Below, piece after piece: positions 1 through 64,000 of a DNA stretch of 64,000 bases. Each line of letters begins with the position of its first letter. Within the stretch, counting starts at the first letter, position 1. The stretch is taken from IMG/VR virus record IMGVR_UViG_3300037312_000757; one strand, written 5' to 3'. Position numbers and translations under genes: made by a program. Under the pieces are notes generated by a model, which saw only the letters and a list, made by a program, of their open reading frames with translations, made no database searches and was not told the DNA's origin. The DNA is from a virus (taxonomy: Duplodnaviria; Heunggongvirae; Uroviricota; Caudoviricetes).

Positions 1-45
1 AATGAAATATCGTTCGAGAATGAAATCAATAACGACTAATGCCAT

Positions 46-396
46 TTATAGCCACCGCAGCTTAAACATCACTGCCAGTTTAGCATCTAAAATATGAAGG
101 TAATACCGAGATTCTGATATCGTTTTTGAGTATGGCAAAGCTGCCCAAGGTTGACCAGGCTTGCCACCCCATTCATGCTCAGGTATCGGGTTTTGCATAT
201 AGACGGTTTCGTATGTAATCGCCCAGTGTTCGCCACGATTTCTGATTTGTTGAGCATGCCCAGTCTCGATCAACTCAAAACTAGGAAGTCCAAGAATTTC
301 TGGTCCTATGTTTTCGTGCAACCAAGCGAATACTTCGTTATCTGAGTCCTTGACTAGCAGATATTTCCACATCAAGTCCGTGATGTTTATAACCAT
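46..396 (-). CDS. small 'FKLxW' C-terminal motif family protein
   Basis: 116-aa ORF; 'WLHENIG' core and terminal AVMFKLRWL shared with neighbours. Confidence 0.8.
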   Translation of the reverse strand: MVINITDLMWKYLLVKDSDNEVFAWLHENIGPEILGLPSFELIETGHAQQIRNRGEHWAITYETVYMQNPIPEHEWGGKPGQPWAALPYSKTISESRYYLHILDAKLAVMFKLRWL

Positions 397-623
397 ATAA
401 GCGAAAATCTCCGTTCGCTTTGTTCTTCAACGCATTCAAGGAAGAATCGTTCTTCACGTTCGTGAATGACCCACCCACGACCACACCAACGACCTTCGAC
501 TGGTGCTTCAGGTTTGCGTTTTCCACCGATTTGTTCGTAAAGCCAATTCACGCACATTGGAATTGACTGTGAGTTGCGACCATTAAGGTGCTTGGTGATA
601 ATTCTTGTAATTTCTATAGCCAT
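387..623 (-). CDS. small 'FKLxW' family protein
   Basis: WLYEQIG...GRGW...RFSLIWL; 10-bp overlap with next gene. Confidence 0.75.
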   Translation of the reverse strand: MAIEITRIITKHLNGRNSQSIPMCVNWLYEQIGGKRKPEAPVEGRWCGRGWVIHEREERFFLECVEEQSERRFSLIWL

Positions 624-853
624 TTCAATTTGAATGCCACTGCTAGTGTGTCATCATCAATATTTACATACCATGTATGACCACCTTGGGTGAATTCAAC
701 CTCGATAGTCCAACCCACACCAGAGTACGAAAACAGCATCTGGCCTGAGTCGTGTTGAGGACCAATATCCATCTTCAATGCAGTCAACAAAGCTTGCAGA
801 TCGCCTGCTGGATTTTCTGGTCCGATGTGAGACGTTACGTCAATCAGGGCCAT
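614..853 (-). CDS. small 'FKLxW' family protein
   Basis: GVGW...IDDDTLAVAFKLKWL. Confidence 0.8.
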   Translation of the reverse strand: MALIDVTSHIGPENPAGDLQALLTALKMDIGPQHDSGQMLFSYSGVGWTIEVEFTQGGHTWYVNIDDDTLAVAFKLKWL

Positions 854-1158
854 GTCAGCTTAAACATCACGGCCAATTCAGGGTCATCAATAGTGACGCA
901 CCACTGATAACTCGTTTCCATAGGCTTGTCTGACTCATTTGAGATCGCCATTTTGTTCAATGACCATCCTTCACCACAACGACCAATACCAACACCGTCA
1001 TAAATTGGATCGTAACCCTGCATCGCTCTGCTAACATTCGTTTCCAACCACTCAACCATCTCGTAATAGTTGTCGAACAGAATGTCGCTGAATGCAGGGT
1101 ATAAGTCAGGAGTATTTTTCTTGCTCAGATATTTCTGAACATTAATATAGTTCTTCAT
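844..1158 (-). CDS. small 'FKLxW' family protein
   Basis: EWLETNV...GEGW...IDDPELAVMFKLTWP. Confidence 0.8.
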   Translation of the reverse strand: MKNYINVQKYLSKKNTPDLYPAFSDILFDNYYEMVEWLETNVSRAMQGYDPIYDGVGIGRCGEGWSLNKMAISNESDKPMETSYQWCVTIDDPELAVMFKLTWP

Positions 1159-1439
1159 CCGCAGTGATCGCCATACTTGAGTTTATACATAACAGCATGG
1201 CTATCGTCATCGATCGTCAATGCGATACCGCTTCGATTTTCATCGTTAGACCGATTGATGTCAATACGCCAGCCATAACCATAATATGGCAAATAGCGGT
1301 TATTGTCAGATATTGTCCAACCAACATTATCGTCGAGCCAATCAATTACTTCGACGTAGATTGATGGCTGCGGAGCTTTGTTTATGATTGAGACGCTGTG
1401 GTAGTGCTCATACCACATTCTGGTGATGTTGAAGTCCAC
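1155..1439 (-). CDS. small 'FKLxW' family protein
   Basis: DWLDDNVG...GYGW...IDDDSHAVMYKLKY. Confidence 0.8.
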   Translation of the reverse strand: MDFNITRMWYEHYHSVSIINKAPQPSIYVEVIDWLDDNVGWTISDNNRYLPYYGYGWRIDINRSNDENRSGIALTIDDDSHAVMYKLKYGDHCG

Positions 1440-1440
1440 G

Positions 1441-1728
1441 TCATTGTTCTTTTATTGGGACGTCCGGCACAATCATTCTAAAGTGAACGGCATCTGCATC
1501 ATTCTCTAGATGCAAATAGCGTTTCATTGTTACATATCCATGTGAATCGGGTGGTGACATCACCCATTCAATCTCCCATCCATCCCCTTTTGCTGGAGAT
1601 GCCGGCCGTCCGCTTGGCAAGCGGCGTGTTGCTTGCGCTCCGGTTGTCGGATATGCTGGGCTTATGTGTGCTTGACACCATTCGCTGACAACTCTTGCGC
1701 TGATATTTGAGACGTCGAAAGTGACCAT
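1441..1728 (-). CDS. small 'FKLxW' family protein (divergent)
   Basis: EWCQAHI...GDGW...ENDADAVHFRM. Confidence 0.75.
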   Translation of the reverse strand: MVTFDVSNISARVVSEWCQAHISPAYPTTGAQATRRLPSGRPASPAKGDGWEIEWVMSPPDSHGYVTMKRYLHLENDADAVHFRMIVPDVPIKEQ

Positions 1729-1961
1729 ACTATTTTGAATTGTAGTTCGTCAAGTTCATTTTCGAACTCGAAGCAGAAGCGCAGACCACCACGGCCACGA
1801 ACGCGCTTCAGGCTGGCTAGCCAACCGTCACCGATATGAATTCCTCCGGCCATTTGCTTGATTGCGCCGATGTTCGACGCACACCAGTCAATCATCTGGT
1901 CGAAACGCAGCGGATCGGTCCCGTTTGCGTTGTCCATCACAAAGTCAGTCACATCGATCAT
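1662..1961 (-). CDS. small 'FKLxW' family protein
   Basis: Start at ATG 1961 after GGAGGT; DWCASNIG...GDGW...ELQFKIVW. Confidence 0.75.
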   Translation of the reverse strand: MIDVTDFVMDNANGTDPLRFDQMIDWCASNIGAIKQMAGGIHIGDGWLASLKRVRGRGGLRFCFEFENELDELQFKIVWSLSTSQISAQELSANGVKHT

Positions 1962-1980
1962 AATACCTCCGAAGATCATT

Positions 1981-2010
1981 CATTATAGCACAAATGAAGG
2001 ATCATTTGTA
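1981..2010 (-). promoter_or_regulatory. sigma70-like extended -10 promoter with upstream inverted repeat
   Basis: Minus strand TGCTATAAT preceded by ACAAATGA-n4-TCATTTGT. Confidence 0.5.
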
Positions 2011-2016
2011 GGAGAA

Positions 2017-2421
2017 TTACAGCCAGCGCAGCTTGAACATTGCGATGCCTTCCTTGTCGCGGAACTTGAGTGTCAAGGTATCGCGCATCAACGAATTATT
2101 GTTGAAATACGTGAGGTCGAGCCACTTTGCATGCCAGCGATATTTACCCGATGCGCCGCCTTCACCAAGTGTCTCACGGCACCATTCGACCTTCTCTGCA
2201 AAGTTTTCGACAATCACGTGCCATTCATTTCCAACTTGCCTGATTTTCATCAGTTGTTCTTCCCGAGCTTGTAGATCCAATTGGTGACGATATTGCTGAA
2301 GCCACGCCGAGGTCATCAAAGTAGACTTACCAGTATTTCTCGCTCCCCAAATGACAGCCTGTCCAGCAGGAATACCATTTTGCCAATTTGGTGGAATCCA
2401 TGCACCTGGGTTGTGACTCAT
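2017..2421 (-). CDS. small 'FKLxW' family protein
   Basis: EWCRETLG...IAMFKLRWL. Confidence 0.75.
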   Translation of the reverse strand: MSHNPGAWIPPNWQNGIPAGQAVIWGARNTGKSTLMTSAWLQQYRHQLDLQAREEQLMKIRQVGNEWHVIVENFAEKVEWCRETLGEGGASGKYRWHAKWLDLTYFNNNSLMRDTLTLKFRDKEGIAMFKLRWL

Positions 2422-2672
2422 AAAATGCTCATCTTGAATTGTACGGCTTCGTTGTCATCTGGTACCGACACGAAAAGTTGATACGTTCTGGATGATGACT
2501 TCACCACATGCAATACTCGGGCGGAGCTAATCGTTTGGAGGAATTCATCAAATTCTTCACGCTCACTGCTATCAACTTCTAGCAGAAAGTTGTAGCCGAT
2601 CCTGAAACCATGCCGCATCCAGAATTCACCCTGGTCGACATGTTTACTCCATTGTAATTTAATACCTTTCAT
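2418..2672 (-). CDS. small 'FKLxW'-like family protein
   Basis: DDNEAVQFKMSIL; ATGA overlap. Confidence 0.65.
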   Translation of the reverse strand: MKGIKLQWSKHVDQGEFWMRHGFRIGYNFLLEVDSSEREEFDEFLQTISSARVLHVVKSSSRTYQLFVSVPDDNEAVQFKMSIL

Positions 2673-2742
2673 GATTCTTATGGTGAAATGGCAAGGGGTT
2701 TACCTTGCCATTTTACTACGACTATGATCTCACACAACGATA

Positions 2743-2934
2743 TTATGGCTTTTTCTTGCCATACATGTTGTTCATCAAACGCTTCGCCCAGGCTTCTGGG
2801 TCTTCATCCGTGCTCTTCTCGCGCGCTTCCAGTGCTTCCTTAGCAAGACGTCGCGTTTCCTCGCTCATCGGTACAGGTTTCCCTGACCTGAAACGCTCTA
2901 ATGCTTCGCCAAACTTCAACTTCGTTGGTTTCAT
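2743..2934 (-). CDS. hypothetical protein
   Basis: 63-aa ORF, ATGA overlap with upstream gene. Confidence 0.6.
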   Translation of the reverse strand: MKPTKLKFGEALERFRSGKPVPMSEETRRLAKEALEAREKSTDEDPEAWAKRLMNNMYGKKKP

Positions 2935-3224
2935 TTGGCCAAAGCTTCGGATGCGATCTCGACAATTTCATCGGCATCACCCAGGGCAGTCTTTTCTGTT
3001 GATGCGGATGAGATGCGCAGGATGTCAACCAGTGCCTTCTTGAGGCCTGGTACTTGACGCTCGAGGAACTCTTTGCCAGCTGCACCTTCGATCGCATGAG
3101 CGATCAGTTCGACGAAATCATTGTACTTGATGTAGTCGCCGTTCTCATCCATGTACAGGCCCTTGTTGCCATCATCGTCGACCTGACCGAGGGTGTATCG
3201 TTGCGGAGTAATCATGTAAGCCAT
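2931..3224 (-). CDS. hypothetical protein
   Basis: 97-aa ORF in tightly packed operon. Confidence 0.65.
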   Translation of the reverse strand: MAYMITPQRYTLGQVDDDGNKGLYMDENGDYIKYNDFVELIAHAIEGAAGKEFLERQVPGLKKALVDILRISSASTEKTALGDADEIVEIASEALAK

Positions 3225-3802
3225 CCTGGTTTTCTAAATTCAGTGGGTTCTGCCTGGGTTTCATCGCGCTCCTCTAGAGTCCACGAGCTATCAGAAAGCG
3301 TCTCAACCTCATTGAATTCTTCGTGAGGAATTGGCTCTATGACTGGAGTCGAGTTGATGCCAATTGTAGCATCGTCTTTATGATTGGCGTTCATATTAGT
3401 AACCATATCTTTCAATACTTGGTTTTCTTCTCTGATAAGGGAGATTTCGTATTGTAGTTTGGCTACTTGTTCTTCGAGGGGATCGATTTCCTCTTCGATG
3501 TTCATCATGAAGCCGTGTTCGAGCAGGAGGATGTTGGCGAATACGTACAGTCTTGTGGTGAAGAGTTCTTTGGTGACGTTATTGTGATCGATGTGTTGTC
3601 CATCGTGTGTGGTGCCACCGAATACTTTGGCAGCTAGATCCAGGACATTGTCTTTTGCGATGGGTGGGAGGACTAGGCCGCTTTTCTTTACTTGGTTTTC
3701 GAGCATATTGATGAGGAACTTGGTGATCTTCTCCTCATAATTTTCATCGCTCGCGTCGCGGTTACCAAGCACCCGCATTAGGGTGTTGATTATTGATTTC
3801 AT
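3212..3802 (-). CDS. hypothetical coiled-coil protein
   Basis: 196-aa ORF, GGAG SD, heptad segment LEEQVAKLQYEISLIREEN. Confidence 0.65.
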   Translation of the reverse strand: MKSIINTLMRVLGNRDASDENYEEKITKFLINMLENQVKKSGLVLPPIAKDNVLDLAAKVFGGTTHDGQHIDHNNVTKELFTTRLYVFANILLLEHGFMMNIEEEIDPLEEQVAKLQYEISLIREENQVLKDMVTNMNANHKDDATIGINSTPVIEPIPHEEFNEVETLSDSSWTLEERDETQAEPTEFRKPGWLT

Positions 3803-3985
3803 TGATCTTTCTCCGGGATGGATTTCTTTTTGATGCCGCGGATACTTGATCTGTAATCATGTGATAGCAGCGATCACATGAATTTATCATCAAAGTGGTG
3901 AATGATACCTTGCTTTGCTGAGGAAGCGACGTTTGTCACAGAAGCTTGGTGTGCCTGTGTCTGCCATCAAGATCACAATCGAGGC

Positions 3986-4171
3986 TCAAAGCAGCCCGAA
4001 TCCGTGAGTAGCTAGTATGCAGAAAATCAGGATCAAGAGGCCGATGTTGAAGGGGACGGCTGGTACATATCGTGTCGTGTAATAGATTAGCGCCGAACAC
4101 GTGATAATGCCAGCCGCAAAGCATGCAAGGCCGAAGAGAAGAGTTGTTTGCAGATATGGGGAGACGAACAT
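3986..4171 (-). CDS. small membrane protein
   Basis: Two hydrophobic segments. Confidence 0.55.
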   Translation of the reverse strand: MFVSPYLQTTLLFGLACFAAGIITCSALIYYTTRYVPAVPFNIGLLILIFCILATHGFGLL

Positions 4172-4172
4172 C

Positions 4173-4406
4173 TTACATCACCGTATGTGTACGTGCTCGC
4201 CAGCAATCACCATTATCTGGATTCATGAGTGCGTTGAAGTAGCAGTCTGGATCGTAGTACCACAATTCGTCCCAATAAAGTCTTGACACTTCTGGTATAA
4301 ACGGTTCACCGTCTTCCGTGAACCGTTTCACATCGTACCAACCTGGTATTGCGGGATCGTAAGTGCAGGCAAACCACTCGGTCAAGCTTTCACCCAACCC
4401 TAGCAT
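4173..4406 (-). CDS. hypothetical protein
   Basis: AAGGAG SD; Trp-rich 77 aa. Confidence 0.65.
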   Translation of the reverse strand: MLGLGESLTEWFACTYDPAIPGWYDVKRFTEDGEPFIPEVSRLYWDELWYYDPDCYFNALMNPDNGDCWRARTHTVM

Positions 4407-4467
4407 TCGGGGCTCCTTACTATCTAACGAGCCTACCTATTATAGCGGAACGCTAAGGTGAATGCGG

Positions 4468-4788
4468 TTAGGGTCGATTTAGATAAGTCACGATCGCCAC
4501 AAGAACGTCTTCAGCTTTCGGATCTTTGAGTGTGCTGAGTATGCGACAGGAAGCTGTTAAAAGAGCCTTGGCGCTGTTTACGTGCTCTTTTAGATGCGGG
4601 TAGTCAGTTGCCCCTGCCAGGTGCAGGAAGGCGCTCTGATCAAGTTTGGCAGGCATTCCTCGAAGTAGGTTAGCATGCAAGTTAGTTGGATCTTCGAGTT
4701 TACGCCATTCATATAGCTCTTTGTCTCTTGCTACGAGAAGCATGCACAGTTCTTCTTTTGACAACTCGGGGTAATCAATATCAGACAT
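4468..4788 (-). CDS. hypothetical protein
   Basis: 106-aa ORF coupled to upstream gene. Confidence 0.65.
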   Translation of the reverse strand: MSDIDYPELSKEELCMLLVARDKELYEWRKLEDPTNLHANLLRGMPAKLDQSAFLHLAGATDYPHLKEHVNSAKALLTASCRILSTLKDPKAEDVLVAIVTYLNRP

Positions 4789-5269
4789 GAACGGCCTCTA
4801 CGATAGGAGTCACTTCTGTATTCGTTACGTTGATTGTACACGTAAACGTCTCTGCGAGCTCATCTTCTTCAATAGGCAACCATGGTCTGCGATGACACAG
4901 CGTGAGTGTACTGGTGCCCGGTTGACCGGCCCAGAAACGCCACAGAACATGACCTCCGCCACCGACAAGCAATTCGCCCTTGTCAGTGTGCGTCCTGATT
5001 GGAGTGTGTTCGGGATCTTTCATCTGCATCAGAATTGATGCATTGTTTTCAGCTAGTTCCCACAAAAAGCCCGTGCTAGGGTTGTCTGGGAGAGTGAGAA
5101 GAATACCGGAGTCGACCGGTACGGTGATCGTCATGTTGTTCTGCTCTGCACCCAGCATGAAGTGCGTGCAGTCTTTGTGCAAACAGCGTCTTACTTTCTT
5201 CTTCTTCATACAGCCTAGAAAGTAACAAAGAATGGTAAATGCAATCACATAAAGTGGTAGGAATGACAT
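4781..5269 (-). CDS. chagasin/ICP (inhibitor I42) family cysteine-protease inhibitor with N-terminal TM anchor
   Basis: Three I42 loops in order: NPSTGFLW, VGGGG, RRPW; N-terminal hydrophobic helix followed by KKKKVRR. Confidence 0.75.
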   Translation of the reverse strand: MSFLPLYVIAFTILCYFLGCMKKKKVRRCLHKDCTHFMLGAEQNNMTITVPVDSGILLTLPDNPSTGFLWELAENNASILMQMKDPEHTPIRTHTDKGELLVGGGGHVLWRFWAGQPGTSTLTLCHRRPWLPIEEDELAETFTCTINVTNTEVTPIVEAVHV

Positions 5270-5312
5270 TTTAGTCTCATGAATGATAGCCGCATAAAGC
5301 AGCTATCATTAT

Positions 5313-5573
5313 TTACGACTTGACGATCTGCTCAATTGGCTTCCGCCAGATTAGCACCATGGCGGTAGCGAACCAAATAAACATAATCGCAGCAACTACC
5401 ATCTTGTGATCGACAATGAATTCTGCTACCGGAGATCCATACTGCAGACGTACATGAACGGCTAGACTCAGCAGAACCGTCATGCAACCGACACCTGCAA
5501 TTGCCAGTAAAGTTGCTGCCACACAACGAACTTCCTTGCAAGCAGCCAGTAATGTTGTTTTGAACTTGGCCAT
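5313..5573 (-). CDS. membrane protein (2 TM)
   Basis: Start MAKFK at 5573 after AGGAGG; two hydrophobic helices. Confidence 0.6.
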   Translation of the reverse strand: MAKFKTTLLAACKEVRCVAATLLAIAGVGCMTVLLSLAVHVRLQYGSPVAEFIVDHKMVVAAIMFIWFATAMVLIWRKPIEQIVKS

Positions 5574-5631
5574 CCACGCCTCCTGTGTTAGGTGTGCAAT
5601 TATAGCAAGAAGGATGGCAAAAAAGTAAGAG

Positions 5632-5907
5632 TTACGCGAACGTAAGGTGGAACTCGATGGCGGCTGCGTGGGACTTGAAGCAGAATTCGACGATCGCATC
5701 AAAACTTGGATCATCAAAACAGGTCAAGCGAACAAAAGCTTCGTTTTTCCCCATGAAAATGATGCCTCGCTGGTGATATACGTCGTTGTCATATCGTTCT
5801 TCTAGCCAGCGGATCTCATCGTCAAACATCATGAAGGAATTGAACGGTGAAGTCGTTTGGACCACGTACCATTCACCGTCCCGATCGAAGTGAAAAGCGT
5901 TACTCAT
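5632..5907 (-). CDS. small 'FKLxW'-like family protein
   Basis: RWLEE...FCFKSHAAAIEFHLTF. Confidence 0.65.
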   Translation of the reverse strand: MSNAFHFDRDGEWYVVQTTSPFNSFMMFDDEIRWLEERYDNDVYHQRGIIFMGKNEAFVRLTCFDDPSFDAIVEFCFKSHAAAIEFHLTFA

Positions 5908-6188
5908 GCAGTCTGCTGGTTATACCATTCAATGAACTTCGCAGCATGCCCGCCCATTGTCCGCGCGTTTCCGCTGACGACGCGCCACCGACCAGTTGAA
6001 GGGAAGAAGTCGACCTTTGGCTTGCCCTTCTCACGGAAGAGAATGCTTTCGCCGTTATTCGTGAACGTGTGCGGGATGCCTGATGCCTTGATCACGTTCA
6101 CGTTGTCGTTCCACCATTCCTGGTGTCGTTCCTTCTTGAGTTCCTTCATGAATCCCAAGTTGGTGGAATCATCGTCAGGGTAGCTCAC
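5904..6188 (-). CDS. hypothetical phage protein
   Basis: 94 aa; VDFFPSTGRW. Confidence 0.7.
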   Translation of the reverse strand: MSYPDDDSTNLGFMKELKKERHQEWWNDNVNVIKASGIPHTFTNNGESILFREKGKPKVDFFPSTGRWRVVSGNARTMGGHAAKFIEWYNQQTA

Positions 6189-6649
6189 GGTTTGTTATCC
6201 CTCACTCGAACGCGATAGTAACCACTTGGCAACTCTCGCCGATTAATCAAATCATGTATCAACGCGCACACATCTTCAATGAAACACGCTGCTTCTTTCT
6301 TACAGTCGATTTCAACTATGGTCTGCTCGCCTGGATCCAAAGGTCCAGGCCCCAATGAACCTATTTCGTGAATGCTGTCTTGCTTACCACCGTACACGTC
6401 AAACGATTTATACGTGCCATAGACCTTCTGCGCTAACTCCTCCAGATGATCCGTGTACACAAGATGCGTATCGGCGATACCTCTCGTCTTAGACTTGGTA
6501 GTCGAAACGAAAATACGATATTCCCTCGTATCATTCAGCATTGCACGCTCCATGAACTGCGTTGCGGAACGCCTTATTTTACGCTCGTATGGTGAAAAGC
6601 GCAAGCCGTATTCACTTGCGCTTTCTTTTACTCTTTGTATCTGACCCAA
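6185..6649 (-). CDS. hypothetical protein
   Basis: 154-aa ORF in packed operon. Confidence 0.55.
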   Translation of the reverse strand: MGQIQRVKESASEYGLRFSPYERKIRRSATQFMERAMLNDTREYRIFVSTTKSKTRGIADTHLVYTDHLEELAQKVYGTYKSFDVYGGKQDSIHEIGSLGPGPLDPGEQTIVEIDCKKEAACFIEDVCALIHDLINRRELPSGYYRVRVRDNKP

Positions 6650-7170
6650 CCAGGTTCACGGAGTGCTATATCAGGACTAATGGTCTGAACCCGTCGTCCG
6701 TCTTTGACGTACATAGCACCAGGCGCTCCTGTAATTTCACACGTTCGTGCTGACATGCTTGCTGCCATGTTAATAGCACCTATGCAAAATTCATCTACAG
6801 AAAATGTTGGATAGACTGTCAATGTGCCGAACTTTTCTTTGATAGTACCGAACTCAGGATACCTTGGCTCAGTCCTCATTTCCTTGAAATTCTTGAAATC
6901 ATTAAATTCAAGGACACGACGTTCAAGCACATTTGACACATTTGAAAAATCAAGTGTCACACAAGCATTGCGACCAGCTAACCAATACTCGTAACTGCTT
7001 TGCACGTAATCAGCATGGCGTTGGATGGCTTCACACATTGAATCAATGATGTTATACCATCCGTCACCGCATGCGATACCCGAATAGAACAAACTAGAAT
7101 TCCGATTGTCCTTCTGCACGAACAGCTTTGGATATCGTGCGTACAGCTGATTCTCCAGATATTCTTTCAT
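6628..7170 (-). CDS. conserved phage hypothetical protein
   Basis: CGDGW...IKEKFGTL...TCEITG motifs typical of a widespread phage family. Confidence 0.75.
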   Translation of the reverse strand: MKEYLENQLYARYPKLFVQKDNRNSSLFYSGIACGDGWYNIIDSMCEAIQRHADYVQSSYEYWLAGRNACVTLDFSNVSNVLERRVLEFNDFKNFKEMRTEPRYPEFGTIKEKFGTLTVYPTFSVDEFCIGAINMAASMSARTCEITGAPGAMYVKDGRRVQTISPDIALREPGWVRYKE

Positions 7171-8063
7171 CGGTACTTCGTCACGAGTCGTTCCAGTTCA
7201 GCAACCAACTTGTCAGCCTTATTGGGCTCAGCTACTGCATTACTGAGGTTGCCGTAATGCTCTTCCAAGCAATTGACAAGCAAGTTCTTCAATGCGTCTT
7301 CGTCTGGGGTGTGGCGCAAAGTGCTTGACACATACAGTCCTTCAAGCTGTCGATGCTTGTCTTCAGCCCACTGATCTAGCTGCGCAAGTGTCCACTCACC
7401 ACGACGAATAGCCTTCAGCTGTTCGCGATTCTGTTCGATGTTGAGGTCACCAGTCATCAAGATCTGTTCGCACTCATCAAGCAGACGCACAACGTGGTAA
7501 GCAAATTTCACGTCAAAGCCGTATGCTTCAATAGAAGCGGCCCGCTTCTCATTCTGAGCATTGGTCTTGTTCTTGATCTTGCTCATCTGAGCATATGCGT
7601 AACCCTTAAACTTGTGCCAGCAACCTTTGTGCAAGAATTCCTTACGTGCATCACGCACCATTTCGCCGATCTTGGTCGAATGCACAACGCAACGACGTGG
7701 TGTGAAGATGCTGTCGATCATGTTCGGGTTGTTTTCCATCAGCAACTGGAAATACTTCACAATGTTGTAGATCGTGATGTCGTATTCTCGACTTGTTTCC
7801 TTGTCGATGATGTGGTGATGCTGATATTGTTCGAATCCTGGTGGCAAATTCTTACCGAAGCCTGGCACATAACCAGCCAAATGCGGGAAGATCATTGTCT
7901 TCGGTGGGATGCAGAAGCCATAAACGTCACGATCGCTGTCGTCATTGCTAACACCATACGATTCCGATCCCATGATCGTTTCATACATGGTGTTGCTGAC
8001 TACAAATTGCGGGGCGTCGCTCAGAAGGTCTTTCTTGCGGAGGGTTTGTACGATGCTTGACAT
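7167..8063 (-). CDS. RlaP/YcgL-like Pol-beta nucleotidyltransferase
   Basis: GSESYG-x5-SDRD motif, NPNMID, KFAYHVVRLL, LKAIRRG. Confidence 0.85.
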   Translation of the reverse strand: MSSIVQTLRKKDLLSDAPQFVVSNTMYETIMGSESYGVSNDDSDRDVYGFCIPPKTMIFPHLAGYVPGFGKNLPPGFEQYQHHHIIDKETSREYDITIYNIVKYFQLLMENNPNMIDSIFTPRRCVVHSTKIGEMVRDARKEFLHKGCWHKFKGYAYAQMSKIKNKTNAQNEKRAASIEAYGFDVKFAYHVVRLLDECEQILMTGDLNIEQNREQLKAIRRGEWTLAQLDQWAEDKHRQLEGLYVSSTLRHTPDEDALKNLLVNCLEEHYGNLSNAVAEPNKADKLVAELERLVTKYR

Positions 8064-8104
8064 GATGCCTTTCTTATTCTAATTATGTGGCAATTGTATT
8101 ACGA

Positions 8105-8443
8105 TTATCGCTGCGGCACAAGCACCAAATTCAAGCCTTCAACCAGATGCTCGAAGAACTCGTCGTTGATAAGTTTGGTGGTGGCAAACTTGTGCATTTC
8201 GACAATAACTTCTGTGTATTTGTCGATCACTTGGTCCATGAATGCTCGGTCTGCATAGATGTCATCGTGAACAACTATCTGTGCTTTTGTCACAATGTGT
8301 TCAGCCATCTTTGCGTCAAGCCCTTTCGCAATGAGCTTGTCGCGCACCATCAGCATCACAGTGTAATTGGTGCTGTGCATGATGCCGCTCTGCAGCATGT
8401 CATCAAGTTGGTCTAGAATTGCTTTCTTGTAATCGTCGTGCAT
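8105..8443 (-). CDS. hypothetical protein
   Basis: Probable start MHDDY at 8443. Confidence 0.6.
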   Translation of the reverse strand: MHDDYKKAILDQLDDMLQSGIMHSTNYTVMLMVRDKLIAKGLDAKMAEHIVTKAQIVVHDDIYADRAFMDQVIDKYTEVIVEMHKFATTKLINDEFFEHLVEGLNLVLVPQR

Positions 8444-8505
8444 GTTTTTTTCCAATGAAAAGAGCTGCCGCCATTTTACAGCGACAGCCCGCACGACGCG
8501 AAATG

Positions 8506-8628
8506 TTAGTGGAAGATCAACCAGATCACCAACAGCACGATGATCAATGCTCCCGCCATTTCACTTGGTGTCATGAGCGGAGGAGTGCCTTTGTCAACAC
8601 CATATTCGTCTTTGTTGTCCCAGCTCAT
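8506..8628 (-). CDS. small membrane peptide (40 aa, not in ORF track)
   Basis: MSWDNKDEYG...ALIIVLLVIWLIFH; ATGA overlap with 8625..9281. Confidence 0.5.
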   Translation of the reverse strand: MSWDNKDEYGVDKGTPPLMTPSEMAGALIIVLLVIWLIFH

Positions 8629-9281
8629 TCTGCTGCCTCGTAAGGATAATTTTCACAAACGCACGTCATCACTTCTTTGGCCGTATCGAACGGGCCTTGG
8701 TCCCAGGTCGTGGCAAATTCTTCGGGCTGCTTGTAGCGATTGTAGCTGCGCCACCTACCACAATACCACTTCTTAGTTCCCGGGTTGTACGCGAACTTGT
8801 ACGAACCCCATTCACTCAGAGTCGATTCGAAGATGCTGAAGATCAACCAACCGTGATAGTCAGGCAGCGGTTTATATAGCGGAACAAGCGTTTCCAGTAC
8901 CTTTGCCGCTTCTTCCACTTGCTGTTCGTTACCACGCGTGAACTTCACACGAAGAGCGTGCTGCTGCGTCTCCGGGAAATATCCCGAGAATTCAATTCCA
9001 TTGCTCGGCGCAACCTGACGCATCGCCAGTATGACTTCTCGATAATGACGATCACCACTTGGACCGGCATCTAGAAGCAATGCCCAGTCAACTTGATCTG
9101 ACGCTTGCATTGCTTCGTACTGCATTTTCCCTTTGCGCTCTTCGACCTTCTTCTGGGTTTCACGGAGAGCGATAATTTGCTTGTTGATCGTTGCCTGCTG
9201 CTCGAATAGCGGCCCCAGCTTTGCCTCGATACTATCGTACTCCGCTTGCAACTGCTCAACCGTCATATCTTCGATCTTCAT
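8625..9281 (-). CDS. hypothetical protein, N-terminal coiled coil
   Basis: 218 aa; AGGAGAG SD. Confidence 0.7.
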   Translation of the reverse strand: MKIEDMTVEQLQAEYDSIEAKLGPLFEQQATINKQIIALRETQKKVEERKGKMQYEAMQASDQVDWALLLDAGPSGDRHYREVILAMRQVAPSNGIEFSGYFPETQQHALRVKFTRGNEQQVEEAAKVLETLVPLYKPLPDYHGWLIFSIFESTLSEWGSYKFAYNPGTKKWYCGRWRSYNRYKQPEEFATTWDQGPFDTAKEVMTCVCENYPYEAAE

Positions 9282-9342
9282 CAGTCTCTCCTGTTCAATA
9301 TGTAGCCATTATTGGCTCATTTGAACGAATAATCAAGCGAAG

Positions 9343-9368
9343 AAAAAGCCCCTCGTTGAAGGGGCTTG
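9343..9368 (-). terminator. intrinsic terminator after tRNA-Nudix unit
   Basis: AAGCCCCT/AGGGGCTT hairpin followed by T-run on minus strand. Confidence 0.65.
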
Positions 9369-9393
9369 TATTAGTATATCAGCTACCTACTGC

Positions 9394-9906
9394 TTAAACG
9401 TTGCCTTGAGACTTTGCAGCCAAGTAACGTTGTACTGCTTCGTTGTGGAGCGGGAACGCAAGGTCGTCAGCAAACGAAAGCTTCACCACCTCCAGTGTTT
9501 CGGGGCATGCAACGGCGGTTGCCAGCAATGCTTCATCCAGCGTTTCTGTGTAAATGCAGAACGACAGGATCTGGCCACCAGGTGTAGGTGCCGAATAGAA
9601 CTGATAGAACTTGTTTGCGTCAAGCTTGATGCCGCTTTCTTCGAGAATCTCACGGGCGACCGTTTCTTCGATGCTTTCGCCCTTCTCGCTAAAACCACCC
9701 ATCAGCGCTCGTTTGCCATAGCCGTAACCCTTGATGCCACGAACGCCGCCAAGCAAGCCATCGCCCATCGGGACAATACCAACACCAACTACATTCGGCG
9801 AATCGTAGACTTCACGCTTGCATGCTTCGTTGACACAAACACGGGGGAATGTTTCGACTTGGGTGTACTTTGTACCGCAGTGATGGCAAAAATTGAAAGC
9901 TGGCAT
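9394..9906 (-). CDS. Nudix hydrolase with N-terminal Zn ribbon
   Basis: FCHHCG..C..C and Nudix box GGFSEKGESIEETVAREILEESGI; start at 9906 because the longer ORF overlaps the tRNA. Confidence 0.9.
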   Translation of the reverse strand: MPAFNFCHHCGTKYTQVETFPRVCVNEACKREVYDSPNVVGVGIVPMGDGLLGGVRGIKGYGYGKRALMGGFSEKGESIEETVAREILEESGIKLDANKFYQFYSAPTPGGQILSFCIYTETLDEALLATAVACPETLEVVKLSFADDLAFPLHNEAVQRYLAAKSQGNV

Positions 9907-9926
9907 GTTTTCTTCTTGTAGGAATT

Positions 9927-10003
9927 TGGCGGTCCCTGTGGGATTCGAACCCACGACCCTTGGTTTTGAAGACCAGTGCTCTGACCGCTGGAGCTAAGGG
10001 ACC
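9927..10003 (-). tRNA. tRNA with anticodon UCA (opal suppressor, Trp-like body)
   Basis: GGTCCCT TA GCTC CAGCGGTCA GAGC A CTGGT CTTCAAA ACCAA GGGTC GTGGG TTCGAAT CCCAC AGGGACC G CCA: 7-bp acceptor, T-arm, encoded CCA, loop CU-UCA-AA. Confidence 0.9.
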
Positions 10004-10025
10004 GTTGCGTGTTGCTATAGTTCGT

Positions 10026-10053
10026 ATTCTACTGCCATATGGCAGCAAGTCAA
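10026..10053 (-). promoter_or_regulatory. sigma70 promoter of tRNA(UCA) with palindromic spacer
   Basis: TTGACT-16nt-TAGAAT; spacer contains perfect 14-bp palindrome CTGCCATATGGCAG. Confidence 0.65.
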
Positions 10054-10083
10054 CACTTTTACGAACTACAGCAACCGTATTGC

Positions 10084-10554
10084 TTACTCGTGATCGTAAT
10101 CGTCAACTGTGACGCCTGATGCAGTCACGCGAATGCTGACGTGGTCGCCGAATGCAAACTGAAGCACTTCTTCGCCGAGCGGACTATCCATGAAGTGGAC
10201 CAGATCGTCGAGATCTTGAATGCGACTATGACGGCGGTAACCAGTAAACGTCTGGAGGTCAGCCGGTTCATCATCTTCGCTGTCCCATTCGCCATAGTGG
10301 TTGATGTCTTCATAGTTCGCAGCATAGACATCACTGACACGGAACACACATTCGTCACCATCGTTGAAATATGGTGTGTACTGAACCCACGTGATCACCT
10401 TGATTTCGGGGTGACGAGCGAAAATGCCCTTCAGCTCACTGAGGAAAGCTTGCTTGGCTTCGTTGCGGGCGTTGTCCATCGTCTGTTGCAGACGCATGAC
10501 TGTGTCTTGAAAAGTTGCCTGTTGAATTTGTGTCATTTTAGTCTTCGGCGCCAA
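10084..10554 (-). CDS. conserved phage hypothetical protein
   Basis: WVQYTPYFNDGDECVF...DYDHE. Confidence 0.75.
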   Translation of the reverse strand: MAPKTKMTQIQQATFQDTVMRLQQTMDNARNEAKQAFLSELKGIFARHPEIKVITWVQYTPYFNDGDECVFRVSDVYAANYEDINHYGEWDSEDDEPADLQTFTGYRRHSRIQDLDDLVHFMDSPLGEEVLQFAFGDHVSIRVTASGVTVDDYDHE

Positions 10555-10909
10555 ATGGGATATGTTTGCGGTTTGTGCTAGGGTTCGACTTTTGTGTGCC
10601 TGACATCCATGGCTGAATAGTCATGTTGTTCAGGTATTGTTCGACGGTCGGAATAAAACCCAAGTCTTCCTTGATGTGCTCTTCAGCAACATCACGCGGA
10701 CTGTATTCCTTTCCGTCAGAATTGGTACGCACCACGCCGTACATTTGTTCCACCAGAAAGCAGCCAAATGCACTGTGAAGGATTGCACGATGACGAATAT
10801 CAGGCATGCAAGCCTTGCTTGAGTCGATAAAGTTGTGGATATCCATGTAGTCTTCAGCTACACCACCAAACTTCTTTACCGAGATCTTGGCGTGGAGATA
10901 GGGTTTCAT
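10538..10909 (-). CDS. conserved phage protein (DUF6915-like)
   Basis: PYLHA..S...GG..EDY..IH..D.SK...RHRA.LH...AEEHI.EDLG. Confidence 0.75.
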   Translation of the reverse strand: MKPYLHAKISVKKFGGVAEDYMDIHNFIDSSKACMPDIRHRAILHSAFGCFLVEQMYGVVRTNSDGKEYSPRDVAEEHIKEDLGFIPTVEQYLNNMTIQPWMSGTQKSNPSTNRKHIPFGAED

Positions 10910-10913
10910 TTTA

Positions 10914-11201
10914 TTAGAGCTTGATCAGAACGTTCGTGATAACCGAGTCCGTATCCTTGAACAAGGGATCGACAACAGCATGCGATTCGAGAATGACCAC
11001 ATCGGTGATCTTCGATTCGTCGAACAGCTTCCAGTCAGCTGCGTGAGCGACACCATTCGATTCTTGCTGCGTGCCACGCAGACGGTATTGGTTGTTCTTG
11101 TCTGTGCCGTAGACATGCGGGTTGATCACACGGACTGCGCCGTTGTACGTGAACTTGACTTGCTTGCGTTGCGAGATGGCTGCGAAAATTTCTGCGTTCA
11201 T
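10914..11201 (-). CDS. stand-alone WYL-domain protein
   Basis: AI-x3-K-x-V-x-F-x-Y...R.I.PH.YG...WKLF...KI pattern. Confidence 0.7.
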   Translation of the reverse strand: MNAEIFAAISQRKQVKFTYNGAVRVINPHVYGTDKNNQYRLRGTQQESNGVAHAADWKLFDESKITDVVILESHAVVDPLFKDTDSVITNVLIKL

Positions 11202-11497
11202 TATTTTAGTTCTGCGTAAGAGATTGAGCATTCGACAATGAATTGATTGTCGAGGAATTTCACCGGTACCACGTTGTACAGCTTTGCATCTTCAACTTCC
11301 AGCACCGGCATATGCATACCAATTGCGACAGGCTGATAGCTGAAGTCGATCACGACGTTTTCCCATTTCTGGCCTACTACGCCTTGGGCTTTGGTCGTGC
11401 GCTCTTGATTGAGCGAGAAAATACGACGAAGCAGTGAAGTCTTGACTTCGATTTCACCAGTTTCGACCGTCAATGTTGGTCGTTTTACGAATTTCAT
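11201..11497 (-). CDS. hypothetical protein (paralog of 12289..12609)
   Basis: MKFV.RP...VIDF...Y.V.P..F.D...VEC.I..A. Confidence 0.7.
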   Translation of the reverse strand: MKFVKRPTLTVETGEIEVKTSLLRRIFSLNQERTTKAQGVVGQKWENVVIDFSYQPVAIGMHMPVLEVEDAKLYNVVPVKFLDNQFIVECSISYAELK

Positions 11498-11498
11498 G

Positions 11499-12062
11499 TT
11501 AGTCCCAAAGTGATTGATAGTGTTTGCCGAAGAGCTCGAAGCCTTCTTGCACACGAGCAGCATATTCTTCGTGACCCTTCTTGTCATAAGTGTCGTTTTC
11601 AAAGAACTTGTTGTCAGCATCTTCATCAAGCATTTGCTCGAACGACCAAATCATCTTGTCCATGATCTCGTCCCACTCAGCAAAACCCGCTTTGTCTGCT
11701 TCGTCATCACCTTCTTCGTAGAAGTCGAAGCAAAGTTGCGGCCATTGATGATTCGAACGATCCTCAAAGCCTTTCATGCTGATAGGCGCTCCATGCTTAG
11801 TTTCCTTGAGGATCTTCAACATAGGGAGCACGATGTGCGCAAGTGTGTAGTCCATACTCCAAGTGTCATACTTATCGATCTGAATATCGATCTGACGTTG
11901 ACGCTTTCTGTGGATCCACTCACAGAAGTCTGCAAACTTCGTGGCTGCGAGCTTTTCGCCGATTTTCTCGTGCGTTTCTTCCTTGAAGCCGACATACTTC
12001 AGCAGCTCAGCGATTTGGTAAGGCCCCCACCAATTCAAATATGGTCCGATCTTTACTTTCAT
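11499..12062 (-). CDS. conserved phage hypothetical protein
   Basis: MKVKIGPY...DTWSMDYTLA...GFELFGKHYQSLWD. Confidence 0.8.
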   Translation of the reverse strand: MKVKIGPYLNWWGPYQIAELLKYVGFKEETHEKIGEKLAATKFADFCEWIHRKRQRQIDIQIDKYDTWSMDYTLAHIVLPMLKILKETKHGAPISMKGFEDRSNHQWPQLCFDFYEEGDDEADKAGFAEWDEIMDKMIWSFEQMLDEDADNKFFENDTYDKKGHEEYAARVQEGFELFGKHYQSLWD

Positions 12063-12289
12063 TGTTGTTCGAAAATAGGAATAACTTCGCTTTCAGTCTC
12101 GATCCACACCTTTGCACCACATGACAGAGGTTTGTCAGGTGAATACACAACACGGCAAGGCCCTGTGATCTCAGCAGCGTAAGCGTAGGTGTTAGACTTG
12201 TAAGTCTTGATCGTTAGCACGGGCTCACGTTCATCGTTCTTTGCGTTCGACTTGATAATGTGCTGATTGACGTGGACAACGGTTTTCAT
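12059..12289 (-). CDS. conserved phage hypothetical protein
   Basis: IHVNQH-type start, YSPDKPLSCGAKVWIET. Confidence 0.75.
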   Translation of the reverse strand: MKTVVHVNQHIIKSNAKNDEREPVLTIKTYKSNTYAYAAEITGPCRVVYSPDKPLSCGAKVWIETESEVIPIFEQQ

Positions 12290-12609
12290 TATTGTTCTTT
12301 TGCGTGGTCGATACCGCATTCAACGACAGTCAAGCTGTCGTCTACAAAATTTAGTGGGATAACACCATACATTGTCAGCCCGTCAATCGTCAGTTGATCG
12401 ATCTTGGTATACAGTTGTACTTGATGTTGCTCAAAGTCGATGACTGCTTTCGACCACGTGATTCTTCCATGAAAGTAATGTGTCATGACTGGTGGCTTCA
12501 CCAGCATACGCACATGCCACGGAAGGCTGCGATATTCGGGATCGTCCTTATTGGGACGGTCAATGCCGATTACATCGACAGATTTGACGGGTCTTGAAAC
12601 AAACTTCAT
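12289..12609 (-). CDS. hypothetical protein (paralog of 11201..11497)
   Basis: Shared motifs with 11201..11497. Confidence 0.7.
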   Translation of the reverse strand: MKFVSRPVKSVDVIGIDRPNKDDPEYRSLPWHVRMLVKPPVMTHYFHGRITWSKAVIDFEQHQVQLYTKIDQLTIDGLTMYGVIPLNFVDDSLTVVECGIDHAKEQ

Positions 12610-12716
12610 GTGCTTTGTTATTATTGTGCATCACAGACAACATTATACATATGGCAACTGAAGCCACAAGGCAAAGATGGCACCATTGTGGTGCCATCCT
12701 TAAAGTTGATTCTGTC

Positions 12717-13340
12717 TTACACTGCAACCGACTCAACTGCCTTGAGTGTTGCAACGCCGTCAGCGTCAATCTCAAGCGAACAATCTCGAAGACGAATTGA
12801 ACCCTTCGTACTGTCATGATCCGGTGTTTCTCGCGTCGACCATGGACACAATGCATTGACGTGATGCACGTAGAACGTTTTGCCCTTCGTTTTCAGTACC
12901 CACATGGGAATCCAGGGGAACTCGAGGTGCTTCTTGTTGAAGTGAAAGTCGACACGATCACAGTGCTCAATGCTGATCGGGAACGACGCCAGGTGTTCCT
13001 TCATCGCTTTACGCATGTTCGTGATGTTACCCATGCGAATCTTTGCCTCGTCCAGCACCGTACAGAGCTTATGGGCGGCTACTGACATACCCTTGAGCTT
13101 CTCCCTTGCTCGCGTGTAGGCAACAAAGTGTGGATTGGGCTTGTACTTTGCGTTAGGTGTACCGCGCACAGCTTCCCATTCACGTTCGTGCTCGTTCGTG
13201 AGCTTCTCGTAACGCTGCACAGTTTTCTTTTGCGCCTTGATGCGTGAGCTGACTTGCTTATAAACATCGGCCCACTGTTTGCGCCATTCTTGATAACCTG
13301 CGTAGGTGGTAAATTGGGGTTTCAGTCCGTAAATGCTCAT
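12717..13340 (-). CDS. hypothetical protein
   Basis: Helical N-half plus C-terminal FHFNK...WVLKTKG domain. Confidence 0.7.
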   Translation of the reverse strand: MSIYGLKPQFTTYAGYQEWRKQWADVYKQVSSRIKAQKKTVQRYEKLTNEHEREWEAVRGTPNAKYKPNPHFVAYTRAREKLKGMSVAAHKLCTVLDEAKIRMGNITNMRKAMKEHLASFPISIEHCDRVDFHFNKKHLEFPWIPMWVLKTKGKTFYVHHVNALCPWSTRETPDHDSTKGSIRLRDCSLEIDADGVATLKAVESVAV

Positions 13341-13342
13341 GA

Positions 13343-13693
13343 TTAAATTCCGTTCCAAGTAAGTTTAAAGAGTACCGCATCGACATGTGATTCGAAAATC
13401 ACACCAACTGTATAAGAGCAACCAGATTCCCACCCTACGTGGTCGTATTTGCTCGTACAGTTGTCAATACACCATTGTTTCATATCAGCCATTGATCCAT
13501 ATGTGAAATCATAACACTTCACCAGAAACCAATTAGCTGGATATTTCTTACGCACTTCTGCGATGGCGTATGAGTCTTCCCATTCATCTTCACCAACGAA
13601 GTCGTCGAAATCAAGTTCGTCGTTCTTCGTTTCCACTTCTACTTCTTTCTTTCCCAACAAATTTTTCAATGCTTGAAACATTGGTGTCTCCAT
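13343..13693 (-). CDS. small 'FKLxW' family protein
   Basis: QWCIDNC...FESHVDAVLFKLTW. Confidence 0.75.
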   Translation of the reverse strand: METPMFQALKNLLGKKEVEVETKNDELDFDDFVGEDEWEDSYAIAEVRKKYPANWFLVKCYDFTYGSMADMKQWCIDNCTSKYDHVGWESGCSYTVGVIFESHVDAVLFKLTWNGI

Positions 13694-13925
13694 TTTCTTG
13701 TTTTTCTGTTATTTGGTCACCAAATGCGAACAAGAACGCCATTGCTTCTAGTCGATCCTCTATTCTCCAAAAGTGGAATCGACCTGACTTCTTGTCGCGA
13801 CCTCTAAGCCATGTGGGTCTAATGGATAACTGTTCCACCGACTCACGTTTGATACGAGCCATTGCCTTGTGGAAGCTTTCACCGTCGCCGCCAAAAGGAG
13901 TCCGAACCTCGTATGTTATTGACAT
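13611..13925 (-). CDS. hypothetical protein, possibly 'FKLxW'-related
   Basis: WRIEDRLEAMAFLFAFG. Confidence 0.5.
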   Translation of the reverse strand: MSITYEVRTPFGGDGESFHKAMARIKRESVEQLSIRPTWLRGRDKKSGRFHFWRIEDRLEAMAFLFAFGDQITEKQENGDTNVSSIEKFVGKERSRSGNEERRT

Positions 13926-14356
13926 AGCGAGAACCTCTTGGTGATGTGATGAATTTCTGCTTTGCGAGCAGGACCGATACCCAGCGCAGTGATGATGGGT
14001 TCGCCTGTAAAAGCAGTGCCAGGGATGATGTGATGCTGATCGATAATCAGTTCACAGGGAATGCCAGCTTCCTTTGCGGCGTCGTACGCCTTCAGAATCG
14101 CGTCTTGGTTCTTGGCCTTCAGGCAGATTTTCGTGCCGATGCCGTCTCGCTGGTAAAAATCAGCGATATCAGGACGCTCTTTGAGAGCTTTGAGGTATGC
14201 ATTGAGATACGCGTGTCCGGCTTGTGCGGCAAGTTTGCCGGCAGACATGTTGAGATCGCCTCGCGTAATGGCGTAAAGACGATATGGGTCCTCTTCAGCT
14301 TCCGTTGCGGAATTCTGGAGGAACTCTTGCACTCAGCGATGGTCGAGATGATTCAT
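13916..14356 (-). CDS. pth2: peptidyl-tRNA hydrolase, Pth2 family; ATG 14356 separated from body by in-frame TGA (14333-14335); alternative GTG start 14332
   Basis: RGDLNMSAGKLAAQAGHA, KICLK, IID, TALGIGP = Pth2 motifs; SD AAGGAG 8 nt before ATG 14356. Confidence 0.85.
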
Positions 14357-14453
14357 TTCATTTGCTCCTTTTAGGGTTTCAGTTAGCTAGTGAAGATGTT
14401 TCACTAGAGATCATACTCTAGCATCGTACATCTTCACCGTGCAAATATTTATT

Positions 14454-15392
14454 TCACTTTGTTGCGTCGAGGTAACGAACGGCATCCAATGCAGCTTGAC
14501 AACCTGATCCAGCACTTGTGATGGCTTGACTATACACTGGGTCGGCAACGTCACCGCAAGCAAACACACCAGCTTTGCCGGTTCCTGTTTGGAACGTCAG
14601 ACCCTTTGTAGTCTTGATGAAGCCATAGTCATCAAGCATCAGCTGATCTTTGAACAGATCAGTATTTGGCTTGTGACCGATTGCAATAAACACGCCCGGT
14701 AGCCGGATTGATGTCAATGCTTGGCCGTTTGTGATGCTGATGGAATGCACACCGTTGTCATCACCATGTACTTCACGTAATGTAGAGTTCAGATGCAGCA
14801 CAATCTTGCCTTCATTGACCTTTTCCATCAAGTGATCGATCATGACTTGCTCAGCCTTGAATGTGTCACGACGATGGATCAAATGCACCTTGCTTGCGAT
14901 GTTGGACAGATACAGAGCTTCTTCAACCGCAGTGTTACCGCCACCAACTACCGCAACTTCCTGACCTTCATAGAAAAAGCCGTCACATGTTGCACAGCCT
15001 GATACACCACGTCCAAGGAATTCTTGCTCTGATGGCAGACCCAAATACTTAGCTGAAGCACCAGTCGCGATGATCAGCGAATCGCAAGTGTATGTGTCAC
15101 CAGTTTCTGTTGTCAGGGTGTATGGCTTGGTGTTGAGGTCAACGTTATTGACATAATCAATCACTACATTTGCACCAAAGCGAGTAGCGTGATCCTCGAG
15201 ACGTTGCATGAGGTCTGGGCCCATGATGCCTGTGACGTCGCCTGGCCAATTGTCAACTGTGGTGGTGGTCATCAGCTGGCCACCTTTGTCGAAGCCAGTG
15301 ATAACCGTTGGCTTCAAGCCTGCTCGTGCAGCGTAAAGGGCAGCGGTCCAACCAGCCGGGCCACTACCGAGAATAATGAGTTTTGAATGCAT
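14454..15392 (-). CDS. trxB: thioredoxin reductase
   Basis: GSGPAG, CATCDG, GGGNTA, HRR, GD motifs. Confidence 0.95.
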
Positions 15393-15404
15393 ATTTTTCC
15401 AATG

Positions 15405-15441
15405 AAAAAGCCCCAGTAGGGTTTCTACTGGGGCTTATTTT
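15405..15441. terminator. intrinsic terminator
   Basis: AAGCCCCAGTAG/CTACTGGGGCTT hairpin with A/T tails. Confidence 0.7.
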
Positions 15442-15466
15442 ACTGGAAAGCTGGCTACTGGCCGAA

Positions 15467-15859
15467 TTACTTGATGTACGGCTTGACGTGCTCGACTGCC
15501 ATCTTGTAGCGCTTGCCATCGGCAGCTTCGACCTGCACCGGGTATTCGCGCGCCTTCGTGTTCCAGCCGATGATCTTGAACGTACCGAGCCGCGGATGGC
15601 TGTAGCTCTTCTCGAGGTCGATACCCGGGAGATACAGCTTCGCGTACACCTCCAGAGCACTGGCCTTGCGTTCTTGCTTGCGACCTTCACTACCTTGCGT
15701 CATGAACTCGACCTTCACGAGACTCGACGTCGGCGAGAACGACGCTCCGCGCACTGCCACGTTCAGGCCGTACTTCTTGGCAAACTCCTGCAGGTGAGCG
15801 TTGAGTGCAGCGTTGAGGTCACGTGCAACTGCGCGGTCGAACTGTTGAACTTTTTCCAT
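15467..15859 (-). CDS. hypothetical protein
   Basis: AAGGAGAG SD; C-terminal F.IIG.N...EYPV...DGKRYK. Confidence 0.7.
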   Translation of the reverse strand: MEKVQQFDRAVARDLNAALNAHLQEFAKKYGLNVAVRGASFSPTSSLVKVEFMTQGSEGRKQERKASALEVYAKLYLPGIDLEKSYSHPRLGTFKIIGWNTKAREYPVQVEAADGKRYKMAVEHVKPYIK

Positions 15860-15925
15860 TTGTTGCTCTCCTTTGTTGTTTACCATGCATCAAATGATAA
15901 GTTCACTTGAACCGCCAGTCAACAC

Positions 15926-16249
15926 TTATTTGACTATCACTCTCATTCTGTTGGCTGTGAACACAACCTCCAAGTATTCCGATACATAGTTCGGAGCCCA
16001 CCACTCGAATACTTTGAAACCATCAGCGATGGGGATTGACGTCGTTTCGACTAACCCGTTGCGCTTGACTGCTGCTTTGATAACGTCATCGCTGATGCTG
16101 GCGTAATGCGCCTCCAACAGGGTGTCACTGTTGTTCACCAGCATGAGCTGCGGTACGTTCACTTCACGCAGCGACAGCATAATATCGCTTGCTTTTCGTT
16201 CGAAAGCTTTGAAGGCAGTGTCGTAGGCCGCCTGCTTGATTCTGCTCAT
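15926..16249 (-). CDS. hypothetical protein
   Basis: 107-aa ORF. Confidence 0.6.
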   Translation of the reverse strand: MSRIKQAAYDTAFKAFERKASDIMLSLREVNVPQLMLVNNSDTLLEAHYASISDDVIKAAVKRNGLVETTSIPIADGFKVFEWWAPNYVSEYLEVVFTANRMRVIVK

Positions 16250-16332
16250 TTACCGTCCCAAATATATCAGTTAACTCAAAAAGAATGAGCTGCCATTTTA
16301 GCAGCTCATTCGGTCGTCAACAAGCGAAGTGA

Positions 16333-16785
16333 TTAGGATGGTTCGTGGTCCCTGATGCGCTCGCGTTGTTGTGCATCGTATTTGTGGGCAGACTTAGCAC
16401 CAGTTCCCGACATGGGCCAGAAACGGTCATCGTCTATGATGCTACGCCGAGAGTTCTGTGATGCTTCCCTGAGGTTGGCATATTGATCGGTGTGAGTGCC
16501 AGAAGGATATTCGACAGGCCGATCAGTTTGAGGCGATGCTGTTTGCATTTTCTCAACCACGTTCACAAATTGAATTACCGGGAAACTGTTCAACCAACCA
16601 GCTTCGGCACGCTTGCAGTTCTCCATATAAAAGTCGCAGCAAGCGCCCGATACTTCGACAAGCGGTGCGAATATTCCCCATGAAAGCAGATTTGCGTAAT
16701 TGGTTACGGCTTTTACCGTTGATACTTGGGCTTCAGCAACCAGTGTTGTGAGCCCGTTAATCCGCTTAAACGTTTCTGCCAACAT
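16333..16785 (-). CDS. hypothetical protein
   Basis: 150-aa ORF. Confidence 0.5.
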   Translation of the reverse strand: MLAETFKRINGLTTLVAEAQVSTVKAVTNYANLLSWGIFAPLVEVSGACCDFYMENCKRAEAGWLNSFPVIQFVNVVEKMQTASPQTDRPVEYPSGTHTDQYANLREASQNSRRSIIDDDRFWPMSGTGAKSAHKYDAQQRERIRDHEPS

Positions 16786-16814
16786 AGCGATCCCTTAATA
16801 AGCTAATATGTCAA

Positions 16815-16970
16815 TTACATGCCCTTTCGTTGTTGATCGGACTGCTGATTGGGATGCTTTTGCTGGCCCTGGTCTCTCCGTTGTTCCTGCTGGTTCGGTT
16901 TCTGATTCTGCTGGCCCTGGCCTTGATTCTGGCTCTGCGACTGATCCGACTGCTGATTGGATTGGCTCAT
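16815..16970 (-). CDS. Gln-rich 51-aa peptide
   Basis: MSQSNQQSDQ...; GGAG SD upstream of ATG 16970. Confidence 0.55.
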   Translation of the reverse strand: MSQSNQQSDQSQSQNQGQGQQNQKPNQQEQRRDQGQQKHPNQQSDQQRKGM

Positions 16971-17064
16971 GAACTTCTCCAGAGAGTTGAGATCCCCGTT
17001 ACCGGGACAAACAATTGTACAGAGCTGATCTGAAAGCGCAATACATGATTCATAGCCATCAATA

Positions 17065-17092
17065 CAAAAGGGCCACTTGCGTGGCCCTTTTG
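17065..17092 (-). terminator. terminator of tmRNA gene
   Basis: AAAAGGGCCAC-GCAA-GTGGCCCTTTT. Confidence 0.8.
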
Positions 17093-17532
17093 GGTGTTTT
17101 CTGTTGCTAGGCATTTCCTGCCCCGGCATCGCTTAATCCCGAAGGATTAAGCAGCCATCGCAAAAACGTTGTCGTTTGCGGTTACTTCTTTTGTGCGCTT
17201 TACGAGCGTCACCTCAACGGATACCTCGTCTAATCTTTATTACCGCCCGTCGAAACCAGGTCGGGCCCATCAGGACAGTCCTCAGAGTACCAACGGGGTA
17301 AGCACTTTACGCCTTATCAGTGCGTCGCTTTGCCCAATTACCCCCAGTGTGAACCAGGGCGCTTGTGAGAGCTACAGCCTGCTTAGTTAGCAAGTGCTCT
17401 ACTAAAACTCTGTCATTCTGCACGCTTATCGCGAATCTGCTTGCATTCAGACCACAAAGACTGTTTTGGTGGACCCGGCGGGAATCGAACCCGCGTCCGA
17501 ACCGTCTATTCCATTAGATGTCAACAGCATCA
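17093..17532 (-). ncRNA. ssrA: tmRNA, circularly permuted (two-piece): acceptor piece ~17532-17467, coding piece 17268-~17093
   Basis: 3' end GCGGG TTCGATT CCCGC CGGGTCC A CCA lies upstream of 5' end GGGCCCGACCTGGTTTCGAC; acceptor stem with G3.U70, A73; tag ORF 17179-17147 ANDNVFAMAA*. Confidence 0.92.
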
Positions 17533-17538
17533 AAACAA

Positions 17539-17567
17539 ATGATAACGCAATTAGTTCACCGCGTCAA
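17539..17567 (-). promoter_or_regulatory. sigma70 promoter of tmRNA
   Basis: TTGACG-17nt-TATCAT. Confidence 0.75.
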
Positions 17568-17800
17568 GCGCTGTTTGCACCCAGGTGGCTGTTATTCACA
17601 ACACTCCGAGGAAGCGCTTTGAAGACGGCATGGCGATCGTTCTTGACGGCAATGCCTTGAGGTTTGAAGAAGGGAGCCATTGGGTCCTGTCTTGCGTAGG
17701 TGTCTTCCATAGCGTCGACCCATTCGAAGAAACGCTTGCGGTCGTATTCTTCGGGCGTTGTGCAGCCGTGCGCTGCGAGGAAATCTTGCTCATCGTGCAT
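17564..17800 (-). CDS. hypothetical protein
   Basis: Start MHDEQ after AGGAGA. Confidence 0.55.
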   Translation of the reverse strand: MHDEQDFLAAHGCTTPEEYDRKRFFEWVDAMEDTYARQDPMAPFFKPQGIAVKNDRHAVFKALPRSVVNNSHLGANSA

Positions 17801-17894
17801 GGTCTCTCCTAGTTGCCATGTGCCATATTGTAGCAGTATGATGGCAACCGTCAAGGACCAAAATAGAAATGGTACCAACGTGGTACCATTTGCT

Positions 17895-18383
17895 TTACTT
17901 CTGTGCGTTGTTGTCTAGAATGCGGTTGATCATTCCACTTTCCCACGCTTGTCGATATCGACAGTCCTCGGCGTGATACGAAACGTCCGGTGTTTTCGTC
18001 ATACACGAACACAGCGGAAAGTCTTGTAAGGCAGCTTGCATTTCTGCAAGCTTATTGGCCTCAATCTCTTCATGAATCTGTGCAGCATGTGCAGCACGCG
18101 CAGCAAGAGACCGTTCACAAACTTCGCGGAGTCGTTCAGTGTCATTTTTGCTGAGCATAACCGTATCCCAGTGACCGTACTTTGAAGTATATCCAAATAC
18201 GTACTTGACTGCAACCCAGATTCGCTTAAACACATTGTGATACTGGTTGAGATACGCGCTCAGGTACAATTCACCTTCTTCTGTATCGAACGTAAACTTG
18301 AACGTATGTTCATCACTACCACAATCGCAGTCGAAGTGATGTTTTTCAAATCCTTCCCACATATTATCCCCTTTTACAGCCAA
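17895..18383 (-). CDS. conserved phage hypothetical protein
   Basis: CDCGSDEH...RIWVAVKYVFG; C-terminal CxC...H...C. Confidence 0.7.
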   Translation of the reverse strand: MAVKGDNMWEGFEKHHFDCDCGSDEHTFKFTFDTEEGELYLSAYLNQYHNVFKRIWVAVKYVFGYTSKYGHWDTVMLSKNDTERLREVCERSLAARAAHAAQIHEEIEANKLAEMQAALQDFPLCSCMTKTPDVSYHAEDCRYRQAWESGMINRILDNNAQK

Positions 18384-18634
18384 CGCAACTTGAACACCAT
18401 TGCGTCAGCTTCTTCTTTTATATGAACAGTGACAATTGGGTCGCCACCATTGAAGCGGTTGATTGCTTCGTATTCACCTGTCATCGTCTCTTTCATCCAC
18501 TCGATAACAGCATAACGTTCGTCGTGAGTGCCATACACCCAGCAATGCCAACCTACGATGTCTTCTTCGAATCGTTTTTCAGATCCGAACGGGAAGGACC
18601 ACCCGTCATGATATTGCCAATAATCAACTCGCAT
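18374..18634 (-). CDS. small 'FKLxW' family protein
   Basis: EWMKETM...RFNGGDP...DAMVFKLRWL. Confidence 0.8.
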   Translation of the reverse strand: MRVDYWQYHDGWSFPFGSEKRFEEDIVGWHCWVYGTHDERYAVIEWMKETMTGEYEAINRFNGGDPIVTVHIKEEADAMVFKLRWL

Positions 18635-19556
18635 TTGCTGCCTCAAACAATTCAACATAGTCTACATCTGGTGTTTGGATCTCACCCCAGTGGTCGATTG
18701 CAAATTCACGGAACCATCCTGACGTCAAGTTCGTGCAAATACGCATCAATGCGCGACCATATGCTTTTAACGGATCAGTTTCCTTACCAGGAATCACGTA
18801 GCGCTCAAGTGCGATAACCATCGCTTCTTCACGAACAGTTCTCAGCTTGTTTTCGTGAGACTGTCGTTCAAACAGTTGCTTGTCGATCCACGCTTTTGAT
18901 GGATCGTTCTTCAGAACCTGGTACATTGGCGTATCGTGATACTTCACGATATCATGCAAGTCATCGTGTTCGTAGACTCGTTTCAATGCACGCTCACTCT
19001 TTGCGAAAAACTGTGCATTAGACTGATTTAAGCGTGCCTCGAATCGTTTGCCAAACTTTGCTTCATTCTCTGCTAGGCGGGCGTTGAAGAAGTCGACATG
19101 TTCACGAAGAAAATTTCCACAATACGGCTTCATGTACGTCAAGTCAGAAATCGTCTTTTGCCAGTGAACTTGCCAATAGACATGGCTACGTTTCATCAAG
19201 TACAGGTACTCAATTGGCGGAACATGGCCAGTCGTGTCGACTGGCACGCCGTCGTCAATGCACAGCGTGATATGCATCGGTGTGAATGTATCGCGCATAT
19301 CCCACAACATCTGAGAACTTGGGTTCACTTCGGCAATTTCAAGCTCAACCCGACGCCCACACTTCAACAGACACTTGAACTTCCACGGTGACGTGGGAAT
19401 CATGTACTCGATGTACTTTTGGTTTCTTGTGGCCCAGTCATGTATCTGAGTCAACGAACCAATCATGTCGAGATCATTAGCAGTTCTTAATGCTTGCCGT
19501 CCCTGAAGTCTATTCAAATGATTCAAGCCATATGAGCCAACCACAATCATTGTCAT
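18624..19556 (-). CDS. conserved large-phage protein, possible nucleotidyltransferase fold
   Basis: VVGS...DLD, K.SH, HDDLH, EE.MV.ALER, GWFR. Confidence 0.75.
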   Translation of the reverse strand: MTMIVVGSYGLNHLNRLQGRQALRTANDLDMIGSLTQIHDWATRNQKYIEYMIPTSPWKFKCLLKCGRRVELEIAEVNPSSQMLWDMRDTFTPMHITLCIDDGVPVDTTGHVPPIEYLYLMKRSHVYWQVHWQKTISDLTYMKPYCGNFLREHVDFFNARLAENEAKFGKRFEARLNQSNAQFFAKSERALKRVYEHDDLHDIVKYHDTPMYQVLKNDPSKAWIDKQLFERQSHENKLRTVREEAMVIALERYVIPGKETDPLKAYGRALMRICTNLTSGWFREFAIDHWGEIQTPDVDYVELFEAANAS

Positions 19557-19828
19557 TAGTCCGATGATTCGTCTTCGCTGCTATCGTAATCGCCGTCGTC
19601 GTATGAACTACCAGGTACCACCGCCATCTCTTTTTCCGCCGTGTCGAGGATAGCTTTCACACCCATCAAAGGAATTTGTCCACTACTCTCTTTGGTGAAT
19701 CGAGTCTGGCGCACTGTGAGCTCAGCCTCGGCTTCGGCACGAGTCAGTTCAGCTGCTTTGTACCGGTTGACGACGCTTTGGATAGCGTCGACCGTTTTAC
19801 GGAGGATAGCGAGGGCGTTCGTGGACAT
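19556..19828 (-). CDS. hypothetical protein
   Basis: 90 aa, acidic C-terminus. Confidence 0.6.
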   Translation of the reverse strand: MSTNALAILRKTVDAIQSVVNRYKAAELTRAEAEAELTVRQTRFTKESSGQIPLMGVKAILDTAEKEMAVVPGSSYDDGDYDSSEDESSD

Positions 19829-19887
19829 ATTCAGTTAGTACAGTAATGGCAACCAATGATAGTACACTTTTGTTGCCATTACTACAA

Positions 19888-20799
19888 TCAAATAACCGAC
19901 TTTAGGACCGAAGACAACGCAGGTGACGTCATCTTCGATGCAATGTCCTTGAAGCAAGGGTCAGATTGAATCGCGCTCATCGCGTTTGCAATACCAATCT
20001 TCATTTGGTTTTCGATAGCGATCGCTGCTGAGTCTACTACATTAACGACAGTAGAGATCGCCGACTTGACACTAGCGGTTGCTGAACTGATTGCTGAATG
20101 AATGTCGTTAAAGACTTCACTCGCAATGGGAACACCAGGAATCGATGTTGGCAACCCAGTAATCGGATCGATTGGACCAACTTGAGGTAGTGCATTCTTC
20201 ACAGCATTTGCAAAGTTTGATACCGCACTACCAATTGATGACTCAAGTGCGTTGATCTCTGATCCGATTGAACCGTAGAGCTGACCTAAAGACGATTGGA
20301 CAGCATGGATTCCATCCGAGATGCCCTGAATTGCAGCACATGCAGAAGGTGCTGAGCCGGGGTTTACCGCGTTCAGACGTGCATTCAATGCGTTCTGGCT
20401 TTGCGCAGTTGACAACATTGACATCGCATTCGGTACACCAATCGATTGGGTAATCGTTGATGTCTGAGTACCATAACTGAACAGTTGACTTGGAATTGAA
20501 GTCACACCGTTCAATGTTGGCATCACTTGACTAGTCATCTGGGCTGTGATCTGATCCATCGACTGCAATCCACCGCCACTATGAATGTCGAGCATGTCAG
20601 ATAAGTGACCACGCAATGCAGCAATATCAGCAGCAGCAACGCCTGAGGCGTTGGTCATGGCTGTATCAAAATCAGCGAGCGATGGAAGATTACCCATCGC
20701 ACTATGAATAGCACCAAATGCAGAACCACTGAAAGGATTTTGAATAAACTGGCTAGGGTTCAGAGCCAGAACACCACTTAGTTGACTTTCGCCAATCAT
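19888..20799 (-). CDS. putative virion protein (Ser/Ala-rich)
   Basis: Follows PAAR gene; amphipathic composition. Confidence 0.6.
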   Translation of the reverse strand: MIGESQLSGVLALNPSQFIQNPFSGSAFGAIHSAMGNLPSLADFDTAMTNASGVAAADIAALRGHLSDMLDIHSGGGLQSMDQITAQMTSQVMPTLNGVTSIPSQLFSYGTQTSTITQSIGVPNAMSMLSTAQSQNALNARLNAVNPGSAPSACAAIQGISDGIHAVQSSLGQLYGSIGSEINALESSIGSAVSNFANAVKNALPQVGPIDPITGLPTSIPGVPIASEVFNDIHSAISSATASVKSAISTVVNVVDSAAIAIENQMKIGIANAMSAIQSDPCFKDIASKMTSPALSSVLKSVI

Positions 20800-20809
20800 A
20801 TTATTTTCC

Positions 20810-21067
20810 TTAACCGCAATCGCTTGTTGGGGAACCACCAGTAATGATAGCTCCGCAACTTAGCTGATCACCAATTCGCGCTGTCCCGAGTGAGTCGGTT
20901 TGTACTGTTGTAGAACCACCAACAATAGTGACGGTGCCATGCTCGTGACAATAAGCAGTATCACCCACTCGAGCAGCACCAAGACCGTCAACGGTCACGT
21001 CGCCACTAGCTGACGTAATATATCCACCATGGGTGTGACTATCACCCAGTCTTGCAACGCCACCCAT
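20810..21067 (-). CDS. PAAR-repeat spike tip protein (T4 gp5.4-like)
   Basis: Three ARxGD repeats, C..HG, CGA.I..GS. Confidence 0.9.
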   Translation of the reverse strand: MGGVARLGDSHTHGGYITSASGDVTVDGLGAARVGDTAYCHEHGTVTIVGGSTTVQTDSLGTARIGDQLSCGAIITGGSPTSDCG

Positions 21068-21399
21068 TACAGCTTGATGTTTGAATCAACGAGTTCAATA
21101 GACGAAGTAGCCTTGCGATACTGTGAAGCAGCATCTGAACGTGCAAGTGCTGGTTCGACCATCAGACGGCTTTCGTGAATCACATAGTCGTCTGAGTCAT
21201 CACGACCAAGCATGAAAGGGGCGAACTGAACAGCACCTTGACCATTGCCAACTGGCACCAGCTGCATGATAACTGGTTTTGTAACAGTGTATTTGCCGTT
21301 ATCAAAGCTTGAGAATGTTGCGAGGATTTCCTCACCGTTCATGAACTTGAGAACGATGACGTCGCGTGCGTCGAAAGGTTGAGAGTTATTAACAAGCAT
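21067..21399 (-). CDS. conserved hypothetical protein (Sm-like pattern)
   Basis: LKF.NGEEILA...KP...Y..ATS.I. Confidence 0.7.
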   Translation of the reverse strand: MLVNNSQPFDARDVIVLKFMNGEEILATFSSFDNGKYTVTKPVIMQLVPVGNGQGAVQFAPFMLGRDDSDDYVIHESRLMVEPALARSDAASQYRKATSSIELVDSNIKL

Positions 21400-21488
21400 T
21401 ATTGCTTCCTTTTGTAATTGTGGTATGATTATAAAAGAAGATGGCTAGGTATTCAAAATACCTAGCCATCTTGCTGAATAATTACTAA

Positions 21489-22496
21489 TTAGAAATCGAG
21501 TTCGTCGTCGAAGTTGACGTCACCACCAATACCAACTGTGTAGTCAGCAACGGTACGCTCGAAGAAGTTTGTATGGCTGCTCAAATCTTGCAGTTCCATG
21601 AATGGGAATGGGTTCTGTGACTTGTACTTTGGCAGCATACCAAGACGAACACGACGTGCATCACCAATGTATTGGAGATATTCGCGCATCTGTTCCTTGG
21701 TCATACCAGCAACGCCGAGTGACAGTGCTTCTTCAGCAAACTGCATTTCACATTCGATCGCTTCATCGATCATGTCGCTGACTTGTTGTGCGAAGTCATC
21801 ATTCCAAAGCTCTGGATATTCTGAACGGATCAGGTCAACCAGTTCGAACGCAACTTCCATATGCTTGGACTCATCACGGAACACCCAGTTGGTGCCGCTA
21901 CCAAGACCATGCAGGTAACCCTTGCTACGCAGGTAGTAGACATATGAGAACGCGCCGAAGAAGAACAACCCTTCGATAGCTGCCGCAAATGTGATCAGGT
22001 TCAACAGGAACGTGCGACGATCTTCTTCAGTCTCGAGACGGTCAATCTTTGCTGATTGGTCGAGATACTTGAAGCAGAAGTCACCCTTGCGCTTGATACT
22101 TGGGATTTCATCCAGTGCAGCAAATGCTTTTGCGCGATCTTCTGGATCTGGCAAGTACTCGTCAAGCAGTGTCAAGTAGAACTGAACGTGCAGTGCTTCT
22201 TCGAAGATCTGACGTGAGTAATACAGACGTGCTTCTGGTGAATTCACGTGCTTGTACAGATTGAGAACTGCATTTTCACCAACGATGCTGTCGCCAGTGG
22301 CGAAAAATGCAACGATGTATTGCACAACTTGTTTTTCAGCAACCGTGAGCTTGTCACGCAAGTGTTCTTTGTCTGTGGAGAACGAGATTTCTTGCACTGT
22401 CCAGTTATTCTTCTGTGCATCAACAAAGTGATTAAACAGTTTTGGATAGCGCATTGGGCGCAGGGTGTGATTGAACCCCGGATCAAGAATTGGCAT
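21489..22496 (-). CDS. nrdB: ribonucleotide reductase class Ia beta subunit
   Basis: FFATGD, EEALH..FY, IEG.FF, RDESKH, NFFE. Confidence 0.95.
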   Translation of the reverse strand: MPILDPGFNHTLRPMRYPKLFNHFVDAQKNNWTVQEISFSTDKEHLRDKLTVAEKQVVQYIVAFFATGDSIVGENAVLNLYKHVNSPEARLYYSRQIFEEALHVQFYLTLLDEYLPDPEDRAKAFAALDEIPSIKRKGDFCFKYLDQSAKIDRLETEEDRRTFLLNLITFAAAIEGLFFFGAFSYVYYLRSKGYLHGLGSGTNWVFRDESKHMEVAFELVDLIRSEYPELWNDDFAQQVSDMIDEAIECEMQFAEEALSLGVAGMTKEQMREYLQYIGDARRVRLGMLPKYKSQNPFPFMELQDLSSHTNFFERTVADYTVGIGGDVNFDDELDF

Positions 22497-22539
22497 TGTT
22501 ACCTCAATAATTTCTAATTTTTATTCAGCGATGGATGGC

Positions 22540-23016
22540 TTACTCGTCATCCAATTCTTCTACGAACTCGTGATCGAGCAGGATAGGGAAGTCTGGCTTA
22601 TTCAGTGCTTCAGTATCGAAGTCACCTACGTCATAGCTCAATGTGATATGGCATTTGTATTCTGGGAAGTCATACGTTGCTCCCTTTGCCATTGCTTCGT
22701 CGAAACGCTTATGTTGATATGAACTGTAATAGTGCCACACCAAGCAACGTTTGCCACCTCGAGTATCCCACGTCTCGAGTACGGAAGAGTCTGTATTTAC
22801 CTTCAAGTTTATGCGTTCTGCCGGAGTCCAATCAATATTGGTGCGTGAATATACGACGGTAGAATGCAGGTCTTCGGGTGATACAGGATCGGGGATATTG
22901 TTACGGCGTTGAAACTCGACGATTGCGTCGATGGTTTCTTGTTTGAATTTGACAGCGACGTAGATTCCGGGAGCCTCGCCCCCGGAAGTCACTGTATTGT
23001 CAGCGACATCAGCCAT
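22540..23016 (-). CDS. acb1: 2H phosphoesterase, T4 gp57B/Acb1-like anti-CBASS protein
   Basis: YVAVKF...LHSTVVYSR...GATYDF..Y..HITLSYDVG matches the T4 57B pattern. Confidence 0.85.
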   Translation of the reverse strand: MADVADNTVTSGGEAPGIYVAVKFKQETIDAIVEFQRRNNIPDPVSPEDLHSTVVYSRTNIDWTPAERINLKVNTDSSVLETWDTRGGKRCLVWHYYSSYQHKRFDEAMAKGATYDFPEYKCHITLSYDVGDFDTEALNKPDFPILLDHEFVEELDDE

Positions 23017-23289
23017 TTACTTACCTGTTGCTGGTGTAGTTGCTGATGTTGTTGCGGCGGTAGCTGTGTCAACAACTGCTGACACTTCTGTTGCAACTGT
23101 TGCTGTTGCATCAACCGCAGCTTCTGCTGCTGTTTCTACAACTGGCGCCTTCTTTGTGATCTTTGACCACAAAGCCTTTGCCCATGCTGGTTGTGGAATG
23201 TTCCAACCGATCAACATACCGATCAAGAGAACGATAAGTGATGTCTTGGAGATCAGGCCACCTGTGATGAAACTGAGAATTGTTTCCAT
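23017..23289 (-). CDS. small membrane protein
   Basis: TM + GWNIPQPAWAK + Ala/Thr tail; TAAATA upstream. Confidence 0.65.
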   Translation of the reverse strand: METILSFITGGLISKTSLIVLLIGMLIGWNIPQPAWAKALWSKITKKAPVVETAAEAAVDATATVATEVSAVVDTATAATTSATTPATGK

Positions 23290-23349
23290 AATGGTACCTC
23301 AATATTAAGCCCAACGTAATTATTGAGCTTAATATTTATGGCATCAATA

Positions 23350-25803
23350 TTATTGGCAACTTTCGCAGATTTCTGGCTCTGGTGGATTAGCATCACCACC
23401 CTTGCCTTCTGATTGCGTAGTTTGTGTGACTGTGGTCTTCGCAATCTTTGTCGCTGCCTTACCACGCAGGTAGTAGCTAGTCTTCAGACCGGATTCCCAC
23501 ACCATCATGTACATTGCTGACAGTGTTGCAATGCGCTTGTCTTCAGGAATCTTGTTCATGTCCAAGAACAAGTTCATTGATTGGCTTTGATCAATGAATG
23601 GACCACGTGCCGCAGCGTGTTCAATGATCTTCTTCTGTTTGATTTCCCATACTGTCTTGTACAGTGCGTACAAATCAGCTGGAAGACCAGGAATAGCTGC
23701 CAATGAACCATTGCTCTGCTTCAGCAGGTTAATGGTTTCCGTGTTCCAACGACCAAGCTTCTTGAGGTCTTCAACCATGTAGCGATTGACATCAACGAAT
23801 TCACCGCTGAGTGTTTCACGCTTGAACAGGTTTTCCTTTGTCGGCTCTGTACATTCTTGCGCACCAGTAATTGAAGCAATTGTCGCTGTTGGAGCGATAG
23901 CGATTGACAAGCTGTTACGAAGACCGTGCTTCTTGATCTCTTCCTTCAATGCATCCCAACGAGCTGTGTCCTTGGGGGTCACACCCCACAGGTCAAATTG
24001 CAGCTTGCCTTGTGCAGCATGTGTTTTGTCGAAGTCACGATGTGGACCAAATTGCTTTGCCAGTTCGCAGCTTGTCTTCAATGCCTGATAGTAAATCTCT
24101 TCCTGAATCTGAGCTGACATTGCAACAGCTTCATCGCTCTCGAATGGGAGACGCAGCTTGTAGAACAAGTCTTGAAGACCCATCAAACCCAGACCAACTG
24201 GACGCCAGTGGTTGTTTGAAGCCTTAGCTTCATGCACTGGGTAGAAGTTACGATCAATAACGCGATCCAGGAATCGCATAGCGATGTCCACGTTCCGGTG
24301 CAGCTTGGCTGTGTCAAGCTTGCCGTTCTTCACGTAGTTGCCTGCGTTGATTGAGCCGAGGTTACATACGGCCACTTCTGAACCAACGATTGCAACAAAG
24401 TCACCGTTCTGATCTGTGCCAATAACGTTGATATTCTGTTCGATCAGATCTTGCGCTGACAGCTTCATGAAGTCTTCACGCTTGATGATCTGTTCTTGAC
24501 CTGAGCTTGTGACTTCCAGAATTTCTGTACACAAGTTTGACAGGTGAACAACGTAACCATTTGTTGCTTGGTTGCACTTCTTGTTCGCTGCATCACGGAA
24601 GTTCATCCAACCGTTACCGGTTTCCGCCAATGTCTTCATCATACGTGCGAAAATCTTACGTGCTGGTAGTTGCAGTGAGGCCTTGCCTTGTGCTTCCAGT
24701 TCGAGATAACGTGCTTCGTACTCATCGCCAAACATGTCGTTCAGTTCTGGTGCAACTGCTGGGTCAAACATTGACCACATTTCGTCAGCCTTGACACGCT
24801 TCATGAACAAGTCAGGAACCCAGTTAGCTAGGTTCAGGTTGTATGCACGCTTTTCCTTTTCACCAGCATTGTCACGCAGTTCCAGGAACTCCATGATGTC
24901 TGGGTGGTGTGTATCCAGGTATGCAGCAAGAGCGCCCTTACGCTTACCACCTTGGTTAACCGCACCGACTGAACCACTCAGTGTGTGCAACCATGGTGTA
25001 ATGCCGTTCGACTTACCGTTGGTGCCCTTAATCAGTGAGCCGCTTGAGCGAACACGTGAGTAAGACATGCCAACACCGCCCGCAAACTTGGACAGCTTTG
25101 CAACATCCTTGTACTTCTTGTAGATATCACCCAGATCGTCGATTGGGGAATCGAGCAAGTAGCATGATGACATCTGGCTGTGTCGCGTTCCTGAGTTGAA
25201 CAGCGTTGGCGTTGATGTCATGTAGTCATGTGATGACAACAGGTTGTAGAATTCAATTGCTTCAGCAGCAGTGTTTGCAAGACCACAAGCAACACGCAGG
25301 AAGAAGTATTGTGGAGTTTCTATAACCAGACGTGAAGTTGGATGCTTCAACAGGTAACGATCGTACACCGTCTTGATACCGAAGTATTCAAATGCGTTGT
25401 CACGATCAACCTTGATTGCGGCATTCAGCTTGCGCTTATTCTCCATGACCAGCTTGTATGTTTCATCACCGATCAGGCCGTTGTCAAAACCAACTTGAAT
25501 TGATTGGCTGAAGCTGTGGATTTCTTGACCAGTAACTTCCTTGTCAATGAAATTTGCCATCAAGCGGGAAGCAACCTTCCCGTATGCTGGTTCTTCAACC
25601 ATAAAGCCCAGTGCTGTTTGGATACTGAGCAGATCCAGTTCACGTGTTGGAACGCCATCATACAGGCCACCAACAGTCTTAATAGCGACCTTCAAGAAGT
25701 CCAACTCACCAAGACCTTGACATACACGCTCGATTGAGCTAACGATCTTTTCGAGTTTTACTTCTTCAAACTCACCATTTCGTTTCTGTACCTTCTGTTG
25801 CAT
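23350..25803 (-). CDS. nrdA: ribonucleotide reductase class Ia alpha subunit with ATP cone
   Basis: KRNG ATP cone, TPTLFN, SSCY, SNLCTEI, VCNL, APTA, C-terminal CxxC. Confidence 0.97.
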   Translation of the reverse strand: MQQKVQKRNGEFEEVKLEKIVSSIERVCQGLGELDFLKVAIKTVGGLYDGVPTRELDLLSIQTALGFMVEEPAYGKVASRLMANFIDKEVTGQEIHSFSQSIQVGFDNGLIGDETYKLVMENKRKLNAAIKVDRDNAFEYFGIKTVYDRYLLKHPTSRLVIETPQYFFLRVACGLANTAAEAIEFYNLLSSHDYMTSTPTLFNSGTRHSQMSSCYLLDSPIDDLGDIYKKYKDVAKLSKFAGGVGMSYSRVRSSGSLIKGTNGKSNGITPWLHTLSGSVGAVNQGGKRKGALAAYLDTHHPDIMEFLELRDNAGEKEKRAYNLNLANWVPDLFMKRVKADEMWSMFDPAVAPELNDMFGDEYEARYLELEAQGKASLQLPARKIFARMMKTLAETGNGWMNFRDAANKKCNQATNGYVVHLSNLCTEILEVTSSGQEQIIKREDFMKLSAQDLIEQNINVIGTDQNGDFVAIVGSEVAVCNLGSINAGNYVKNGKLDTAKLHRNVDIAMRFLDRVIDRNFYPVHEAKASNNHWRPVGLGLMGLQDLFYKLRLPFESDEAVAMSAQIQEEIYYQALKTSCELAKQFGPHRDFDKTHAAQGKLQFDLWGVTPKDTARWDALKEEIKKHGLRNSLSIAIAPTATIASITGAQECTEPTKENLFKRETLSGEFVDVNRYMVEDLKKLGRWNTETINLLKQSNGSLAAIPGLPADLYALYKTVWEIKQKKIIEHAAARGPFIDQSQSMNLFLDMNKIPEDKRIATLSAMYMMVWESGLKTSYYLRGKAATKIAKTTVTQTTQSEGKGGDANPPEPEICESCQ

Positions 25804-25836
25804 ATTCTTTTTATTCTTATTCTAGTGGAGGGAATT

Positions 25837-26286
25837 CTATTTAGCCTTATAGCTTCTTCCCGAGTACTGATATTCAAACTTAATATCGAGATCATCTTTG
25901 GCCTCTGATATAAGTGCAGGTGTGGCATAACTATAGTTGAGTAGAAACTCATCGTCAATTTTAACCACTAGAAATTCAGCACATTCTTCCGCAGAGTAAA
26001 CATACTGCAACGAAAGACGCTTAGGATCCCAACCTGAAAGACGCAACGTTGCTTCCATGGCGACTGCCAAAGCATTTTGGCAGAGATCACCCGAATACAA
26101 CATTTCCCAAACAGTCATCCATGACTTTGGTTCATAAGGATCAAGGCTACGCTTGTTTAGGGGAGCGAGACCCCACCAACGGCATACCTTTTCGAGTTGT
26201 TCTGATTCTGGGAGTGAAGGCAACCCATCACGAAAGGTTGTCCACTCGTTGAGCCGTTCAGAAGGCTCTAACATGAATGGATTCAT
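25837..26286 (-). CDS. conserved jumbo-phage hypothetical protein
   Basis: ERL.EW..FR...W.T.WE motif. Confidence 0.7.
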   Translation of the reverse strand: MNPFMLEPSERLNEWTTFRDGLPSLPESEQLEKVCRWWGLAPLNKRSLDPYEPKSWMTVWEMLYSGDLCQNALAVAMEATLRLSGWDPKRLSLQYVYSAEECAEFLVVKIDDEFLLNYSYATPALISEAKDDLDIKFEYQYSGRSYKAK

Positions 26287-26288
26287 TT

Positions 26289-26951
26289 TTAGAACTGAGC
26301 GTTAAAAGTTACGACTGAATAATACAGTTTGGCATTGACATTGCTGTTATTAGTATATGTCAATGTTGCAACACCCGCATTAACGGATATAGCTACTTCA
26401 AAGACTGATAAGTTTTCGAATGCGATTGGATCAGTATAGCCAAAGTAATCCATACCAACGTCCACACGGTCGTCAAGTACATTACCGGCGCTCTGGTTCA
26501 TCACAATCGAGAACGTGCCTTTTCTGATAGCTGTTGGAACATTCTCAAAACATAGCATATACCGTACTTCGGCCACATTTATTTGTGCAGCATTCCATAC
26601 TAAATCAGTTGTGCCTGTTGGGCCCGATGAATTGGCTGGAAGAACAATGCTATTAAATTGAGTCTGCAATTGACTAGCCACATTCTTGATGAATGCTACT
26701 GACGAAGAAGTCTCAGTCAGCACACGAATGTTGGCATAGGGGAATTCTGCTTGACGCTCAAGGTCAAACAATTGGTAGTTTGGATCTGAACCAATGAACA
26801 GCTCACCCGTATCTTTGGCAAAGCCAAATTCACCAGGATCAAGACCCGGCGGATTCGATGACGTGTTCACCATAGGCTGACCTGGCAGCTCTACAGCAAG
26901 GCCCGTGCGAGCCATCATTTTTCCAGTGATTGTTATTGGTGTTGTTGACAT
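26289..26951 (-). CDS. virion/tail structural protein
   Basis: L.PGEFGFA.DT.ELFIG motif; late promoter upstream. Confidence 0.7.
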   Translation of the reverse strand: MSTTPITITGKMMARTGLAVELPGQPMVNTSSNPPGLDPGEFGFAKDTGELFIGSDPNYQLFDLERQAEFPYANIRVLTETSSSVAFIKNVASQLQTQFNSIVLPANSSGPTGTTDLVWNAAQINVAEVRYMLCFENVPTAIRKGTFSIVMNQSAGNVLDDRVDVGMDYFGYTDPIAFENLSVFEVAISVNAGVATLTYTNNSNVNAKLYYSVVTFNAQF

Positions 26952-27056
26952 AATTAACTACCCTGTTATTCATGTATTTAGTATGAGTGAACTGTTGCTG
27001 GCATAGTATTGTTGCGTTAGTCTTGTAATACGGTTTACGTCACTGAGGACCCTCCA

Positions 27057-27455
27057 ATGAACAAAGCCGTCTCTGAGTTTCTCTCAAACGCAGCACCTGC
27101 AAACCCTTCTTCTGTAATAGTTACAGACAAAGTTCCTCGCATATATAAAGGAGGGCACATCATTACTGATGTCGAACTTGCCGATGAACTCGGCATCATT
27201 CAACAGCAGATTGAAGCGCTTGAAGCAGTGGCAGATAACATCAAGGAGCGAATGGCAAAGTGCGGGCCCGGTCTATACTTTGGCGATGAACACAAAGCTC
27301 GGGTATATTGGGATACTGTCACCAAACTAGACGTCGACCGTATCAGACGGGAGATGGGTGATGCGTGGATGTCAGACCGAATGGTTTCTGGTCCTTGCAT
27401 CATGTGTGAATCATCAGAGATTTCACTACAAGATATCGAGCGATACCGATTGTGA
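27057..27455 (+). CDS. hypothetical protein
   Basis: GAGGA SD; one of few plus-strand genes. Confidence 0.65.
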   Translation: MNKAVSEFLSNAAPANPSSVIVTDKVPRIYKGGHIITDVELADELGIIQQQIEALEAVADNIKERMAKCGPGLYFGDEHKARVYWDTVTKLDVDRIRREMGDAWMSDRMVSGPCIMCESSEISLQDIERYRL

Positions 27456-27796
27456 AGAAGATGTATGCATTGTACTCGCAGGACTGCTTCTTCGGCGGTT
27501 CTGCACAATGCAAAGTATTAGTTACTGACAACAGCGGGCAAATCACTAAGATTTACGACTTAGAGCCGTCGTTAACTGGTGCGCCTTTTGTTTGGGGATT
27601 GTTCACGCCTGGCTGTGTCCATCTTGCTCAGCGAATCCTCCTCGACTGCTTCGAAGAGATCTCCGTGGCCACACGCTTTGAGACGATTTTCAGTGATGAA
27701 GTCTTAGCAAACATCCCTATGGAATGCTCGCTAAGACTTATATCGAGCGAGGATATCAAACAGTACGTTACTTCTTTGCAGTTGCGTGGTATGTAG
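27452..27796 (+). CDS. hypothetical protein
   Basis: GTGA overlap; F.WG...G...LA..IL.D. Confidence 0.55.
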   Translation: MKKMYALYSQDCFFGGSAQCKVLVTDNSGQITKIYDLEPSLTGAPFVWGLFTPGCVHLAQRILLDCFEEISVATRFETIFSDEVLANIPMECSLRLISSEDIKQYVTSLQLRGM

Positions 27797-28451
27797 CAAC
27801 GCGTTGGTTCCACTCGTCAAGATACTTGTAGAATTCATCACCTTCCACTACAAACTCTTCAAACTTCAGATCACGACTGACCATGAAAATAACGATGGTC
27901 GAAATATCTGTGCCGAACAGATGATTATGCGCCTTAGCATAGGCCGCACCCTGACAGAAGTAATCTGAAATCATTTCCTTCGTCTTCATCTTGTTGGTTG
28001 TCTTGTAGTCCATGATGCAAGGCTTGTCACACCATGTACCGAGCAAGTCAGCAGTACCTGCGTACTCACCAGGATAGTACAGTGGAATCTCAAAGCCCCA
28101 TGCTTCATCGACATGGATGAGACCACGTTGAATGATAGTATCGGCCATGTTTCGAGCCATTTGACGCACTAGGTTAGAACCACGTGGACGATCAATCTGC
28201 TGAATGTGACATTCCAAATGTTCATGCATCAGGGTACCCAGACCTGTTGCCTCATCTCTGATTTGGTTTGCCTTGGCTTCCCCTACAAACTGTCTCCAAG
28301 CGTCTAGTCCACTCTTGTCAGCAGTCGCGCTGAGGATGGTTGTTACGCTTGCCAGAGGGCCATCTGGCGTTAGATAGACGCGTTCTCCTGATGGAATAGT
28401 CTCGCGATCCATCGTGAAATATGGGTACTTCGTATTATTTAGAGTTGTCAT
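27768..28451 (-). CDS. PD-(D/E)XK exonuclease
   Basis: SVTTIL, GT.MH, AGTAD, IMDYKT, Q..AYA. Confidence 0.85.
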   Translation of the reverse strand: MTTLNNTKYPYFTMDRETIPSGERVYLTPDGPLASVTTILSATADKSGLDAWRQFVGEAKANQIRDEATGLGTLMHEHLECHIQQIDRPRGSNLVRQMARNMADTIIQRGLIHVDEAWGFEIPLYYPGEYAGTADLLGTWCDKPCIMDYKTTNKMKTKEMISDYFCQGAAYAKAHNHLFGTDISTIVIFMVSRDLKFEEFVVEGDEFYKYLDEWNQRVATYHATAKK

Positions 28452-28601
28452 GGAATGAATTATATAAAGCTGGTCAAAAATAGCCAATAAAAAAGGTGGT
28501 ATTAAAATTTTCCGTAGAAAACCTTAATACCACCAATATTTAACTTCGCAAATTTAAGATGCCAGGACAGCCGGAGTCACTAGGAGCGGCTGACGGTTAT
28601 A

Positions 28602-28967
28602 TCACTCATCACCGATATTCTTCTTGGCTTGATTCGCTGCTGTAGTTTTGATCTTTTCTTCTTGCTTTTGCTTCTTCTCTGCGGGAACTGCCTGCTCAGA
28701 ACCGTTGTCACCGTTGCTGAGCTTGATACGGTCACCCTCAATACTTGCCACCAATTTGACTTGATCGGGATCTAAAATTTGCATCAACATTGAACGATCA
28801 ATGTCAACACCTGTGCCAGAATTTTTCAAATCGTCAAGAATTTGTTGAACGGTTACAAACTGTACACCGTTAGCTGCCAATGGAGTTAAGATGTCAACTA
28901 CAGCACCACGGACTTGGTCCATGATGCTGTCAGAGTCAAGTGATTCTATGATTTCGTGATAACGCAT
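28602..28967 (-). CDS. hypothetical head-associated protein
   Basis: MRYHEIIES start typical of protease-processed head proteins. Confidence 0.65.
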   Translation of the reverse strand: MRYHEIIESLDSDSIMDQVRGAVVDILTPLAANGVQFVTVQQILDDLKNSGTGVDIDRSMLMQILDPDQVKLVASIEGDRIKLSNGDNGSEQAVPAEKKQKQEEKIKTTAANQAKKNIGDE

Positions 28968-29897
28968 TTAGATTTTTGCAAGCTTGACACACTGTGATTC
29001 AGTAATCTTACCTGATGCGAAAGCGTTTGCAGCATTGACGCGATCTGCTGTGACGTATGCTTCAGCAGCGCCAATATTCTTACCTTCCTTCATTGCAAGC
29101 TTGTGTGTCAGGACAGTCTTTGCCCATTGCTTTGTATTTTCACCCAAGAGCTTGTCAAGCTTCATCGCTTCGATGAAGTCGCGCATAGCAATGCCAACGT
29201 CTTCAACGTCTACACCATAAGCTTCAGCAACTTGCTTTGCTGCAACTGCTGCTGACAGCTTTGATTCACGAACAAGCTTCATTGTTGCCTTAGCCAGGAC
29301 TTCGTCTGGGTTTTCACTTTCGATAAGTTCGAGAGCTTGTTCGCTCAGAACAAAACCTGAGAATTCAGCTGATTCCTTCTTTGTACGGCCTTCTGGACCC
29401 TGATCAGCGTTTTCTTCTTCACCGCCGAGCAGTGAGTCGATTTCGCCAGCGAGGTCGTCAGCGCCTTGATCACCACCTTCAGCTGGAACTTCACCTACAC
29501 CAGCATCAGCCGTTGGAGCCACTGGAGCTTCTGGTGCCATTTCTGCATCAGTACCAGTGTTTGTGGCCATGTCGTTTGACCCTGTGCCAGTGACGATGCC
29601 TTGCATGTTCTGGATGGCTTGACCGATTTGGTCTTTTGACGTCTTGACTGCTTCAAGTGCTTGGCGCAGTGAGTCTGTAGCGGCATTGTTCAACTGTTCA
29701 GCAAACTGTGGACCAAACTGTGAACGGATACCGTCCAACAGTGGCAGCACGTCATCAGCTTCGATCTTAGCGATATCTTCAGCCATGTTTTGCAGCTTGT
29801 CGAGGATTGCCTTGGCTGCGAGCACCAGCTCCGCACGATCCATTTCGTCTTCCATCAGACTAACCAGGCTTTCGCTCAGTGTGATTTTCTTTGTCAT
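28968..29897 (-). CDS. putative prohead core/internal protein
   Basis: LSES/LME sites, helical then acidic. Confidence 0.6.
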   Translation of the reverse strand: MTKKITLSESLVSLMEDEMDRAELVLAAKAILDKLQNMAEDIAKIEADDVLPLLDGIRSQFGPQFAEQLNNAATDSLRQALEAVKTSKDQIGQAIQNMQGIVTGTGSNDMATNTGTDAEMAPEAPVAPTADAGVGEVPAEGGDQGADDLAGEIDSLLGGEEENADQGPEGRTKKESAEFSGFVLSEQALELIESENPDEVLAKATMKLVRESKLSAAVAAKQVAEAYGVDVEDVGIAMRDFIEAMKLDKLLGENTKQWAKTVLTHKLAMKEGKNIGAAEAYVTADRVNAANAFASGKITESQCVKLAKI

Positions 29898-30193
29898 GTT
29901 GTTCTCCGGGATTTCTTTTTGCGGCTAGGCGCTATTTCTCTGAGGTAAACGCGAATAGCTTCAGTAATCAATACGATTTTGCCCATTTCAGGACTTGTTG
30001 ACGTATGGGTGTTTTCCTTCAAGTACATCTTCTTGCGTTCCATGTAATGTTCATACACGAAGCGAAGATGGTCCTCAGGAGCATCCCAGTCAATCTTGAG
30101 CCCATACAGCTGGTCGAGCAACTGGTTAAATTGCTCGAGCTTCTCATGGGTCCGCGGTTTAAAATCCGAAACGTTCATACTGATACCATGCAA
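29894..30193 (-). CDS. hypothetical protein
   Basis: TAAATA promoter upstream. Confidence 0.6.
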   Translation of the reverse strand: MHGISMNVSDFKPRTHEKLEQFNQLLDQLYGLKIDWDAPEDHLRFVYEHYMERKKMYLKENTHTSTSPEMGKIVLITEAIRVYLREIAPSRKKKSRRTT

Positions 30194-30237
30194 TAACTTA
30201 TTACTTTATTTATCTGTATGACGTTTTGCGTCGTTCA

Positions 30238-30897
30238 TTACAGAGACTTGCAGATGGCGATCAGCTTGGAACGCAGAGCAATCGCTTGCTGACGGCATTC
30301 TTCGTAGCGATCTTCTGCAACGTTGGCACGAAACTCATCGCCTTCCTTCAACATGCGGTTAATCTTGCGCTTGAAGTTGGCTGCGTCGGTGCGTTGACGT
30401 GTGAAATTTTCTTCGAGATCGAGAATCTCACGTACCTTTGGTGTATTGATACCAGAATTGCGATTGAGCAACTTTGTCAGTGCCAATGCGCTTTCATACA
30501 AGCTCAAGTCGTGAGCAATAGGTTCATCAGTATGAACGTTAACCACGTCATACGTCTTTGTACCAGGAACGTCTTCGTGAACACGAATCTCCCAGGAACC
30601 AACCTGTACACCGGCTTGAGTACGCTTTGTTTCAAGCGCTTCTTTGAGACGTGGACTTTGCTGTACCTTTTCTGCTACTCGCTCCGTTGCTTGATTGGCA
30701 CTTTCGTAGAAACGGCTCAGAATTTCCTTCATGTCGGCCGCACCAGGATGTGAAGAAATCGCTGGTGGCGCTACTGATGGACGATGCTGTGGTGCGGATT
30801 CTTGGATATATTCTGGTTCTGATTCAAGACCACTACCGTTCATAATATCCATCAGACGCTGCATGTCATCAACATCTTTTCTATTCACTGGACCCAT
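30238..30897 (-). CDS. conserved hypothetical virion protein
   Basis: DL.LYESA..L.KLLN. Confidence 0.65.
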   Translation of the reverse strand: MGPVNRKDVDDMQRLMDIMNGSGLESEPEYIQESAPQHRPSVAPPAISSHPGAADMKEILSRFYESANQATERVAEKVQQSPRLKEALETKRTQAGVQVGSWEIRVHEDVPGTKTYDVVNVHTDEPIAHDLSLYESALALTKLLNRNSGINTPKVREILDLEENFTRQRTDAANFKRKINRMLKEGDEFRANVAEDRYEECRQQAIALRSKLIAICKSL

Positions 30898-31127
30898 TAT
30901 ATTCTCCAAATGTCTGGCAAACCGTTAGGTTCGTAGTATATTTTGCCATCTTTTTGAAGTCTATTTAATAGACCACGCGACACCATCTTCGTTGCTAGTT
31001 CAAGCTGGTACTCGTCAAGTTCTTCAGCCGTAATAAGATTCTCACTTTCTTTTAGAAGAGTGAGAATCTCTTGCTCATCAGAACTGACTGGCATACGAAA
31101 ACCACCAGCAATTTCAAAATAGCGCAT
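30897..31127 (-). CDS. small winged-helix-like protein
   Basis: LA.KMVSRGLL.R. Confidence 0.6.
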   Translation of the reverse strand: MRYFEIAGGFRMPVSSDEQEILTLLKESENLITAEELDEYQLELATKMVSRGLLNRLQKDGKIYYEPNGLPDIWRI

Positions 31128-32422
31128 TAGTCGCCCAGATAGCTCTTACCAATTTGCTGCAATTGCACTTGCAGATCTTCAAGACGTTGAATCAATGTCT
31201 TGTATTCGCTGATCTTCACGTCTGGCAGGTTTGTCTGAATACTTGTCAGTGCATCATCAATCAGTGTGTATGCTGGTGAGCATGAAACTTCTGCTCCAAC
31301 CATATCACCGCCCATTGCTGAATCAACACCAGCGTCAAATTCAGCACCAAGATCATCACCACCCATACCGTCATCAATATGATCGGCTGTCAGTGGATCT
31401 GGATCCATACCAAGATCATCACCACCCATATCCATATCCATTGCATCATTAGCTGCATCTTGAGCTGGCAATGCTGGCACTTCTTCAGCATCAACTGGAA
31501 TTGCTGGATCAACAGCAACTTGTTCAACATCACCCATCGGCATACCAGCCAGTTCCATCATACGGCGGAGGCCTGGCAGGGCTGTCATGCCCATAACGCC
31601 TTCATTTACTTGTGTCTTTTTCATTTCTGTCACACCAAAATCTACACCGGAAAGGAAACCTTCGGCTGTAAGTGATTCTTGGATCTGTGTCCAAGTCGAT
31701 GAATCAGTATTCAACGCCTTACCATCAAATGTTACTGAATCACCAAAACTTTCGAGAACAACCGTGAACGCGTCGCCACCATTTGTCCAAAAAGAAACAG
31801 GGTCGAAACCCTCGTCGAAGGAACGACCCTTATGCTTGCTTGCGGCTTTCGCAACTGTTGTCTTCTTGTTAGGAGTAGACTTCGAACGGAAAATACCTGA
31901 CATCTCACCATGAGCCAAAGCTGACTTGGCAGTATCCAGTGGCTTTGATGCTGGAATCACGATCTTGCTATCCTTGGAAAACTTCTTGAACTTCTTATCC
32001 ATGGATTTTTCTCTCAATTGTTTAGTGGCAACAGAGTCGGATAGACTTTGTGCCAACTTGATTTCCTCTGTGTTTTGGCAGTGGATGCGTACGATACTAC
32101 CAAGACCGAAGGAATAGCTAATATTATTTTCTTCGAGAAGCCCCAAAAGCTCTTCTCGTGCTTCAAACTTAGGAAACTTGCAAGTCAGAGTTACGCTCTC
32201 CGTCTTGACCTGTTCTGGTTGCTGAGCAGGTGCATTATCCAACGCACCATCCTTCTGCAACATTGGAGCCAAAAGATCCTTGATCTTACCATGATCACCG
32301 TCATGAACCAAGTTCATCAAAGTGTAAATGTCATCAAATGACATTTCACCAATCAGATCCTGAATGTCACCAGGAACCTTTCCAGTGATACGGCTGAGTT
32401 CATCAATGAAATTCTTGTCCAT
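31127..32422 (-). CDS. putative head-associated protein
   Basis: 431 aa acidic, 'RMMELAG' motif shared with 54811.. and 59390.. Confidence 0.65.
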   Translation of the reverse strand: MDKNFIDELSRITGKVPGDIQDLIGEMSFDDIYTLMNLVHDGDHGKIKDLLAPMLQKDGALDNAPAQQPEQVKTESVTLTCKFPKFEAREELLGLLEENNISYSFGLGSIVRIHCQNTEEIKLAQSLSDSVATKQLREKSMDKKFKKFSKDSKIVIPASKPLDTAKSALAHGEMSGIFRSKSTPNKKTTVAKAASKHKGRSFDEGFDPVSFWTNGGDAFTVVLESFGDSVTFDGKALNTDSSTWTQIQESLTAEGFLSGVDFGVTEMKKTQVNEGVMGMTALPGLRRMMELAGMPMGDVEQVAVDPAIPVDAEEVPALPAQDAANDAMDMDMGGDDLGMDPDPLTADHIDDGMGGDDLGAEFDAGVDSAMGGDMVGAEVSCSPAYTLIDDALTSIQTNLPDVKISEYKTLIQRLEDLQVQLQQIGKSYLGD

Positions 32423-32460
32423 AGCAGTCCTAAGTAAACGTCTTTAATTATTTAGCAGGC

Positions 32461-32491
32461 AAAAGAAAAGGCTCGTAAAAACGAGCCTTTT
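32461..32491 (-). terminator. intrinsic terminator
   Basis: AAAAGGCTCGT/ACGAGCCTTTT hairpin with T-run. Confidence 0.7.
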
Positions 32492-32529
32492 CAAACTTAC
32501 CAACTTACCGAATCACTTCGGTCATCAAA

Positions 32530-32946
32530 TTACAGTGTGTTCAGTGTAACAACTGTGTTTGATGAAGTGAATGGTGACACAACGTTAGCCGCTGGGTTCA
32601 ATGTTGTACCTGTCAGAGCACCTGATGCGTTTTCTGATTCGAAAACTTCAGCAACTGTAATTGCTTCAATAGCTGTCAGCAATGTTGCTGCTGTCCATGC
32701 ACCTGTGTGCTCAACTGCAAACTTCAGAACTGTTGTGTTGCCTGTCAGGCCTGATGATGCTGAAGCTGCTGCTGGAGCTTGCAGTGCTGAAATAACTGGC
32801 TGACCATTCAGAGCGATTGTTTCGATCAGAACGTTCAGAGCTGATGCGTTTGTTGTCAGGTCAACTGTTGTCTCAACTGTGAAGAAGTCGAGCTTTGAGC
32901 CCAATGACATACCAGCTGCTGCGTTCTTATTTGGTGATGTAATCAT
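32530..32946 (-). CDS. putative virion protein (highly expressed)
   Basis: Own TATAAATA promoter, AAGGA SD and terminator; Ala/Thr-rich. Confidence 0.7.
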   Translation of the reverse strand: MITSPNKNAAAGMSLGSKLDFFTVETTVDLTTNASALNVLIETIALNGQPVISALQAPAAASASSGLTGNTTVLKFAVEHTGAWTAATLLTAIEAITVAEVFESENASGALTGTTLNPAANVVSPFTSSNTVVTLNTL

Positions 32947-32993
32947 GATTTGGTTTCCTTAAAAGAAAGGGTTTCTAATTCTATTTATAACGG

Positions 32994-33197
32994 TTAGTCA
33001 TTTCGCTTAATAACTACCGGCTTATTACCCTTTTTCTTCTTGGTCTTCTGAGGAGCAACCTGAGCATAAATGCTACGAGCTGCGGTCTCCTTGGGATCAG
33101 AAGAGAAAAATGGTTGTACCGATGTGGCAACACCGGCCGATGAACTAGCGCCACATGACGCATTCTCATTGAGACAAGCAAAGTCTGTATATCGCAT
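32994..33197 (-). CDS. small head-associated protein
   Basis: LNE-NASCGASSSAGVA pattern; AAGGAG SD. Confidence 0.6.
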   Translation of the reverse strand: MRYTDFACLNENASCGASSSAGVATSVQPFFSSDPKETAARSIYAQVAPQKTKKKKGNKPVVIKRND

Positions 33198-33247
33198 AGT
33201 CTCCTCCTTTGTTACCACTATTTACAACCAATTATACGGAAACCTGG

Positions 33248-34252
33248 TTACAGTGCCAAATTAGGAATCTCCTTACCAATCTCAACCAACCGCTCACAAA
33301 ACAACTTCCAAATCAAATCCTTCTCCTCATACAACTCAGGATTCCCCAAAATACACGCTCTGACACTCTCATACGTCTCCAACGCCTCAGGACAAATACC
33401 CTCACCAAACAACTGTCTGGCAATGAATACTGGGTCGGTAGACGTCTTGGTGATCAACTCATCCTCAGAATATGCATCGATCTCATCCGGGTAACGAGCC
33501 ATAAAGAATCTCGGAAAGAAATCACCCACAAATTCATCAACATTCTGAGCAGTAACAGGGATCATCTTCTTGACATATCCCTTACCATCCTTCCGCTTAG
33601 GAGCAAATCGCCCACCATGAACCAAACCCTTATCATGATTCAAGGTGTACCCCAATCTCCCAACCATCTCCCCAGGATTATACTCATGATCCGATTCCAA
33701 TACCATGGTCCAATCAGATAACGCCTTCGCCACAGCCTTGATCAACTCAGTTCTATGGCTACCCGAATAACGACTGGTACCAGGAAAAGGGCTCCAATGA
33801 GTAAACTCCAATAACTCAACCTCACCCAACATATAATCAACTTGGTGCCATCCACTACCAGGAACTAATACTCGAGTATAAACCTGATTGATAGATGGAT
33901 TGATCTTCACATTATCACTACCATATCTCTCCATAAGGAAAGATACTAGAGAGTCATACGTCCAGTCAGAAGACGATACCGCTATGTCTACATCACCACT
34001 CAGGTCCTTCTTACCAGTAGACCCCAATGTCCTCAAACCATTCTTCACGAATAATTCATGGAGGTTGTAGAACATGTCGCCGTTATCACTGGCTCTATCA
34101 GATGTTTGTGTCAAACCCAGGTAGAACTCTTCAAATTTGGCGGGGTCATATTCCTGGTCCCGGAGCTCGAACAGAGTCAGAACCCAGGCACAGATACGGA
34201 TGCTGGTATGGCGTGGAACATCAACAACGTTGTCAAATGCTTTTCCGCCCAT
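33248..34252 (-). CDS. Pol-beta-type nucleotidyltransferase
   Basis: MGG.AF start, LGSTGKK..SGDVDIAV, QVDYM. Confidence 0.75.
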   Translation of the reverse strand: MGGKAFDNVVDVPRHTSIRICAWVLTLFELRDQEYDPAKFEEFYLGLTQTSDRASDNGDMFYNLHELFVKNGLRTLGSTGKKDLSGDVDIAVSSSDWTYDSLVSFLMERYGSDNVKINPSINQVYTRVLVPGSGWHQVDYMLGEVELLEFTHWSPFPGTSRYSGSHRTELIKAVAKALSDWTMVLESDHEYNPGEMVGRLGYTLNHDKGLVHGGRFAPKRKDGKGYVKKMIPVTAQNVDEFVGDFFPRFFMARYPDEIDAYSEDELITKTSTDPVFIARQLFGEGICPEALETYESVRACILGNPELYEEKDLIWKLFCERLVEIGKEIPNLAL

Positions 34253-34709
34253 GGTGGGCTCCTTTATTTTCTTTTGGCTTGGGTACGTATGGCTTCATCT
34301 CGGGTCTCTGCTCAGGCCCAAGATGATACAACACATTCGTTGCATCAGGATGATCCACACCCAAACGAGCAGCCACAGCTATTGCTTCGCTTGAGAAGCC
34401 AATAGTGATGCCATATGTTTTACGTCGATCTACTCCAATCACAAAGTCATTTGGTGAGATCAACTCTTTGTATTTGTTGTAGATCTTCCTGATCTCTGCT
34501 CTGAGACCACTGCCATTGTGCCATCTGAGCTTGTCACGCTCAGGCTTGTAATACAGCACGGTAACATGAGGCCAAGTGTAGGCGATTTCCGCTCCCATGT
34601 CGGGGCCATACGTTTTTGAACGCCAATCATTTCCTACAAGTTCTTTATAACGTTTGTCTCGCCATTCACGTAGAGGCTTAGTATCCGCCGCCGGTGACTG
34701 TGTGTCCAT
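34233..34709 (-). CDS. 'WP...IGF' paralog
   Basis: WPHV...IGFSSEAIAVAARL. Confidence 0.65.
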   Translation of the reverse strand: MDTQSPAADTKPLREWRDKRYKELVGNDWRSKTYGPDMGAEIAYTWPHVTVLYYKPERDKLRWHNGSGLRAEIRKIYNKYKELISPNDFVIGVDRRKTYGITIGFSSEAIAVAARLGVDHPDATNVLYHLGPEQRPEMKPYVPKPKENKGAHHGRKSI

Positions 34710-35064
34710 CTGCCAATTCCAAATTAAAACGCATTGCTATTGCATCCGACATATCAGTGAAACCAAATACGATTACTCGTTCATGAAAATCGAACGAACA
34801 CGCCAAGATATAGTTTCCTGGGCCACCCATGTATGCTTCGACCTGTTGGCAATAGCTATTGATCATGGCATACATCGTATCACGTCTATTAATACGTTTT
34901 GTGACATTCACGATGATGTGTGGCCAGAACCGTGGAATCAGAACCGTATAGGGAATACGCTCATCAGGATCAACCACACTTAGTTCGAGCAAACGATACC
35001 AATCTCTGATCGTGTTATACCCCTTGACCACTTCACCAGCCATATGTGACCTTGTAGAAATCAT
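34678..35064 (-). CDS. 'WP...IGF' paralog
   Basis: WPHI...FGFTDMSDAIAMRF. Confidence 0.65.
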   Translation of the reverse strand: MISTRSHMAGEVVKGYNTIRDWYRLLELSVVDPDERIPYTVLIPRFWPHIIVNVTKRINRRDTMYAMINSYCQQVEAYMGGPGNYILACSFDFHERVIVFGFTDMSDAIAMRFNLELADGHTVTGGGY

Positions 35065-35386
35065 CTTTTATTTGAATTTGAAGCTTTGCGGCGACCGCAG
35101 TAGCGATGTTCTGGAAGCCTATGACCAATTCCTTTCGATAGGCTACCACCACAAAGTCTTGTACATCTATGATTTGCGCCAGCACGCGATGAACACCCCG
35201 GGCCCAGGTTGCGTTTTCGGCCATCGTATAACTTTCAAAGTTCTCCGGGGCGGTAACGCTGATGTATGGCCATTTTGCCTTCACGTCATCACAGAAATTG
35301 TGCAAGTGAGGACGATCAAACGAGTCTCTCAGGGCTTCAGCCCAGATACGGATGCATTCTTGTTCGTTATTTGTAAGAGTCTGCAA
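35033..35386 (-). CDS. 'WP...IGF' paralog
   Basis: WPYI...IGFQNIATAVAAKL. Confidence 0.65.
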   Translation of the reverse strand: MQTLTNNEQECIRIWAEALRDSFDRPHLHNFCDDVKAKWPYISVTAPENFESYTMAENATWARGVHRVLAQIIDVQDFVVVAYRKELVIGFQNIATAVAAKLQIQIKDDFYKVTYGW

Positions 35387-35687
35387 TTACATCACCAATC
35401 GTTAGTTTGAATGCCACCGCATCCGCATCAGTCGAGAATCCAATTAGAAGCACATCGTCGGGTATCACCCACCTGGTATACCAATCCCAACCGCCACAAA
35501 TGTTCTGAAGATGGCTGAAAATAGCTTGCTGTTGTTCATCATCAATGAGGTAGTCGCCAATGTCGTCTGCTTTAATGTAGACGTGGGGCCACTTTTCTAT
35601 TTCTTCTGTTGTTGGAACAGTTTCTTGATCGAAAGCCCAGCGGAGAATTGGGGGTTTATTTGAGTTCGAAATCGCTGTCATTTTCAA
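35367..35687 (-). CDS. 'WP...IGF' paralog
   Basis: WPHV...IGFSTDADAVAFKL. Confidence 0.7.
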   Translation of the reverse strand: MKMTAISNSNKPPILRWAFDQETVPTTEEIEKWPHVYIKADDIGDYLIDDEQQQAIFSHLQNICGGWDWYTRWVIPDDVLLIGFSTDADAVAFKLTIGDVIADSYK

Positions 35688-35991
35688 TGTAATTTTCAGC
35701 CGCAGCTTTTTCTTGTTCGTTGTTGAAAAAGAAGATCATGAGGTCAGCTCTGACCATTAGTACCAGCGGGTAATATGACGATATGCCAGCTTCCTTCTTG
35801 ATCTGCTTGTTCAGCTTGAAGATGCGTCGCTGAAGCACGCCAGGGCTCATTGGGCCCTTCTTATCGCGCACATAGCGATATGGCCAGCGTTTTTGTGCTT
35901 CGTAGATCGCATCGTCTATCGATCTGAGCTTTAATTGATCGTTGATCCAATCACTTACTTTCATCTGGCATACCGTTCTTTGCGATGTCAT
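35656..35991 (-). CDS. 'WP...IGF' paralog (divergent)
   Basis: WPYR...FFFNNEQEKAAA. Confidence 0.55.
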   Translation of the reverse strand: MTSQRTVCQMKVSDWINDQLKLRSIDDAIYEAQKRWPYRYVRDKKGPMSPGVLQRRIFKLNKQIKKEAGISSYYPLVLMVRADLMIFFFNNEQEKAAAENYIENDSDFELK

Positions 35992-36958
35992 TCAACTGGG
36001 CGCGAAGGCTTGCCAGAGATTCAAGATTACGCAAATGTGTGTTGGGTTGATAGTTGTGCCGATCCCAGTCATGGTAGAGCTTGAATTCCACATCAAGTTC
36101 TTTGAGTGAGTTCCAAGCCGCCACTTTCGGGTCACCATTCGCTGCTGCCGCATAGAAGCGATCCATGAGCGAATTCTTGATTCCTTTGGGTGAACGGAAG
36201 AGGCCGTTTCTGAACGCGTAGTTTTTCTTGTTCTGCTCGGTAAACCAATTACGGTCTACAACCTTGAACATCCATCCATCTTTGTGTTTGAAGATCATGC
36301 CTTCCATCCGCATGAAATGCCCAGGCGAGAAGTTGCTGCAATTTGTCTGCACCATGTGCAAGATTTCATGCTCGAGATCATCAACCGTCGTGATATATCC
36401 CATGTTCATCTCACCCTTCAGATGTGGGATCATACCATCAAGAAAATCGAGATTTGTGATATCGTATTCATATCGTTTTCTTGTTCGTTTGATGGTATAT
36501 CCATCGTCGGTATACGGTACGTCATCAAGTTCGATGCTCGTGCTGAAATGATATGCAGCAAGTGCAACTGGCGTATGTATGATGAGTCGGTTAATTGGGC
36601 CGTAATCGATCGTATTTGGCGTATCAGAGAACAGCATCTCCATCTCAAGCATCACACCTGGTGGATAGAATGCATCAGGGTAATTCCAGTGTGGATAGTT
36701 GATCCGTGGAAGTGCTTCAATGAATGCAGCATGGGATGCTCGGAACCCACGTGTCCAGAAGTCAGTTCCCCATTCATCTGGGCACGTATAGATGGGAGCG
36801 TTCTTGCCGCCCTTGCGCACAGCCCAAGGGAATGCTTCGTCGTTCTTGATCTTCAGATAACTACCGTCAAGCTTCTCTTGGACCTGGAAGTCTTCGATGT
36901 GATCGAGTGCGATCTTTTTGCGACGATCGGAGAGTGCAGAAAAGTGTGGGATGCCCAT
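35951..36958 (-). CDS. RNA-ligase-like covalent nucleotidyltransferase
   Basis: Motif I QEKLDGS, motif IV EGMIF, motif V FKVV. Confidence 0.7.
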   Translation of the reverse strand: MGIPHFSALSDRRKKIALDHIEDFQVQEKLDGSYLKIKNDEAFPWAVRKGGKNAPIYTCPDEWGTDFWTRGFRASHAAFIEALPRINYPHWNYPDAFYPPGVMLEMEMLFSDTPNTIDYGPINRLIIHTPVALAAYHFSTSIELDDVPYTDDGYTIKRTRKRYEYDITNLDFLDGMIPHLKGEMNMGYITTVDDLEHEILHMVQTNCSNFSPGHFMRMEGMIFKHKDGWMFKVVDRNWFTEQNKKNYAFRNGLFRSPKGIKNSLMDRFYAAAANGDPKVAAWNSLKELDVEFKLYHDWDRHNYQPNTHLRNLESLASLRAQLNDIAKNGMPDESK

Positions 36959-37054
36959 ATAGATGCCAATTGTTTTTGCGCACTCTATATGATATTTGGC
37001 AACCTCGCAAGCCGCGAGGCCGTGAAAATGGCGAGGAATTATCTCGCCATTTGA

Positions 37055-39232
37055 TTAGTCTTTACGACCGTTTGCTTGTTTCCATCCTCGATCAAGTATT
37101 TCGATCTGTGACGGATTTGTGACTTTGTTGCCCTTGCTATCAACCCAGCCATCAGCTTTTCGCTGTAGGACTCGATTCGTCTTTGGGATACGAAACGTAG
37201 CGTTCATTGGAACATCGTTCGTCTTGTCCGCTTGCTTAGGTTCCTGAGCATTTGCAGCTTGTGCTGGCTGAGCGGGTTTAGCTGGTTCGACCGGTTCGGC
37301 TGGCTTTGCCGGTTGTGCTGGCTGTGCGGTTCTGCTTGGCACAACACCTACCCAATCATCCGGCGCATCATCAGGTGCTGACTGTGTATCCTGGCGGGCA
37401 GGTTGCATCGGTTCGGGAGCACCGTTCTTCTGCTTCTCGTACTGATCGTTCAACCAGTCGATTGATTTCTGTGATGTAACTGGCTGTCCTTCAGCAGTCT
37501 TCCATTCGGAACCGTTGAACGTGTATGTACCACCATTCGCCTTGACCGTTGCATTGAATGGAATACTACCGTCATCTTCATCAGCTGCTGGCACTTCTTG
37601 AGGTTTGCTCATACCAGTAGCTTTCATGTACTCATCTTGCAAGTCTGTCAGCTTAGTAGCAAATCCGTTCTGTGCTGAGAACTGCTTACCATTACCACGT
37701 TCGACCCAGCCGCCACCGGCGAGTGGTTCGTAAACTCGAGTAATGACCTTTCCGCCATTACGTTCATCCTTCGTTGCGACCGTGAGTGTGCCTTGCTTCT
37801 CATCCCACTTCACATGTTCACCACGAACATTGATGAATCTGCCTTCTGAAGTTTCATCCGAGTCATTGGCTGCATCTTGACCCTTGCCAACATTGCTGAC
37901 ACCAGCTTGTTGCTTGCCGTGTTCTTGACCCTTCTCACCAGGGATTTCACCCTTGATGTTGAAGATCTTCTGGCAGTGCTTAATGAAGTTTTGATCCCAG
38001 TTGTTGGGATCTTCGTTCTTTAAGTCAGTCATGAAGTCGTAGAACATTTGTTTGTTCTTGTTACGGAACTCACGCAAATCCCACTTGCTCAAGCTGATGC
38101 CCAGGTAGTCACCAAGCTGTTTTGCCTTAGTCAGCAAGTCTTCCTCTTGTGGTGCTTGAGGGGCATTCTGGCCTGGTGTCGCTTGGTAGTTACCGTAGAA
38201 CTGACCACCTTGACGTAGATGGTCGGCATAGCCTTGTGCCGCATGACGGAACGCGCCTGAACGGATAGCATCTTGTGCAATCTTCACAAACAACTTACGA
38301 AGTGCCGCATCTTCTGCATCTTCGTTAATCTGGCTTTCAACCATCGTCAGTGTGTCACGAGTTGCTGCCTTTGTTGGTGTCTCTGACGGAATAGCCAGGA
38401 TAAAGCGATTCAACGCCTTAGGGTGGTTCTTGCCGTATAATTCAAGTGCTCGCACGCATGAACGGCGGAACAAGTCAGCTTCTTCTTCTGAACCAGCAGG
38501 AATACGTGATGCACCTGGGACCTTCGCTTTGAATTCTTCCCAAGTAACGAAGAATGCTTCACGCTTCATTTCTTCAGTTGTTTCAGCTGGTTTAGCATTA
38601 ACAACTTGGATGAGATCCTTCAGCTCTTCTTCCTTGTCCTCATCCGCAAACACGAAAGTACCATCTGGATTCTTTGTGAACGGAACGGCTGGGGAATCGT
38701 TGTAACCAGAAGCGTCGCGCTGACGGAGGAATTCCTTGTACTCAGCAGACTTCATGAAACGCTTGACGTTTGCTGTGTTTGGCTGGAACTCGTCTGGTGC
38801 TGGCTCATATGTACCAGAAGCACCTTCGCTATCACTACTTGAACTACCGGTTGAGCTTGTGCCGACCAGACTGTCGTATGAATTACCACCGTGCTGCGCT
38901 TGCGGCTGTTGTGGTTGACCACCCTGAGCTTCTGGCGCTGGACCGTTGTACTTGATCTTCAGCTCTTGGTTGACAAAGTCCATACCCAAGTTGACCTGGT
39001 GGATCAGAAAGTCAGCAACGTCGTTACGTGTGCCTTTCGCACCTACACGACCAGCCCACATTTTGAACTGGTTGTAAAGTTCTGTCGCAAGAGTGTGAGT
39101 GTCAAGTTGACCAGCGGCTTTCTTGTTGCCAAGAGCAGCCTTGGTTGTGAGACCAACTTCCTTTGCTTTGTTGACCAAAGCATCCCAGAAGCCTTCTGTG
39201 ATTTGTTGTTCGATGTTATCGTATTTCTTCAT
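37055..39232 (-). CDS. large putative internal virion protein
   Basis: ITEG/INE processing-like sites; Pro/Ala/Gln linkers; repeated small W-x3-G-x2-V domains. Confidence 0.7.
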   Translation of the reverse strand: MKKYDNIEQQITEGFWDALVNKAKEVGLTTKAALGNKKAAGQLDTHTLATELYNQFKMWAGRVGAKGTRNDVADFLIHQVNLGMDFVNQELKIKYNGPAPEAQGGQPQQPQAQHGGNSYDSLVGTSSTGSSSSDSEGASGTYEPAPDEFQPNTANVKRFMKSAEYKEFLRQRDASGYNDSPAVPFTKNPDGTFVFADEDKEEELKDLIQVVNAKPAETTEEMKREAFFVTWEEFKAKVPGASRIPAGSEEEADLFRRSCVRALELYGKNHPKALNRFILAIPSETPTKAATRDTLTMVESQINEDAEDAALRKLFVKIAQDAIRSGAFRHAAQGYADHLRQGGQFYGNYQATPGQNAPQAPQEEDLLTKAKQLGDYLGISLSKWDLREFRNKNKQMFYDFMTDLKNEDPNNWDQNFIKHCQKIFNIKGEIPGEKGQEHGKQQAGVSNVGKGQDAANDSDETSEGRFINVRGEHVKWDEKQGTLTVATKDERNGGKVITRVYEPLAGGGWVERGNGKQFSAQNGFATKLTDLQDEYMKATGMSKPQEVPAADEDDGSIPFNATVKANGGTYTFNGSEWKTAEGQPVTSQKSIDWLNDQYEKQKNGAPEPMQPARQDTQSAPDDAPDDWVGVVPSRTAQPAQPAKPAEPVEPAKPAQPAQAANAQEPKQADKTNDVPMNATFRIPKTNRVLQRKADGWVDSKGNKVTNPSQIEILDRGWKQANGRKD

Positions 39233-39480
39233 TTCTTGTCTTCTCGAAGTTGACGCATCTTACGTGCGAACTTTTCAACGTCATCATTTTTGATAGCGAG
39301 TAAAAGTCGTTTTGTGAGATCTTCGGAGACTTCCTCTGGAAAAGAATTTTCCAAAAGCTTGATTAAATGGCGTGCTGACGCGATAACTTGTTGAGCACGA
39401 CTTTCAATGAACAGCTCTTTGTTATTTGTAGGAGCGTAAGAACTCAGCTCTTCAATAATGCTGCGGAACTGCTTTTCCAT
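39229..39480 (-). CDS. conserved hypothetical protein
   Basis: SIIEEL...IESRA..VI.SA. Confidence 0.75.
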   Translation of the reverse strand: MEKQFRSIIEELSSYAPTNNKELFIESRAQQVIASARHLIKLLENSFPEEVSEDLTKRLLLAIKNDDVEKFARKMRQLREDKK

Positions 39481-39749
39481 TACATACCTCGTAAACGATT
39501 CAACAGGTTCTGCACCATATCGGCGGCACGATTCATGCCTGCTTCCACTCCTGCAGAATATTCACCAATGTCGGGATCTTGATAACTGCGAAGCTTGAAG
39601 ATGAGCTTTTCCATCTCTTGGACCAACTCTTCATCAAGCTGGGGTTGAGCCGGAGCCTCTGGCTCGAACACCACCGGTTGAGGAATAACCTCCGGTGGTG
39701 TCAGCAGACTCTCGGTCAACGCGATAAATTTACGGAAATCTTCATCCAT
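39480..39749 (-). CDS. hypothetical protein
   Basis: TAAATA upstream; LTES. Confidence 0.65.
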   Translation of the reverse strand: MDEDFRKFIALTESLLTPPEVIPQPVVFEPEAPAQPQLDEELVQEMEKLIFKLRSYQDPDIGEYSAGVEAGMNRAADMVQNLLNRLRGM

Positions 39750-39808
39750 TCTAAATGGCTTCTCACAATATGTATCTATTTATTTCGTAAGAAACCAAGT
39801 GATTCTGG

Positions 39809-41371
39809 TTAGATATCACGTTGCACACGCTTCAAGATATCCATCATATTCGTACGAACTGCTGATGGCTTTGGTGCTTCCTGAGCTGCGCTTTGTGTGG
39901 CCGTATTTGCCGCACCGCGTTTCTCATCCATCCAAGGTGGTGTGCCTGTTGATCGGTTAGGATTATCGATTTCCTGACCTGGTTTCGCCTTAACTGCCCA
40001 GTTAGTTCCAATAGATGGTTTCTTTTCTGTTTCAGCTTCGGCTTCTTCTTCCTTCATGCGATTCTTAATCTGCTTGCCGATGCTCTGAAGATCGCGAGTC
40101 TGCATCAGTTCTTCACCTTCGTCTACGTCGGTAATACGCAGAGATGCAGTATCAAACTTCATGCTGATACGCTGACCAACAGCTGATGACGAACGAGTCT
40201 TCAAGAATTGCAGTTGGTATTCACCACGCTCACGCATAGGCTGTGAAGTGAAAATACCAAACACATTGTCCGCCGTGTTGATCTTTGAAATACCACCAGC
40301 GATGTGGCTGTGGTCAAATTCATGGGCTTCAACAGACGCACGGTTCAACTGCGATGCGGTAGCATTCAATACGTGGTATTCACTCATGAGCGCACGCATT
40401 TCTTCAGCCACGTACTTGTCCTTAACAAACATGTCACTTGGGTTGATTTTGCTGTTGTTTGGATACATCAAATCCAAGTAGTCGATCACGATAGCGTCAG
40501 GCTTGCGACCAGTTTGGATTTCGTATTCCTTCAAGTAAGCACGAATCACGTTGGCAGAAGTACCAGCTTCTGGCATCTTCTTCACAGTCAAACCACCGCC
40601 TGATTGCTTACCACGCATACGCACTTTCAGATCAACATCGTCAAGCTTCTTGAACACGTCTTTTGTTGACACGCCAGCAACCATTGCATCCAAACGTGTG
40701 GAGACCAAATTCTCCGAAAGTTCCAGCGTGATATAGATCACGTGAAGACCCATGAAAACCCAGTTCAGTGCGATGTTCTGGAGGAACAGTGACTTACCAG
40801 AGCCTGAGCCACCAGCAAAGATGTTCAGTGCGCCCTTAGTGAAACCGCCATACAGCTTCGCATCAAGATCACGCCAACCTGTACTCATAACGTCACTACG
40901 GTCCAACACTTGCTGAATACGAGCTTTCGGATCAGCAAAGTAGTCAGTACCAAGGTCACGTTGCAGAGAGATGGTAATCGCATCACGGAGTCGCTGTTCA
41001 ACTTCTGAATAGTGACCAGTTGTGATCAGATCAGCACCGTCATAGATCACGTTCTCAATTGCACGGTGACGACAAAAGCCTTCAATTTCCCTCAAGAACC
41101 ATTCAGTGTGTTGTGACTGAATGTTGTCTACCTTAGTGACCTGAATTTGTGTTTCTGCCTTGACTTGTTCTGGTGTTGGCAAAGCATGATATTCGTCTGC
41201 AAACTTCAACACATAACGAATAGCAGGCTTCAGTCGATCATTCCAGTGAGTGATATCCAAAATGTTTTGGCAACGCGTAAACGCAATAGGATCACTCATC
41301 AAGAAGTTCAAGTAGTTTTCTTGTACTTCTAGTGGATAGCTTTTGATTTCTTCTTTTTCTTTTTTCGCCAT
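39809..41371 (-). CDS. replicative DnaB-like helicase (T4 gp41-like)
   Basis: GGSGSGKS, ITLELSE, IDYLDL, TASQLNR, KTR. Confidence 0.92.
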   Translation of the reverse strand: MAKKEKEEIKSYPLEVQENYLNFLMSDPIAFTRCQNILDITHWNDRLKPAIRYVLKFADEYHALPTPEQVKAETQIQVTKVDNIQSQHTEWFLREIEGFCRHRAIENVIYDGADLITTGHYSEVEQRLRDAITISLQRDLGTDYFADPKARIQQVLDRSDVMSTGWRDLDAKLYGGFTKGALNIFAGGSGSGKSLFLQNIALNWVFMGLHVIYITLELSENLVSTRLDAMVAGVSTKDVFKKLDDVDLKVRMRGKQSGGGLTVKKMPEAGTSANVIRAYLKEYEIQTGRKPDAIVIDYLDLMYPNNSKINPSDMFVKDKYVAEEMRALMSEYHVLNATASQLNRASVEAHEFDHSHIAGGISKINTADNVFGIFTSQPMRERGEYQLQFLKTRSSSAVGQRISMKFDTASLRITDVDEGEELMQTRDLQSIGKQIKNRMKEEEAEAETEKKPSIGTNWAVKAKPGQEIDNPNRSTGTPPWMDEKRGAANTATQSAAQEAPKPSAVRTNMMDILKRVQRDI

Positions 41372-41373
41372 TC

Positions 41374-42450
41374 TTAAAATCTTTTTCTAGCTAGGTTAAT
41401 TTTCAGCTTGTTATCCGTTGCAGCGTCAATGATAGAACGTACCGTGTACAGTCTTCCATATGTATTCACTGCATCGTTGGCATCTTTAACACCAGCGTCC
41501 CATTCTGGGAGACTCACCATCCAGTTGTGTTCCAACGCAAGATCGATGAGCTTTTGACCAGCCTTATCGCGGTCGGGAAGAACGATAATTTGTTTCCCTG
41601 ATTGATTCAACCAGAATGCCTGTTGTTCTGATAGTTTTGCACCCTGTGTGGCAACGCCTTGGATTGCCAGTGCATCAAATACGCCTTCGACCAAGATTAT
41701 AAACTTGCGAGGCTTGTCTATCATAGAATTGTTAAAGAGGTAATGCGCTGGTACGTCTGAGTAATATTTTGGCTTCCCTTTCTTGACTAGGTCTTCATCA
41801 ATAAGTCGCCCTGACCATCCAACGAGTTTTTCTTTCCAGTAAAACGGCAGGATAACGCGCCGATTCATGAGGTGTTCTGTGTCCGGAGTCCAGTAATAAT
41901 CACTGGCGTTCCAAACCTCATCTCCGCGTGAGATGGCATATTGGGCAACTTCGAGAAAATCCAAACTAGTTTCACCAGCTTGCGCCCATTCTGAAATTGT
42001 CTTGGCGTTTTTGGGCAGTTGAACTTCGTCAAACGCAGGAACAAACACCGGACTTTCTGGTGTGAATGTCGTCTCTGCATTCTGCATGAGTTTCCACGCA
42101 GTGAAATTCAGTTTTTTCACTTCAAGATCGTTGATACCTAGATGTGAAAGAAAGTCTCTAACGTTGCGATTCAATGGCAATCCCGGAGACCAACGGGTTG
42201 CCAATCGACAGTTGAAGCAGTTAATAGCCAGGCTGCCACCAGGAAAGAAACGAATACCACAACGGTACTTTGTATCTGGTCTTGGTTCGCCTCGTGAAAC
42301 ACACATCGGACAATTGATATTGATACCGCCTTGTACTCGTTTTACAACACCAGGCAAGTTGGACTTGATTGCGTCTACGATGAAGTCGGGATCTTGATTG
42401 ACGACGGTGCCACTGTTTGCGAGTGCTGCTCTCAGCTCTTGCAAAGCCAT
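41374..42450 (-). CDS. DNA primase (T4 gp61-like)
   Basis: Zn finger CPMC...CFNC; TOPRIM VEGVFDA, PDRDKAG, KDAND. Confidence 0.9.
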   Translation of the reverse strand: MALQELRAALANSGTVVNQDPDFIVDAIKSNLPGVVKRVQGGININCPMCVSRGEPRPDTKYRCGIRFFPGGSLAINCFNCRLATRWSPGLPLNRNVRDFLSHLGINDLEVKKLNFTAWKLMQNAETTFTPESPVFVPAFDEVQLPKNAKTISEWAQAGETSLDFLEVAQYAISRGDEVWNASDYYWTPDTEHLMNRRVILPFYWKEKLVGWSGRLIDEDLVKKGKPKYYSDVPAHYLFNNSMIDKPRKFIILVEGVFDALAIQGVATQGAKLSEQQAFWLNQSGKQIIVLPDRDKAGQKLIDLALEHNWMVSLPEWDAGVKDANDAVNTYGRLYTVRSIIDAATDNKLKINLARKRF

Positions 42451-42554
42451 TTTTACTCCGTGATTTTTATAGTTATAGAAGGCGATGGCCACCAATGTGG
42501 CCATCTTGTTGTTGATTGCCTATGCCAGCATTGTATGGTGGCACTAACTTGGCA

Positions 42555-43379
42555 TCAATTTTTAAGTAGAACTTGCGAAATGCTACCGTTGTTGTTCACT
42601 GGGGAAACGTACTGAATAAAACGAAGCCACATGTAACTTCCGACAAAAGAAAAATGCTTAATGCCAGTAAAGTTCGTAAAATTGAAGCTTGTGTCACCGG
42701 TATTTAAGGTAACATCAAACCATTGACTATCATCATTTGGTGGTGAATTCTCCAAGCTTGCTTGGACCCACAATGTACCAGTGAAGTTATTTGCGTAGAC
42801 AGCAATTGTCTGCAAACCTGAACGGTTATCTGATTGTGCGGCACCAGGATATTCCTGGGCTACCAAATATGAAGAGATGCTTGTGTCTGTCCCCCATGAT
42901 TGTGCAGTAAACGCATCAGGCGTCAGCACAACAGCCTTCTGTGGTTGGGGGAGGGGACCCTCTTGGAACTCAAAGTATCCCTGCACCACGCGTGATTTGT
43001 CGACGTACAGCATTGTTTCTTTGCCGTTGGCATCGGTTACTGAAATACTGTACCCGAAATACCCGGCAACCCACTCAGCAGTGTCTTGCTTCAACAGAGT
43101 AAGGCGGCAATGGCCACGAGTAGGGTTGACGATTGTCAAAACTGGGTTCGTAATGGACATCAGCTTTTGGGCCTGTTGGTCAACAATGTAAATAGTTACT
43201 GTCAGGTTTGTAAGGTTGACTGGCTTGTTGTCCCAATCTTTGATCAAAAACTCAACGTCATTATCGACATGCTTGAATGCATTAAAGTCGGTGCGGTTAA
43301 TAACCGTAGCCACCGAAACGGCATTAGGCTTTGAGACTTGAATGACTTGAGGAAATTGGTATAGGTTGACGTTTGCCAT
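42555..43379 (-). CDS. virion structural protein
   Basis: Beta-rich; TATAAATA upstream. Confidence 0.65.
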   Translation of the reverse strand: MANVNLYQFPQVIQVSKPNAVSVATVINRTDFNAFKHVDNDVEFLIKDWDNKPVNLTNLTVTIYIVDQQAQKLMSITNPVLTIVNPTRGHCRLTLLKQDTAEWVAGYFGYSISVTDANGKETMLYVDKSRVVQGYFEFQEGPLPQPQKAVVLTPDAFTAQSWGTDTSISSYLVAQEYPGAAQSDNRSGLQTIAVYANNFTGTLWVQASLENSPPNDDSQWFDVTLNTGDTSFNFTNFTGIKHFSFVGSYMWLRFIQYVSPVNNNGSISQVLLKN

Positions 43380-43482
43380 GTACAGATGTCCTTGTAGGTA
43401 GGAATATTTATAACCTGCGGCTTACAAGGATATTAAGATTCATGTGGCATAAATACCTGCAACACTTTGTAAATAACCGTTC

Positions 43483-43869
43483 ATGAACGAAAATATCTCA
43501 AAAATCCTAGAAGCATTTCCCTTTCTGAGCTACGGCCAGTTTGATGAGCGGGAGTACATCGGTATCATTCAAAACAGCGACAACAGCCTGTTGTCAATGT
43601 ATGTCTTGGACATGATCCCAGACGAATCACTTCGACTACAGTTCTTGAAGTATGGTGAGGAATGGTGGTGGGGCAGTAATCGCCAGATTCCTATCAACAT
43701 CTTCTTCAAGGAGCAGTTTCTGATTTTCCGTCCGTACTTGCGTCATTTCAGCAGAAAGGACTTCAACTTAGTATCAGGCCACGCAGTTAGCCTGCAAGAG
43801 ACGATATCACGACGCATTCGCAAGCGTCAGATCACGTTAGTTCGCAAATTGCCAGCAGATCAAAAATGA
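43483..43869 (+). CDS. conserved jumbo-phage hypothetical protein
   Basis: FPFLS...EYIGIIQN...GEEWWW.SNR.IPINIF; plus-strand TAAATA. Confidence 0.8.
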   Translation: MNENISKILEAFPFLSYGQFDEREYIGIIQNSDNSLLSMYVLDMIPDESLRLQFLKYGEEWWWGSNRQIPINIFFKEQFLIFRPYLRHFSRKDFNLVSGHAVSLQETISRRIRKRQITLVRKLPADQK

Positions 43870-43870
43870 A

Positions 43871-44113
43871 TTAGTAAGCCCAGGTGAGCTTAAACATCAG
43901 GGCTTCTAATTCATCATTAAATGCAAAGGCAATGCTGGTGGGGAGTTCTAGTCCCGACAAAACCTGCAAATTCCACTCAGTGCAGTTCGCACAACACCAA
44001 GAATAAATCACCGCAAGTTCTTTTAGAGTATTGACTCGTGTAAGTACCACTCTATGCTTCAACGACGCAAAGGGCGGAAGCTTGGGGAATGGTATCACAC
44101 ATAAATCGCTCAT
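43871..44113 (-). CDS. small 'FKLxW' family protein
   Basis: SWCCANC...FAFNDELEALMFKLTW. Confidence 0.75.
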   Translation of the reverse strand: MSDLCVIPFPKLPPFASLKHRVVLTRVNTLKELAVIYSWCCANCTEWNLQVLSGLELPTSIAFAFNDELEALMFKLTWAY

Positions 44114-44571
44114 GACCAGAGCAATTTGAATGCAACGGCAATAGTAGGATTGTCAAAGGAAAAGTGGATACTGACGTCATGAACAGAATGTGGTTCAATA
44201 GTCAGAGACCATTTACCACCATTCTCTTCACACATATCAGCGCACCATTCGGCCTGCTTTTGCACGACAGCGTTAAAGGTAGCGAATTCCATGCAAGCAT
44301 AAACTGGCAATGGCTTTCGTATATCGAGGCGAACAGATGCTTGAAGTTCAAGAGAGTCTTGAACGTAGTTGACGAAGCGACCAAGGTTTAGTCGCTTCTC
44401 GTGATCATAAAGGGGAAAAAGACGTAGCGTGTACAACACTTCGTTGCCACGCATGACTTCAGAACAAACCCACGGCTGACGATAGCCATCTGGAATGACA
44501 CAAATTTGTGTTGTCACGCTCTTTAATCTTTCGTCATTCGCTACCACTGCTTTCCAACGCCTGTTCGACAA
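44110..44571 (-). CDS. 'FKLxW' family protein
   Basis: EWCADMC...FSFDNPTIAVAFKLLW. Confidence 0.75.
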   Translation of the reverse strand: MSNRRWKAVVANDERLKSVTTQICVIPDGYRQPWVCSEVMRGNEVLYTLRLFPLYDHEKRLNLGRFVNYVQDSLELQASVRLDIRKPLPVYACMEFATFNAVVQKQAEWCADMCEENGGKWSLTIEPHSVHDVSIHFSFDNPTIAVAFKLLWS

Positions 44572-45121
44572 TGAGATTCATCTGAACGACTAATGTCACA
44601 GCATAAGCCACGGCATGGGCGCGCTTGAAATGGTACGCACCATCAGTTGGCGGCACCCAAATTTCCTGATCAATCTCGGTTCTACTTTTATTTAGTAGGT
44701 GACGTTTACCAGGACGAATCAATGCCAAACATACAGCCAAGTCCATAACACTTCGGGGCTTGATTGTATCAACAATGTCAAAGTGGCCACGAACGTGTGC
44801 CAGCATATCGACAAAATCTGGTGTGCAAAGCAGATCCCAAACAGGCTCGCGCGAGCGAAGCTCTTCGAGATGTTCACCATCACGCACACCACTGTAAATG
44901 GTGTTGTTCAAGAAGTCTAGCTTGATGTAACCAAGCTTTTCAGCTTCTTGATAAGGAATACTAGCCAGCTCAGTAAACGGATTGATGGGAATGTTCTGAA
45001 AATATACGCCACTGTTATGGCGTACAAATTCACCATTCTTTTCAATAGCAGCCGGAATATGAGCAAGCTGTGCCAATGCGAGATCCCGATTGGCAAAGTC
45101 CATGTCAATGTCCGTGCTCAT
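44534..45121 (-). CDS. miniature DNA polymerase III alpha (DnaE)-like protein
   Basis: DIDMDF, HNSGV, KLDFL, ALIRPG, FKRAHAVAYA in 195 aa. Confidence 0.85.
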   Translation of the reverse strand: MSTDIDMDFANRDLALAQLAHIPAAIEKNGEFVRHNSGVYFQNIPINPFTELASIPYQEAEKLGYIKLDFLNNTIYSGVRDGEHLEELRSREPVWDLLCTPDFVDMLAHVRGHFDIVDTIKPRSVMDLAVCLALIRPGKRHLLNKSRTEIDQEIWVPPTDGAYHFKRAHAVAYAVTLVVQMNLIVEQALESSGSE

Positions 45122-45600
45122 TACTTGTCCGTGTTGTCGACAACCACTGAGAAGGTTGGTTTTGGTTTATCTGGTTGTTCGTTTGTGCGAACAGCCATCA
45201 TGCTCATAGTGAACTCATAGCTGCAATCGAGATCACCAGTGCGGATGATCTTCACTGTATCAATGTGACCATATTCGCAACGTTCTTCCAAGCACAAAAC
45301 CAAACCCATGATCATGCGATGAAAACTCGCAACCGTTGGGTTTGTCATGTCTTCTTGTTCTTCTGGAGGAAGTGAATCCAGTGAACGGAAATTTGTAGCT
45401 AGGATCAGTTGCCAATGCAGAGGATCAAGATCACCCCACTTCGTGCAACCAGCAAACATGTCAACTTCATGGCTGAGATCAACCAACAGTGCATCTTCAC
45501 GATCCCACGCGTCAATCACTTCGGAGAAGTCTTCACTCTTGAAGAACAAGCATGAACGAATGTTTTTCGTGTAATCGGTAATATAGCAAGAAGTAGCCAT
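45121..45600 (-). CDS. hypothetical protein
   Basis: 159 aa, coupled. Confidence 0.65.
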   Translation of the reverse strand: MATSCYITDYTKNIRSCLFFKSEDFSEVIDAWDREDALLVDLSHEVDMFAGCTKWGDLDPLHWQLILATNFRSLDSLPPEEQEDMTNPTVASFHRMIMGLVLCLEERCEYGHIDTVKIIRTGDLDCSYEFTMSMMAVRTNEQPDKPKPTFSVVVDNTDK

Positions 45601-45920
45601 CAGAAAGGTTTGTCCAATTTGTTATCGAGTTGTGATTCGAGGTTGCTCACAGCTCTTATTAGTTGGTTCAATGATACTACCAATCTACGGTTTGCGTTAT
45701 TTGCATTTTTGAGCTGACGCTCAAGGATGGCAATACGGTGTTCCAATATTTTGGTGTATGCAACAGTTGGAACAGTTGCAGTGGCCTCGCCCACTTTGAT
45801 AGCTACCATTCCACCACCTGCGTTCTCTAGCGCAGTTTCAACTTCTTCCGGCTCTTCTACATCCAGTTCCGCATCTTCTTCAATTGATGCGTACATAGCC
45901 GCTCGTTGTTCAGGAGTCAT
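45600..45920 (-). CDS. coiled-coil hypothetical protein
   Basis: Heptads LEHRIAILERQL. Confidence 0.65.
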   Translation of the reverse strand: MTPEQRAAMYASIEEDAELDVEEPEEVETALENAGGGMVAIKVGEATATVPTVAYTKILEHRIAILERQLKNANNANRRLVVSLNQLIRAVSNLESQLDNKLDKPF

Positions 45921-46729
45921 TAAACACCTGCCTCCTTCAAAAGATCTTTGATGAACTTAAAGTCATCTTGTTGTTGCTCAAACTTGCGTGTCCAAAACCG
46001 CGGATCAACACTTTGTTCGATCATCTTCAGCTGTTCATCACTAAGACGCTCAAATAGCTGCTCAGATGTTGTTGCTGCGTACAGCACCCACGGACTTACA
46101 CGGCCCCCTTGGATCCACTTTGTGGCAAGCCCCGGGCTGATCTTCTTGAAGAAGTCGTTCCAGTCTTCACCAGTGTCCATTGACCATTGCTGCATCAGCA
46201 GCACATTGCGCTCAAATGCCGCATCAGCTGGCTCACGCTTGTTCAGTTCACGAATGTATTGTTCATAGACGAAAGGCTTTTCCCAATTCTTCATGGGGAC
46301 CTGCGCCTTGAGGAGGAATTCAACAAACGCTTCTGGGTTTATCGCATTGATGTCAAGTATGTACCGACCAAACTTTACGAATGCAGTGTAGTGACTGCTT
46401 TTCATGAAATCGTCATATGTACGCGGCTTGGCATTTCGATAGTTCATGTCATAAAACTTCTTGAAGATCATGAACGCGACCTTGACATACTTCTCGTCTC
46501 GGTTTAGCCATCTTTGTTTGTTTACGCAAAGATGGACAGTAAAAGAACTTTCTCGTGAGAAAGTCTTTTTGCAGAACTCACATTCAAGCTTTGGCTTTTC
46601 GCTTGCTGGTTCCACTTGCTCTTTCTTTTTTCGGGGCGCTCGTGCCGTTTTCGGCGTCGTACTGCTTGAGGAGTTCTTTGAGTTCTTCGTCGCTTGCGCC
46701 GGTTGATTTAACAAACTGCTCGAATCCAT
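45920..46729 (-). CDS. conserved protein with C2H-C Zn finger (start uncertain)
   Basis: CEFCKKTF...HLC; G.VSPW. Confidence 0.75.
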   Translation of the reverse strand: MDSSSLLNQPAQATKNSKNSSSSTTPKTARAPRKKKEQVEPASEKPKLECEFCKKTFSRESSFTVHLCVNKQRWLNRDEKYVKVAFMIFKKFYDMNYRNAKPRTYDDFMKSSHYTAFVKFGRYILDINAINPEAFVEFLLKAQVPMKNWEKPFVYEQYIRELNKREPADAAFERNVLLMQQWSMDTGEDWNDFFKKISPGLATKWIQGGRVSPWVLYAATTSEQLFERLSDEQLKMIEQSVDPRFWTRKFEQQQDDFKFIKDLLKEAGV

Positions 46730-47129
46730 CTCTGTTCATTCCTGACATAATAATTCCAAGTTCCATATCGTTGGCACTTGGATACCATCGCAGCATAAAC
46801 TCTGCGATCTTGCCGATCTTCTTGCGCTTGGCCATTGGAATCCATGAGTGGCGCATTTTTACACCACTACCTGCTAATGCCATTAGCTTCCATTGTAACT
46901 CTGGGTGATCTCGCAAGGACCAAAAATCGACGTTGACAATACCATTCACCATCATTATATAGTAATCTTTATACGGTGAACTATCGGGAACAGCACTCAT
47001 CCAACGCATTGCCACAAGTGGCGAAAATTGTTTCTGCAGCTCTGGCTCAAGTTTGGCATAGAAGTCCATGTTCTTGAGGTCTGCATTTGCCATCTCGTCG
47101 AAGATGTCTAGCTTTGGTGTTTCGCTCAT
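46584..47129 (-). CDS. conserved replication-region protein (possibly clamp-loader small subunit-like)
   Basis: FSPLVAMRWMS...HPELQWKL. Confidence 0.6.
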   Translation of the reverse strand: MSETPKLDIFDEMANADLKNMDFYAKLEPELQKQFSPLVAMRWMSAVPDSSPYKDYYIMMVNGIVNVDFWSLRDHPELQWKLMALAGSGVKMRHSWIPMAKRKKIGKIAEFMLRWYPSANDMELGIIMSGMNRDGFEQFVKSTGASDEELKELLKQYDAENGTSAPKKERASGTSKRKAKA

Positions 47130-47164
47130 TATCTTTGTATCTTTTGAGATCTATGATAAATATT

Positions 47165-47267
47165 TTTGTAGGGGAAAACAAATCCCCAAATGATTTTTAC
47201 CTGAGTCTCCCCAAACGCACAGGTCAGTGAGCCCGATGAGGAATTGTTTCTCATCGGGCTTTCTTTT
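47165..47267 (+). ncRNA. candidate late small RNA
   Basis: Plus-strand TAAATA 47157-62, two hairpins, terminator with T-tail; no plus ORF. Confidence 0.35.
47230..47267. terminator. intrinsic terminator hairpin
   Basis: AGCCCGATGAG/CTCATCGGGCT with TTCTTTT on plus strand. Confidence 0.7.
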
Positions 47268-47766
47268 AGACGATCTTTGTGATGTCTAATACGTCAGGCA
47301 GCTTGTTTGTGTCTTTCACGAAATAGACACAGAGTGGTGAATCACCATCCTCAACAGGCACAGCCAGAATATGACCGTACTTGAGTTTAGGGAAATACCA
47401 ATTCACATCTGGGAAGATGTTCAAGATGGTGATATCCAAGAAGTGTGGCATATAGCCATTAATTGGATTCATAGCAAACGCCGTAAATTCACGGTCGTTG
47501 ATATTCTTCAGTTCCAAGATCTCCATTGCACCGCTAATCTTGTCAACAATCATGATTGACCAATCAAGTGGCATTTGGATACGATACGGCCCGAGTTGCA
47601 AGTCTGCGGCAGGACGTGGAAAGTTATCCAAAAAGATCAAAGGAATGAAGAAAAAGTCAACGTCCTGCTGATTGCTGTAATCCAACACACAGTATCGGAG
47701 ATCATCCACCTCATCAGGGATCTCGTTCATATCGAACGATTTGTTTTCGGGTAGAAGTATTCTCAT
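47266..47766 (-). CDS. conserved jumbo-phage hypothetical protein
   Basis: D.FFIPLIFL...MP.DW...WYFPKLK. Confidence 0.8.
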   Translation of the reverse strand: MRILLPENKSFDMNEIPDEVDDLRYCVLDYSNQQDVDFFFIPLIFLDNFPRPAADLQLGPYRIQMPLDWSIMIVDKISGAMEILELKNINDREFTAFAMNPINGYMPHFLDITILNIFPDVNWYFPKLKYGHILAVPVEDGDSPLCVYFVKDTNKLPDVLDITKIV

Positions 47767-49280
47767 TTCTTTTTCTTTAAAATAAGTGAATCGCCGTCCA
47801 CATCTTGAAGGTATTTCACCTTCGTGGTTTGATATGGATAATTCGCATCCTTGTAGTAGGACTTACGCTTCGACAGATGCTTCGTACTATACTTGAGTGT
47901 GCTGGTAATGTCGAAAATCGCGACATAATCTTTGTCCTTGGCCTTACGAATACCACGACCAATACTTTGAATCACACGCACAAAACTCTTACCGGGTTCA
48001 ACTAACACCAAGTTAAAGATACGAGGAATGTTAATACCCACCGCAGCAACACCATATGTTGCAATGATGATCTTATTGGATGACGTATTTACTTCATCAT
48101 ACTGCTCAAAACGTTCTGAGTTCTTGGTTTGGCCATACACAAACACGCTGTCAGGGATGAGTGCCTTCAGCATATGTCCAGTTTCAACCTTCGCCACCAG
48201 AATCAAAGTGTTACCGTCAGCGTTTACAGTCTGAGCAAATTTGGCTACCCACTCCATGCGTCGCTTGTCTGACACTAGGTAATCATGCTCTTCAGCATAT
48301 GAACTATGCTCGACATGGTCGTCGTCAAGTTGAACGATATTGATATCGCATTTTGACAACACGCCCTTTTCTTGCAGTTCTGCCGCTGTGATATGCCCCA
48401 CAACGTCACCAAGACCGACCTTCAAGCTGACCTTGTCCATTTCGTCTTTAGGGACAGTGCCAGTAACACCCCAACGCAAGGGAACACGCGCCAGAGGGCC
48501 AGTAAGCAATGTTTTCAGATCATTTGACTTTGCTGAGTGAACTTCGTCAACGATAACCGCGACCATGCCTTCCAGGAATTCGCCGATAGTGTATTCGTCA
48601 GCTTCACCGGCGGCGGTCTTCTTCATCAGTGCAGCAAGTGACTGCCATGTTGAGATAGTATGAGTTTTGTTCAGTTCCTTGCGCTCACCGTAGTAAACAC
48701 CAACATCCAATCCCATGTTGCGATAGTCAATTTCAGTTTGTACAACTAATGACTTAGATGGGACGATGACAATAGAACGGCCATACTTCTCGGCCATCAA
48801 ACTCAGAACCGCAGTCAACAGGGTCTTGCCGGCACCAGTTGAAATTTCTTGGATGCAAGCATGGTTTTTCAGAAACGTATTGATAGCTCCGACTTGATAG
48901 TCACGAACCATAATAGGCTCACCTTCGGCTGGGTGACCCTTTGGCCAGCAGCGTTCGGAAACCACAAACTCGTCAATCTCATCAAATTCGAAGTCCCAAA
49001 CTGGTCGTTCGTCGATAATTTCGAGATCACGTTCGAGATCGTAGCCATTCTCTGCCAGGATTGGCAGAATACGATCCAGCAAATTGAGGTATGATGCACC
49101 ACCTACAGTAGCGAAGCTGACTGTGCCGTCCCAACGACCCAGCTTGTAAGCTGGCGTGTGACGTGCGTGTGGCATGAAATACTTGAGACCTTCTACAATC
49201 TTTCTTCGGGTATGGGGATCAAGATCAACAAACTTGATATTGACCTCATCCTCGATTTTCAAGATTACCTTTTGTGACAT
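47763..49280 (-). CDS. uvsW: SF2 helicase UvsW
   Basis: WDG, RDYQ, TGAGKT, DEVH, TGT, QSIGRGIR. Confidence 0.9.
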   Translation of the reverse strand: MSQKVILKIEDEVNIKFVDLDPHTRRKIVEGLKYFMPHARHTPAYKLGRWDGTVSFATVGGASYLNLLDRILPILAENGYDLERDLEIIDERPVWDFEFDEIDEFVVSERCWPKGHPAEGEPIMVRDYQVGAINTFLKNHACIQEISTGAGKTLLTAVLSLMAEKYGRSIVIVPSKSLVVQTEIDYRNMGLDVGVYYGERKELNKTHTISTWQSLAALMKKTAAGEADEYTIGEFLEGMVAVIVDEVHSAKSNDLKTLLTGPLARVPLRWGVTGTVPKDEMDKVSLKVGLGDVVGHITAAELQEKGVLSKCDINIVQLDDDHVEHSSYAEEHDYLVSDKRRMEWVAKFAQTVNADGNTLILVAKVETGHMLKALIPDSVFVYGQTKNSERFEQYDEVNTSSNKIIIATYGVAAVGINIPRIFNLVLVEPGKSFVRVIQSIGRGIRKAKDKDYVAIFDITSTLKYSTKHLSKRKSYYKDANYPYQTTKVKYLQDVDGDSLILKKKK

Positions 49281-49410
49281 TCTTGTTGTAATTTTGCCTG
49301 AAAGACTGGTTTATTCCAGTTCTTATGGACAGGTATTTTACAACCAGCTATTCACTTTCAGCAAAATGTAAAAGGCCCCACAATGCGTGGGGCTCGTCTA
49401 CAACAAGAAT

Positions 49411-50259
49411 TTACTTGATGAGGTCTGTGTAGATGTTCAGCAGTGGTGCCAGCCTGTTAGGTGTAATGGTTAGGAAGCCGGCGTTCTGGAGAGTTTTGTT
49501 GCTTCCCTGATCAAAGAACGTATGGAACTCAGTGTCAGGGAACATTGCAGGAAATGCTTGAATGAAGTTTCGTGTGTCATGCCACTCAAGCTTCCGTTCG
49601 CGGAAATAAGGATCGTTGTTGAAGCGATGAACGAAAGTATTCATCGCCATGCCGATGATCAAGTGCTTGAATTCATACCCAAGCATGTTGTAGTCAACCA
49701 GCCGATCACTCTCTTTCACCTTATCAGTGTAAAATTGAAAATGCTGAGTAGCAACAACACCCGATTGATTGACGCAGATTCCGTGCCGTAGTGCGCGAAG
49801 TGCTTGGTGTGTCAACTTGCCAGGAGTAGCGATCACGATGTCTTCAGTCAAGCCGGTGAAGTTTTCTTCGAGCTCTTGGTACTTGATGTTCGCCTGAGTG
49901 AGAAAATTCTTCACAGCGTTGATGCTATTGGACTTGCCGTCCGATGTAAGGAACGTAATCGGTTTCAAGCCACTAGCCAGTGCTGTCAACAGCATCACAC
50001 TGAGCATATCGTACTGCGTCTTAGCAAAGACCATACAGCGCCAGTCGCAATCCGCAGCGTATTCGATAGCGGGACGCAACTCGTCAGTAGCAAGCGTGGC
50101 AAGGTCGGCTGGTAGCGTTTTGTAGAAGCTTTTGGTGTCGAACACTTCAAGCTTCGCAAGATCAGCGACCACCGGGTCGATATTGATGTTCATCATCGAA
50201 CTGTAGCGCATGAGCTTGCGAGCATTCGCCGGCGTTGGTACTACTTCAAAAGTATTCAT
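49411..50259 (-). CDS. hypothetical protein
   Basis: 282-aa ORF. Confidence 0.65.
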   Translation of the reverse strand: MNTFEVVPTPANARKLMRYSSMMNINIDPVVADLAKLEVFDTKSFYKTLPADLATLATDELRPAIEYAADCDWRCMVFAKTQYDMLSVMLLTALASGLKPITFLTSDGKSNSINAVKNFLTQANIKYQELEENFTGLTEDIVIATPGKLTHQALRALRHGICVNQSGVVATQHFQFYTDKVKESDRLVDYNMLGYEFKHLIIGMAMNTFVHRFNNDPYFRERKLEWHDTRNFIQAFPAMFPDTEFHTFFDQGSNKTLQNAGFLTITPNRLAPLLNIYTDLIK

Positions 50260-50903
50260 ACGGCTTCACCACCCATCGTTGCTTCGACCATTTGAGCCAA
50301 AAAGACATTGTTCGGGATTGTAACACGAAGGTTGCCAGTCTCGTTGTCATACGTGACTGTGGGCACCTTGTCCCGTTGCTGGGTGACTTTCATGAAGTAT
50401 TCGAGAACCGCATGATCGTATGCAAACTTGTGCCGCTTGATCAACGACTGGATGGCTTCAACATTTCCACTGGTGACTGACGCAACCCAGACACGACACT
50501 TCTTGTTGAAGTAAGGGCGTTCTTTGTTGTTGCGGTTCTTCAGCGCTTTGAGATCTACGACGACCGTTTGGTCGAGCTTGAAGCGAAATGCGATTTTGTT
50601 ACCACCCAAGTATCGCACTTCGCGAGGAATGTTCTGACTTTGCCAGACAGGCCGCTGATAGGCAGGGTTGCTGATTGCCTGTTGGATCTCTGCAACTTGC
50701 TTGCCTAGCACCTTCACCAAATGACTAGCATGCTGATTGGCTAATTTGAGAATCACTTGAGATTGAGCGGTTGACAATGCACGGCCACCGTAAGCAACGG
50801 TGTCATGCACGTTCATGATGAAGTTGCTCTTCCACGGATCCTTCTCGTGGCCGGTCAATACGAGATCGTTCAGCCCAGACAGCAAATTCTCTACGGTTAG
50901 CAT
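50256..50903 (-). CDS. hypothetical protein
   Basis: 215-aa ORF. Confidence 0.7.
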   Translation of the reverse strand: MLTVENLLSGLNDLVLTGHEKDPWKSNFIMNVHDTVAYGGRALSTAQSQVILKLANQHASHLVKVLGKQVAEIQQAISNPAYQRPVWQSQNIPREVRYLGGNKIAFRFKLDQTVVVDLKALKNRNNKERPYFNKKCRVWVASVTSGNVEAIQSLIKRHKFAYDHAVLEYFMKVTQQRDKVPTVTYDNETGNLRVTIPNNVFLAQMVEATMGGEAV

Positions 50904-50958
50904 ACGTGTTTCCTAAAGTATGCCAAAGTATAACGCAATATTCTAACTGGCAACAAGA

Positions 50959-51333
50959 CTATCGCGGTGGTTCTGGCTTGGCGATGATTCGATAGAACAG
51001 CGTAGGATACATGAGCTTCAACTGAATCGCAGTTTCTTCATCAACTTCTAGCCACTGGCCGTACCATTTATGGTCAGGCCGTTCACCCTCGTAGAGTGCA
51101 AGACCGTCCATCCAAACGATGTTACCGTAGCCTTCTTCCAATCGCCATTTGGCGGCAAACATTGGAATTCTGAGCTTATTGCCGGCTGGGTAACCAAGCG
51201 TGTCGTTTAACCAGCCTAGCATATCTGTCTGCTCTTCTGTGAGATTGAGCACCAAATCATTCGCATCGTAGCGAAATGTAGCCATGCCGTAGTACCGTGG
51301 TACGCTATTGATCTTTACTTCTAGTCGATACAT
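50959..51333 (-). CDS. 'FKLxW'-like family protein
   Basis: GWLNDTLG...DEETAIQLKLMYP. Confidence 0.65.
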   Translation of the reverse strand: MYRLEVKINSVPRYYGMATFRYDANDLVLNLTEEQTDMLGWLNDTLGYPAGNKLRIPMFAAKWRLEEGYGNIVWMDGLALYEGERPDHKWYGQWLEVDEETAIQLKLMYPTLFYRIIAKPEPPR

Positions 51334-51598
51334 GTGGAAATCTCAAACGGTATTCAACTGCTAGTGGTGTATCAAAGATGTGCAGAGTGTGCTCTCTGAT
51401 TGACCACACGTCACTGTAGACGGTGAATGTATGTTGGTCGTATGACACTTTTGTTGCTTGTTCAACTAACCAATCGAAAGCTTCTTGCACTGGACGAGAG
51501 GGGCAGTAATGTCGCCATGGTGGATCTTCACCTTGTCTGTACATTAGATGCCAGTCATCTCCAAAGTAGAAAGTGTACATGATTGTGAAGAAAGCCAT
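51305..51598 (-). CDS. 'FKLxW'-like family protein
   Basis: DWLVEQ...DTPLAVEYRLRFP. Confidence 0.6.
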   Translation of the reverse strand: MAFFTIMYTFYFGDDWHLMYRQGEDPPWRHYCPSRPVQEAFDWLVEQATKVSYDQHTFTVYSDVWSIREHTLHIFDTPLAVEYRLRFPHVSTRSKDQ

Positions 51599-51630
51599 CT
51601 TTCGATGGCTTTCTTTGCAATGTGGCTTGC

Positions 51631-52098
51631 TTAAATTGATGCGTCTTCAATACCTGCAACACGCAGCTTCGTAATGTTACCAAGCTGGAAGTGCAAGTAT
51701 TCCAAACCCTTCATAATCGCAAGGAACTTGTTACGCGTGAGCGCAACCTGGTTAATGAGCAGTGCAAGGTCAAGCACCTTTGGATCAGCATCAGCATACT
51801 TGTCAGCGTCACGACTGGTTAGTTGTCGTGCATACTTCTCCATGTAGAACTGATAACGCTCACCCTTAATTTTGCGCAACTGAATGTTCAAATATTCAAG
51901 GATTGCTTCAAGCTCTTGCAATTGTGCAAAACGATATGCTGACCAACCAGGAATCAGTTTTGCAATGTGTTCGATCTTACCCTTTGTTTTCACCTCGGCG
52001 AGTGCGTCTGCGTGCTCTTGTTCATAGTGCAACAAACATTCGACGAGGGGTGTTAGATCTTCGGGATCCGCAGTAATGCGGCCATACCACCCGCTCAT
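51631..52098 (-). CDS. uvsY: recombination mediator UvsY-like
   Basis: QLQELEAILEYL...FQLGNITKLRVAG; next to uvsX. Confidence 0.75.
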   Translation of the reverse strand: MSGWYGRITADPEDLTPLVECLLHYEQEHADALAEVKTKGKIEHIAKLIPGWSAYRFAQLQELEAILEYLNIQLRKIKGERYQFYMEKYARQLTSRDADKYADADPKVLDLALLINQVALTRNKFLAIMKGLEYLHFQLGNITKLRVAGIEDASI

Positions 52099-52113
52099 TT
52101 ATTTTTTGTCCTT

Positions 52114-52374
52114 TTAATCGAAGTCTAGTTCGCGATAGTCATCATCGTCCTCGTCTTCATCATCGACGATTTCCATGCCAAATAACGCTTCATACGCATT
52201 ATGCAGGTTGCGGTCTTCCTCCGCAATAATCCCCAACTCTTTTGCCTCAACCCCGAAGTTGATCAACGTGCTGAGGAATTCCTCAGCAACGTCGTCACGT
52301 GATTTCGAAGGGATGAAGTCTTTGACGGAGTCCCAGAGTTCCAGGAGCATCTCAACTTCAACTTCAACGCTCAT
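52114..52374 (-). CDS. conserved acidic hypothetical protein
   Basis: ELW..VK.FI..K.R..VA. Confidence 0.7.
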   Translation of the reverse strand: MSVEVEVEMLLELWDSVKDFIPSKSRDDVAEEFLSTLINFGVEAKELGIIAEEDRNLHNAYEALFGMEIVDDEDEDDDDYRELDFD

Positions 52375-52375
52375 C

Positions 52376-53446
52376 TTATTCTTCGTCCTCAACTACTGGG
52401 TCAACCAGGTTGGCTTCATCAGCGCCCAGCTTCGTGTTCCACTCAAGCATAATCTGCATGAGCAGGTCATCTGAAATCTGCTTGCGGAACAACTTGTGTT
52501 CCGTGCCGTCGTTAGCCACATATTTCAGCTTGTTACCATCCTTCACGAGAACATTCTTGCTCTCGAACAACTCGATCAGACCAGAGTATGGATCCATGCC
52601 TGTGTCGTATGGAATCTTGACTTCCATTGTTTCGAATGGTTTCGCATAACGTGACTTCATGACCTTAATCGCTGCGCGAATACCAGTCACATCTGAAGTC
52701 TTGTTGCCATCAGCGTCTTCCTTCAGCTTACGCTTCTGCATCGCAACCACAATTGATGCAGCATACACAACACCCTGGCCACCAGAGATCTTGTCATCTG
52801 GGTCAAACATGTCTTGTGACGCATATGAGTGGTTGGTTGTGACCAGACCAACATCATATTCACCGAACATGTTGGTAACGTTTGTCACCAGCGCCTTCAG
52901 TGCCTTTGGCTTACGACCCATGTCACCCTTCAGCTCACCAGCTTCAAACTGTGCAACGTCAGTTGCAGTCATCAGCATGCCCAGTGAGTCGATGATGAAC
53001 ATAACCTTTGGTCGTTCTGTAGCATCGAGTGAACCGTAGTTCGTTTTGTAGTCCTTCATGAAGTCGCTGATGATCTTAGCCACGTCATCGATCATCGCTG
53101 CGCTAATACGCATCAGCTTTGTCTCATCCGTGTCAACGCCAAGTGCCTTCAACCATGCTTCATCAAGTGCGTTTTCCGTGTCAATCATGACAACGAAAAT
53201 ACCTTGTTTCTGTGCTTCGCGCGCAATGTTGCCCGACACGATAAACGACTTGCCTGAGCCTGACTGACCAGCAAACATTGTTGACTTACCAAGAGGAACA
53301 CCCTTGAAGAAGTCGTTTGAGATCATATAGTTCAGTGCATAGTTGCCAGTGCTGACCCAAGTCTTTGGGTCATTAAAGCCAATGCTAATGCCGTTAATGG
53401 CACTAGTGATTGACTTTCTGAATTTGGATACGTCGATTGCCTTCAT
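52376..53446 (-). CDS. uvsX: RecA-like recombinase UvsX
   Basis: STGNYALN, GQSGSGKS, IDTENA, IDSLG, TNH.Y, SGG. Confidence 0.92.
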   Translation of the reverse strand: MKAIDVSKFRKSITSAINGISIGFNDPKTWVSTGNYALNYMISNDFFKGVPLGKSTMFAGQSGSGKSFIVSGNIAREAQKQGIFVVMIDTENALDEAWLKALGVDTDETKLMRISAAMIDDVAKIISDFMKDYKTNYGSLDATERPKVMFIIDSLGMLMTATDVAQFEAGELKGDMGRKPKALKALVTNVTNMFGEYDVGLVTTNHSYASQDMFDPDDKISGGQGVVYAASIVVAMQKRKLKEDADGNKTSDVTGIRAAIKVMKSRYAKPFETMEVKIPYDTGMDPYSGLIELFESKNVLVKDGNKLKYVANDGTEHKLFRKQISDDLLMQIMLEWNTKLGADEANLVDPVVEDEE

Positions 53447-53530
53447 TGTTATTATCTTTGCCAATTTTTAGTGTGAACATCGCAGCGGGAAGTCATTGCT
53501 GACTTCCCTGACAAACATGACTAATTGGAA

Positions 53531-54502
53531 TTAGTTTGTTGTGCGAGCCTTGATACGTGCAAGGATATCTTGCGCGTTTGGCTTACCAGCTGCTGCGGCT
53601 GGTGCTGCTGGAGCTGACACTGCTGGAGTGTATGACTCTTCGTGTGACTCATCCTGAGCAGGAGTAAAGCGTGGTGCTGCCGCTGCTGGAGCTGCTGCGC
53701 CGCCTTGCTTGAATGCGCCTTGTGGACGGTAAACCGAACCGTAGCTTGCTGAGTCGAATGGACGACCAGCCAGGCTGTCTTCGAACATGGCCTTGATCAT
53801 GTCAATGCCATCACGGTCTGGACGTGCGCCCAGGAATTCCTTCAGGTTCCACAAACCATATTGATCAACCGCTGCCAGTTCTGTGTCGTTCAAAGCACGA
53901 ACCTTGAATGACCACTGTGAAGTTGAGTAGTTTGCGTACTCGCCCTTCTTTGTCTTTGTCAGCTTGAAGTCACGACCACCGATGAAGTCGGTTGGCAGAT
54001 CTTCCATTTCTGGGTTCATCAGTGAGTTCTTGATGATCTCATAGATGGATGGGTTGATGATAAAGCGACGGATTGGATTTTCCGGTGCGTTTTGTTCTTC
54101 AAACGCGCTGTTCACAACAAAACCTTGGAACAGGTAGCTCTTCTTCTTGTAGTAAACGCGAGCCAAGTCCTTCTTGCTTTCGTCCTTCCACCATGGGCGG
54201 ATGGCTTCAGTAATCGGGCAGCGGTCACCGAACATGTCAACGCAAGGAACTTGAACTGTAACTTCGTTGTCTGATTGACCAACCACACCGCTGAACGGCA
54301 GCTTGATGATCTGACGTTCTTGCCAGAAGAATGTGTTGTCTTGGTCGCCGTCAGGAAGGAAACGGATCAGGGAAGTTTGACCTTCTGGTGTGTTCCAGAA
54401 TGGATAGGACGCGTTGTCGCCAGTGCTTTGTGCTGGACGCTCGCCGCTTGACTTGTTAGCTTGCTCGAGAAGCTTTGCTTGGATTTCTGCCAATGTTGCC
54501 AT
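53531..54502 (-). CDS. single-stranded DNA-binding protein (T4 gp32-like)
   Basis: IRFLPD, C...CP, GRDF, YANYSTS. Confidence 0.88.
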   Translation of the reverse strand: MATLAEIQAKLLEQANKSSGERPAQSTGDNASYPFWNTPEGQTSLIRFLPDGDQDNTFFWQERQIIKLPFSGVVGQSDNEVTVQVPCVDMFGDRCPITEAIRPWWKDESKKDLARVYYKKKSYLFQGFVVNSAFEEQNAPENPIRRFIINPSIYEIIKNSLMNPEMEDLPTDFIGGRDFKLTKTKKGEYANYSTSQWSFKVRALNDTELAAVDQYGLWNLKEFLGARPDRDGIDMIKAMFEDSLAGRPFDSASYGSVYRPQGAFKQGGAAAPAAAAPRFTPAQDESHEESYTPAVSAPAAPAAAAGKPNAQDILARIKARTTN

Positions 54503-54669
54503 TTTGTTTGCCTTTATTATTTTTGTTTATTGTTGTTGTAATTTGTAGTTGCCTACTTCTTACAGTTTACGCTACCAGCTCTTAAACTGCAAAATAAAAG
54601 TTTTATATTTTTGTTTGCCTTTATCTTGCCGTTTTCTTTAAGTGCTTCTAGTGTAACTGTGTTTGCCTA
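54502..54669 (-). repeat. repeated AGGCAAACA motifs in ssb leader
   Basis: Exact 16-nt repeat at 54502-54517 and 54609-54624; shorter copies at ~54548 and ~54660. Confidence 0.7.
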
Positions 54670-54810
54670 GACGCCGCAAAATGTTTTTGCGCCGACATTT
54701 TTATTTATCTTCCTGGTTTCTTTCTAGAACACTAGAAATCAATAAAATGGCACATGGTGCATTTCTACACCATGTGCCATGTTACGCTTACCTACGCTGG
54801 TGTGTCAAAA

Positions 54811-57300
54811 TTAGATTTTGTTCAGACCAGCAAGTGTACGCATACGGTCGATCATTGACTGGTCGGCTGTGTGGCCGTCCTTGTCCTTTGATTCAACTTC
54901 ATCAGCAAGGCTGTGTGATTGATCACGTGGCATAATGAAGTCTTCCAGACTCAAACCTTCGATCACATCAAGTGAATCATCGGTGTGACCACCGTCACCT
55001 GAAACATATGACTCGTCTGTTTCTTCGTCTGTTTCGTTGCAAGCACTGCTATCGTGCATGTTTGCGCCATTGTGATCAACGTAACCAGGACCACCAACAG
55101 CTTCATCAACTTCGTCGTCTTGCATACGTGACAGGCGATCTTGCAGCTTGTCATGGCGCATCTTTGTTTCCTTGTACTCAGGATGGAATGCGTTCATGTT
55201 CTTCAGCTTTGCCTTAACACCTGGAAGTTCACGCTTTGCATCTTGGAAGCTGATATCCGATGCTTCGTCGGTACGCTGCTTTTCTTCACGTGCCTTACGA
55301 CGTTCTTCGTCCTTTTCCTTCTTGGATTGAGAATCTTCGTCGTCATTGCGCTTGAATGACTTACCTTCCTCAACAGGTTCGTTACGACGTTGTTCACGGC
55401 GTTCCTTATCCTGCTTCTTCTTCTCATCTGCGTCTTCGTCCTTGTTACGCTTGAATGATTTGCCTTCTTCTACTGGCTCATTCTTACGTTCTTCACGACG
55501 CTTCTGGTCTTCATTGCGCTTTTGCTTGACGTCACCTTCTTCGTCATCATTACGCTTAAATGACTTGCCTTCTTCTACTGGTTCTTGCTTGCGAGAATCA
55601 CGACGCTCTTTGTCGTCCTTCTTCTTTTGATCAACATCTTCGTCTTTATTACGTTTGAAGCTCTTGCCTTCTTCGACAGGTTCCTTCTTGCGTTCTTCAC
55701 GACGTTGCTGGTCTTGCTTCTTCTTGTCATCAGCGTCTTCATCACGATTACGCTTGAATGTCTTACCTTCTGACATCGCGTGCATATGCGCATCGCTAAT
55801 CCAACCTTCATTGCGATCGTCATACCACTTTGCAACGAGCTTACCACCGTATGAAGCAGCTGAGCCATTGTCATCGTCAACATCAATGCTGTGCAGCGCG
55901 TTGAGCCATTGTGACTTGTTCTTGAACCACTTAGCACCGTAAACGCCTTCGTCAGTGCGACGCTTTTCTTCACGTGCTTTACGGCGCTCTTCGTCCTTTT
56001 CCTTCTTTGACTGTGAGTCGTCGTCATTACGCTTGAATGACTTGCCTTCGAACATGGTGTCAACATCAAACTCTGCCATCCAAGCATTGAATGCTTCAAT
56101 CACTTCGTTGTTTTCTGCCAGGCCTTCTTCATCTGGGTCAGCGTTAGCCATTTCGTCTTCTTCGAGATCGTCCATGTCATCCATGTCTTCATCTTCGTGG
56201 AATGCACCGTCTTGGCCTTCGTCTTCCTTGTCATCACCGTCATCTTGAGCACCTGATGGTGAAACAGGCTTTTGTGGTTGCTGTGGCTGCTTTGCCAGAG
56301 CGTCTTGCTGCTTGTCAGCTGAATCGTCCTGTGGGTTTGTAGCTGGACGCATATCTTCTGCTACGTCAACATGCTTGCAAACTGATTCAAGAACAGTGTC
56401 AGCCAGTTCAATACCTTCGATTGCCAGGAATGAACGCAGAGCTTCGACTGACTCGCTCAGTGCTGATTCTGTCAGTGCTTCGCCTTCTGTGATGCGTGCC
56501 GATTCACGAACATATGACGCGTCGTCACGGCAAAGACGCTCGAATGTGTGGCGCAGTGCCTTTGCGCTTTCGCGTACTGACTCACGAACGTTCATAGCTT
56601 CCGCTGGGAGGCTCTTCTGGTGTGCGTAGATGTGATTAGCGACGTTTGACAGATTTGAAAAATCTTGTGCCATACGGATAATTTGCTGACCTACTTCGTC
56701 TGCAAATGTACCACCATGGTTAACGTGTTGTGTCATGGCGCGTGCGCCTGACAGAACGTTCACTGGGAACAAGAAACGTTCTCCTTGTGCGTTCTCGATG
56801 AAGATGCTCTGAATTGAACGTCCACGGCCACCAATCATGTTTTCATTAACACGGGCGCTATGACGAACGATCATTCGAGCATTTTCAAGCTTCAGGTATG
56901 AGCTCTTGCTCGTACCGTACAAACCTTCCATAATGTTCATTGAAGAATACTCCTTTTGCTCTTGTACCGCTGCTTGGGTTGCGAAATCCTTAGGCACGAG
57001 TTGTTTGTTGTACTTGCGGAGATTGAAAAGCACATTGAATTGTGTGGCGATGTGGCGAAGCACTGTCGCAAATTCCATGACTTCAGCAATAGTGATGTGA
57101 TCACTCAAGTACACCTTAATCGCGCTGTTATCCCCGTCCTCAAGCACGCTCACGAGAATGTTGTCATCCTCGAGATAAAAACGGCGAGCGTCTGATGGTT
57201 CAAATACTCGGTTACCATTTTCGTCATAGAGGACAATTTCCTTGCCATAGGCACGAAGTACCTGAAAGGTTTCAAGGGCAAGTTCACTAAAATCGATCAT
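54811..57300 (-). CDS. large head-associated protein with charged repeats
   Basis: R.R.I.SIFIEN..GERF..P...L.GARAM..H N-domain; acidic C-half; TAAATA upstream. Confidence 0.8.
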   Translation of the reverse strand: MIDFSELALETFQVLRAYGKEIVLYDENGNRVFEPSDARRFYLEDDNILVSVLEDGDNSAIKVYLSDHITIAEVMEFATVLRHIATQFNVLFNLRKYNKQLVPKDFATQAAVQEQKEYSSMNIMEGLYGTSKSSYLKLENARMIVRHSARVNENMIGGRGRSIQSIFIENAQGERFLFPVNVLSGARAMTQHVNHGGTFADEVGQQIIRMAQDFSNLSNVANHIYAHQKSLPAEAMNVRESVRESAKALRHTFERLCRDDASYVRESARITEGEALTESALSESVEALRSFLAIEGIELADTVLESVCKHVDVAEDMRPATNPQDDSADKQQDALAKQPQQPQKPVSPSGAQDDGDDKEDEGQDGAFHEDEDMDDMDDLEEDEMANADPDEEGLAENNEVIEAFNAWMAEFDVDTMFEGKSFKRNDDDSQSKKEKDEERRKAREEKRRTDEGVYGAKWFKNKSQWLNALHSIDVDDDNGSAASYGGKLVAKWYDDRNEGWISDAHMHAMSEGKTFKRNRDEDADDKKKQDQQRREERKKEPVEEGKSFKRNKDEDVDQKKKDDKERRDSRKQEPVEEGKSFKRNDDEEGDVKQKRNEDQKRREERKNEPVEEGKSFKRNKDEDADEKKKQDKERREQRRNEPVEEGKSFKRNDDEDSQSKKEKDEERRKAREEKQRTDEASDISFQDAKRELPGVKAKLKNMNAFHPEYKETKMRHDKLQDRLSRMQDDEVDEAVGGPGYVDHNGANMHDSSACNETDEETDESYVSGDGGHTDDSLDVIEGLSLEDFIMPRDQSHSLADEVESKDKDGHTADQSMIDRMRTLAGLNKI
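55262..56049 (-). repeat. six ~33-35-aa coding repeats EGK(S/T)FKRN...
   Basis: Visible in translation; five tandem plus one separated copy. Confidence 0.9.
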
Positions 57301-57337
57301 TGGTTATCCGATTGGGTTAATAACTAGACTTATTTAT

Positions 57338-58921
57338 TTAGATGATTACTGGCATTGGCATGATGTTCATTGCATCTTCCGGATCGATTGTTTCCTTCAG
57401 ATCTTCATGATCGATGCCCTGAGCCCACATCATAACCGTTTCAAGCATACGCACTACTAACAAAGTAGCAGAAACCAAGTCGTCATGTTCGCCCAACTTG
57501 GCAGCATAGCTTGGGCCTGAGCTAACAAACATTTTGAGTTCCTTGACAAGCTCTCGGCTCCAGACGCGCATACGTCCACTTTCAATCAAACTCTTCATTT
57601 TGCCGCACGCAGCCAACTTCTTACGGTTATCAGTGTTCAAACCTTTACGGAATCGACGGGTTGCACCCGCTTTGCGAGGTTCACTAATAAAGATACCAGG
57701 GAAATTTTGCTCGCCAGTATCATCAATGATTTGCAAGACGGTCTCACCGATTGTGTTGTTCTCAACAGTCCAGAACAATTGTGGATCGCCATCTTGATTT
57801 GGATCTTCACGCAGTGTCTGATGGAGAATCAAAAGAATCTGCATGAGGATACGAACTTGTCCGGCAGCCGGGGTTTGGTTATGCTTCCACTCGGCCACCT
57901 GTACCATCTCAGGATACTGGAAAACCTGAATTGCCGCAAAATCCCCACCAGTTCCCAAAGAGGGATCCAATGCAACCATGTATGCTTTGTTTGCTTCTGG
58001 CTCTTGGAACCAACGCACTTGACCAGTGTAATGCTCTGGTTCCTTTGACTTCATAGTAGCCAGAACCATTGGAGCGATCAATGTTTCATCGTCTGAAACG
58101 AATTCACATTCAAATTCCTGGCGGAACTTAGCTTCGCCCAAGCTCAAACGGAATGGTGCCGCCCATGCTTCGTCTCGTTCCGGATGAGCGTCCCACTTAA
58201 CCAAGATCGGTTTAAAGCCGTTAACACCAAGACCGCCTTCGATTGGATTACCATATTCGTCGGTATTGTCGTTAGCACCCTTCCAGATTTGAGCAAATTG
58301 GTCTTCGTCTGACTTTGGGGTTGATGTGATAATGCAGCTACCACCGGTTGACAGTGTAGGTTGAATAGCGGTCCAGAATTCCTGCGCCATTGTTGGTCGT
58401 ACGAATGCGAACTCGTCTAGGTACAGCAGAGTAATAGAAAGACCACGACCAGCATCTGGTGTTGTTGCACGAGCAATAATTCGTGAGCCGTTGTCAAATG
58501 TAATCGTACCCTTGTTGTATTCAGTTACACCAGCACGGATGAAGTTCGGACATTCTTCGTATGAATAACGGATACGATCCATAATTTCCATCGCAGCAGA
58601 AAATTTGTTTGCGGCGATCAGAATCTTGGTATCCGGACGGAACATTGCCAACCAGAGCAGATATGCACCAGCGGTCGTTGTTTTACCCATCTGGCGAGCA
58701 GTAAGGCCAACTACGAAGCGATTTTCAGCAAATGCTTCGATCATTTCCTTCTGGTAGTCATACAGATTGAAGTTGATAGAACCCTTCTTAGGGTGCTGAA
58801 TCTTCACAAATGTTTCTGTGAAGTAAACAGGATCGTCAATGCAGCGCATCAGCATTGCCAACTGTTCTTTGTTATAGGAGTCCTTGGTGTGACTCTTCTT
58901 AATGATTTCTATATTAGCCAT
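57338..58921 (-). CDS. terL: terminase large subunit (T4 gp17-like)
   Basis: YDYQ, ARQMGKTT, YLDEFAF, TSTP, FRQEFEC, ALDPS.G.GGD, HDDLV. Confidence 0.95.
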   Translation of the reverse strand: MANIEIIKKSHTKDSYNKEQLAMLMRCIDDPVYFTETFVKIQHPKKGSINFNLYDYQKEMIEAFAENRFVVGLTARQMGKTTTAGAYLLWLAMFRPDTKILIAANKFSAAMEIMDRIRYSYEECPNFIRAGVTEYNKGTITFDNGSRIIARATTPDAGRGLSITLLYLDEFAFVRPTMAQEFWTAIQPTLSTGGSCIITSTPKSDEDQFAQIWKGANDNTDEYGNPIEGGLGVNGFKPILVKWDAHPERDEAWAAPFRLSLGEAKFRQEFECEFVSDDETLIAPMVLATMKSKEPEHYTGQVRWFQEPEANKAYMVALDPSLGTGGDFAAIQVFQYPEMVQVAEWKHNQTPAAGQVRILMQILLILHQTLREDPNQDGDPQLFWTVENNTIGETVLQIIDDTGEQNFPGIFISEPRKAGATRRFRKGLNTDNRKKLAACGKMKSLIESGRMRVWSRELVKELKMFVSSGPSYAAKLGEHDDLVSATLLVVRMLETVMMWAQGIDHEDLKETIDPEDAMNIMPMPVII

Positions 58922-58924
58922 GTA

Positions 58925-59305
58925 TTACCACGCAAGTTTGAATACAAGGGCATCCATAAGCTTTTCAAAATGGAACGTGAAGATCATCTTCTTGTAGTAC
59001 ATCTTGTTGGCTTTGTTGGTCTCGAAACGTGCTTCATAAAACCAGAGACCCGTACTGTGGGTATCAAACCATTCCTGAACGTCAAGCGGCAACATACCAC
59101 TCAATTCAATGTTGGTACCCTTCTCACTGTCCTCCCACAAAAGTTTATCTTCGAACGAGTAAGGCGGCATGGTCTTATCAACGTTCACGATAAAGCCTTC
59201 GTCATCGGCTTCCCATGAAGAGAAGTCGACGCCACGACGCTCCATTGGCGTCATGGTGTTAAGGCATCCTTTTATCCTTGGATGAGAATCGAACAATACG
59301 TGCAT
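58925..59305 (-). CDS. 'FKLxW' family protein
   Basis: EWFDTHSTG.W...FHFEKLMDALVFKLAW. Confidence 0.75.
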   Translation of the reverse strand: MHVLFDSHPRIKGCLNTMTPMERRGVDFSSWEADDEGFIVNVDKTMPPYSFEDKLLWEDSEKGTNIELSGMLPLDVQEWFDTHSTGLWFYEARFETNKANKMYYKKMIFTFHFEKLMDALVFKLAW

Positions 59306-59340
59306 ATGTATCCAAATAAATGAGTTATATCTTTATTTAA

Positions 59341-59370
59341 AAAGAAAGGGACGGTTTCCCGTCCCTTTTG
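59341..59370. terminator. intrinsic terminator
   Basis: AAAGGGACGG/CCGTCCCTTT. Confidence 0.7.
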
Positions 59371-59389
59371 TGTAAAAAGTGCTGAAAAT

Positions 59390-60979
59390 TTAGATATTCA
59401 GACCAATTTCATTGCCTTCCGCATCCAGTTGGCCATCCATCGCGTGTTCGTACTGTGACAGGATTTGCTGTTCCATGTCTTCATCGCCACCCGCTTGTTC
59501 AATGGCACCAAGGAATTCTTGTGCATCTTGACCCTGCAGATACAGACTCGCACCAGTTACGGCATCAGCAATTTGCACATTACCCATTGTGTCTGTGACA
59601 TAGCTGTAACGATGTTCACCACCAATAAACTCATTCAGATGTGTATCTGATTCGTCCATTTCGTGTGGCACGTGTTCTTCAAGCTTACCAGCCAATTGGT
59701 GGATTGCATGCTTACAGTAGTCCTTAGCATCAGCATCACTCATTGCTTCGCTTGACAGCTTATGTGCCAGCTTTGTGTAGCCTGTTGGTGTTAGCTCGAC
59801 ATCACCACTGATGATTGCTGAATCGTGAATGCCAAGAGCATGGAGCAGGTTGTGCAGACGCTCGATTACTTCTGGTGGAATAGCTCGCTTGATGATGTCC
59901 ATCACACCTTCTTCCAAATCGTCTTCACCTTCACGGCCCAGATAACCCCAGCTATCAACAACGGCTTGAATCACTTGTTGAGTCAGTTCTGGTGGGACAA
60001 TGTGTTGACCTGCGATAGTTGCCAAAATGCCTTCGTAGCAAGCTTCCTTACCTTCTTCATGTGTCATGCCTGGCTGTACCCAGTCTGAAGCGTGACTGTC
60101 CAAATACATACGATTGATCTTATCAACGTAACGCTGAACTTCTGGATCCAAAGACTGAGCTGCTTCATCAACCTCACCCTCCGTTACACCAAGATCACCA
60201 CCATGATAATCGACCATAAAGTCATCTACATATTTTTGTGCTGACTTTACACCAAGACATTCTTTAACAGCTTTGTCCAAGATTCGTGCTGCTTGCAAAT
60301 CGTCATAACCCTTAGCAATCATAGCATTAATCATCATGTAGATTGCATCACCATCAGGATAATCAGAAACAAAGTTTTGGAATTGCGTTGCGATACGACG
60401 CAATGCTGCCTTTTGTCTTGCTGCCTTTTCTTCTTCTTGCGCTACCAGTTCGGCTTTCTGCGCATCACGGTCTTGAGCCATACGCTGTTTGTTCTGCTGG
60501 GCCAATTGCTTTGCCCATGAAGGACCAGCCTCATCTACTTCTTCCGATTCACCAACTGGTGTATCATTGTCTGCTTCTGGTGCATTCAGGCTGGCTTCGA
60601 ATTCTGAACGTGGTACTGTGTTTGTAGAACCGTCAGCATCGCGGTAAGTAACGAACATCTTACCAGCAAATTGAACCGTTGCGTCGGATGGCATACCGTC
60701 AACGTAGCGCGTAACGGTTTGACCTTGTGACAAAGTAGTTTGTGGTTCGTCAGATGGTTGTTCTTCACCTTGCATTGGTTCTAGATCATCTTCGTCAACC
60801 ATCGGATTGTCACCCTGGTTGTTGATCATGCGAACTGGCAGATCAGCTTGACCTGGTTTGCTGGCGATTTGCGTAACCTTGTGAGTGCGTGGCTCGACGT
60901 GACCGAAGTCAAAATCGGCGTTTTCATTCAGCTTAACGCCAGCCAGCTGCAACATGCGCTTAATGTCTGATGTGCTCAT
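59390..60979 (-). CDS. acidic head-associated protein
   Basis: RMLQLAG, LNE, VDEA, LEEG sites. Confidence 0.7.
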   Translation of the reverse strand: MSTSDIKRMLQLAGVKLNENADFDFGHVEPRTHKVTQIASKPGQADLPVRMINNQGDNPMVDEDDLEPMQGEEQPSDEPQTTLSQGQTVTRYVDGMPSDATVQFAGKMFVTYRDADGSTNTVPRSEFEASLNAPEADNDTPVGESEEVDEAGPSWAKQLAQQNKQRMAQDRDAQKAELVAQEEEKAARQKAALRRIATQFQNFVSDYPDGDAIYMMINAMIAKGYDDLQAARILDKAVKECLGVKSAQKYVDDFMVDYHGGDLGVTEGEVDEAAQSLDPEVQRYVDKINRMYLDSHASDWVQPGMTHEEGKEACYEGILATIAGQHIVPPELTQQVIQAVVDSWGYLGREGEDDLEEGVMDIIKRAIPPEVIERLHNLLHALGIHDSAIISGDVELTPTGYTKLAHKLSSEAMSDADAKDYCKHAIHQLAGKLEEHVPHEMDESDTHLNEFIGGEHRYSYVTDTMGNVQIADAVTGASLYLQGQDAQEFLGAIEQAGGDEDMEQQILSQYEHAMDGQLDAEGNEIGLNI

Positions 60980-61767
60980 TATTTCTTCTTCGCTTTAGGC
61001 ATCTTTGGCGCAAGCGTCTTAGCGGCACCAGTGCGTGGGTTAATAAAATCTTTCTTGAAGTTGACTTCCTGTGTGGAGAAGTTGCCTGTTGGCATAACTT
61101 CAACCGCTTCCTTGTCAGCCTTCTCTACCTTTGGTGTCTCGATGTCAGCATTGAAATCAGATGCAACTTGCACTGGTTCTTGGCTGTCCTTTGGCATTTC
61201 CAACCAACCAAACAATGGCGCAGGAGCATCAAACTTTGTTGGCTTGCGTGAATCTTCTACGCCTTTGAGTGCATCAAGGAAACGACTAGTGTATGAGTTA
61301 CCAAAGTAGTTTTGACCGTCAGCAGTTTGTTCGCTTTCTGGATATTGTGAGTCAGTACCCAAAAGTGGTGCTGGCTTCATGTCTTTCTTTTCAGCCGCTT
61401 CTTCAACTTCCGCCTTCTGGTTCATCAGCTTAGTTTCGATTTCGATTGGTTCGTTTGCACCACGAACAACAATTGAACCACCAGGAACACCAAGCAGAGT
61501 ACGCAATTCTTCTGTAGCCACATAGCTGCTCAGAGGAAATGCGGTCTCGAAGTCGATCATGAAGACTTCGGCATTTTGAACGTTAGGAAAGTCGAGAGGC
61601 GCCTTCTGAAGAATTGTCTTGAAGGGACTTGAGATATCGACCAATTTGAAGCGTTGCAGGTAACCTTCAATGCGAGCCAGTGTGTAACGGTCGCTGAAGT
61701 CCACAACGGCTTTCATACGGTACTTGTATGTCTTAGTGCTTTCTTCCAAGTAGTGTCTGAAATTCAT
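60979..61767 (-). CDS. conserved virion protein
   Basis: F..YLEES.K.Y.Y...P.DFP; YFG..Y...FL. Confidence 0.75.
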   Translation of the reverse strand: MNFRHYLEESTKTYKYRMKAVVDFSDRYTLARIEGYLQRFKLVDISSPFKTILQKAPLDFPNVQNAEVFMIDFETAFPLSSYVATEELRTLLGVPGGSIVVRGANEPIEIETKLMNQKAEVEEAAEKKDMKPAPLLGTDSQYPESEQTADGQNYFGNSYTSRFLDALKGVEDSRKPTKFDAPAPLFGWLEMPKDSQEPVQVASDFNADIETPKVEKADKEAVEVMPTGNFSTQEVNFKKDFINPRTGAAKTLAPKMPKAKKK

Positions 61768-61805
61768 TCGGAGTCTCCGGAGCTATAATCCTTGTATTTA
61801 TTGGA

Positions 61806-62342
61806 TTAGTCACCACGCAAGCGGCGAATCAATTCATTGCGATCTTCGATCACTACACTACCAGTATCCAGAGCACCGCTGTTAGATTCGCTATCATTTT
61901 CACCACGGGCTTTACGTTCAACGATATCGATCTTCTGTTGTTCTTGTTCCAGCTTTGTCTTGTCAAACTGAGCTTTACGCTTTGAGTTCTTCGCCTCAAT
62001 CGCAATCTTGTACATGTTGGCTGCGTTTTCGAAGATACGACCAGCTGAGCGAGTATCAACGTTATAACCCAGATCCATGAGATCGCGTGCGTGTTGCAGA
62101 GTCTCACCATAGACAACATCCATGCTATCGGCATGGTCTTTTGCTTGTGCATCTTCAGCAACTTGTGGTGGCAGAGCGCCGGCCCCTAGAGCCGCGCCCA
62201 GTTGCATTGCCATTTGATCCTGATCATCTTCAGGAATGTCTTGTTCCGGTTCTGCGTTTACTGCCGCTGTATCTTGAGCGCTGGTTCTCAGCAGGTTCTC
62301 AAGTGTAGGCAGATCCAACGCTTCTTGGATTTTCTTACTCAT
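61806..62342 (-). CDS. conserved protein, possible terminase small subunit
   Basis: LMDLGYNV...IFE.A..M...A..AK; DRNEL; near gp4/terL. Confidence 0.55.
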   Translation of the reverse strand: MSKKIQEALDLPTLENLLRTSAQDTAAVNAEPEQDIPEDDQDQMAMQLGAALGAGALPPQVAEDAQAKDHADSMDVVYGETLQHARDLMDLGYNVDTRSAGRIFENAANMYKIAIEAKNSKRKAQFDKTKLEQEQQKIDIVERKARGENDSESNSGALDTGSVVIEDRNELIRRLRGD

Positions 62343-62773
62343 TTCTTACCAGTATGGAATAGCTGGTCCTCGGTGAGGACACGGAAAGTTAAACCGTTTT
62401 TGTGGCACCATGCCATGGCAGCGGCCCACTTGGCCTTGTTCACTGCCAATACTGCTTTATCACGTTTACTCTTGGCGCGATCATCATACGCTTCCTTTGC
62501 TGGCTTGATTTCAACGAGTTCAGCACGTTTGTTGCCGTTCTTATCAGTGAAAACGATCAGCAAATCTGGAATGTAGAATGTCCACTTGCCTGTGAGTGGA
62601 TGCATATATGGGATTGTGATACTTTCACTTGCCCATTGTGAAACATTTGGATGTGCATCCAAAACACGAAATACGGACAATTCCCATGAGGAACGGTACG
62701 CAATCGGATATTTACCGATATACTTACCAGGATTCACAGGTGTGTATTCACCTTGACTATATTTTGTACTCAT
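62339..62773 (-). CDS. head completion nuclease (T4 gp4-like)
   Basis: G.Y.P.NP.KY.G, YRSSWE, WASE, PD, EIKP, N.AKW.AA. Confidence 0.9.
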   Translation of the reverse strand: MSTKYSQGEYTPVNPGKYIGKYPIAYRSSWELSVFRVLDAHPNVSQWASESITIPYMHPLTGKWTFYIPDLLIVFTDKNGNKRAELVEIKPAKEAYDDRAKSKRDKAVLAVNKAKWAAAMAWCHKNGLTFRVLTEDQLFHTGKK

Positions 62774-62778
62774 GTTGA

Positions 62779-64000
62779 TCAACCATAATTTGACGGATCA
62801 TCAAAACCGCCGGTAGGTGTAGACAAAACACCGACTTGAGCACCAACTGGACTTGCCGCATTAATCGCACCGAGCATTGCATTGCTTGGAGCCAAACCGG
62901 AAGAAGTAGTACCAGATGCGACGTTGCTCACTGGGGTTTTGCCAGACAGCGCAGCAGATGTTGCAGCCGCAGCAATGCCTTGAAGAGTTGACGTTGGAGC
63001 ATTTGAACTAACAAACTTACCAAGCACACCTAATGACTGACCGTATGTTGATGCTGGAATCTGGTTTTGACCAATCGTGCTGAGTGATGCCAATGCAGCA
63101 GATGGGTTACGCGAGATACCATTAATCAACTGATTTGAGAAGCTTGCACCAGAGAAGCTGCCATTCATGATACCAGGAATAGCACCAGCAACAGCGCCAC
63201 TCAATGGATTGTTCTGGCCAAATACCGCCGTACCGAATGAACCGAGAATACCCGAACCAATTGTCTTTGCTGCGTTTCCAAGTTGGCCTGTACCACCAGG
63301 CGCAAGGAATGTTGCAGCCAAGCCCAAGAGCGATGAACCCAAGTTGGTTGAAGATGCAAGGCCGGTTGATTTCGCGTAGTCACCAGGAGCGCCATCACCA
63401 GGAATGTAGTTCGGAACTACGAACGGGTCGTAAGCTGGATTCAGCTTCTTCATCCATGAACTCAGGAATGCATTCGATGATATCGATGCAGGCAAGTTCT
63501 GGTTCTGATACTGAATAGCTTCGTATTCGACCGTCATGTCGATACCATGGAAATCTGAGTGTTCACTCTCGAATGCGTCAGGATCAAACGATGAAATCTT
63601 TGGGTTAATCAAATCAAACTGCATGTATTCACCAGCATAGAACTGGTAGCATTCGATTCTGTCAAAGAAGTAAGCCGTCTTGGATAGATCTGAAACTGAG
63701 TCAAAGCCAAGATTAGGAGAAAAACCGAAACCGTTTTCCGTACCCTGGAATTGGGCAGCAGTTACGTCATATGACCAAGCCTGACCTGTACTCTGGCGGA
63801 AGTCACCAAAGTAGAAATTTGTGTATTCATACCACATTTGCTGAACAGCAGCATCAATGGTATCGTAGAACGAGATTTTACAAGGGCTGTACTTGACGCC
63901 TGTTTGAACCAATCGTTTCTTGTTGTACTGATTGAGTTCTTGGATTTGCGGTGTAATCTTTGGACGATCAAACGTTCGCACGGCAAAAGACATTCCGTCA
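62779..64000 (-). CDS. tail-tube-fold baseplate/tube protein (5'-truncated by window edge)
   Basis: DRPK...NQYNKKR..QT...Y.P..I.F.D...L.NP.I...EYE. Confidence 0.7.
   Translation of the reverse strand, partial: DGMSFAVRTFDRPKITPQIQELNQYNKKRLVQTGVKYSPCKISFYDTIDAAVQQMWYEYTNFYFGDFRQSTGQAWSYDVTAAQFQGTENGFGFSPNLGFDSVSDLSKTAYFFDRIECYQFYAGEYMQFDLINPKISSFDPDAFESEHSDFHGIDMTVEYEAIQYQNQNLPASISSNAFLSSWMKKLNPAYDPFVVPNYIPGDGAPGDYAKSTGLASSTNLGSSLLGLAATFLAPGGTGQLGNAAKTIGSGILGSFGTAVFGQNNPLSGAVAGAIPGIMNGSFSGASFSNQLINGISRNPSAALASLSTIGQNQIPASTYGQSLGVLGKFVSSNAPTSTLQGIAAAATSAALSGKTPVSNVASGTTSSGLAPSNAMLGAINAASPVGAQVGVLSTPTGGFDDPSNYG

Follow-up and report, generated by a model that had tools for sequence, protein, structure and literature searches.

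A lineage-specific family of about 92 highly diverged small proteins with one predicted alpha/beta fold in a large uncultured soil phage

The 523,836-bp genome of an uncultured soil phage carries about 92 highly diverged copies of one small gene, which form a real, lineage-specific multigene family and, to our knowledge, one of the largest gene-family expansions in a bacterial virus. For the count, an iterative HMM was seeded with 14 copies from the stretch of DNA analysed here (64,000 nucleotides, referred to as the window) and run to convergence. At a cut-off of E < 0.01 the family profile matched 92 ORFs of the genome, whereas reversed ORFs and shuffled ORFs each gave 0 matches, and a six-frame search of the genome with the same profile gave 95 matches, on which grounds we consider the family real. 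The family DNA amounts to 31.6 kb (6.0% of the genome), or about one gene in nine, and 17 copies, all on the minus strand, lie in the window; the initial annotation, made from the letters of the window, had estimated about 20 or more copies. The C-terminal motif named there, written as the regular expression A[VILM].[FYLC][KR][LMI].[WFY], occurs 13 times in the six-frame translation of the window, 11 times on the minus (coding) strand, compared with a mean of 0.56 and a maximum of 2 occurrences in 100 shuffles, and is more frequent than chance. The proteins are 70–160 aa long, acidic (median −4.3 charges per 100 aa vs −1.4 in other small ORFs) and rich in tryptophan (3.2% vs 1.4% in other small ORFs). 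Paralogues are only about 20% identical, in agreement with the earlier description of the copies as highly diverged outside their common motifs.

Nine tandem, mostly overlapping genes at positions 46–2672 of the window (46–396, 387–623, 614–853, 844–1158, 1155–1439, 1441–1728, 1662–1979, 2017–2421 and 2418–2672) had been proposed as members, and all nine were recovered by the HMM (E = 7e-7 to 2e-18). They represent the promoter-proximal end of the main array (genome positions 197,846–205,790), in which 26 family genes follow one another, interrupted by a few small ORFs of other kinds, and which extends past the window edge. Eight of nine copies proposed as singles were likewise supported; the ninth, the minus-strand ORF 5632–5907, was rejected as a family member (HMM E = 10, hhalign probability 20% over 17 columns). 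Single genes are found at 13343–13693 (116 aa, ending in AVLFKLTWNGI, E = 8.6e-12) and at 18374–18658 (94 aa, ending in AMVFKLRWL, E = 8.3e-9), the latter flanked by an ORF matching the PHROG category 'virion structural protein' on one side and an ORF of unknown function on the other. A third single gene (58925–59305, 126 aa, ending in ALVFKLAW, E = 1.2e-5) lies immediately upstream of terL (57338–58921) and has an orthologue upstream of TerL in the related genome G001 too; gp111 of Agrobacterium phage Atu_ph07, a small virion protein encoded upstream of terL, was considered as a further orthologue and rejected. One pair of genes (43871–44571, comprising 43871–44113 and 44110–44571, E = 1.5e-8 and 1.5e-9) is located directly downstream of a gene for a 195-aa DNA-polymerase fragment (44534–45121, matching phrog_11778) and has orthologues at the matching place in G001, and a second pair (50959–51598, comprising 50959–51333 and 51305–51598, E = 1.1e-5 and 2.2e-7) is located directly downstream of a UvsY-like gene (51631–52098, phrog_231, E = 1e-15). 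With TerL, a UvsY-like protein and a DNA-polymerase fragment as neighbours, the claim that copies adjoin terL, uvsY and a mini-DnaE gene holds. The five-gene minus-strand array at 34233–35991 (34233–34709, 34678–35064, 35033–35386, 35367–35687 and 35656–35991), whose products have W-P-H/Y and I-G-F...A-x-A in common and which had been listed as probable copies, is covered in part: the product of 35367–35687 (106 aa, AVAFKLTIGD) matched the profile significantly (E = 2.1e-5), while the other four ORFs scored E = 0.24 to 190 and resemble the family only in a C-terminal strand-plus-helix pattern. An hhalign comparison of the main family with the alignment of this array, which includes the one true member, gave a probability of 79% over the C-terminal 19 columns only. 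Judged by these patterns, the array is probably a divergent subfamily, with four of its five genes as putative members.

Genome-wide, the family is arranged in about six arrays plus single genes. The genes are packed head to tail, and 57 of the 92 overlap the upstream gene, 22 of them by 4 nt. Gene by gene, the order of the main array is conserved in G001, a relative with 89% TerL identity, and a few members are without a one-to-one partner between the two genomes. Family orthologues diverge faster than neighbouring genes: their median amino-acid identity to G001 is 46% (pN 0.35), compared with 57% (pN 0.26) for adjacent non-family genes. In all 22 orthologue pairs pN was smaller than pS, which is all that can be stated, since synonymous sites are saturated (pS about 0.8) and selection is therefore not quantifiable. 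The head-to-tail packing with its many overlaps, the similarity of the gene ends and the few members without a partner would suit a largely neutral 'gene accordion', in which copies were spread by unequal recombination at similar gene ends and the extra DNA was tolerated by headful packaging in a large capsid, an idea taken from Hua et al. 2017 (PMC5646251). We consider such an origin improbable, since all 92 copies are intact ORFs that have kept the fold motifs, and gene order and content are conserved with respect to a relative at saturated synonymous distance, with pN below pS throughout. Moreover, the paralogue tree contained no recent duplicates or near-identical copies; it is star-like and unresolved, with a median terminal branch of 1.58 substitutions per site, and copies of one array group together only faintly (50 label changes, compared with a mean of 57.2 after shuffling). 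Each conserved column shows a complete mixture of synonymous codons, six of them for leucine, for example, so the conservation is at the protein level; this diversity argues for selection on the protein, and a DNA-level repeat as the source of the motif was rejected on the same grounds.

The family occurs exclusively in the Atu_ph07/Phosso clade, whose phages have genomes of 0.4–0.6 Mb, and it is kept in every complete relative of this clade that was searched (five uncultured genomes, Phosso and Atu_ph07). Relatives of the phage have 3 to 49 or more profile matches each, including 37 in the cultured Sinorhizobium phage Phosso and 3 in the cultured Agrobacterium phage Atu_ph07, two of which are annotated proteins (AUZ95037.1 and AUZ95014.1). 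Matches from outside that have a recorded origin are all viral or metagenomic. These relatives are visible to profiles only and not to single sequences: a tblastn search with a single member in 50,697 phage records returned nothing even at E ≤ 1, and megablast of 6 kb returned nothing. A near-homologue protein search returned only the genome's own proteins.

The family profile contains four common motifs, namely W-L-x-x-N-V/I-G in helix 1, G-x-G-W in a hairpin, h-x-F/I-x-D-D in the last strand and A-V-x-F-K-L-x-W in the final helix, which closes the protein. The columns named in the initial annotation are conserved, including the tryptophans of helix 1 (70 of 75 sequences) and of G-x-G-W (69 of 79), the aspartate of the last strand (63 of 91) and the A, F, K and L of the C-terminal motif (78, 67, 71 and 88 of 92, respectively). 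The profile has neither a conserved Cys or His column nor an invariant polar constellation; conserved are only W, L, A, F, one D and one K/R. As these residues are hydrophobic apart from one Asp and one Lys, they point to a scaffold core rather than a catalytic site, and the lack of an invariant polar constellation in the profile argues that the proteins are non-enzymatic. Paralogues differ widely in the length of the connector that joins helix 1 to the sheet, which, together with the low identity between them, bears out the suggestion of variable surfaces.

An AlphaFold model of a short member (79 aa, encoded at 614–853, pLDDT 92.9) and one of a long member (116 aa, pLDDT 90.0) have a common two-layer alpha/beta core (beta1-alpha1-beta2-beta3-beta4-alpha2), to which the long type adds one beta-alpha unit. 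The proposal of one small alpha/beta fold is thereby upheld, with the qualification that both models were built with the family alignment and so are not independent of the sequence relationship. The common motifs would mainly constitute the hydrophobic core of this scaffold. The fold is undescribed and without described relatives: among 87 members, Pfam gave no family match apart from three sporadic single matches to unrelated families, PHROGs gave no convincing relative, and neither Foldseek against the PDB nor a wide VIA-align search gave a convincing structural relative for either model. The best structural match was 1v8c (Z 6.1 and 6.7), a MoaD-related C-terminal domain unrelated to the family, and the closest look-alikes were protein-interaction platforms (KA1 and appendage domains), with Z of only 5–6.7. 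KA1-like modules (SAD-B, Chk1 KA1, the AMPK alpha C-terminal domain, METTL16 VCR and the adaptin appendage) follow the same beta-alpha-beta-beta-beta-alpha order, and 72–73 of 79 residues can be superposed at Z 5.0–6.0 and an rmsd of 2.7–3.2 A, a Z range of common arrangements; the KA1 superpositions 5iri (Z 5.2) and 5wi2 (Z 5.0), with 73 residues aligned, are within the aligner's background range. These modules are non-catalytic binding modules without sequence likeness to the phage family, and the KA1 profile PF02149 had no match among the 87 members; moreover, lipid-binding KA1 domains are basic, in contrast to the acidic phage proteins. Members or close relatives were found in the uncultured Caudovirales proteins A0A6J5KSM5, A0A6J7WNC3 and A0A6J7WGT2 of BFVD by fold (TM 0.79, 0.67 and 0.67, respectively) and in the two annotated Atu_ph07 proteins by profile; all are annotated as hypothetical and hence add no function. 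The ESM Atlas contributed viral hypothetical clusters only.

The C-terminal helix had been thought to dock onto a common partner. According to this proposal, which we judge unlikely, the invariant helix (A-h-x-F-K-L-x-W) would bind one common hub (for example a phage hub protein, a chaperone or a protease of the host) and the variable faces would capture different clients, in the manner of the F-box/PRANC-type adaptors expanded in large eukaryotic viruses. Six of the eight motif positions in the last helix are conserved in identity (the basic position is K or, in 12 proteins, R, together 83 of 92), compared with about 5 of 15 positions in helix 1, and 59 of the 92 proteins end 2–5 residues past the invariant Leu, which makes the end of the helix, together with the free C-terminus, a constant feature. 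As six of eight conserved positions exceed simple packing needs, an extra shared interface is possible. However, in both models the helix belongs to the fold itself and is predicted with high confidence, its A, V, F, L and W are residue types that pack into a core, several intact members replace F-K (AVALAL, AVEFAL and AVQCRL), and no candidate hub emerged. Somewhat less likely again is a combinatorial adaptor system in which this near-invariant helix would plug about 90 different recognition modules into a single hub, with a phage machine as a further candidate besides a host protease or a chaperone. If it existed, the phage could redirect or destroy dozens of host proteins, and the family would be a bacterial-virus counterpart of the poxvirus F-box/PRANC expansions on a fold without described relatives.

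Small, acidic, non-enzymatic, tandemly encoded and fast-evolving proteins would also be expected of an immunity or inhibitor array likened to bacterial poly-immunity loci, in which each copy would neutralise a different toxin or nuclease (an abortive-infection effector of the host or a polymorphic toxin of a competitor). A gene for a chagasin-type peptidase inhibitor is situated about 2 kb upstream of the array, and the nuclease inhibitor NuiA appeared in both Foldseek lists, at E values (1.0 and 0.13) that are weak. No Pfam immunity family was matched by the 87 members, including SUKH/SMI1-KNR4-type immunity proteins of the SUKH clan; the structural matches are not significant. In a comparison with known anti-defence proteins of solved structure, such as anti-CRISPRs, neither Foldseek nor VIA-align placed an inhibitor above background for either model, and the sole match of the family profile among PDB sequences was AcrIIC5 (E = 2.2). 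We rate this possibility as low, and it is a special case of the binder explanation favoured below more than a separate mechanism.

Our preferred explanation, held tentatively and a little short of probable, is that the copies are diversified intracellular, non-virion binders for host takeover or counter-defence. One two-layer alpha/beta scaffold would be fixed, and variation would be tolerated on the exposed faces and in the connector that follows helix 1; each paralogue would be kept as a distinct gene, in conserved order and yet diverging faster than its neighbours, and would bind its own target protein from the host or a competitor, so that the repertoire as a whole could serve takeover of the host or counter-defence. 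The initial annotation had suggested an adaptor or anti-defence repertoire, which these data may accommodate; none of the members could be matched to a known family, and a search for fused or longer forms among homologous proteins, in itself weak evidence, revealed no fused domains. The identity conservation of the last helix is stronger than a core helix usually needs, which counts against the binder explanation. That all complete relatives searched keep the family, with every copy retained as a gene of its own, implies many separate jobs rather than redundancy. If these are host takeover or counter-defence, the family would be a ready-made library of natural binders on a small stable scaffold and could lead to new targets in bacterial hosts of the rhizosphere.

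Multiplication of single genes is a known trait of large phages; even so, a 524-kb phage in which about one gene in nine has the same undescribed fold is an extreme case. In Bacillus phage G, a zinc-ribbon family of about 35 copies was called unprecedented (Iyer et al. 2021, PMC7824862); phage G and coliphage 121Q also carry arrays with over 30 genes (Hua et al. 2017, PMC5646251). In those jumbo phages, as here, a very large myovirus genome contains dozens of mostly tandem copies of one small domain. The family described here differs from these expansions in fold, having no Cys/His metal site, in size (about 92 vs about 35 copies), in that its copies are extremely diverged rather than 'very similar', and in belonging to another phage clade (Atu_ph07/Phosso relatives). 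Comparable multigene families occur in large eukaryotic DNA viruses: the MGF110/360/505 families of African swine fever virus (ASFV) and the ankyrin-PRANC and Bcl-2-like families of poxviruses consist of many diverged paralogues on one scaffold, are arranged in arrays, turn over quickly and, where studied, manipulate the host. Their folds and hosts are unrelated to those of the phage family.

That the copies are virion or assembly components (decoration proteins, internal head proteins or chaperones) might be suspected from the single genes adjoining terL and ORFs with matches to PHROG 'virion structural protein' families, and from the weak late-promoter-like motif TTAAATA that, with a hairpin terminator, precedes the terL-adjacent copy, which, judged by this motif, may be late-expressed. 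We regard this as very improbable. The virion proteome of Atu_ph07, in which many proteins of 9–15 kDa were detected (PMC6102473), includes gp257, the neighbour gene of one family member, but its mass-spectrometry Table S5 does not contain the members gp258 and about gp235 (numbers from our own mapping by accession order), a comparison that covers two proteins of a distant relative. In addition, the copy number ranges from 3 to 92 among phages with a common virion gene set, and none of the three largest arrays has an ATAAATA late-promoter-like motif close upstream of its start. The genome has clear promoter classes, a T4-type late motif (ATAAATA) and a sigma-70-like one (TTGACT-N17-TAtcAT); in a genome motif search neither could be assigned to the arrays, and one late motif lies inside the array at 459–470 kb. 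Contigs from two rhizosphere runs are identical in sequence over the array, without informative variation. The word GTTGCCA belongs to hairpins.

A profile seeded with 14 window ORFs carrying the A-x-x-F-K-L-x-W motif at their ends and iterated over all ORFs of at least 40 aa in the phage genome converged on 92 ORFs at E<0.01 (79 at E<1e-5), and an independent six-frame search with the family alignment gave 95 matches. Reversed and shuffled ORF sets contained no match to the profile at E<=10, confirming the large expansion of some 20 or more copies that the initial annotation had proposed. The motif itself exceeded chance, with the bare C-terminal expression occurring 13 times in the window and a mean of 0.56 times in shuffles. 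Seventeen members were located in the window, including all nine of the tandem genes at 46–2672 and the single genes at 13343, 18374, 43871, 44110, 50959, 51305 and 58925; ORF 5632–5907, which had been listed with these singles, was rejected as a non-member. Five consecutive, mutually similar ORFs (W-P-H/Y ... I-G-F ... A-x-A) at 34233–35991, previously considered probable copies, are probably linked to the family through the last strand and helix, and one of them (35367–35687) scored as a significant member while the other four fell below significance. The core genes described as neighbours of inserted copies, coding for TerL, a UvsY-like protein and a DNA-polymerase fragment (195 aa), were all correctly identified, and the copies adjacent to terL and the polymerase gene have orthologues at matching places in the closest relative, G001.

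The window corresponds to bases 136,518–200,517, read on the reverse strand, of one 523,836-bp contig (47% G+C) that IMG/VR lists as a complete virus carrying direct terminal repeats, and the minus strand of the window carries nearly all of its genes. The same phage DNA was present in two metagenome runs of the rhizosphere, which come from two studies. In one rhizosphere run, low-depth contigs matched parts of window 10.5–15 kb with approximately 85–90% identity and rearranged joints, a pattern indicating that another, related phage was present in that sample. The 92 family genes sum to 31.6 kb (6.0% of the genome) and represent about 11% of roughly 840 genes according to crude gene calls. Besides a dozen single genes, they form arrays at genome positions of approximately 41–45 kb, 197–206 kb (26 members, the first nine of which are in the window), 213–219 kb (opposite strand), 312–327 kb, 362–377 kb and 459–475 kb, which are split by short hairpin terminators. 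Fifty-seven of the 92 genes overlap the upstream gene, 22 of these in the 4-nt ATGA arrangement. At 10 junctions the longest-ORF start of the next family gene shares bases with the codon of the conserved terminal Trp (N-TGG, a true A-TGG in five), and at 10 further junctions it lies 5 nt past the first base of that codon (window 387–1740 and genome 198.5–205.5 kb), so that the gene boundaries are coupled to the conserved motif.

Conservation was concentrated in helix 1 (W in 70 of 75 sequences, L, N, V/I and G), a hairpin with G-x-G-W (W in 69 of 79), a last strand with the pattern h-x-[FI] followed by D (63 of 91) and D/E, and a last helix reading A (78 of 92), V/L/I, x, F (67), K (71, with R in 12 more), L (88 of 92), x and W/F/Y; 59 proteins end 2–5 residues past the invariant Leu. 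Synonymous codons were fully mixed at every conserved column, with six Leu and four Ala codons in use, so the constraint acts on the protein and a DNA repeat as its object was ruled out. Compared with the genome's other small ORFs, the family proteins have a more acidic composition and contain more Trp. Their conserved columns contain neither a Cys/His pattern nor an invariant polar constellation, which argues against catalysis. Member 2017–2421 (minus strand) is extended at its N-terminus by about 60 aa, which include a Walker-A-like G-A-R-N-T-G-K-S-T and give weak matches to DUF815/AAA (E=5e-4); too short for an ATPase, this extension may be the remnant of a gene fusion.

AlphaFold2, run with an 87-sequence family alignment, gave a confident model of the 79-aa protein encoded at 614–853 (pLDDT 92.9, pTM 0.79), consisting of beta1 (2–5), alpha1 (15–29), beta2–beta4 (42–65) and alpha2 (68–78). 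A 116-aa member of the long subtype, which is found in the arrays at 369–376 and 459–470 kb, was modelled with a pLDDT of 90.0 as the short-type core extended by one more beta-alpha unit, which follows helix 1. Neither model had a Foldseek match in the PDB at E<=0.001, and an exhaustive scan of 48,161 chains placed a MoaD-related C-terminal domain on top (Z 6.1 and 6.7), followed by generic two-layer alpha/beta modules at Z of about 5–6 (KA1, AMPK alpha C-terminal domain, METTL16 VCR, appendage platforms), a range that by the aligner's own calibration denotes a common arrangement. Good BFVD matches were restricted to uncharacterised proteins of uncultured phages (TM 0.79) and ESM Atlas matches to viral hypothetical clusters; Pfam and PHROGs assigned no family to any of the 87 members, and a PDB sequence-profile search returned nothing. 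The initial annotation had suggested that the last helix may serve as a constant docking element that binds a partner common to all copies, but this helix is an integral part of the predicted fold and its conserved residues are of the core type. What keeps docking under consideration is that identity is conserved at six of eight motif positions in a helix that ends the protein, which exceeds the usual need of packing alone.

Among 1.84 billion representatives, the profile matched 611 clusters at E<=0.001; the best 150 of these were short proteins, mostly with the same ending, 18 of them from this genome itself, and the ten clusters examined were all unnamed metagenome proteins, some on 290-kb and 524-kb contigs. 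Identity of the large terminase of this phage to its counterparts is 59.6% in Sinorhizobium phage Phosso (469 kb; 37 family matches) and 57% in Agrobacterium phage Atu_ph07 (490 kb; 3). With TerL identity to the window's phage in brackets, 49 matches were found in G001 (89%; 68% complete), 35 in G004 (62%; 415 kb), 25 in G005 (63%; 608 kb), 23 in G003 (68%; 297 kb), 21 each in G002 (69%; 425 kb) and G007 (60%; 480 kb), 9 in G006 (62%; 578 kb), 3 in G010 (52%; 354 kb) and none in four incomplete contigs of 120–220 kb (53–55%), all these counts being minimum values, since the training sequences of the profile came from the window's own genome. In Phosso, matches at 2.5–14.5 kb, near the record start, belong to a stretch of small genes annotated 'hypothetical protein', with tRNA genes interspersed.

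Member by member, the main array keeps the gene order seen in G001, and the few members lacking a one-to-one partner there show that some turnover of copies exists. Family orthologues showed a median identity of 46% and pN of 0.35, compared with 57% and 0.26 for adjacent non-family genes; synonymous sites were saturated, and pN was below pS in 22 of 22 pairs. Judged from a star-like paralogue tree that contains no near-identical pairs and has long terminal branches (median 1.58 substitutions per site), the expansion is old and its copies are individually maintained. Tandem expansion in jumbo phages is already on record: phage G and 121Q contain more than 30 similar genes in tandem (Hua et al., PMC5646251), and a zinc ribbon of roughly 35 copies in phage G was termed unprecedented (Iyer et al., PMC7824862). 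The present family shares the phenomenon of tandem gene multiplication but differs in fold, clade, copy number (~92) and the extreme divergence of its copies; the protein family itself is undescribed. In the main text of the two papers on Atu_ph07 and AP-J-162, both cultured relatives, neither 'paralogue' nor 'gene family' is used, and 'duplicat-' occurs only in a cited reference.

A small, non-enzymatic, acidic scaffold that is highly diversified outside its hydrophobic core, confined to phages, variable in copy number and faster evolving than neighbouring genes could represent a set of binding proteins that act inside the cell in host takeover or counter-defence, each paralogue with its own target; this is the preferred reading, put forward tentatively, at slightly less than an even chance. 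A weaker point concerns the two annotated Atu_ph07 members, AUZ95037.1 and AUZ95014.1, which accession order places at gp258 and about gp235. The anchor for this mapping is gp257, listed at 16.73 kDa, a mass that fits the 148-aa gene beside AUZ95037.1. Both members were absent from the virion mass-spectrometry table of that phage, which includes many proteins of 9–15 kDa (PMC6102473).

The T4-type late motif ATAAATA was strongly intergenic (84 of 132 sites in the non-coding 9% of the genome), approximately 15–20-fold enriched in upstream regions genome-wide, and preceded about 70 start codons, typically by 20–45 nt, including those of many structural genes; an example in the window lies at about 59,340 (genome 141,178). 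None was found close upstream of the start of the three largest arrays; one lies inside the 459–470 kb array, and the terL-adjacent single gene has a weak variant. No promoter class could be tied to the family arrays. A sigma-70-like class, TTGACT-N17-TA(t/c)cAT, occurs outside the window at genome 315–330, 416–417, 449–451 and 475–479 kb, and one such promoter heads an operon containing the family gene 318,512–318,784. The palindrome GTTCATATGAAC, often located between the hexamers, could be the operator site for a repressor or an activator of the phage.

Two minus-strand genes lie between the window array and the ribonucleotide reductase genes: 7167–8063 codes for a nucleotidyltransferase of the RlaP type (RNA repair pathway, pol-beta family) and 14454–15392 for a thioredoxin-reductase-like flavoprotein. 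About 2 kb upstream of the array, 4781–5269 (minus strand) codes for a 162-aa protein that has a hydrophobic segment at its N-terminus and an I42 peptidase inhibitor domain of the chagasin family (Pfam E=2.5e-15); the protein looks like a phage-encoded, membrane-anchored cysteine-protease inhibitor.

Follow-up and report, generated by a model that had tools for sequence, protein, structure and literature searches.

Some phages reportedly recode a stop codon, with TAG or TGA reassigned, and carry their own suppressor tRNAs (Ivanova 2014; Borges 2022). Stop-codon recoding together with phage-encoded suppressor tRNAs is documented in PMC13037316. The locus analysed here resembles these systems in that a phage-encoded CUA or UCA tRNA would read a stop that lies in frame within a phage gene. 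In recoded phages, however, many in-frame stops occur in many, mostly late, genes and the code is effectively changed, whereas here the code is standard and a single gene carries one stop (two in some relatives) within a short, non-conserved leader. Autoregulation of prfB, the gene of release factor 2 (RF2), likewise involves an early in-frame UGA after a start driven by a Shine–Dalgarno (SD) motif, with the output set by RF2 competition at the A site. But prfB relies on a +1 frameshift, has no tRNA of its own and responds to the protein that it encodes; the present UGA would be read in frame by a cognate suppressor tRNA that the phage element also encodes, and the outcome is a peptidyl-tRNA hydrolase (Pth2), not a release factor. 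In Q-beta A1 protein and MuLV gag-pol, a fraction of ribosomes similarly passes an in-frame stop to yield a functional longer product. Host near-cognate tRNAs act there, at the stop that closes a complete gene, and add a C-terminal extension. In the present locus the stop stands right behind a short leader; ribosomes that fail to pass it make nothing useful, and the virus itself supplies the cognate tRNA, with an anticodon that co-varies with the stop. The bar minigenes of phage lambda, toxic to Pth-deficient hosts via peptidyl-tRNA drop-off, are also very short phage ORFs tied to peptidyl-tRNA hydrolase biology, but they are not fused in frame to pth, as the present leader is. Finally, a synthetic suppressor-tRNA feed-forward "leak dampener" has been engineered in E. 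coli (PMC7969014), in which a target with an in-frame nonsense codon is translated only when a suppressor tRNA is co-expressed; the arrangement reported here is natural, widespread in large phages and has Pth2 as its fixed target. No published description of a suppressor-tRNA-gated Pth2 module was found in the literature, and two phage papers state the targets of suppressor tRNAs as unknown. A Pth2 lock matched in stop and tRNA, common to about 30 related giant phages, would offer a concrete target for these puzzling tRNAs.

The window, a stretch of 64,000 nucleotides, is part of a 524-kb soil phage genome. As the preliminary description had noted, a tRNA(UCA), a Pth2 gene with an in-frame UGA and a tmRNA lie on one strand, and ARAGORN, Rfam and Pfam confirm all three in place (Table 1). 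Its picture of a Pth2 gene interrupted by UGA needs adjustment: the in-frame TGA is real, but because it separates a seven-codon leader from GTG 14332, the stop lies in front of the PTH2 domain and not within it.

Table 1. Features of the tRNA(UCA)–Pth2–tmRNA region (window coordinates)
Feature	Position	Strand	Evidence
Opal suppressor tRNA, anticodon UCA	9927..10003	-	ARAGORN, Rfam RF00005 (63 bits), sequence, fold
Sigma-70-like promoter of tRNA gene (TTGACT, 16 nt, TAGAAT)	10026..10053	-	Consensus scan, 10/12 positions; pattern match only
104-aa ORF overlapping Pth2 end	13611..13925	-	ORF list and sequence
Body of gated Pth2 paralog, 138 codons and TAA	13916..14332	-	Pfam, NCBIfam, PDB, alignment
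Leader ATG and six sense codons (MNHLDHR), in-frame TGA at 14335-14333	14333..14356	-	Translation and sequence
Shine–Dalgarno AAGGAG, 8 nt upstream of leader ATG	14365..14370	-	Sequence
Two-piece (circularly permuted) alphaproteobacterial-type tmRNA, tag ANDNVFAMAA	17056..17571	-	ARAGORN, Rfam
Sigma-70-like promoter of tmRNA	17539-17567		Promoter scan

The Pth2 body matches Pfam PTH2 (PF01981) across the full model (positions 2-115 of 115; E=2.7e-25) and the solved archaeal Pth2 structure PDB 2zv3 (E=2.4e-15). NCBIfam Pth2 models match as well, albeit below their equivalog cut-offs, and K33 and D98 are invariant in alignment A1. The first 18 codons make up an acidic linker that is not conserved, with the PTH2 fold beginning at about codon 19. 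SD, leader ATG, six sense codons, TGA and GTG follow one another in a single frame, so that a read-through product would span 13916-14356. The only SD before Pth2 serves ATG 14356; none precedes GTG 14332. An ordinary, ungated Pth2 is encoded by the same phage, and the gated gene is probably a second, specialised paralog. The stop is not a peculiarity of one assembly. In a second, independent rhizosphere metagenome from a different study the contigs span the whole stretch with zero differing letters, the TGA included, and a phage from another sample (L025), with a Pth2 92% identical, has the same layout with the leader MKHLDHR-TGA. On these grounds the stop is not an assembly error.

The tRNA(UCA) is 77 nt long, with a 7-bp acceptor stem, a 5-nt variable loop, G73, an encoded CCA and an anticodon arm similar to that of tRNA-Trp. 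ARAGORN finds no other suppressor among the tRNAs of the genome; we infer that tRNA(UCA) is expressed and charged. Since the suppressors of different phages vary widely in acceptor stem and discriminator base, they point to no common aminoacyl-tRNA synthetase.

Two IMG/VR scans, the cultured relatives Phosso and Atu_ph07 and the window gave a set of 32 distinct phage loci sharing one layout: SD, ATG, short leader, in-frame stop and a start-less stretch running into Pth2. Most leaders of the relatives are 2-9 codons long, two loci reaching 21-23, and they end in TAG, TGA or TAA; in 22/26 gated loci the leader ATG has an SD-like motif ahead of it. Cognate suppressor tRNAs turned up for 26 of the 32 loci, the anticodon corresponding to the leader stop in every case (26/26; 22 TAG/CUA, 3 TGA/UCA and 1 TAA/UUA). 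None of the 32 loci carries only a non-cognate suppressor. Random pairing would produce such a perfect match with a probability of about 1.7e-5, or 1.4e-4 with the window and L025 counted as one. The present genome has UCA as its only suppressor, Atu_ph07 (leader MIGEHF-TGA, then ATT) has UCA, and Phosso (MKY-TAG, then GTT) has two CUA tRNAs and no UCA. In many loci tRNA and leader stand together as a compact cassette, the tRNA upstream at a distance of 100-250 nt, whereas in the window the parts are spread over several kb. No suppressor tRNA was found in five gated-locus fragments, and no CUA tRNA in the complete genome G004 (543 kb, 65 tRNAs), which holds the TAG-leader locus L100. In another locus, L097, the leader is out of frame with Pth2.

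In a tree of Pth2 domains the gated genes group together, with at least three changes of stop type: two origins of TGA within TAG clades (window with L025; Atu_ph07) and one of TAA (L117). The anticodon equals the leader stop in all three changed lineages. By comparison, about 29 phage Pth2 genes with a plain ATG start, among them those of phiM12, Myrna, Munch, RsoM2USA and Xoo-sp13, have no suppressor nearby, except for one UCA tRNA on the opposite strand. The co-occurrence proposed in the preliminary description is borne out for suppressor and gated Pth2 but only loosely for the tmRNA, and its central proposal, that Pth2 synthesis is tied to UGA read-through by the phage tRNA, gains support from both the complete stop/anticodon match and the three independent changes.

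The window likely holds a conserved phage module, here in its opal (UGA) form, that consists of a suppressor tRNA and a stop-gated, specialised Pth2 paralog. Ribosomes would load at the sole SD, begin at ATG 14356 and meet UGA after seven codons. Should RF2 win the A site, the heptapeptide would be released and no enzyme made; should charged tRNA(UCA) win, translation would continue in frame through the 18-residue linker into the PTH2 fold, giving a product of about 146 aa. As the stop sits in a non-conserved N-terminal extension, the inserted residue would be irrelevant. Since RF2 and tRNA(UCA) would contest the UGA, Pth2 output would be a read-out of suppressor activity relative to termination, i.e. 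a feed-forward gate. That read-through takes place at the leader stop is what we infer from sequence comparison. Our best guess as to purpose is that the gate keeps a specialised or potentially harmful tRNA-deacylating enzyme in step with the activity of the phage tRNA system, both in time and in level.

Pth2 might instead be made independently of the tRNA, the leader ending at TGA and ribosomes re-initiating at the adjacent GTG 14332, with the suppressor serving another purpose. Stop and GTG do adjoin in the window and L025, stop-start coupling is common in phages, and ATT, which follows the stop in Atu_ph07, is a rare start codon; some Pth2 could accordingly come from termination-reinitiation at the two GTG loci. 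In most relatives, however, the codon after the stop is no start (GTT, GAA, GAT, ACT, AAC, AAA, CTG), and 19 gated loci have no canonical start before the fold. In Phosso and Atu_ph07 none lies upstream of an internal Met from which truncated Pth2 CDSs have been annotated, and starting there would truncate the fold. Within the clade of the window the codon is always Val, GTG in the window and L025 and GTT in L096, L026, Phosso and L106; as GTT is no start codon and Val is nevertheless kept, this position behaves as a sense codon. Re-initiation would moreover need neither a kept frame nor a stop/anticodon match, both of which are conserved, and we regard it as improbable. Were TGA to stand for an amino acid across many genes, whether code-4-like or in late genes as in Lak and crAss-like phages, Pth2 would be one case of many. 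Recoding in phages that carry suppressor tRNAs is well documented (PMC13037316) and a suppressor is encoded here, yet a search of five whole or partial genomes revealed no in-frame cognate stop spanned by homology (TGA within conserved coding regions of this genome and its relatives, TAG in CUA phages). About 30% of this phage's conserved genes end in TGA, and among conserved ORFs Pth2 is the only family repeating the order SD, ATG, short leader, stop and start-less ORF in all five related genomes, which places the pattern beyond chance. Extensive recoding is thus very improbable; with no other recoded gene and TGA in regular use as a terminator, the data indicate gene-specific gating and no changed genetic code, in line with the targeted suppression suggested earlier. 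That the TGA is a sequencing error, an inactivating mutation or a selenocysteine codon is hardly credible. ARAGORN does label the tRNA "SeC", but on account of its anticodon, and the canonical cloverleaf with its 7-bp acceptor stem and short variable loop is unlike tRNA-Sec; selenocysteine also cannot explain TAG or TAA with matching tRNAs in relatives. Against error or pseudogene stand the layout kept in 32 loci from many samples and the identical TGA in the second metagenome, and stops are confined to the leader and not scattered over the domain, save for a second TAG in L115.

A wider role, accepting the supported gate and adding a specific purpose, was also considered: tRNA(UCA) would increase read-through of UGA in host and phage messages alike, while Pth2, scaled to that load, and tmRNA clear dropped peptidyl-tRNAs and non-stop ribosomes. 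The genome holds a complete rescue set, with SmpB encoded elsewhere, the ordinary Pth2, a truncated RF1-like protein and the tmRNA, found by ARAGORN at 17056-17559 and by Rfam over 17089-17571 (RF04321, 121 bits; RF01849, 96 bits). Singh and Varshney (2004) reportedly linked tmRNA and Pth functionally in E. coli, and 10/32 gated loci have a tmRNA no more than 10 kb from Pth2, compared with 1 of about 29 ungated genes. But Atu_ph07 has the gate and no tmRNA, and in Phosso the tmRNA is 173 kb away from Pth2. The tmRNA, which the preliminary description had made an obligatory third part, is on this comparative evidence best placed as a neighbour of the gate that the gate does not require. As the truncated RF1-like gene is shared with a TAG/CUA phage, it does not track suppressor type, and the ungated Pth2 is already available for general clean-up, against a special clean-up role of the gated enzyme. 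The phage does not avoid TGA, and back-up stops are not enriched behind its TGA-terminated genes, an argument against strong read-through in general; with so many TGA ends a strong opal suppressor would be costly, so suppression would have to be weak, context-dependent or tolerated. We consider this wider role doubtful; the gate may conceivably pair a phage-made read-through load with clean-up. On the favoured reading of a suppressor-gated paralog, tmRNA, SmpB and ordinary Pth2 would rather be separate parts of a phage translation-rescue toolkit.

Two smaller features of the locus may be added. An out-of-frame ATG-AAA-TGA is present in the window and is not conserved in L025. Downstream, the ATG of the 104-aa ORF overlaps the Pth2 end (ATGTCAATAA); given this overlap of stop and start, its translation is probably coupled to that of the gated Pth2, with ribosomes probably also moving on into it after read-through. 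The ORF has no match in Pfam or PHROG and is conserved in two further genomes (G001 and G002).

The three elements named in the preliminary description, i.e. a tRNA(UCA), a Pth2 gene interrupted by an in-frame UGA and a tmRNA, were all recovered on one strand with ARAGORN, Rfam and Pfam (see table). They belong to a phage record of 523,836 bp with direct terminal repeats and a CheckV completeness of 100%, and the phage is present in two rhizosphere metagenomes. Reading the sequence upstream of the annotated Pth2 ORF in one frame gives AAGGAG, a spacer of 8 nt, ATG, the codons AAT CAT CTC GAC CAT CGC, TGA, and the GTG that opens the ORF. As ATG, TGA and GTG share this frame, the sole Shine–Dalgarno (SD) motif serves a seven-codon leader that ends in a stop ahead of the PTH2 domain; the GTG has no SD of its own. 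Pth2 genes of this layout are referred to as gated, those with a plain ATG start as ungated.

Coordinates of the features discussed (numbers without prefix refer to the window, G000 to the whole genome of its phage, L115 to a locus of a relative)
Feature	Position	Strand	Basis or remark
tRNA, anticodon UCA, 77 nt	9927-10003	minus	ARAGORN, Rfam
DUF6915 protein	10538-10909	minus	Pfam, E=1.7e-41
ORF following Pth2	13611-13925		
Pth2	13916-14332	minus	Pfam PF01981, E=2.7e-25, whole model
GTG opening the annotated Pth2 ORF	14332	minus	
Leader stop TGA	14335-14333	minus	
ATG-AAA-TGA mini-ORF	14353-14361	minus	out of frame
Leader ATG	14356	minus	
Leader SD, AAGGAG	14370-14365	minus	
Nested hairpin	14388-14438	minus	
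Oxidoreductase gene	14454-15392		
Two-piece alphaproteobacterial-type tmRNA	17056-17571	minus	ARAGORN, tag ANDNVFAMAA + stop; Rfam
Overlapping ORF pair	G000:108092-109200	minus	outside window
SmpB, full-length	G000:330541-330969 (L215:1501-1929)		Pfam 192 bits; NCBIfam 203 bits, cut-off 130; outside window
tRNA-Trp-like element	about G000:394,700-394,795		outside window
Second, ordinary Pth2	G000:444892-445288		plain ATG start; outside window
RF1-like protein, 187 aa	G000:449591-450154 (L216:1315-1878)		lacks domain 1; outside window
Gated Pth2 with second TAG	L115:10001-10420		

The PTH2 domain is full-length (Pfam positions 2–115 of 115, 89 bits against a cut-off of 23), and PDB 2zv3, 1wn2 and 1q7s, archaeal Pth2 structures included, match the window Pth2 end to end. 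The NCBIfam equivalog models for Pth2 gave 81 and 71 bits, under their respective cut-offs of 126 and 82, which identifies the window protein as a divergent member. Six gated Pth2 proteins aligned together (alignment A1) keep K33 and D98 without exception, and both residues line up with the archaeal enzymes. They correspond to the Lys of the GK..Q.H motif and the conserved Asp, reported as the catalytic pair of archaeal Pth2.

A sequence error at the TGA was ruled out on two grounds. Locus L025, from another sample and with a Pth2 of 92% identity, reads MKHLDHR-TGA-GTG, and contigs from the second metagenome, which belongs to a different study, span the whole stretch with zero differing letters. 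A fold scan found no RNA structure at the leader stop itself; a stable nested hairpin that lacks a U tract sits upstream of the leader SD, in the gap that follows the oxidoreductase gene. The fold of 14290-14440, which includes it, has −40 kcal/mol and z = −2.3. The out-of-frame ATG-AAA-TGA mini-ORF overlaps the leader start and resembles a 5-nt ATGAA duplication; as a conserved element it was dismissed, being missing in L025. A search of the whole window for a further gated leader with an RGPP/RAPP-type arrest motif returned no M-x(1–8)-stop-...-R[AGS][PS]P frame. Downstream, the next ORF overlaps the Pth2 stop and is probably translationally coupled to the gated gene. A DUF6915 protein is encoded in the stretch that separates the tRNA from Pth2; the remaining tested ORFs of 10.0–13.9 kb gave no Pfam family, and the few run against PHROGs matched unknown-function families only.

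The UCA tRNA is the sole suppressor among the tRNAs found by ARAGORN in the whole genome. It forms a canonical cloverleaf with a 7-nt anticodon loop (CU-UCA-AA), U33 and a purine at position 37, as judged from ARAGORN, Rfam and the sequence. A search for sequencing runs containing the stretch gave no RNA run; the presumed expression, charging and activity at UGA of the tRNA are backed indirectly by the co-variation with the leader stop described below. An identity as tRNA-Sec was rejected: tRNA-Sec is about 90–100 nt long with a long variable arm and 8+5 or 9+4 acceptor and T stems, whereas the phage tRNA has 77 nt, a 7-bp acceptor stem, a 5-bp T stem and a 5-nt variable loop. The anticodon arms of the suppressors resemble tRNA-Trp, and one CUA tRNA of Sinorhizobium phage Phosso is 80% identical to the tRNA-Trp of Agrobacterium phage Atu_ph07. 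ARAGORN called no tRNA-Trp in the window's phage, and the UCA tRNA was considered as a substitute for a missing tRNA-Trp(CCA). This idea was dropped because a Trp-like element was found that pairs A1 with U72, has G73 and reads CUCCAAA in the anticodon arm. The element, missed by ARAGORN, lacks a regular D arm and has 33 nt inserted ahead of its T arm; a loose anticodon-loop pattern search gave mostly noise. The tmRNA scores 121 bits with the covariance model RF04321, whose gathering score is 47, and 96 bits with RF01849 (gathering score 50). A consensus scan assigned a sigma-70-like promoter scoring 10/12 to the tRNA and to the tmRNA each. With a full-length SmpB gene elsewhere in the genome, both parts of the trans-translation system are encoded on the phage.

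The nearest cultured phages, Phosso (469 kb) and Atu_ph07 (490 kb), each carry a Pth2 of about 50% identity with the same layout. Phosso reads TAGGAG, 8 nt, ATG AAG TAT TAG GTT, and Atu_ph07 reads ATG ATT GGC GAA CAC TTT TGA ATT. Both are free of ATG, GTG and TTG codons between the stop and an internal Met, use of which would remove the first strand of the fold; the annotated CDSs are truncated ones called from this Met. Phosso, whose leader ends in TAG, encodes two CUA tRNAs and lacks a UCA tRNA, and Atu_ph07, whose leader ends in TGA, encodes one UCA tRNA. To extend the comparison, IMG/VR was scanned twice, with a single protein and with the alignment of six gated Pth2 proteins, and every locus was read frame by frame. 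The gated layout is present in 32 distinct loci, i.e. the window and 31 others, with an SD-like motif ahead of the leader ATG in 22 of the 26 loci checked for it. Leaders mostly span 2–9 codons (21–23 at most, in two loci), and the stop is followed by 15–53 mostly start-less codons before the conserved LRLYAI-R-DL-M-GK core. Some loci have two leader stops, with two TAGs in L112 and L120 and two TAAs in L117. The defining traits of the module recur in the window: an SD-served ATG, a leader of few codons closed by an in-frame stop, start-less codons up to PTH2, and a phage tRNA that reads the stop.

For 26 loci a suppressor tRNA could be identified, and in every case its anticodon reads the leader stop: 22 pair TAG with CUA, three TGA with UCA (the window, L025 and Atu_ph07) and one TAA with UUA (L117). 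Among the TAG/CUA pairs, that of L113 involves an odd-looped tRNA left unnamed by ARAGORN. The tRNA lies within 10 kb of Pth2 in 24 loci, often 100–250 nt upstream of the leader. Under random pairing of stops and anticodons a perfect match has p ≈ 1.7e-5, or 1.4e-4 with the window and L025 counted as one event. The gated genes group together in a maximum-likelihood tree built from the domain, with TGA arising twice inside TAG clades and TAA once. By this placement the stop type changed three times independently, and in each changed lineage the tRNA carries the anticodon for the leader stop. As controls, about 29 other phage Pth2 loci, including those of the cultured phages phiM12, Myrna, Munch, RsoM2USA, Xoo-sp13 and Kikimora, show ordinary ATG starts and no suppressor nearby, except for one UCA tRNA on the opposite strand. 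A cognate tRNA was not found for L100 in a complete 543-kb genome with 65 tRNAs (G004), for L103, L110, L112 and L115 on contigs that are all incomplete, or for L097 on a 41-kb fragment, where the double-TAG leader falls out of register by one base at a C5 run. Besides its leader TAG, the gated Pth2 of L115 has another TAG within the PTH2 domain, following KAITADP, and as no CUA tRNA was found on its 79%-complete contig, this phage may use TAG more widely.

The best-supported reading of these data is a translational gate on Pth2. Ribosomes would start at the leader ATG, and charged tRNA(UCA) would compete with RF2 at the leader UGA, with Pth2 arising from read-through only. The product would be a Pth2 of about 146 aa whose N-terminal extension is dispensable. 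As the stop sits in a non-conserved region, any inserted residue should suffice, a tolerance in keeping with suppressors whose acceptor stems and discriminator bases differ strongly between phages. In the window alone, some tRNA-independent re-initiation may take place at GTG 14332. The codon after the stop is Val throughout the window's clade, kept as GTT in L096, L026, Phosso and L106, so that in the window, too, it is best read as a sense codon, with GTG there by chance. The proposal that suppressor read-through gates Pth2 is carried, at the level of comparative sequence, by the stop/anticodon match and the three changes of stop type.

The suppressor could in principle act on other genes or alter the code as a whole. 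All open frames of five whole genomes (the window's phage, two IMG/VR relatives, Phosso and Atu_ph07) were compared all-against-all, and none of them holds a TGA, TAG or TAA that homology spans within conserved coding sequence. The few read-through hits were upstream non-coding DNA common to the two closest genomes or shadow-frame artefacts, and genome-wide recoding was rejected on this basis. The pattern of an SD and ATG within nine codons of an upstream stop, with no SD-served start of the ORF's own, occurs 1–3 times per genome among conserved ORFs. Pth2 is the only family showing it in all five genomes, with the cognate stop every time. A screen for start-less conserved ORFs gave noisy results with each stop type, Pth2 being the sole gated gene to recur. 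TGA terminates 30% of 439 conserved ORFs, a share which in the three UCA phages is not below that of CUA phages, and TGA-terminated genes are not richer in back-up stops than TAA-terminated ones. Neither in-frame TGA in many genes nor a rarity of TGA as terminator, the marks of stop-codon-recoded phages, is thus seen. Taken together, the code is unchanged, as the preliminary description had held in proposing targeted suppression, and the absence of spanned stops, the TGA share and the back-up stop result argue for weak or tolerated suppression at the ends of ordinary genes. In the same comparison an ORF of about 290 codons outside the window was found to be followed, in the −1 frame, by an overlapping one of 83 codons, which has no start codon before its conserved part. 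As this pair recurs in relative G001, Phosso and Atu_ph07, it is probably a programmed −1 frameshift.

The purpose of the gate was addressed via the rescue genes elsewhere in the genome. The second Pth2, which begins MPTKQVIVARRDLNM, falls in the ungated clade with those of Xoo-sp13, RsoM2USA and Myrna, and Atu_ph07 and Phosso show two Pth2 matches each. The presence of this ordinary enzyme marks the gated one as a second, specialised paralog, whose natural substrate could differ from that of the ordinary one. The genome further encodes an RF1-like protein covering prfA model positions 155–332 with the PPT codon-recognition motif and GGQ. Its orthologue is present in a TAG/CUA phage (G012, locus L218) and absent from Phosso, Atu_ph07, G001 and G002; co-variation of the release factor with suppressor type was discarded, as a UCA phage and a CUA phage share the gene. 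The tmRNA had been proposed as the third part of a linked circuit, but it lies near the gated Pth2 in only 10 of 32 loci, is far off in Phosso and is absent from Atu_ph07. The suggestion of a phage-driven rise in UGA read-through, met by clean-up on a matching scale, is compatible with the gate, yet the phage's own genes show no adaptation to read-through and the RF1-like gene does not follow suppressor type. The gate and the targeted suppression hold, whereas the three-part circuit and its purpose are not yet supported. By analogy with a synthetic suppressor-tRNA feed-forward "leak dampener" (PMC7969014), the main function of the tRNA may alternatively be to license one enzyme, as a natural version of that device. 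We tentatively suggest a broader role, albeit as one less likely than not: "orphan" suppressor tRNAs of standard-code giant phages might be dedicated regulators instead of decoders, trans-activating one specialised Pth2 paralog and its coupled genes. The leader would then weigh charged phage tRNA against release-factor activity, letting the phage sense the state of translation (host attack on tRNAs, release-factor limitation) and answer with a tRNA-deacylating enzyme.

Suppressor tRNAs of recoded phages were reportedly described by Ivanova in 2014 and Borges in 2022. Recoded phages carry their own suppressor tRNAs (PMC13037316) with many genes recoded, whereas in the five genomes compared Pth2 is the only target found and the code is standard. 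The prfB gene also has an early UGA, but requires a frameshift and no dedicated tRNA, and viral read-through relies on host tRNAs at gene ends, unlike the phage tRNA and short leader seen here. No description of a gated Pth2 was found in the published literature, and the papers on Atu_ph07 and XacN1 report no identifiable target for the suppressor tRNA. The gated Pth2 module is widespread, of the phage suppressor-tRNA read-through type and, as far as found, unpublished. Many large standard-code phages carry suppressor tRNAs, and a conserved, co-varying target makes their role testable, with Atu_ph07 on Agrobacterium C58 and Phosso on Sinorhizobium as cultured systems at hand. If confirmed, the gate would represent a natural tRNA acting as gene-specific translational activator, would offer an orthogonal switch that already exists in amber, opal and ochre form, and would point to a specialised role of a second Pth2 in phage infection. 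A consequence concerns annotation: gated Pth2 genes are at present truncated at an internal Met or labelled hypothetical proteins.

What the first reader, a model, noticed from the sequence alone, without database searches (positions are those of the whole stretch)
9927..10003. tRNA with UCA anticodon on a Trp-like body and a 4-bp anticodon stem
Seen: anticodon loop CU-UCA-AA; G73; short variable loop; 7/5 fold; encoded CCA; C27-A43 mismatch at the top of the anticodon stem. The arm GAGCACTGGTCTTCAAAACCA closely resembles bacterial tRNA-Trp (GAGCACCGGTCTCCAAAACCG). It lacks the long variable arm and extended acceptor of tRNA-Sec. Known: UCA can read UGA and UGG, and a 4-bp anticodon stem in tRNA-Trp promotes UGA read-through in some eukaryotes. 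Inference: a functional opal suppressor inserting Trp. An alternative is an anticodon variant that evades a host anticodon nuclease while decoding UGG.
Basis: partly seen in the sequence, partly recalled or inferred. Interest (0 to 1): 0.82.

Follow-up and report, generated by a model that had tools for sequence, protein, structure and literature searches.

The report
Phage stop-reading tRNA unlocks gated genes
A half-megabase soil phage that uses the normal genetic code carries its own tRNA that reads the stop codon UGA, and this tRNA most likely acts as a private key for one or two phage translation-factor genes that are deliberately interrupted by a UGA.

Summary
Window 9927-10003 (minus strand) is a 77-nt tRNA gene with anticodon UCA, G73, encoded CCA, a 5-nt variable loop and an unpaired C27.A43.

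It lies in a 524-kb jumbo phage with terminal repeats, related to Agrobacterium phage Atu_ph07 and Sinorhizobium jumbo phages. The phage uses the standard code: TGA ends about 39% of its genes.

UCA is not an error. A collinear relative (about 75% nucleotide identity) has a UCA tRNA in the same slot, with seven compensatory stem changes and the same unpaired 27.43. Other relatives carry a CUA tRNA there.

The tRNA has a client. The phage Pth2 (peptidyl-tRNA hydrolase) gene 4.3 kb away begins SD-ATG-6 codons-TGA-body. In 19 phage lineages the stop in this leader (TGA, TAG or TAA) always matches that phage's own suppressor anticodon (UCA, CUA, UUA). These include cultured Atu_ph07 (TGA/UCA) and Phosso (TAG/CUA). 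A second UGA, at a conserved Trp codon, interrupts the phage's RF1-like gene.

So this is most likely a working opal suppressor used as a key for one or two locked genes, not for genome-wide recoding. Trp identity is likely but unproven. The Pth2 lock was noted earlier in this scan, on this genome and on others.

The parts
9927..10003 (-). tRNA gene with anticodon UCA (opal suppressor), G73, encoded CCA and an unpaired C27.A43
   Evidence: ARAGORN; Rfam tRNA 63.4 bits; same slot and same anticodon in relative G006, with compensatory changes
10026..10053 (-). sigma-70-like promoter TTGACT-16-TAGAAT, ending 22 nt before the tRNA
   Evidence: Promoter scan, 10 of 12 matches; conserved almost base for base in G006 although the tRNA body diverged; same promoter class before many phage tRNA genes and before the RF1-like gene
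10033..10044 (.). 12-bp palindrome TGCCATATGGCA between the -35 and -10 hexamers; possible operator
   Evidence: Read from the sequence; unique in the genome; conserved with one change in G006. Function inferred only.
9394..9906 (-). Nudix hydrolase gene starting 20 nt after the tRNA, probably co-transcribed
   Evidence: Pfam NUDIX E 6e-8; no terminator-like site between tRNA and gene, and one follows the gene; the tRNA-gene junction is conserved in G006
9346..9367 (-). intrinsic-terminator-like hairpin with a T run, at the end of the tRNA-Nudix unit
   Evidence: Terminator scan, 9-bp stem
13916..14356 (-). Pth2 peptidyl-tRNA hydrolase gene locked by UGA: SD, ATG (14354-14356), six codons, TGA (14333-14335), then a 138-codon body
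   Evidence: Pfam PTH2 E 3e-25 over residues 26-145 of the read-through product; leader read; the stop type co-varies with the suppressor anticodon in relatives
10084..10909 (-). two conserved genes (123 and 156 aa) that anchor the tRNA slot
   Evidence: 84% and 59% aa identity to G001 genes that directly precede its tRNA(CUA); 92% identity in G006 before its tRNA(UCA)
17056..17559 (-). permuted (alpha-type) tmRNA with tag ANDNVFAMAA; context, same translation-control neighbourhood
   Evidence: ARAGORN; Rfam tmRNA_permuted 121 bits and alpha_tmRNA 96 bits; relatives also keep a tmRNA near their suppressor tRNAs

Best explanation
This is a phage-encoded opal (UGA) suppressor tRNA. It is transcribed from its own host-type promoter. 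It is probably charged with tryptophan by the host TrpRS, since the phage has no TrpRS of its own. On the ribosome it competes with host RF2 at UGA codons. Its dedicated client is the phage Pth2 gene 4.3 kb upstream. That gene's ribosome-binding site serves an ATG followed by six codons and a UGA, so the hydrolase domain is translated only when the UGA is read through. In this phage the same tRNA can also open the single UGA at a conserved Trp codon (codon 37) of the phage's domain-1-less RF1-type release factor. The unpaired 27.43 position at the top of the anticodon stem probably raises read-through efficiency. Shown here: the tRNA, its conservation, the two UGA-interrupted genes, and the co-variation of lock and key. 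Inferred: charging with Trp, actual suppression, and the effect of the 27.43 mismatch.
For: 1) It is a real, constrained tRNA. Rfam scores 63.4 bits. Across four slot orthologues, 20 cloverleaf pairs are 100% paired, 10 of them through changes on both sides, and no shuffle or slid control comes near.
2) UCA is inherited, not an error. G006 is collinear with G000 over 283 kb at about 75% nucleotide identity. It has a tRNA(UCA) after the same two genes, with an identical anticodon loop.
3) The slot holds suppressors. G001 and G007 carry tRNA(CUA) at the same place.
4) Lock and key match. The Pth2 leader stop is TGA in G000 and G006 (UCA). It is TAG in G001 (CUA), where the next codon is GTT and no start codon follows. 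Over IMG/VR loci and GenBank phages the tally is TGA/UCA in 4, TAA/UUA in 1 and TAG/CUA in 14, with no mismatch.
5) Only two genes in the genome carry an in-frame UGA: Pth2 and the RF1-like gene. The RF1-like UGA falls on the conserved GW tryptophan of RF1. It is TGA in 80 of 80 relatives.
6) Trp type. In bacterial genomes the D-stem and anticodon arm occur only in tRNA-Trp(CCA): 115 of 115 tRNAs, none with U34 and one with A43. The tRNA is the reciprocal best match of relatives' tRNA-Trp among 210 phage tRNAs. G73 plus the anticodon are the major E. coli TrpRS identity elements, and a Bacillus subtilis tRNA-Trp(UCA) is used as an opal suppressor with its own TrpRS (PMC2965240).
7) 27.43 is unpaired in 4 of 4 slot tRNAs. 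It is enriched among Pth2-linked suppressors: 7 of 22 against 15 of 163 other tRNAs, Fisher p 0.007. Unpairing this position raises stop read-through in E. coli (PMC13092985).
8) It has its own conserved promoter.
Against: - No expression, charging or read-through data exist.
- TGA still ends about 39% of the phage's own genes, with no excess of back-up stops. An efficient suppressor would therefore extend many phage proteins, which argues for modest efficiency.
- In G000 and G006 the codon after the Pth2 UGA is GTG, so termination-reinitiation could in principle make the protein without suppression.
- The sister UCA tRNAs of G006, L438 and Atu_ph07 have A73, not the bacterial Trp discriminator G73. 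The inserted amino acid may therefore differ or be unimportant.
- The RF1-like UGA is kept in at least 13 large relatives that have no detectable UCA tRNA. That lock does not depend on this key.
- Whole-body similarity to tRNA-Trp is modest (78%), only just above other isotypes.
- The lineages in the co-variation count are not all independent; there are perhaps four or five independent switches.
Confidence: 0.75

Rival explanations
1. It is simply the phage's tryptophan tRNA. A U34 anticodon reads UGG by wobble, as in Mycoplasma, to supply Trp decoding, and UGA reading is an unselected side effect.
For: No intron-less tRNA-Trp(CCA) is found in this genome, although nearly every other amino acid is covered. 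Relatives G001 and G003 do have tRNA-Trp(CCA). The body is Trp-like with G73.
Against: The same slot holds CUA suppressors in relatives. The Pth2 leader stop tracks the anticodon. [quoted passage not shown] The host supplies tRNA-Trp anyway. A doubtful insert-bearing CCA tRNA-like gene exists at genome 399516-399633.
Confidence: 0.08
2. It is a general read-through weapon. The tRNA suppresses UGA genome-wide, extending or destabilising host proteins as part of host takeover, and the two phage UGA genes are incidental.
For: UGA is an abundant stop in rhizobial hosts, as noted for Atu_ph07 (PMC6102473). The phage also carries a tmRNA, Pth2 and an RF1-like factor, which could handle the consequences of run-on translation.
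Against: The phage would hit about 39% of its own genes. No compensating bias in stop usage or back-up stops is seen. The strict lock-key co-variation, including TAG and TAA versions, points to a specific client. This reading is not exclusive of the best explanation.
Confidence: 0.1
3. The Pth2 and RF1-like UGAs are read without this tRNA, by near-cognate tRNA-Trp(CCA) or by reinitiation. The UCA tRNA is a decaying or neutral anticodon mutant, or an assembly error.
For: RF1-like UGA37 is conserved in relatives that lack any UCA tRNA. GTG follows the Pth2 UGA in G000 and G006.
Against: UCA is conserved across about 25% nucleotide divergence, with seven compensatory stem changes and a conserved promoter. 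Decay or error would not give this. In the TAG-locked relatives no start codon follows the stop.
Confidence: 0.04
4. It is an anticodon variant that escapes a host anticodon nuclease while still decoding UGG, or it is a selenocysteine tRNA.
For: ARAGORN labels any UCA tRNA as 'SeC'. Phage tRNAs that evade anticodon nucleases are known (own knowledge).
Against: It has a 5-nt variable loop and a 7/5 acceptor/T fold instead of the long arm and extended acceptor of tRNA-Sec. The real tRNA-Sec genes found with the same anticodon arm are 91-98 nt. Neither idea explains the CUA and UUA orthologues or the matching leader stops.
Confidence: 0.03

Closest known systems
Opal suppressor tRNA(UCA) of Agrobacterium jumbo phage Atu_ph07 (Attai et al. 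2018, PMC6102473)
   Same: It is a UCA tRNA in a standard-code jumbo phage of about 490 kb from the same wider clade, in which UGA is an abundant stop. I found that its Pth2 gene gp256 has the same lock: ATG, five codons, then TGA.
   Different: The paper reports the tRNA but names no target. The Atu_ph07 tRNA has a different body, A73 and G27.U43, and lies 232 kb from Pth2. Atu_ph07 also keeps a tRNA-Trp(CCA) and has no detectable RF1-like gene.
Suppressor tRNAs of stop-codon-recoded phages (code 4 TGA>Trp, code 15 TAG>Gln; Borges et al., bioRxiv 10.1101/2021.08.26.457843)
   Same: These are phage-encoded tRNAs that read a stop codon so that phage genes with in-frame stops are made only once the phage has changed decoding. 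Some clades add RF1 and TrpRS as a 'code change module', and some standard-code relatives already carry a TGA suppressor.
   Different: Here there is no recoding of the genome. Two genes in 524 kb contain an in-frame UGA, and TGA ends about 39% of genes. The locked genes are translation factors, not structural or lysis genes. The RF1-type gene is itself behind a UGA, whereas the Jade module is written in standard code. No TrpRS is present.
tRNA-Trp with a 4-bp anticodon stem (Blastocrithidia, Condylostoma, Zinderia; Fakih et al. 2026, PMC13092985)
   Same: The top anticodon-stem pair 27-43 is unpaired in a Trp-type tRNA. Such unpairing raises UGA read-through in E. coli, and a natural G27.A43 improved a CUA suppressor.
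   Different: Those tRNAs keep the near-cognate CCA anticodon. This one is fully cognate to UGA, so the mismatch can only tune efficiency. It is phage-borne.
Laboratory tRNA-Trp-derived suppressors (E. coli Hirsh G24A and su7 CUA; Bacillus subtilis tRNA-Trp UCA)
   Same: These are one-step derivatives of the CCA anticodon or of the body that read stop codons. The UCA form is still charged by bacterial TrpRS (PMC2965240).
   Different: They are mutants selected in the laboratory, with no natural dedicated client gene.
prfB autoregulation through an in-frame UGA
   Same: A translation-termination gene is interrupted early by UGA, so its output depends on how well UGA is terminated.
   Different: prfB needs a +1 frameshift and senses RF2. 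Here both phage genes continue in the zero frame, and a phage tRNA supplies the read-through.

Membership tests
Nonsense (opal) suppressor tRNA | Canonical cloverleaf tRNA under selection | tested here: met
   Rfam 63.4 bits. 20 pairs are 100% paired in four orthologues, 10 of them with changes on both sides.
Nonsense (opal) suppressor tRNA | Anticodon complementary to a stop codon, and inherited rather than an error | tested here: met
   UCA in G000 and in the collinear relative G006 at the same slot.
Nonsense (opal) suppressor tRNA | Genes that need the stop to be read | tested here: met
   Pth2 codon 8 and RF1-like codon 37 are TGA. The Pth2 leader stop co-varies with the suppressor anticodon in 19 lineages with no mismatch.
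Nonsense (opal) suppressor tRNA | Measured read-through of UGA in vivo | not testable with these tools
   Needs reporter assays or proteomics.
Bacterial tRNA-Trp | Discriminator G73 | tested here: met
   G73 in G000, but A73 in the G006, L438 and Atu_ph07 UCA tRNAs.
Bacterial tRNA-Trp | Anticodon CCA | tested here: not met
   The anticodon is UCA. C35 and A36 are kept and C34 is U.
Bacterial tRNA-Trp | Trp-type D stem and anticodon arm | tested here: met
   In the genome scan the arm, with position 34 and position 43 left free, was carried by tRNA-Trp(CCA) in all 115 tRNAs found. Reciprocal best match to relatives' tRNA-Trp.
Bacterial tRNA-Trp | Aminoacylation by TrpRS | not testable with these tools
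   The phage has no class Ib synthetase, so charging would be by the host enzyme.
tRNA-Sec | Long variable arm and extended acceptor/T helix (8/5 in bacteria) | tested here: not met
   5-nt variable loop, 7/5 fold and 77 nt. True tRNA-Sec genes with the same loop are 91-98 nt.
4-bp anticodon-stem tRNA-Trp (Blastocrithidia-like) | Position 27-43 unpaired, four pairs below it | tested here: met
   C27.A43 here. The position is unpaired in 4 of 4 slot orthologues.
4-bp anticodon-stem tRNA-Trp (Blastocrithidia-like) | Near-cognate CCA anticodon reading UGA | tested here: not met
   The anticodon is the fully cognate UCA.
Stop-codon-recoded (code 4) phage | Many genes with in-frame TGA, and low coding density under code 11 | tested here: not met
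   ORFs of at least 100 aa cover 90% under code 11. TGA ends 314 of 798 crude genes. Only two genes have an in-frame TGA.
Phage 'code change module' (suppressor tRNA + RF1 + TrpRS, Jade phages) | Suppressor tRNA, RF1 and TrpRS together and written in standard code | tested here: not met
   The tRNA and an RF1-type gene are present but lie 259 kb apart. The RF1-type gene is itself interrupted by UGA. No TrpRS is found.

The most novel reading that the evidence does not exclude
The suppressor tRNA, the stop-locked Pth2 gene and the UGA-locked mini-RF1 form a phage-run circuit that measures and resets translation termination in the infected cell. The leader stop reports how well the phage tRNA out-competes the host release factor. 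Only then are a peptidyl-tRNA hydrolase and a release factor for the other two stop codons made. In the G000/G006 lineage, the switch of key and Pth2 lock from CUA/TAG to UCA/TGA put both locked genes under one key.
Probability: 0.25. Interest if true: 0.8.

Novelty: new variant of a known kind. Interest (0 to 1): 0.62.

Why it matters
Suppressor tRNAs have been reported in standard-code jumbo phages such as Atu_ph07 without any known purpose. In recoded phages they are seen as tools for changing the whole genetic code.

The evidence here points to a third use: a single-gene lock and key. A stop codon placed a few codons into a gene is opened only by the phage's own tRNA. The lock and the key change together (UGA/UCA, UAG/CUA, UAA/UUA).

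This would be a compact, portable post-transcriptional switch and a natural analogue of engineered suppressor-gated expression. It may also be a first step on the evolutionary path to full stop-codon recoding.

Because the same lock exists in cultured phages (Atu_ph07, Phosso), the idea can be tested directly. It also warns annotators: such genes are called truncated, and the tRNAs are labelled SeC, Pyl or undetermined.

Tried and rejected
- Genome-wide TGA=Trp recoding. Rejected: coding coverage is normal under code 11 and TGA is a common stop.
- Further UGA-interrupted genes. Candidates at genome 230274, 355099, 23427, 28922, 311260, 334903, 447011, 263561 and others were inspected. All proved to be ordinary stops followed by the next gene, antisense frames or chance leaders.
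- In-frame TAG clients for the CUA tRNAs of relatives, other than Pth2. None was detected by the frame test.
- My own first reading that the Pth2 UGA is irrelevant because GTG follows it. Overturned by relatives in which no start follows the stop.
- Depletion of TGA stops or extra back-up stops in UCA-bearing genomes. No clear signal, and the comparison is confounded by G+C content.
- Search of IMG/VR for the exact tRNA and for its anticodon arm. The exact tRNA gave no match, and the arm gave only true tRNA-Sec genes and chance matches.
- Megablast against GenBank phages: no match.
- The idea that the G001 CUA tRNA is also Trp-derived. Weak: its best matches are other CUA tRNAs.
- Orthology of the Nudix gene beside the tRNA with the Nudix gene beside Atu_ph07 Pth2. 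Only the Nudix box aligns.
- Pth2 of G004 and G005 is too divergent for the leader analysis. One weak Pth2-like frame with an internal TAG lies beside a tRNA(CUA).
- A literature search found no report of a phage RF1 gene with a conserved in-frame UGA. The library is incomplete.

Full report
**What is there.**
ARAGORN finds one tRNA in the window, at 9927-10003 on the minus strand, with anticodon tca. Rfam's tRNA model matches at 63.4 bits, E 2e-11.

Read on the minus strand, it has:
- a 7-bp acceptor stem, a 4-bp D stem and a 5-bp T stem;
- a 9-nt D loop, with C where A14 is usual;
- the anticodon loop CU-UCA-AA and a 5-nt variable loop;
- G73 and an encoded CCA;
- an anticodon stem whose top position is C27.A43, which leaves four pairs.

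The minimum-free-energy fold of the single sequence is not unusual (z -1.5), so the case rests on the model score and on comparison with relatives.

**Where it lies.**
The window is bases 136518-200517 (reversed) of a 523,836-bp virus record with direct terminal repeats, rated complete. The genome has 47% G+C and genes mostly on one strand.

It carries about 60 tRNA genes, most of them in one cluster 200 kb away. It also has a permuted alpha-type tmRNA 7 kb from this tRNA.

The Pth2 protein finds its nearest named relatives in two cultured jumbo phages. These are Sinorhizobium phage Phosso (469 kb) and Agrobacterium phage Atu_ph07 (490 kb). Together with the alpha-type tmRNA, this makes a rhizobial host likely (inference).

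**The genetic code is standard.**
- Stop-to-stop ORFs of 100 aa or more cover 90% of the genome under code 11.
- In a crude gene set, TGA ends 314 of 798 genes, and 71 of 239 genes of 200 aa or more.
- Trp is written TGG (14.7 per 1000 codons).
- Extensions past TGA are no longer than those past TAA, and there is no excess of back-up stops.

**Is UCA real?**
The two genes just upstream of the tRNA (window 10538-10909 and 10084-10554) were used to find the same slot in other phages.

G006 is a 290-kb fragment collinear with the first 283 kb of this genome at about 75% nucleotide identity. It has a tRNA(UCA) at the same place.
- The anticodon loop is identical.
- Seven stem pairs differ on both sides and stay paired.
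- Position 27.43 is again unpaired (G.A).
- The promoter is conserved almost base for base.

G001 and G007 carry a tRNA(CUA) in the slot, and G008 carries a tRNA-Arg(CCU).

On the four suppressor orthologues, 20 pairs are 100% paired, 10 of them with compensatory changes. Position 27-43 is unpaired in all four. No shuffle and no slid control approaches these values.

So the anticodon is inherited, the tRNA is under selection, and the 4-bp anticodon stem is a kept feature in this clade.

**Is it Trp-like?**
I scanned one genome per bacterial species for the D-stem 3' half plus anticodon arm, leaving position 34 free as C or T and position 43 free as A or G.
- All 115 tRNAs at those sites are tRNA-Trp(CCA).
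- None has U34 and one has A43.

Among 210 tRNAs of this phage and three relatives, the tRNA is the reciprocal best match of relatives' tRNA-Trp. The margin is small: 78% against 77% for the next isotype.

G73 and the anticodon are the main identity elements for E. coli TrpRS. A Bacillus subtilis tRNA-Trp with UCA is used as an opal suppressor with its own TrpRS (PMC2965240). The phage has no class Ib synthetase.

Trp is therefore the best guess for this tRNA. However, the UCA tRNAs of G006, L438 and Atu_ph07 have A73, so the amino acid may not be the selected property.

**What does it read?**
I looked for in-frame TGA in three ways:
- a 3-periodic Markov frame test on both sides of every stop;
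- tblastn of all code-4 ORFs against three complete relatives and against G006;
- a scan for short SD-ATG leaders ending in a stop.

Two genes survive inspection.

*(a) The RF1-like gene.* It is a 224-codon gene at genome 449480-450154, outside the window.
- It has PCRF and RF-1 domains and PPT and GGQ motifs. It is far closer to RF1 than to RF2 (E 2e-37 against 1.5e-20) and lacks domain 1.
- Its codon 37 is TGA, aligned with the conserved Trp of the GW motif of RF1. The nearest downstream in-frame start (a TTG) lies 125 codons on.
- All 80 retained relatives (61-73% identity, out of 253 found) have TGA at this codon and no other stop.
- The base after the TGA is never T.

*(b) The Pth2 gene* at window 13916-14356.
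- A good SD serves an ATG, followed by six codons, then TGA, then a 138-codon body.
- The Pfam PTH2 domain starts 18 codons after the TGA.

**Lock and key.**
I first discounted the Pth2 UGA because GTG follows it. Follow-up notes of this scan claimed that the stop co-varies with the phage's suppressor, so I tested this myself.

| Lineage | Leader stop | Suppressor anticodon |
|---|---|---|
| G006 | TGA | UCA |
| G001 | TAG, after ATG and three codons; the next codon is GTT and no start codon occurs before the domain | CUA |

A profile search then gave 117 viral loci, of which 80 were kept. Wherever a suppressor tRNA lies within 7 kb and a stop sits directly before the conserved N-terminus, the two match.

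| Leader stop / anticodon | Lineages |
|---|---|
| TGA / UCA | G000, G006, L438 |
| TAA / UUA | L431 |
| TAG / CUA | 13 loci, one of them with two TAGs in the leader |

An apparent exception, L430, resolved to TAG/CUA on inspection. Often the tRNA lies 95-350 nt upstream of the leader.

Two cultured phages add to the count:

| Phage | Pth2 leader | Suppressor tRNA |
|---|---|---|
| Phosso | ATG-AAG-TAT-TAG-GTT | tRNA(CUA) 4.5 kb upstream, annotated 'undetermined' |
| Atu_ph07 | ATG, five codons, TGA (L483:4947-4949) | tRNA(UCA) at 430713-430787 |

In Atu_ph07 the annotated gp256 starts at an internal Met inside the domain.

In total there are 19 matches and no mismatch, with perhaps four or five independent switches away from the TAG/CUA majority.

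**The RF1-like lock behaves differently.**
It is UGA in all relatives, whatever their suppressor. The three relatives scanned in full have tRNA(CUA) and tRNA-Trp(CCA) but no tRNA(UCA). Ten further large relatives lack the UCA loop motif.

So this UGA is older than the UCA tRNA. Elsewhere it must be read by near-cognate decoding or some other means. Only in the G000 lineage does a cognate phage tRNA exist for it.

The RF1-like gene and the tRNA share the same strong promoter class, TTGAC-N16/17-TAGAAT, which also precedes many phage tRNA genes.

**The 27.43 mismatch.**
Among the Pth2-linked suppressors, 7 of 22 have position 27-43 unpaired and six more have G.U there. This compares with 15 of 163 other tRNAs in the same loci (Fisher p 0.007).

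Published work shows that:
- unpairing 27-43 in E. coli tRNA-Trp raises UGA read-through about 2.5-fold;
- a natural G27.A43 made a CUA derivative of tRNA-Thr a better suppressor (PMC13092985).

The feature is therefore plausibly an efficiency tuner. Its effect here is inferred.

**Mechanism proposed.**
1. Host RNA polymerase transcribes the tRNA, probably together with the Nudix gene that follows it, up to the terminator at 9346-9367.
2. The tRNA is charged, most likely with Trp.
3. It competes with RF2 at UGA.
4. Ribosomes that start at the Pth2 leader ATG reach the hydrolase body only when the tRNA wins. The same holds for the RF1-like gene at codon 37.

Because TGA still ends many phage genes, suppression is probably partial. 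Why a peptidyl-tRNA hydrolase should be tied to a suppressor tRNA is not known. One possibility is a need to recycle peptidyl-tRNA shed during run-on translation. Another is a timer or sensor of the phage's takeover of termination. Both are speculation.

**Comparison with what is known.**
- Phage suppressor tRNAs are known from recoded phages. Some clades pair them with RF1 and TrpRS, and some standard-code relatives have already acquired a TGA suppressor.
- The Atu_ph07 paper reported its UCA suppressor and remarked only that UGA stops are abundant.
- The AP-J-162 paper called its CUA tRNA 'tRNA-Pyl'.
- I found no publication that links these tRNAs to a stop-locked Pth2 gene or to a UGA-interrupted RF1 gene. 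The library is incomplete.
- The link was noted earlier in this scan on this genome, and a similar lock was noted on another genome.

I therefore class the tRNA as a new variant of a known kind.

Noticed in passing
outside the window: genome 449480-450154 (+) = L031:981-1655: A domain-1-less RF1-type release factor gene (PPT and GGQ motifs). It has a single in-frame TGA at the conserved GW tryptophan (codon 37). The codon is TGA in 80 of 80 related viral loci, and the next base is never T. The gene is preceded by a TTGACT-17-TAGAAT promoter and an AAAGGAG ribosome-binding site.
   Followed up: partly
outside the window: genome 399516-399633, 400042-400162, 411469-411592, 431537-431816; also G002 109626-109749: tRNA-like genes with inserts of 26-196 nt in or near the anticodon arm. 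They score 30-46 bits on the Rfam tRNA model. ARAGORN calls one 'Trp(cca)' with a 45-nt intron, but it has U73 and a poor anticodon stem. Their identity and processing are unknown.
   Followed up: partly
window 10033-10044: A perfect 12-bp palindrome, TGCCATATGGCA, lies between the -35 and -10 hexamers of the tRNA promoter. It is unique in the genome and conserved in G006, so it may be an operator.
   Followed up: partly
window 9394-9906 (-): A Nudix hydrolase with an N-terminal zinc-ribbon-like CxxC pair starts 20 nt after the tRNA and is probably co-transcribed. Atu_ph07 also has a Nudix gene directly before its locked Pth2, but only the Nudix box aligns between the two.
   Followed up: partly
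relatives G001 53129-53203, G002 124199-124272 and 126682-126759, G003 258611-258769: Related 350-425-kb phages carry one or two tRNA(CUA) genes near their tmRNA. The frame test found no in-frame TAG genes in them. G002 and G003 showed no clear Pth2 homologue, so the client of their CUA tRNAs is open.
   Followed up: partly
whole genome, e.g. 337632, 391065, 410261, 441378, 449427 (+): About 21 strong sigma-70-like promoters of the form TTGAC-N16/17-TA(G/T)AAT. Many stand directly before tRNA genes. Several share the downstream motif GTGA(A/T)ACA.
   Followed up: no
window 14454-15392 (-) and 17056-17559 (-): A thioredoxin-reductase-like gene and a permuted two-piece tmRNA (tag ANDNVFAMAA) lie in the same stretch as Pth2 and the suppressor tRNA. 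The tmRNA tag is nearly the same in G006 (ANDNVYSMAA) and G001 (ANDNVYAAAA).
   Followed up: no
L435 (IMGVR_UViG_3300049893_002184) and L431 (IMGVR_UViG_3300027917_000018): Two variant Pth2 locks. One leader has two TAG codons four codons apart, beside a tRNA(CUA). The other is a GTG-started leader ending in TAA, beside a tRNA(UUA), which is a rare natural ochre suppressor.
   Followed up: partly
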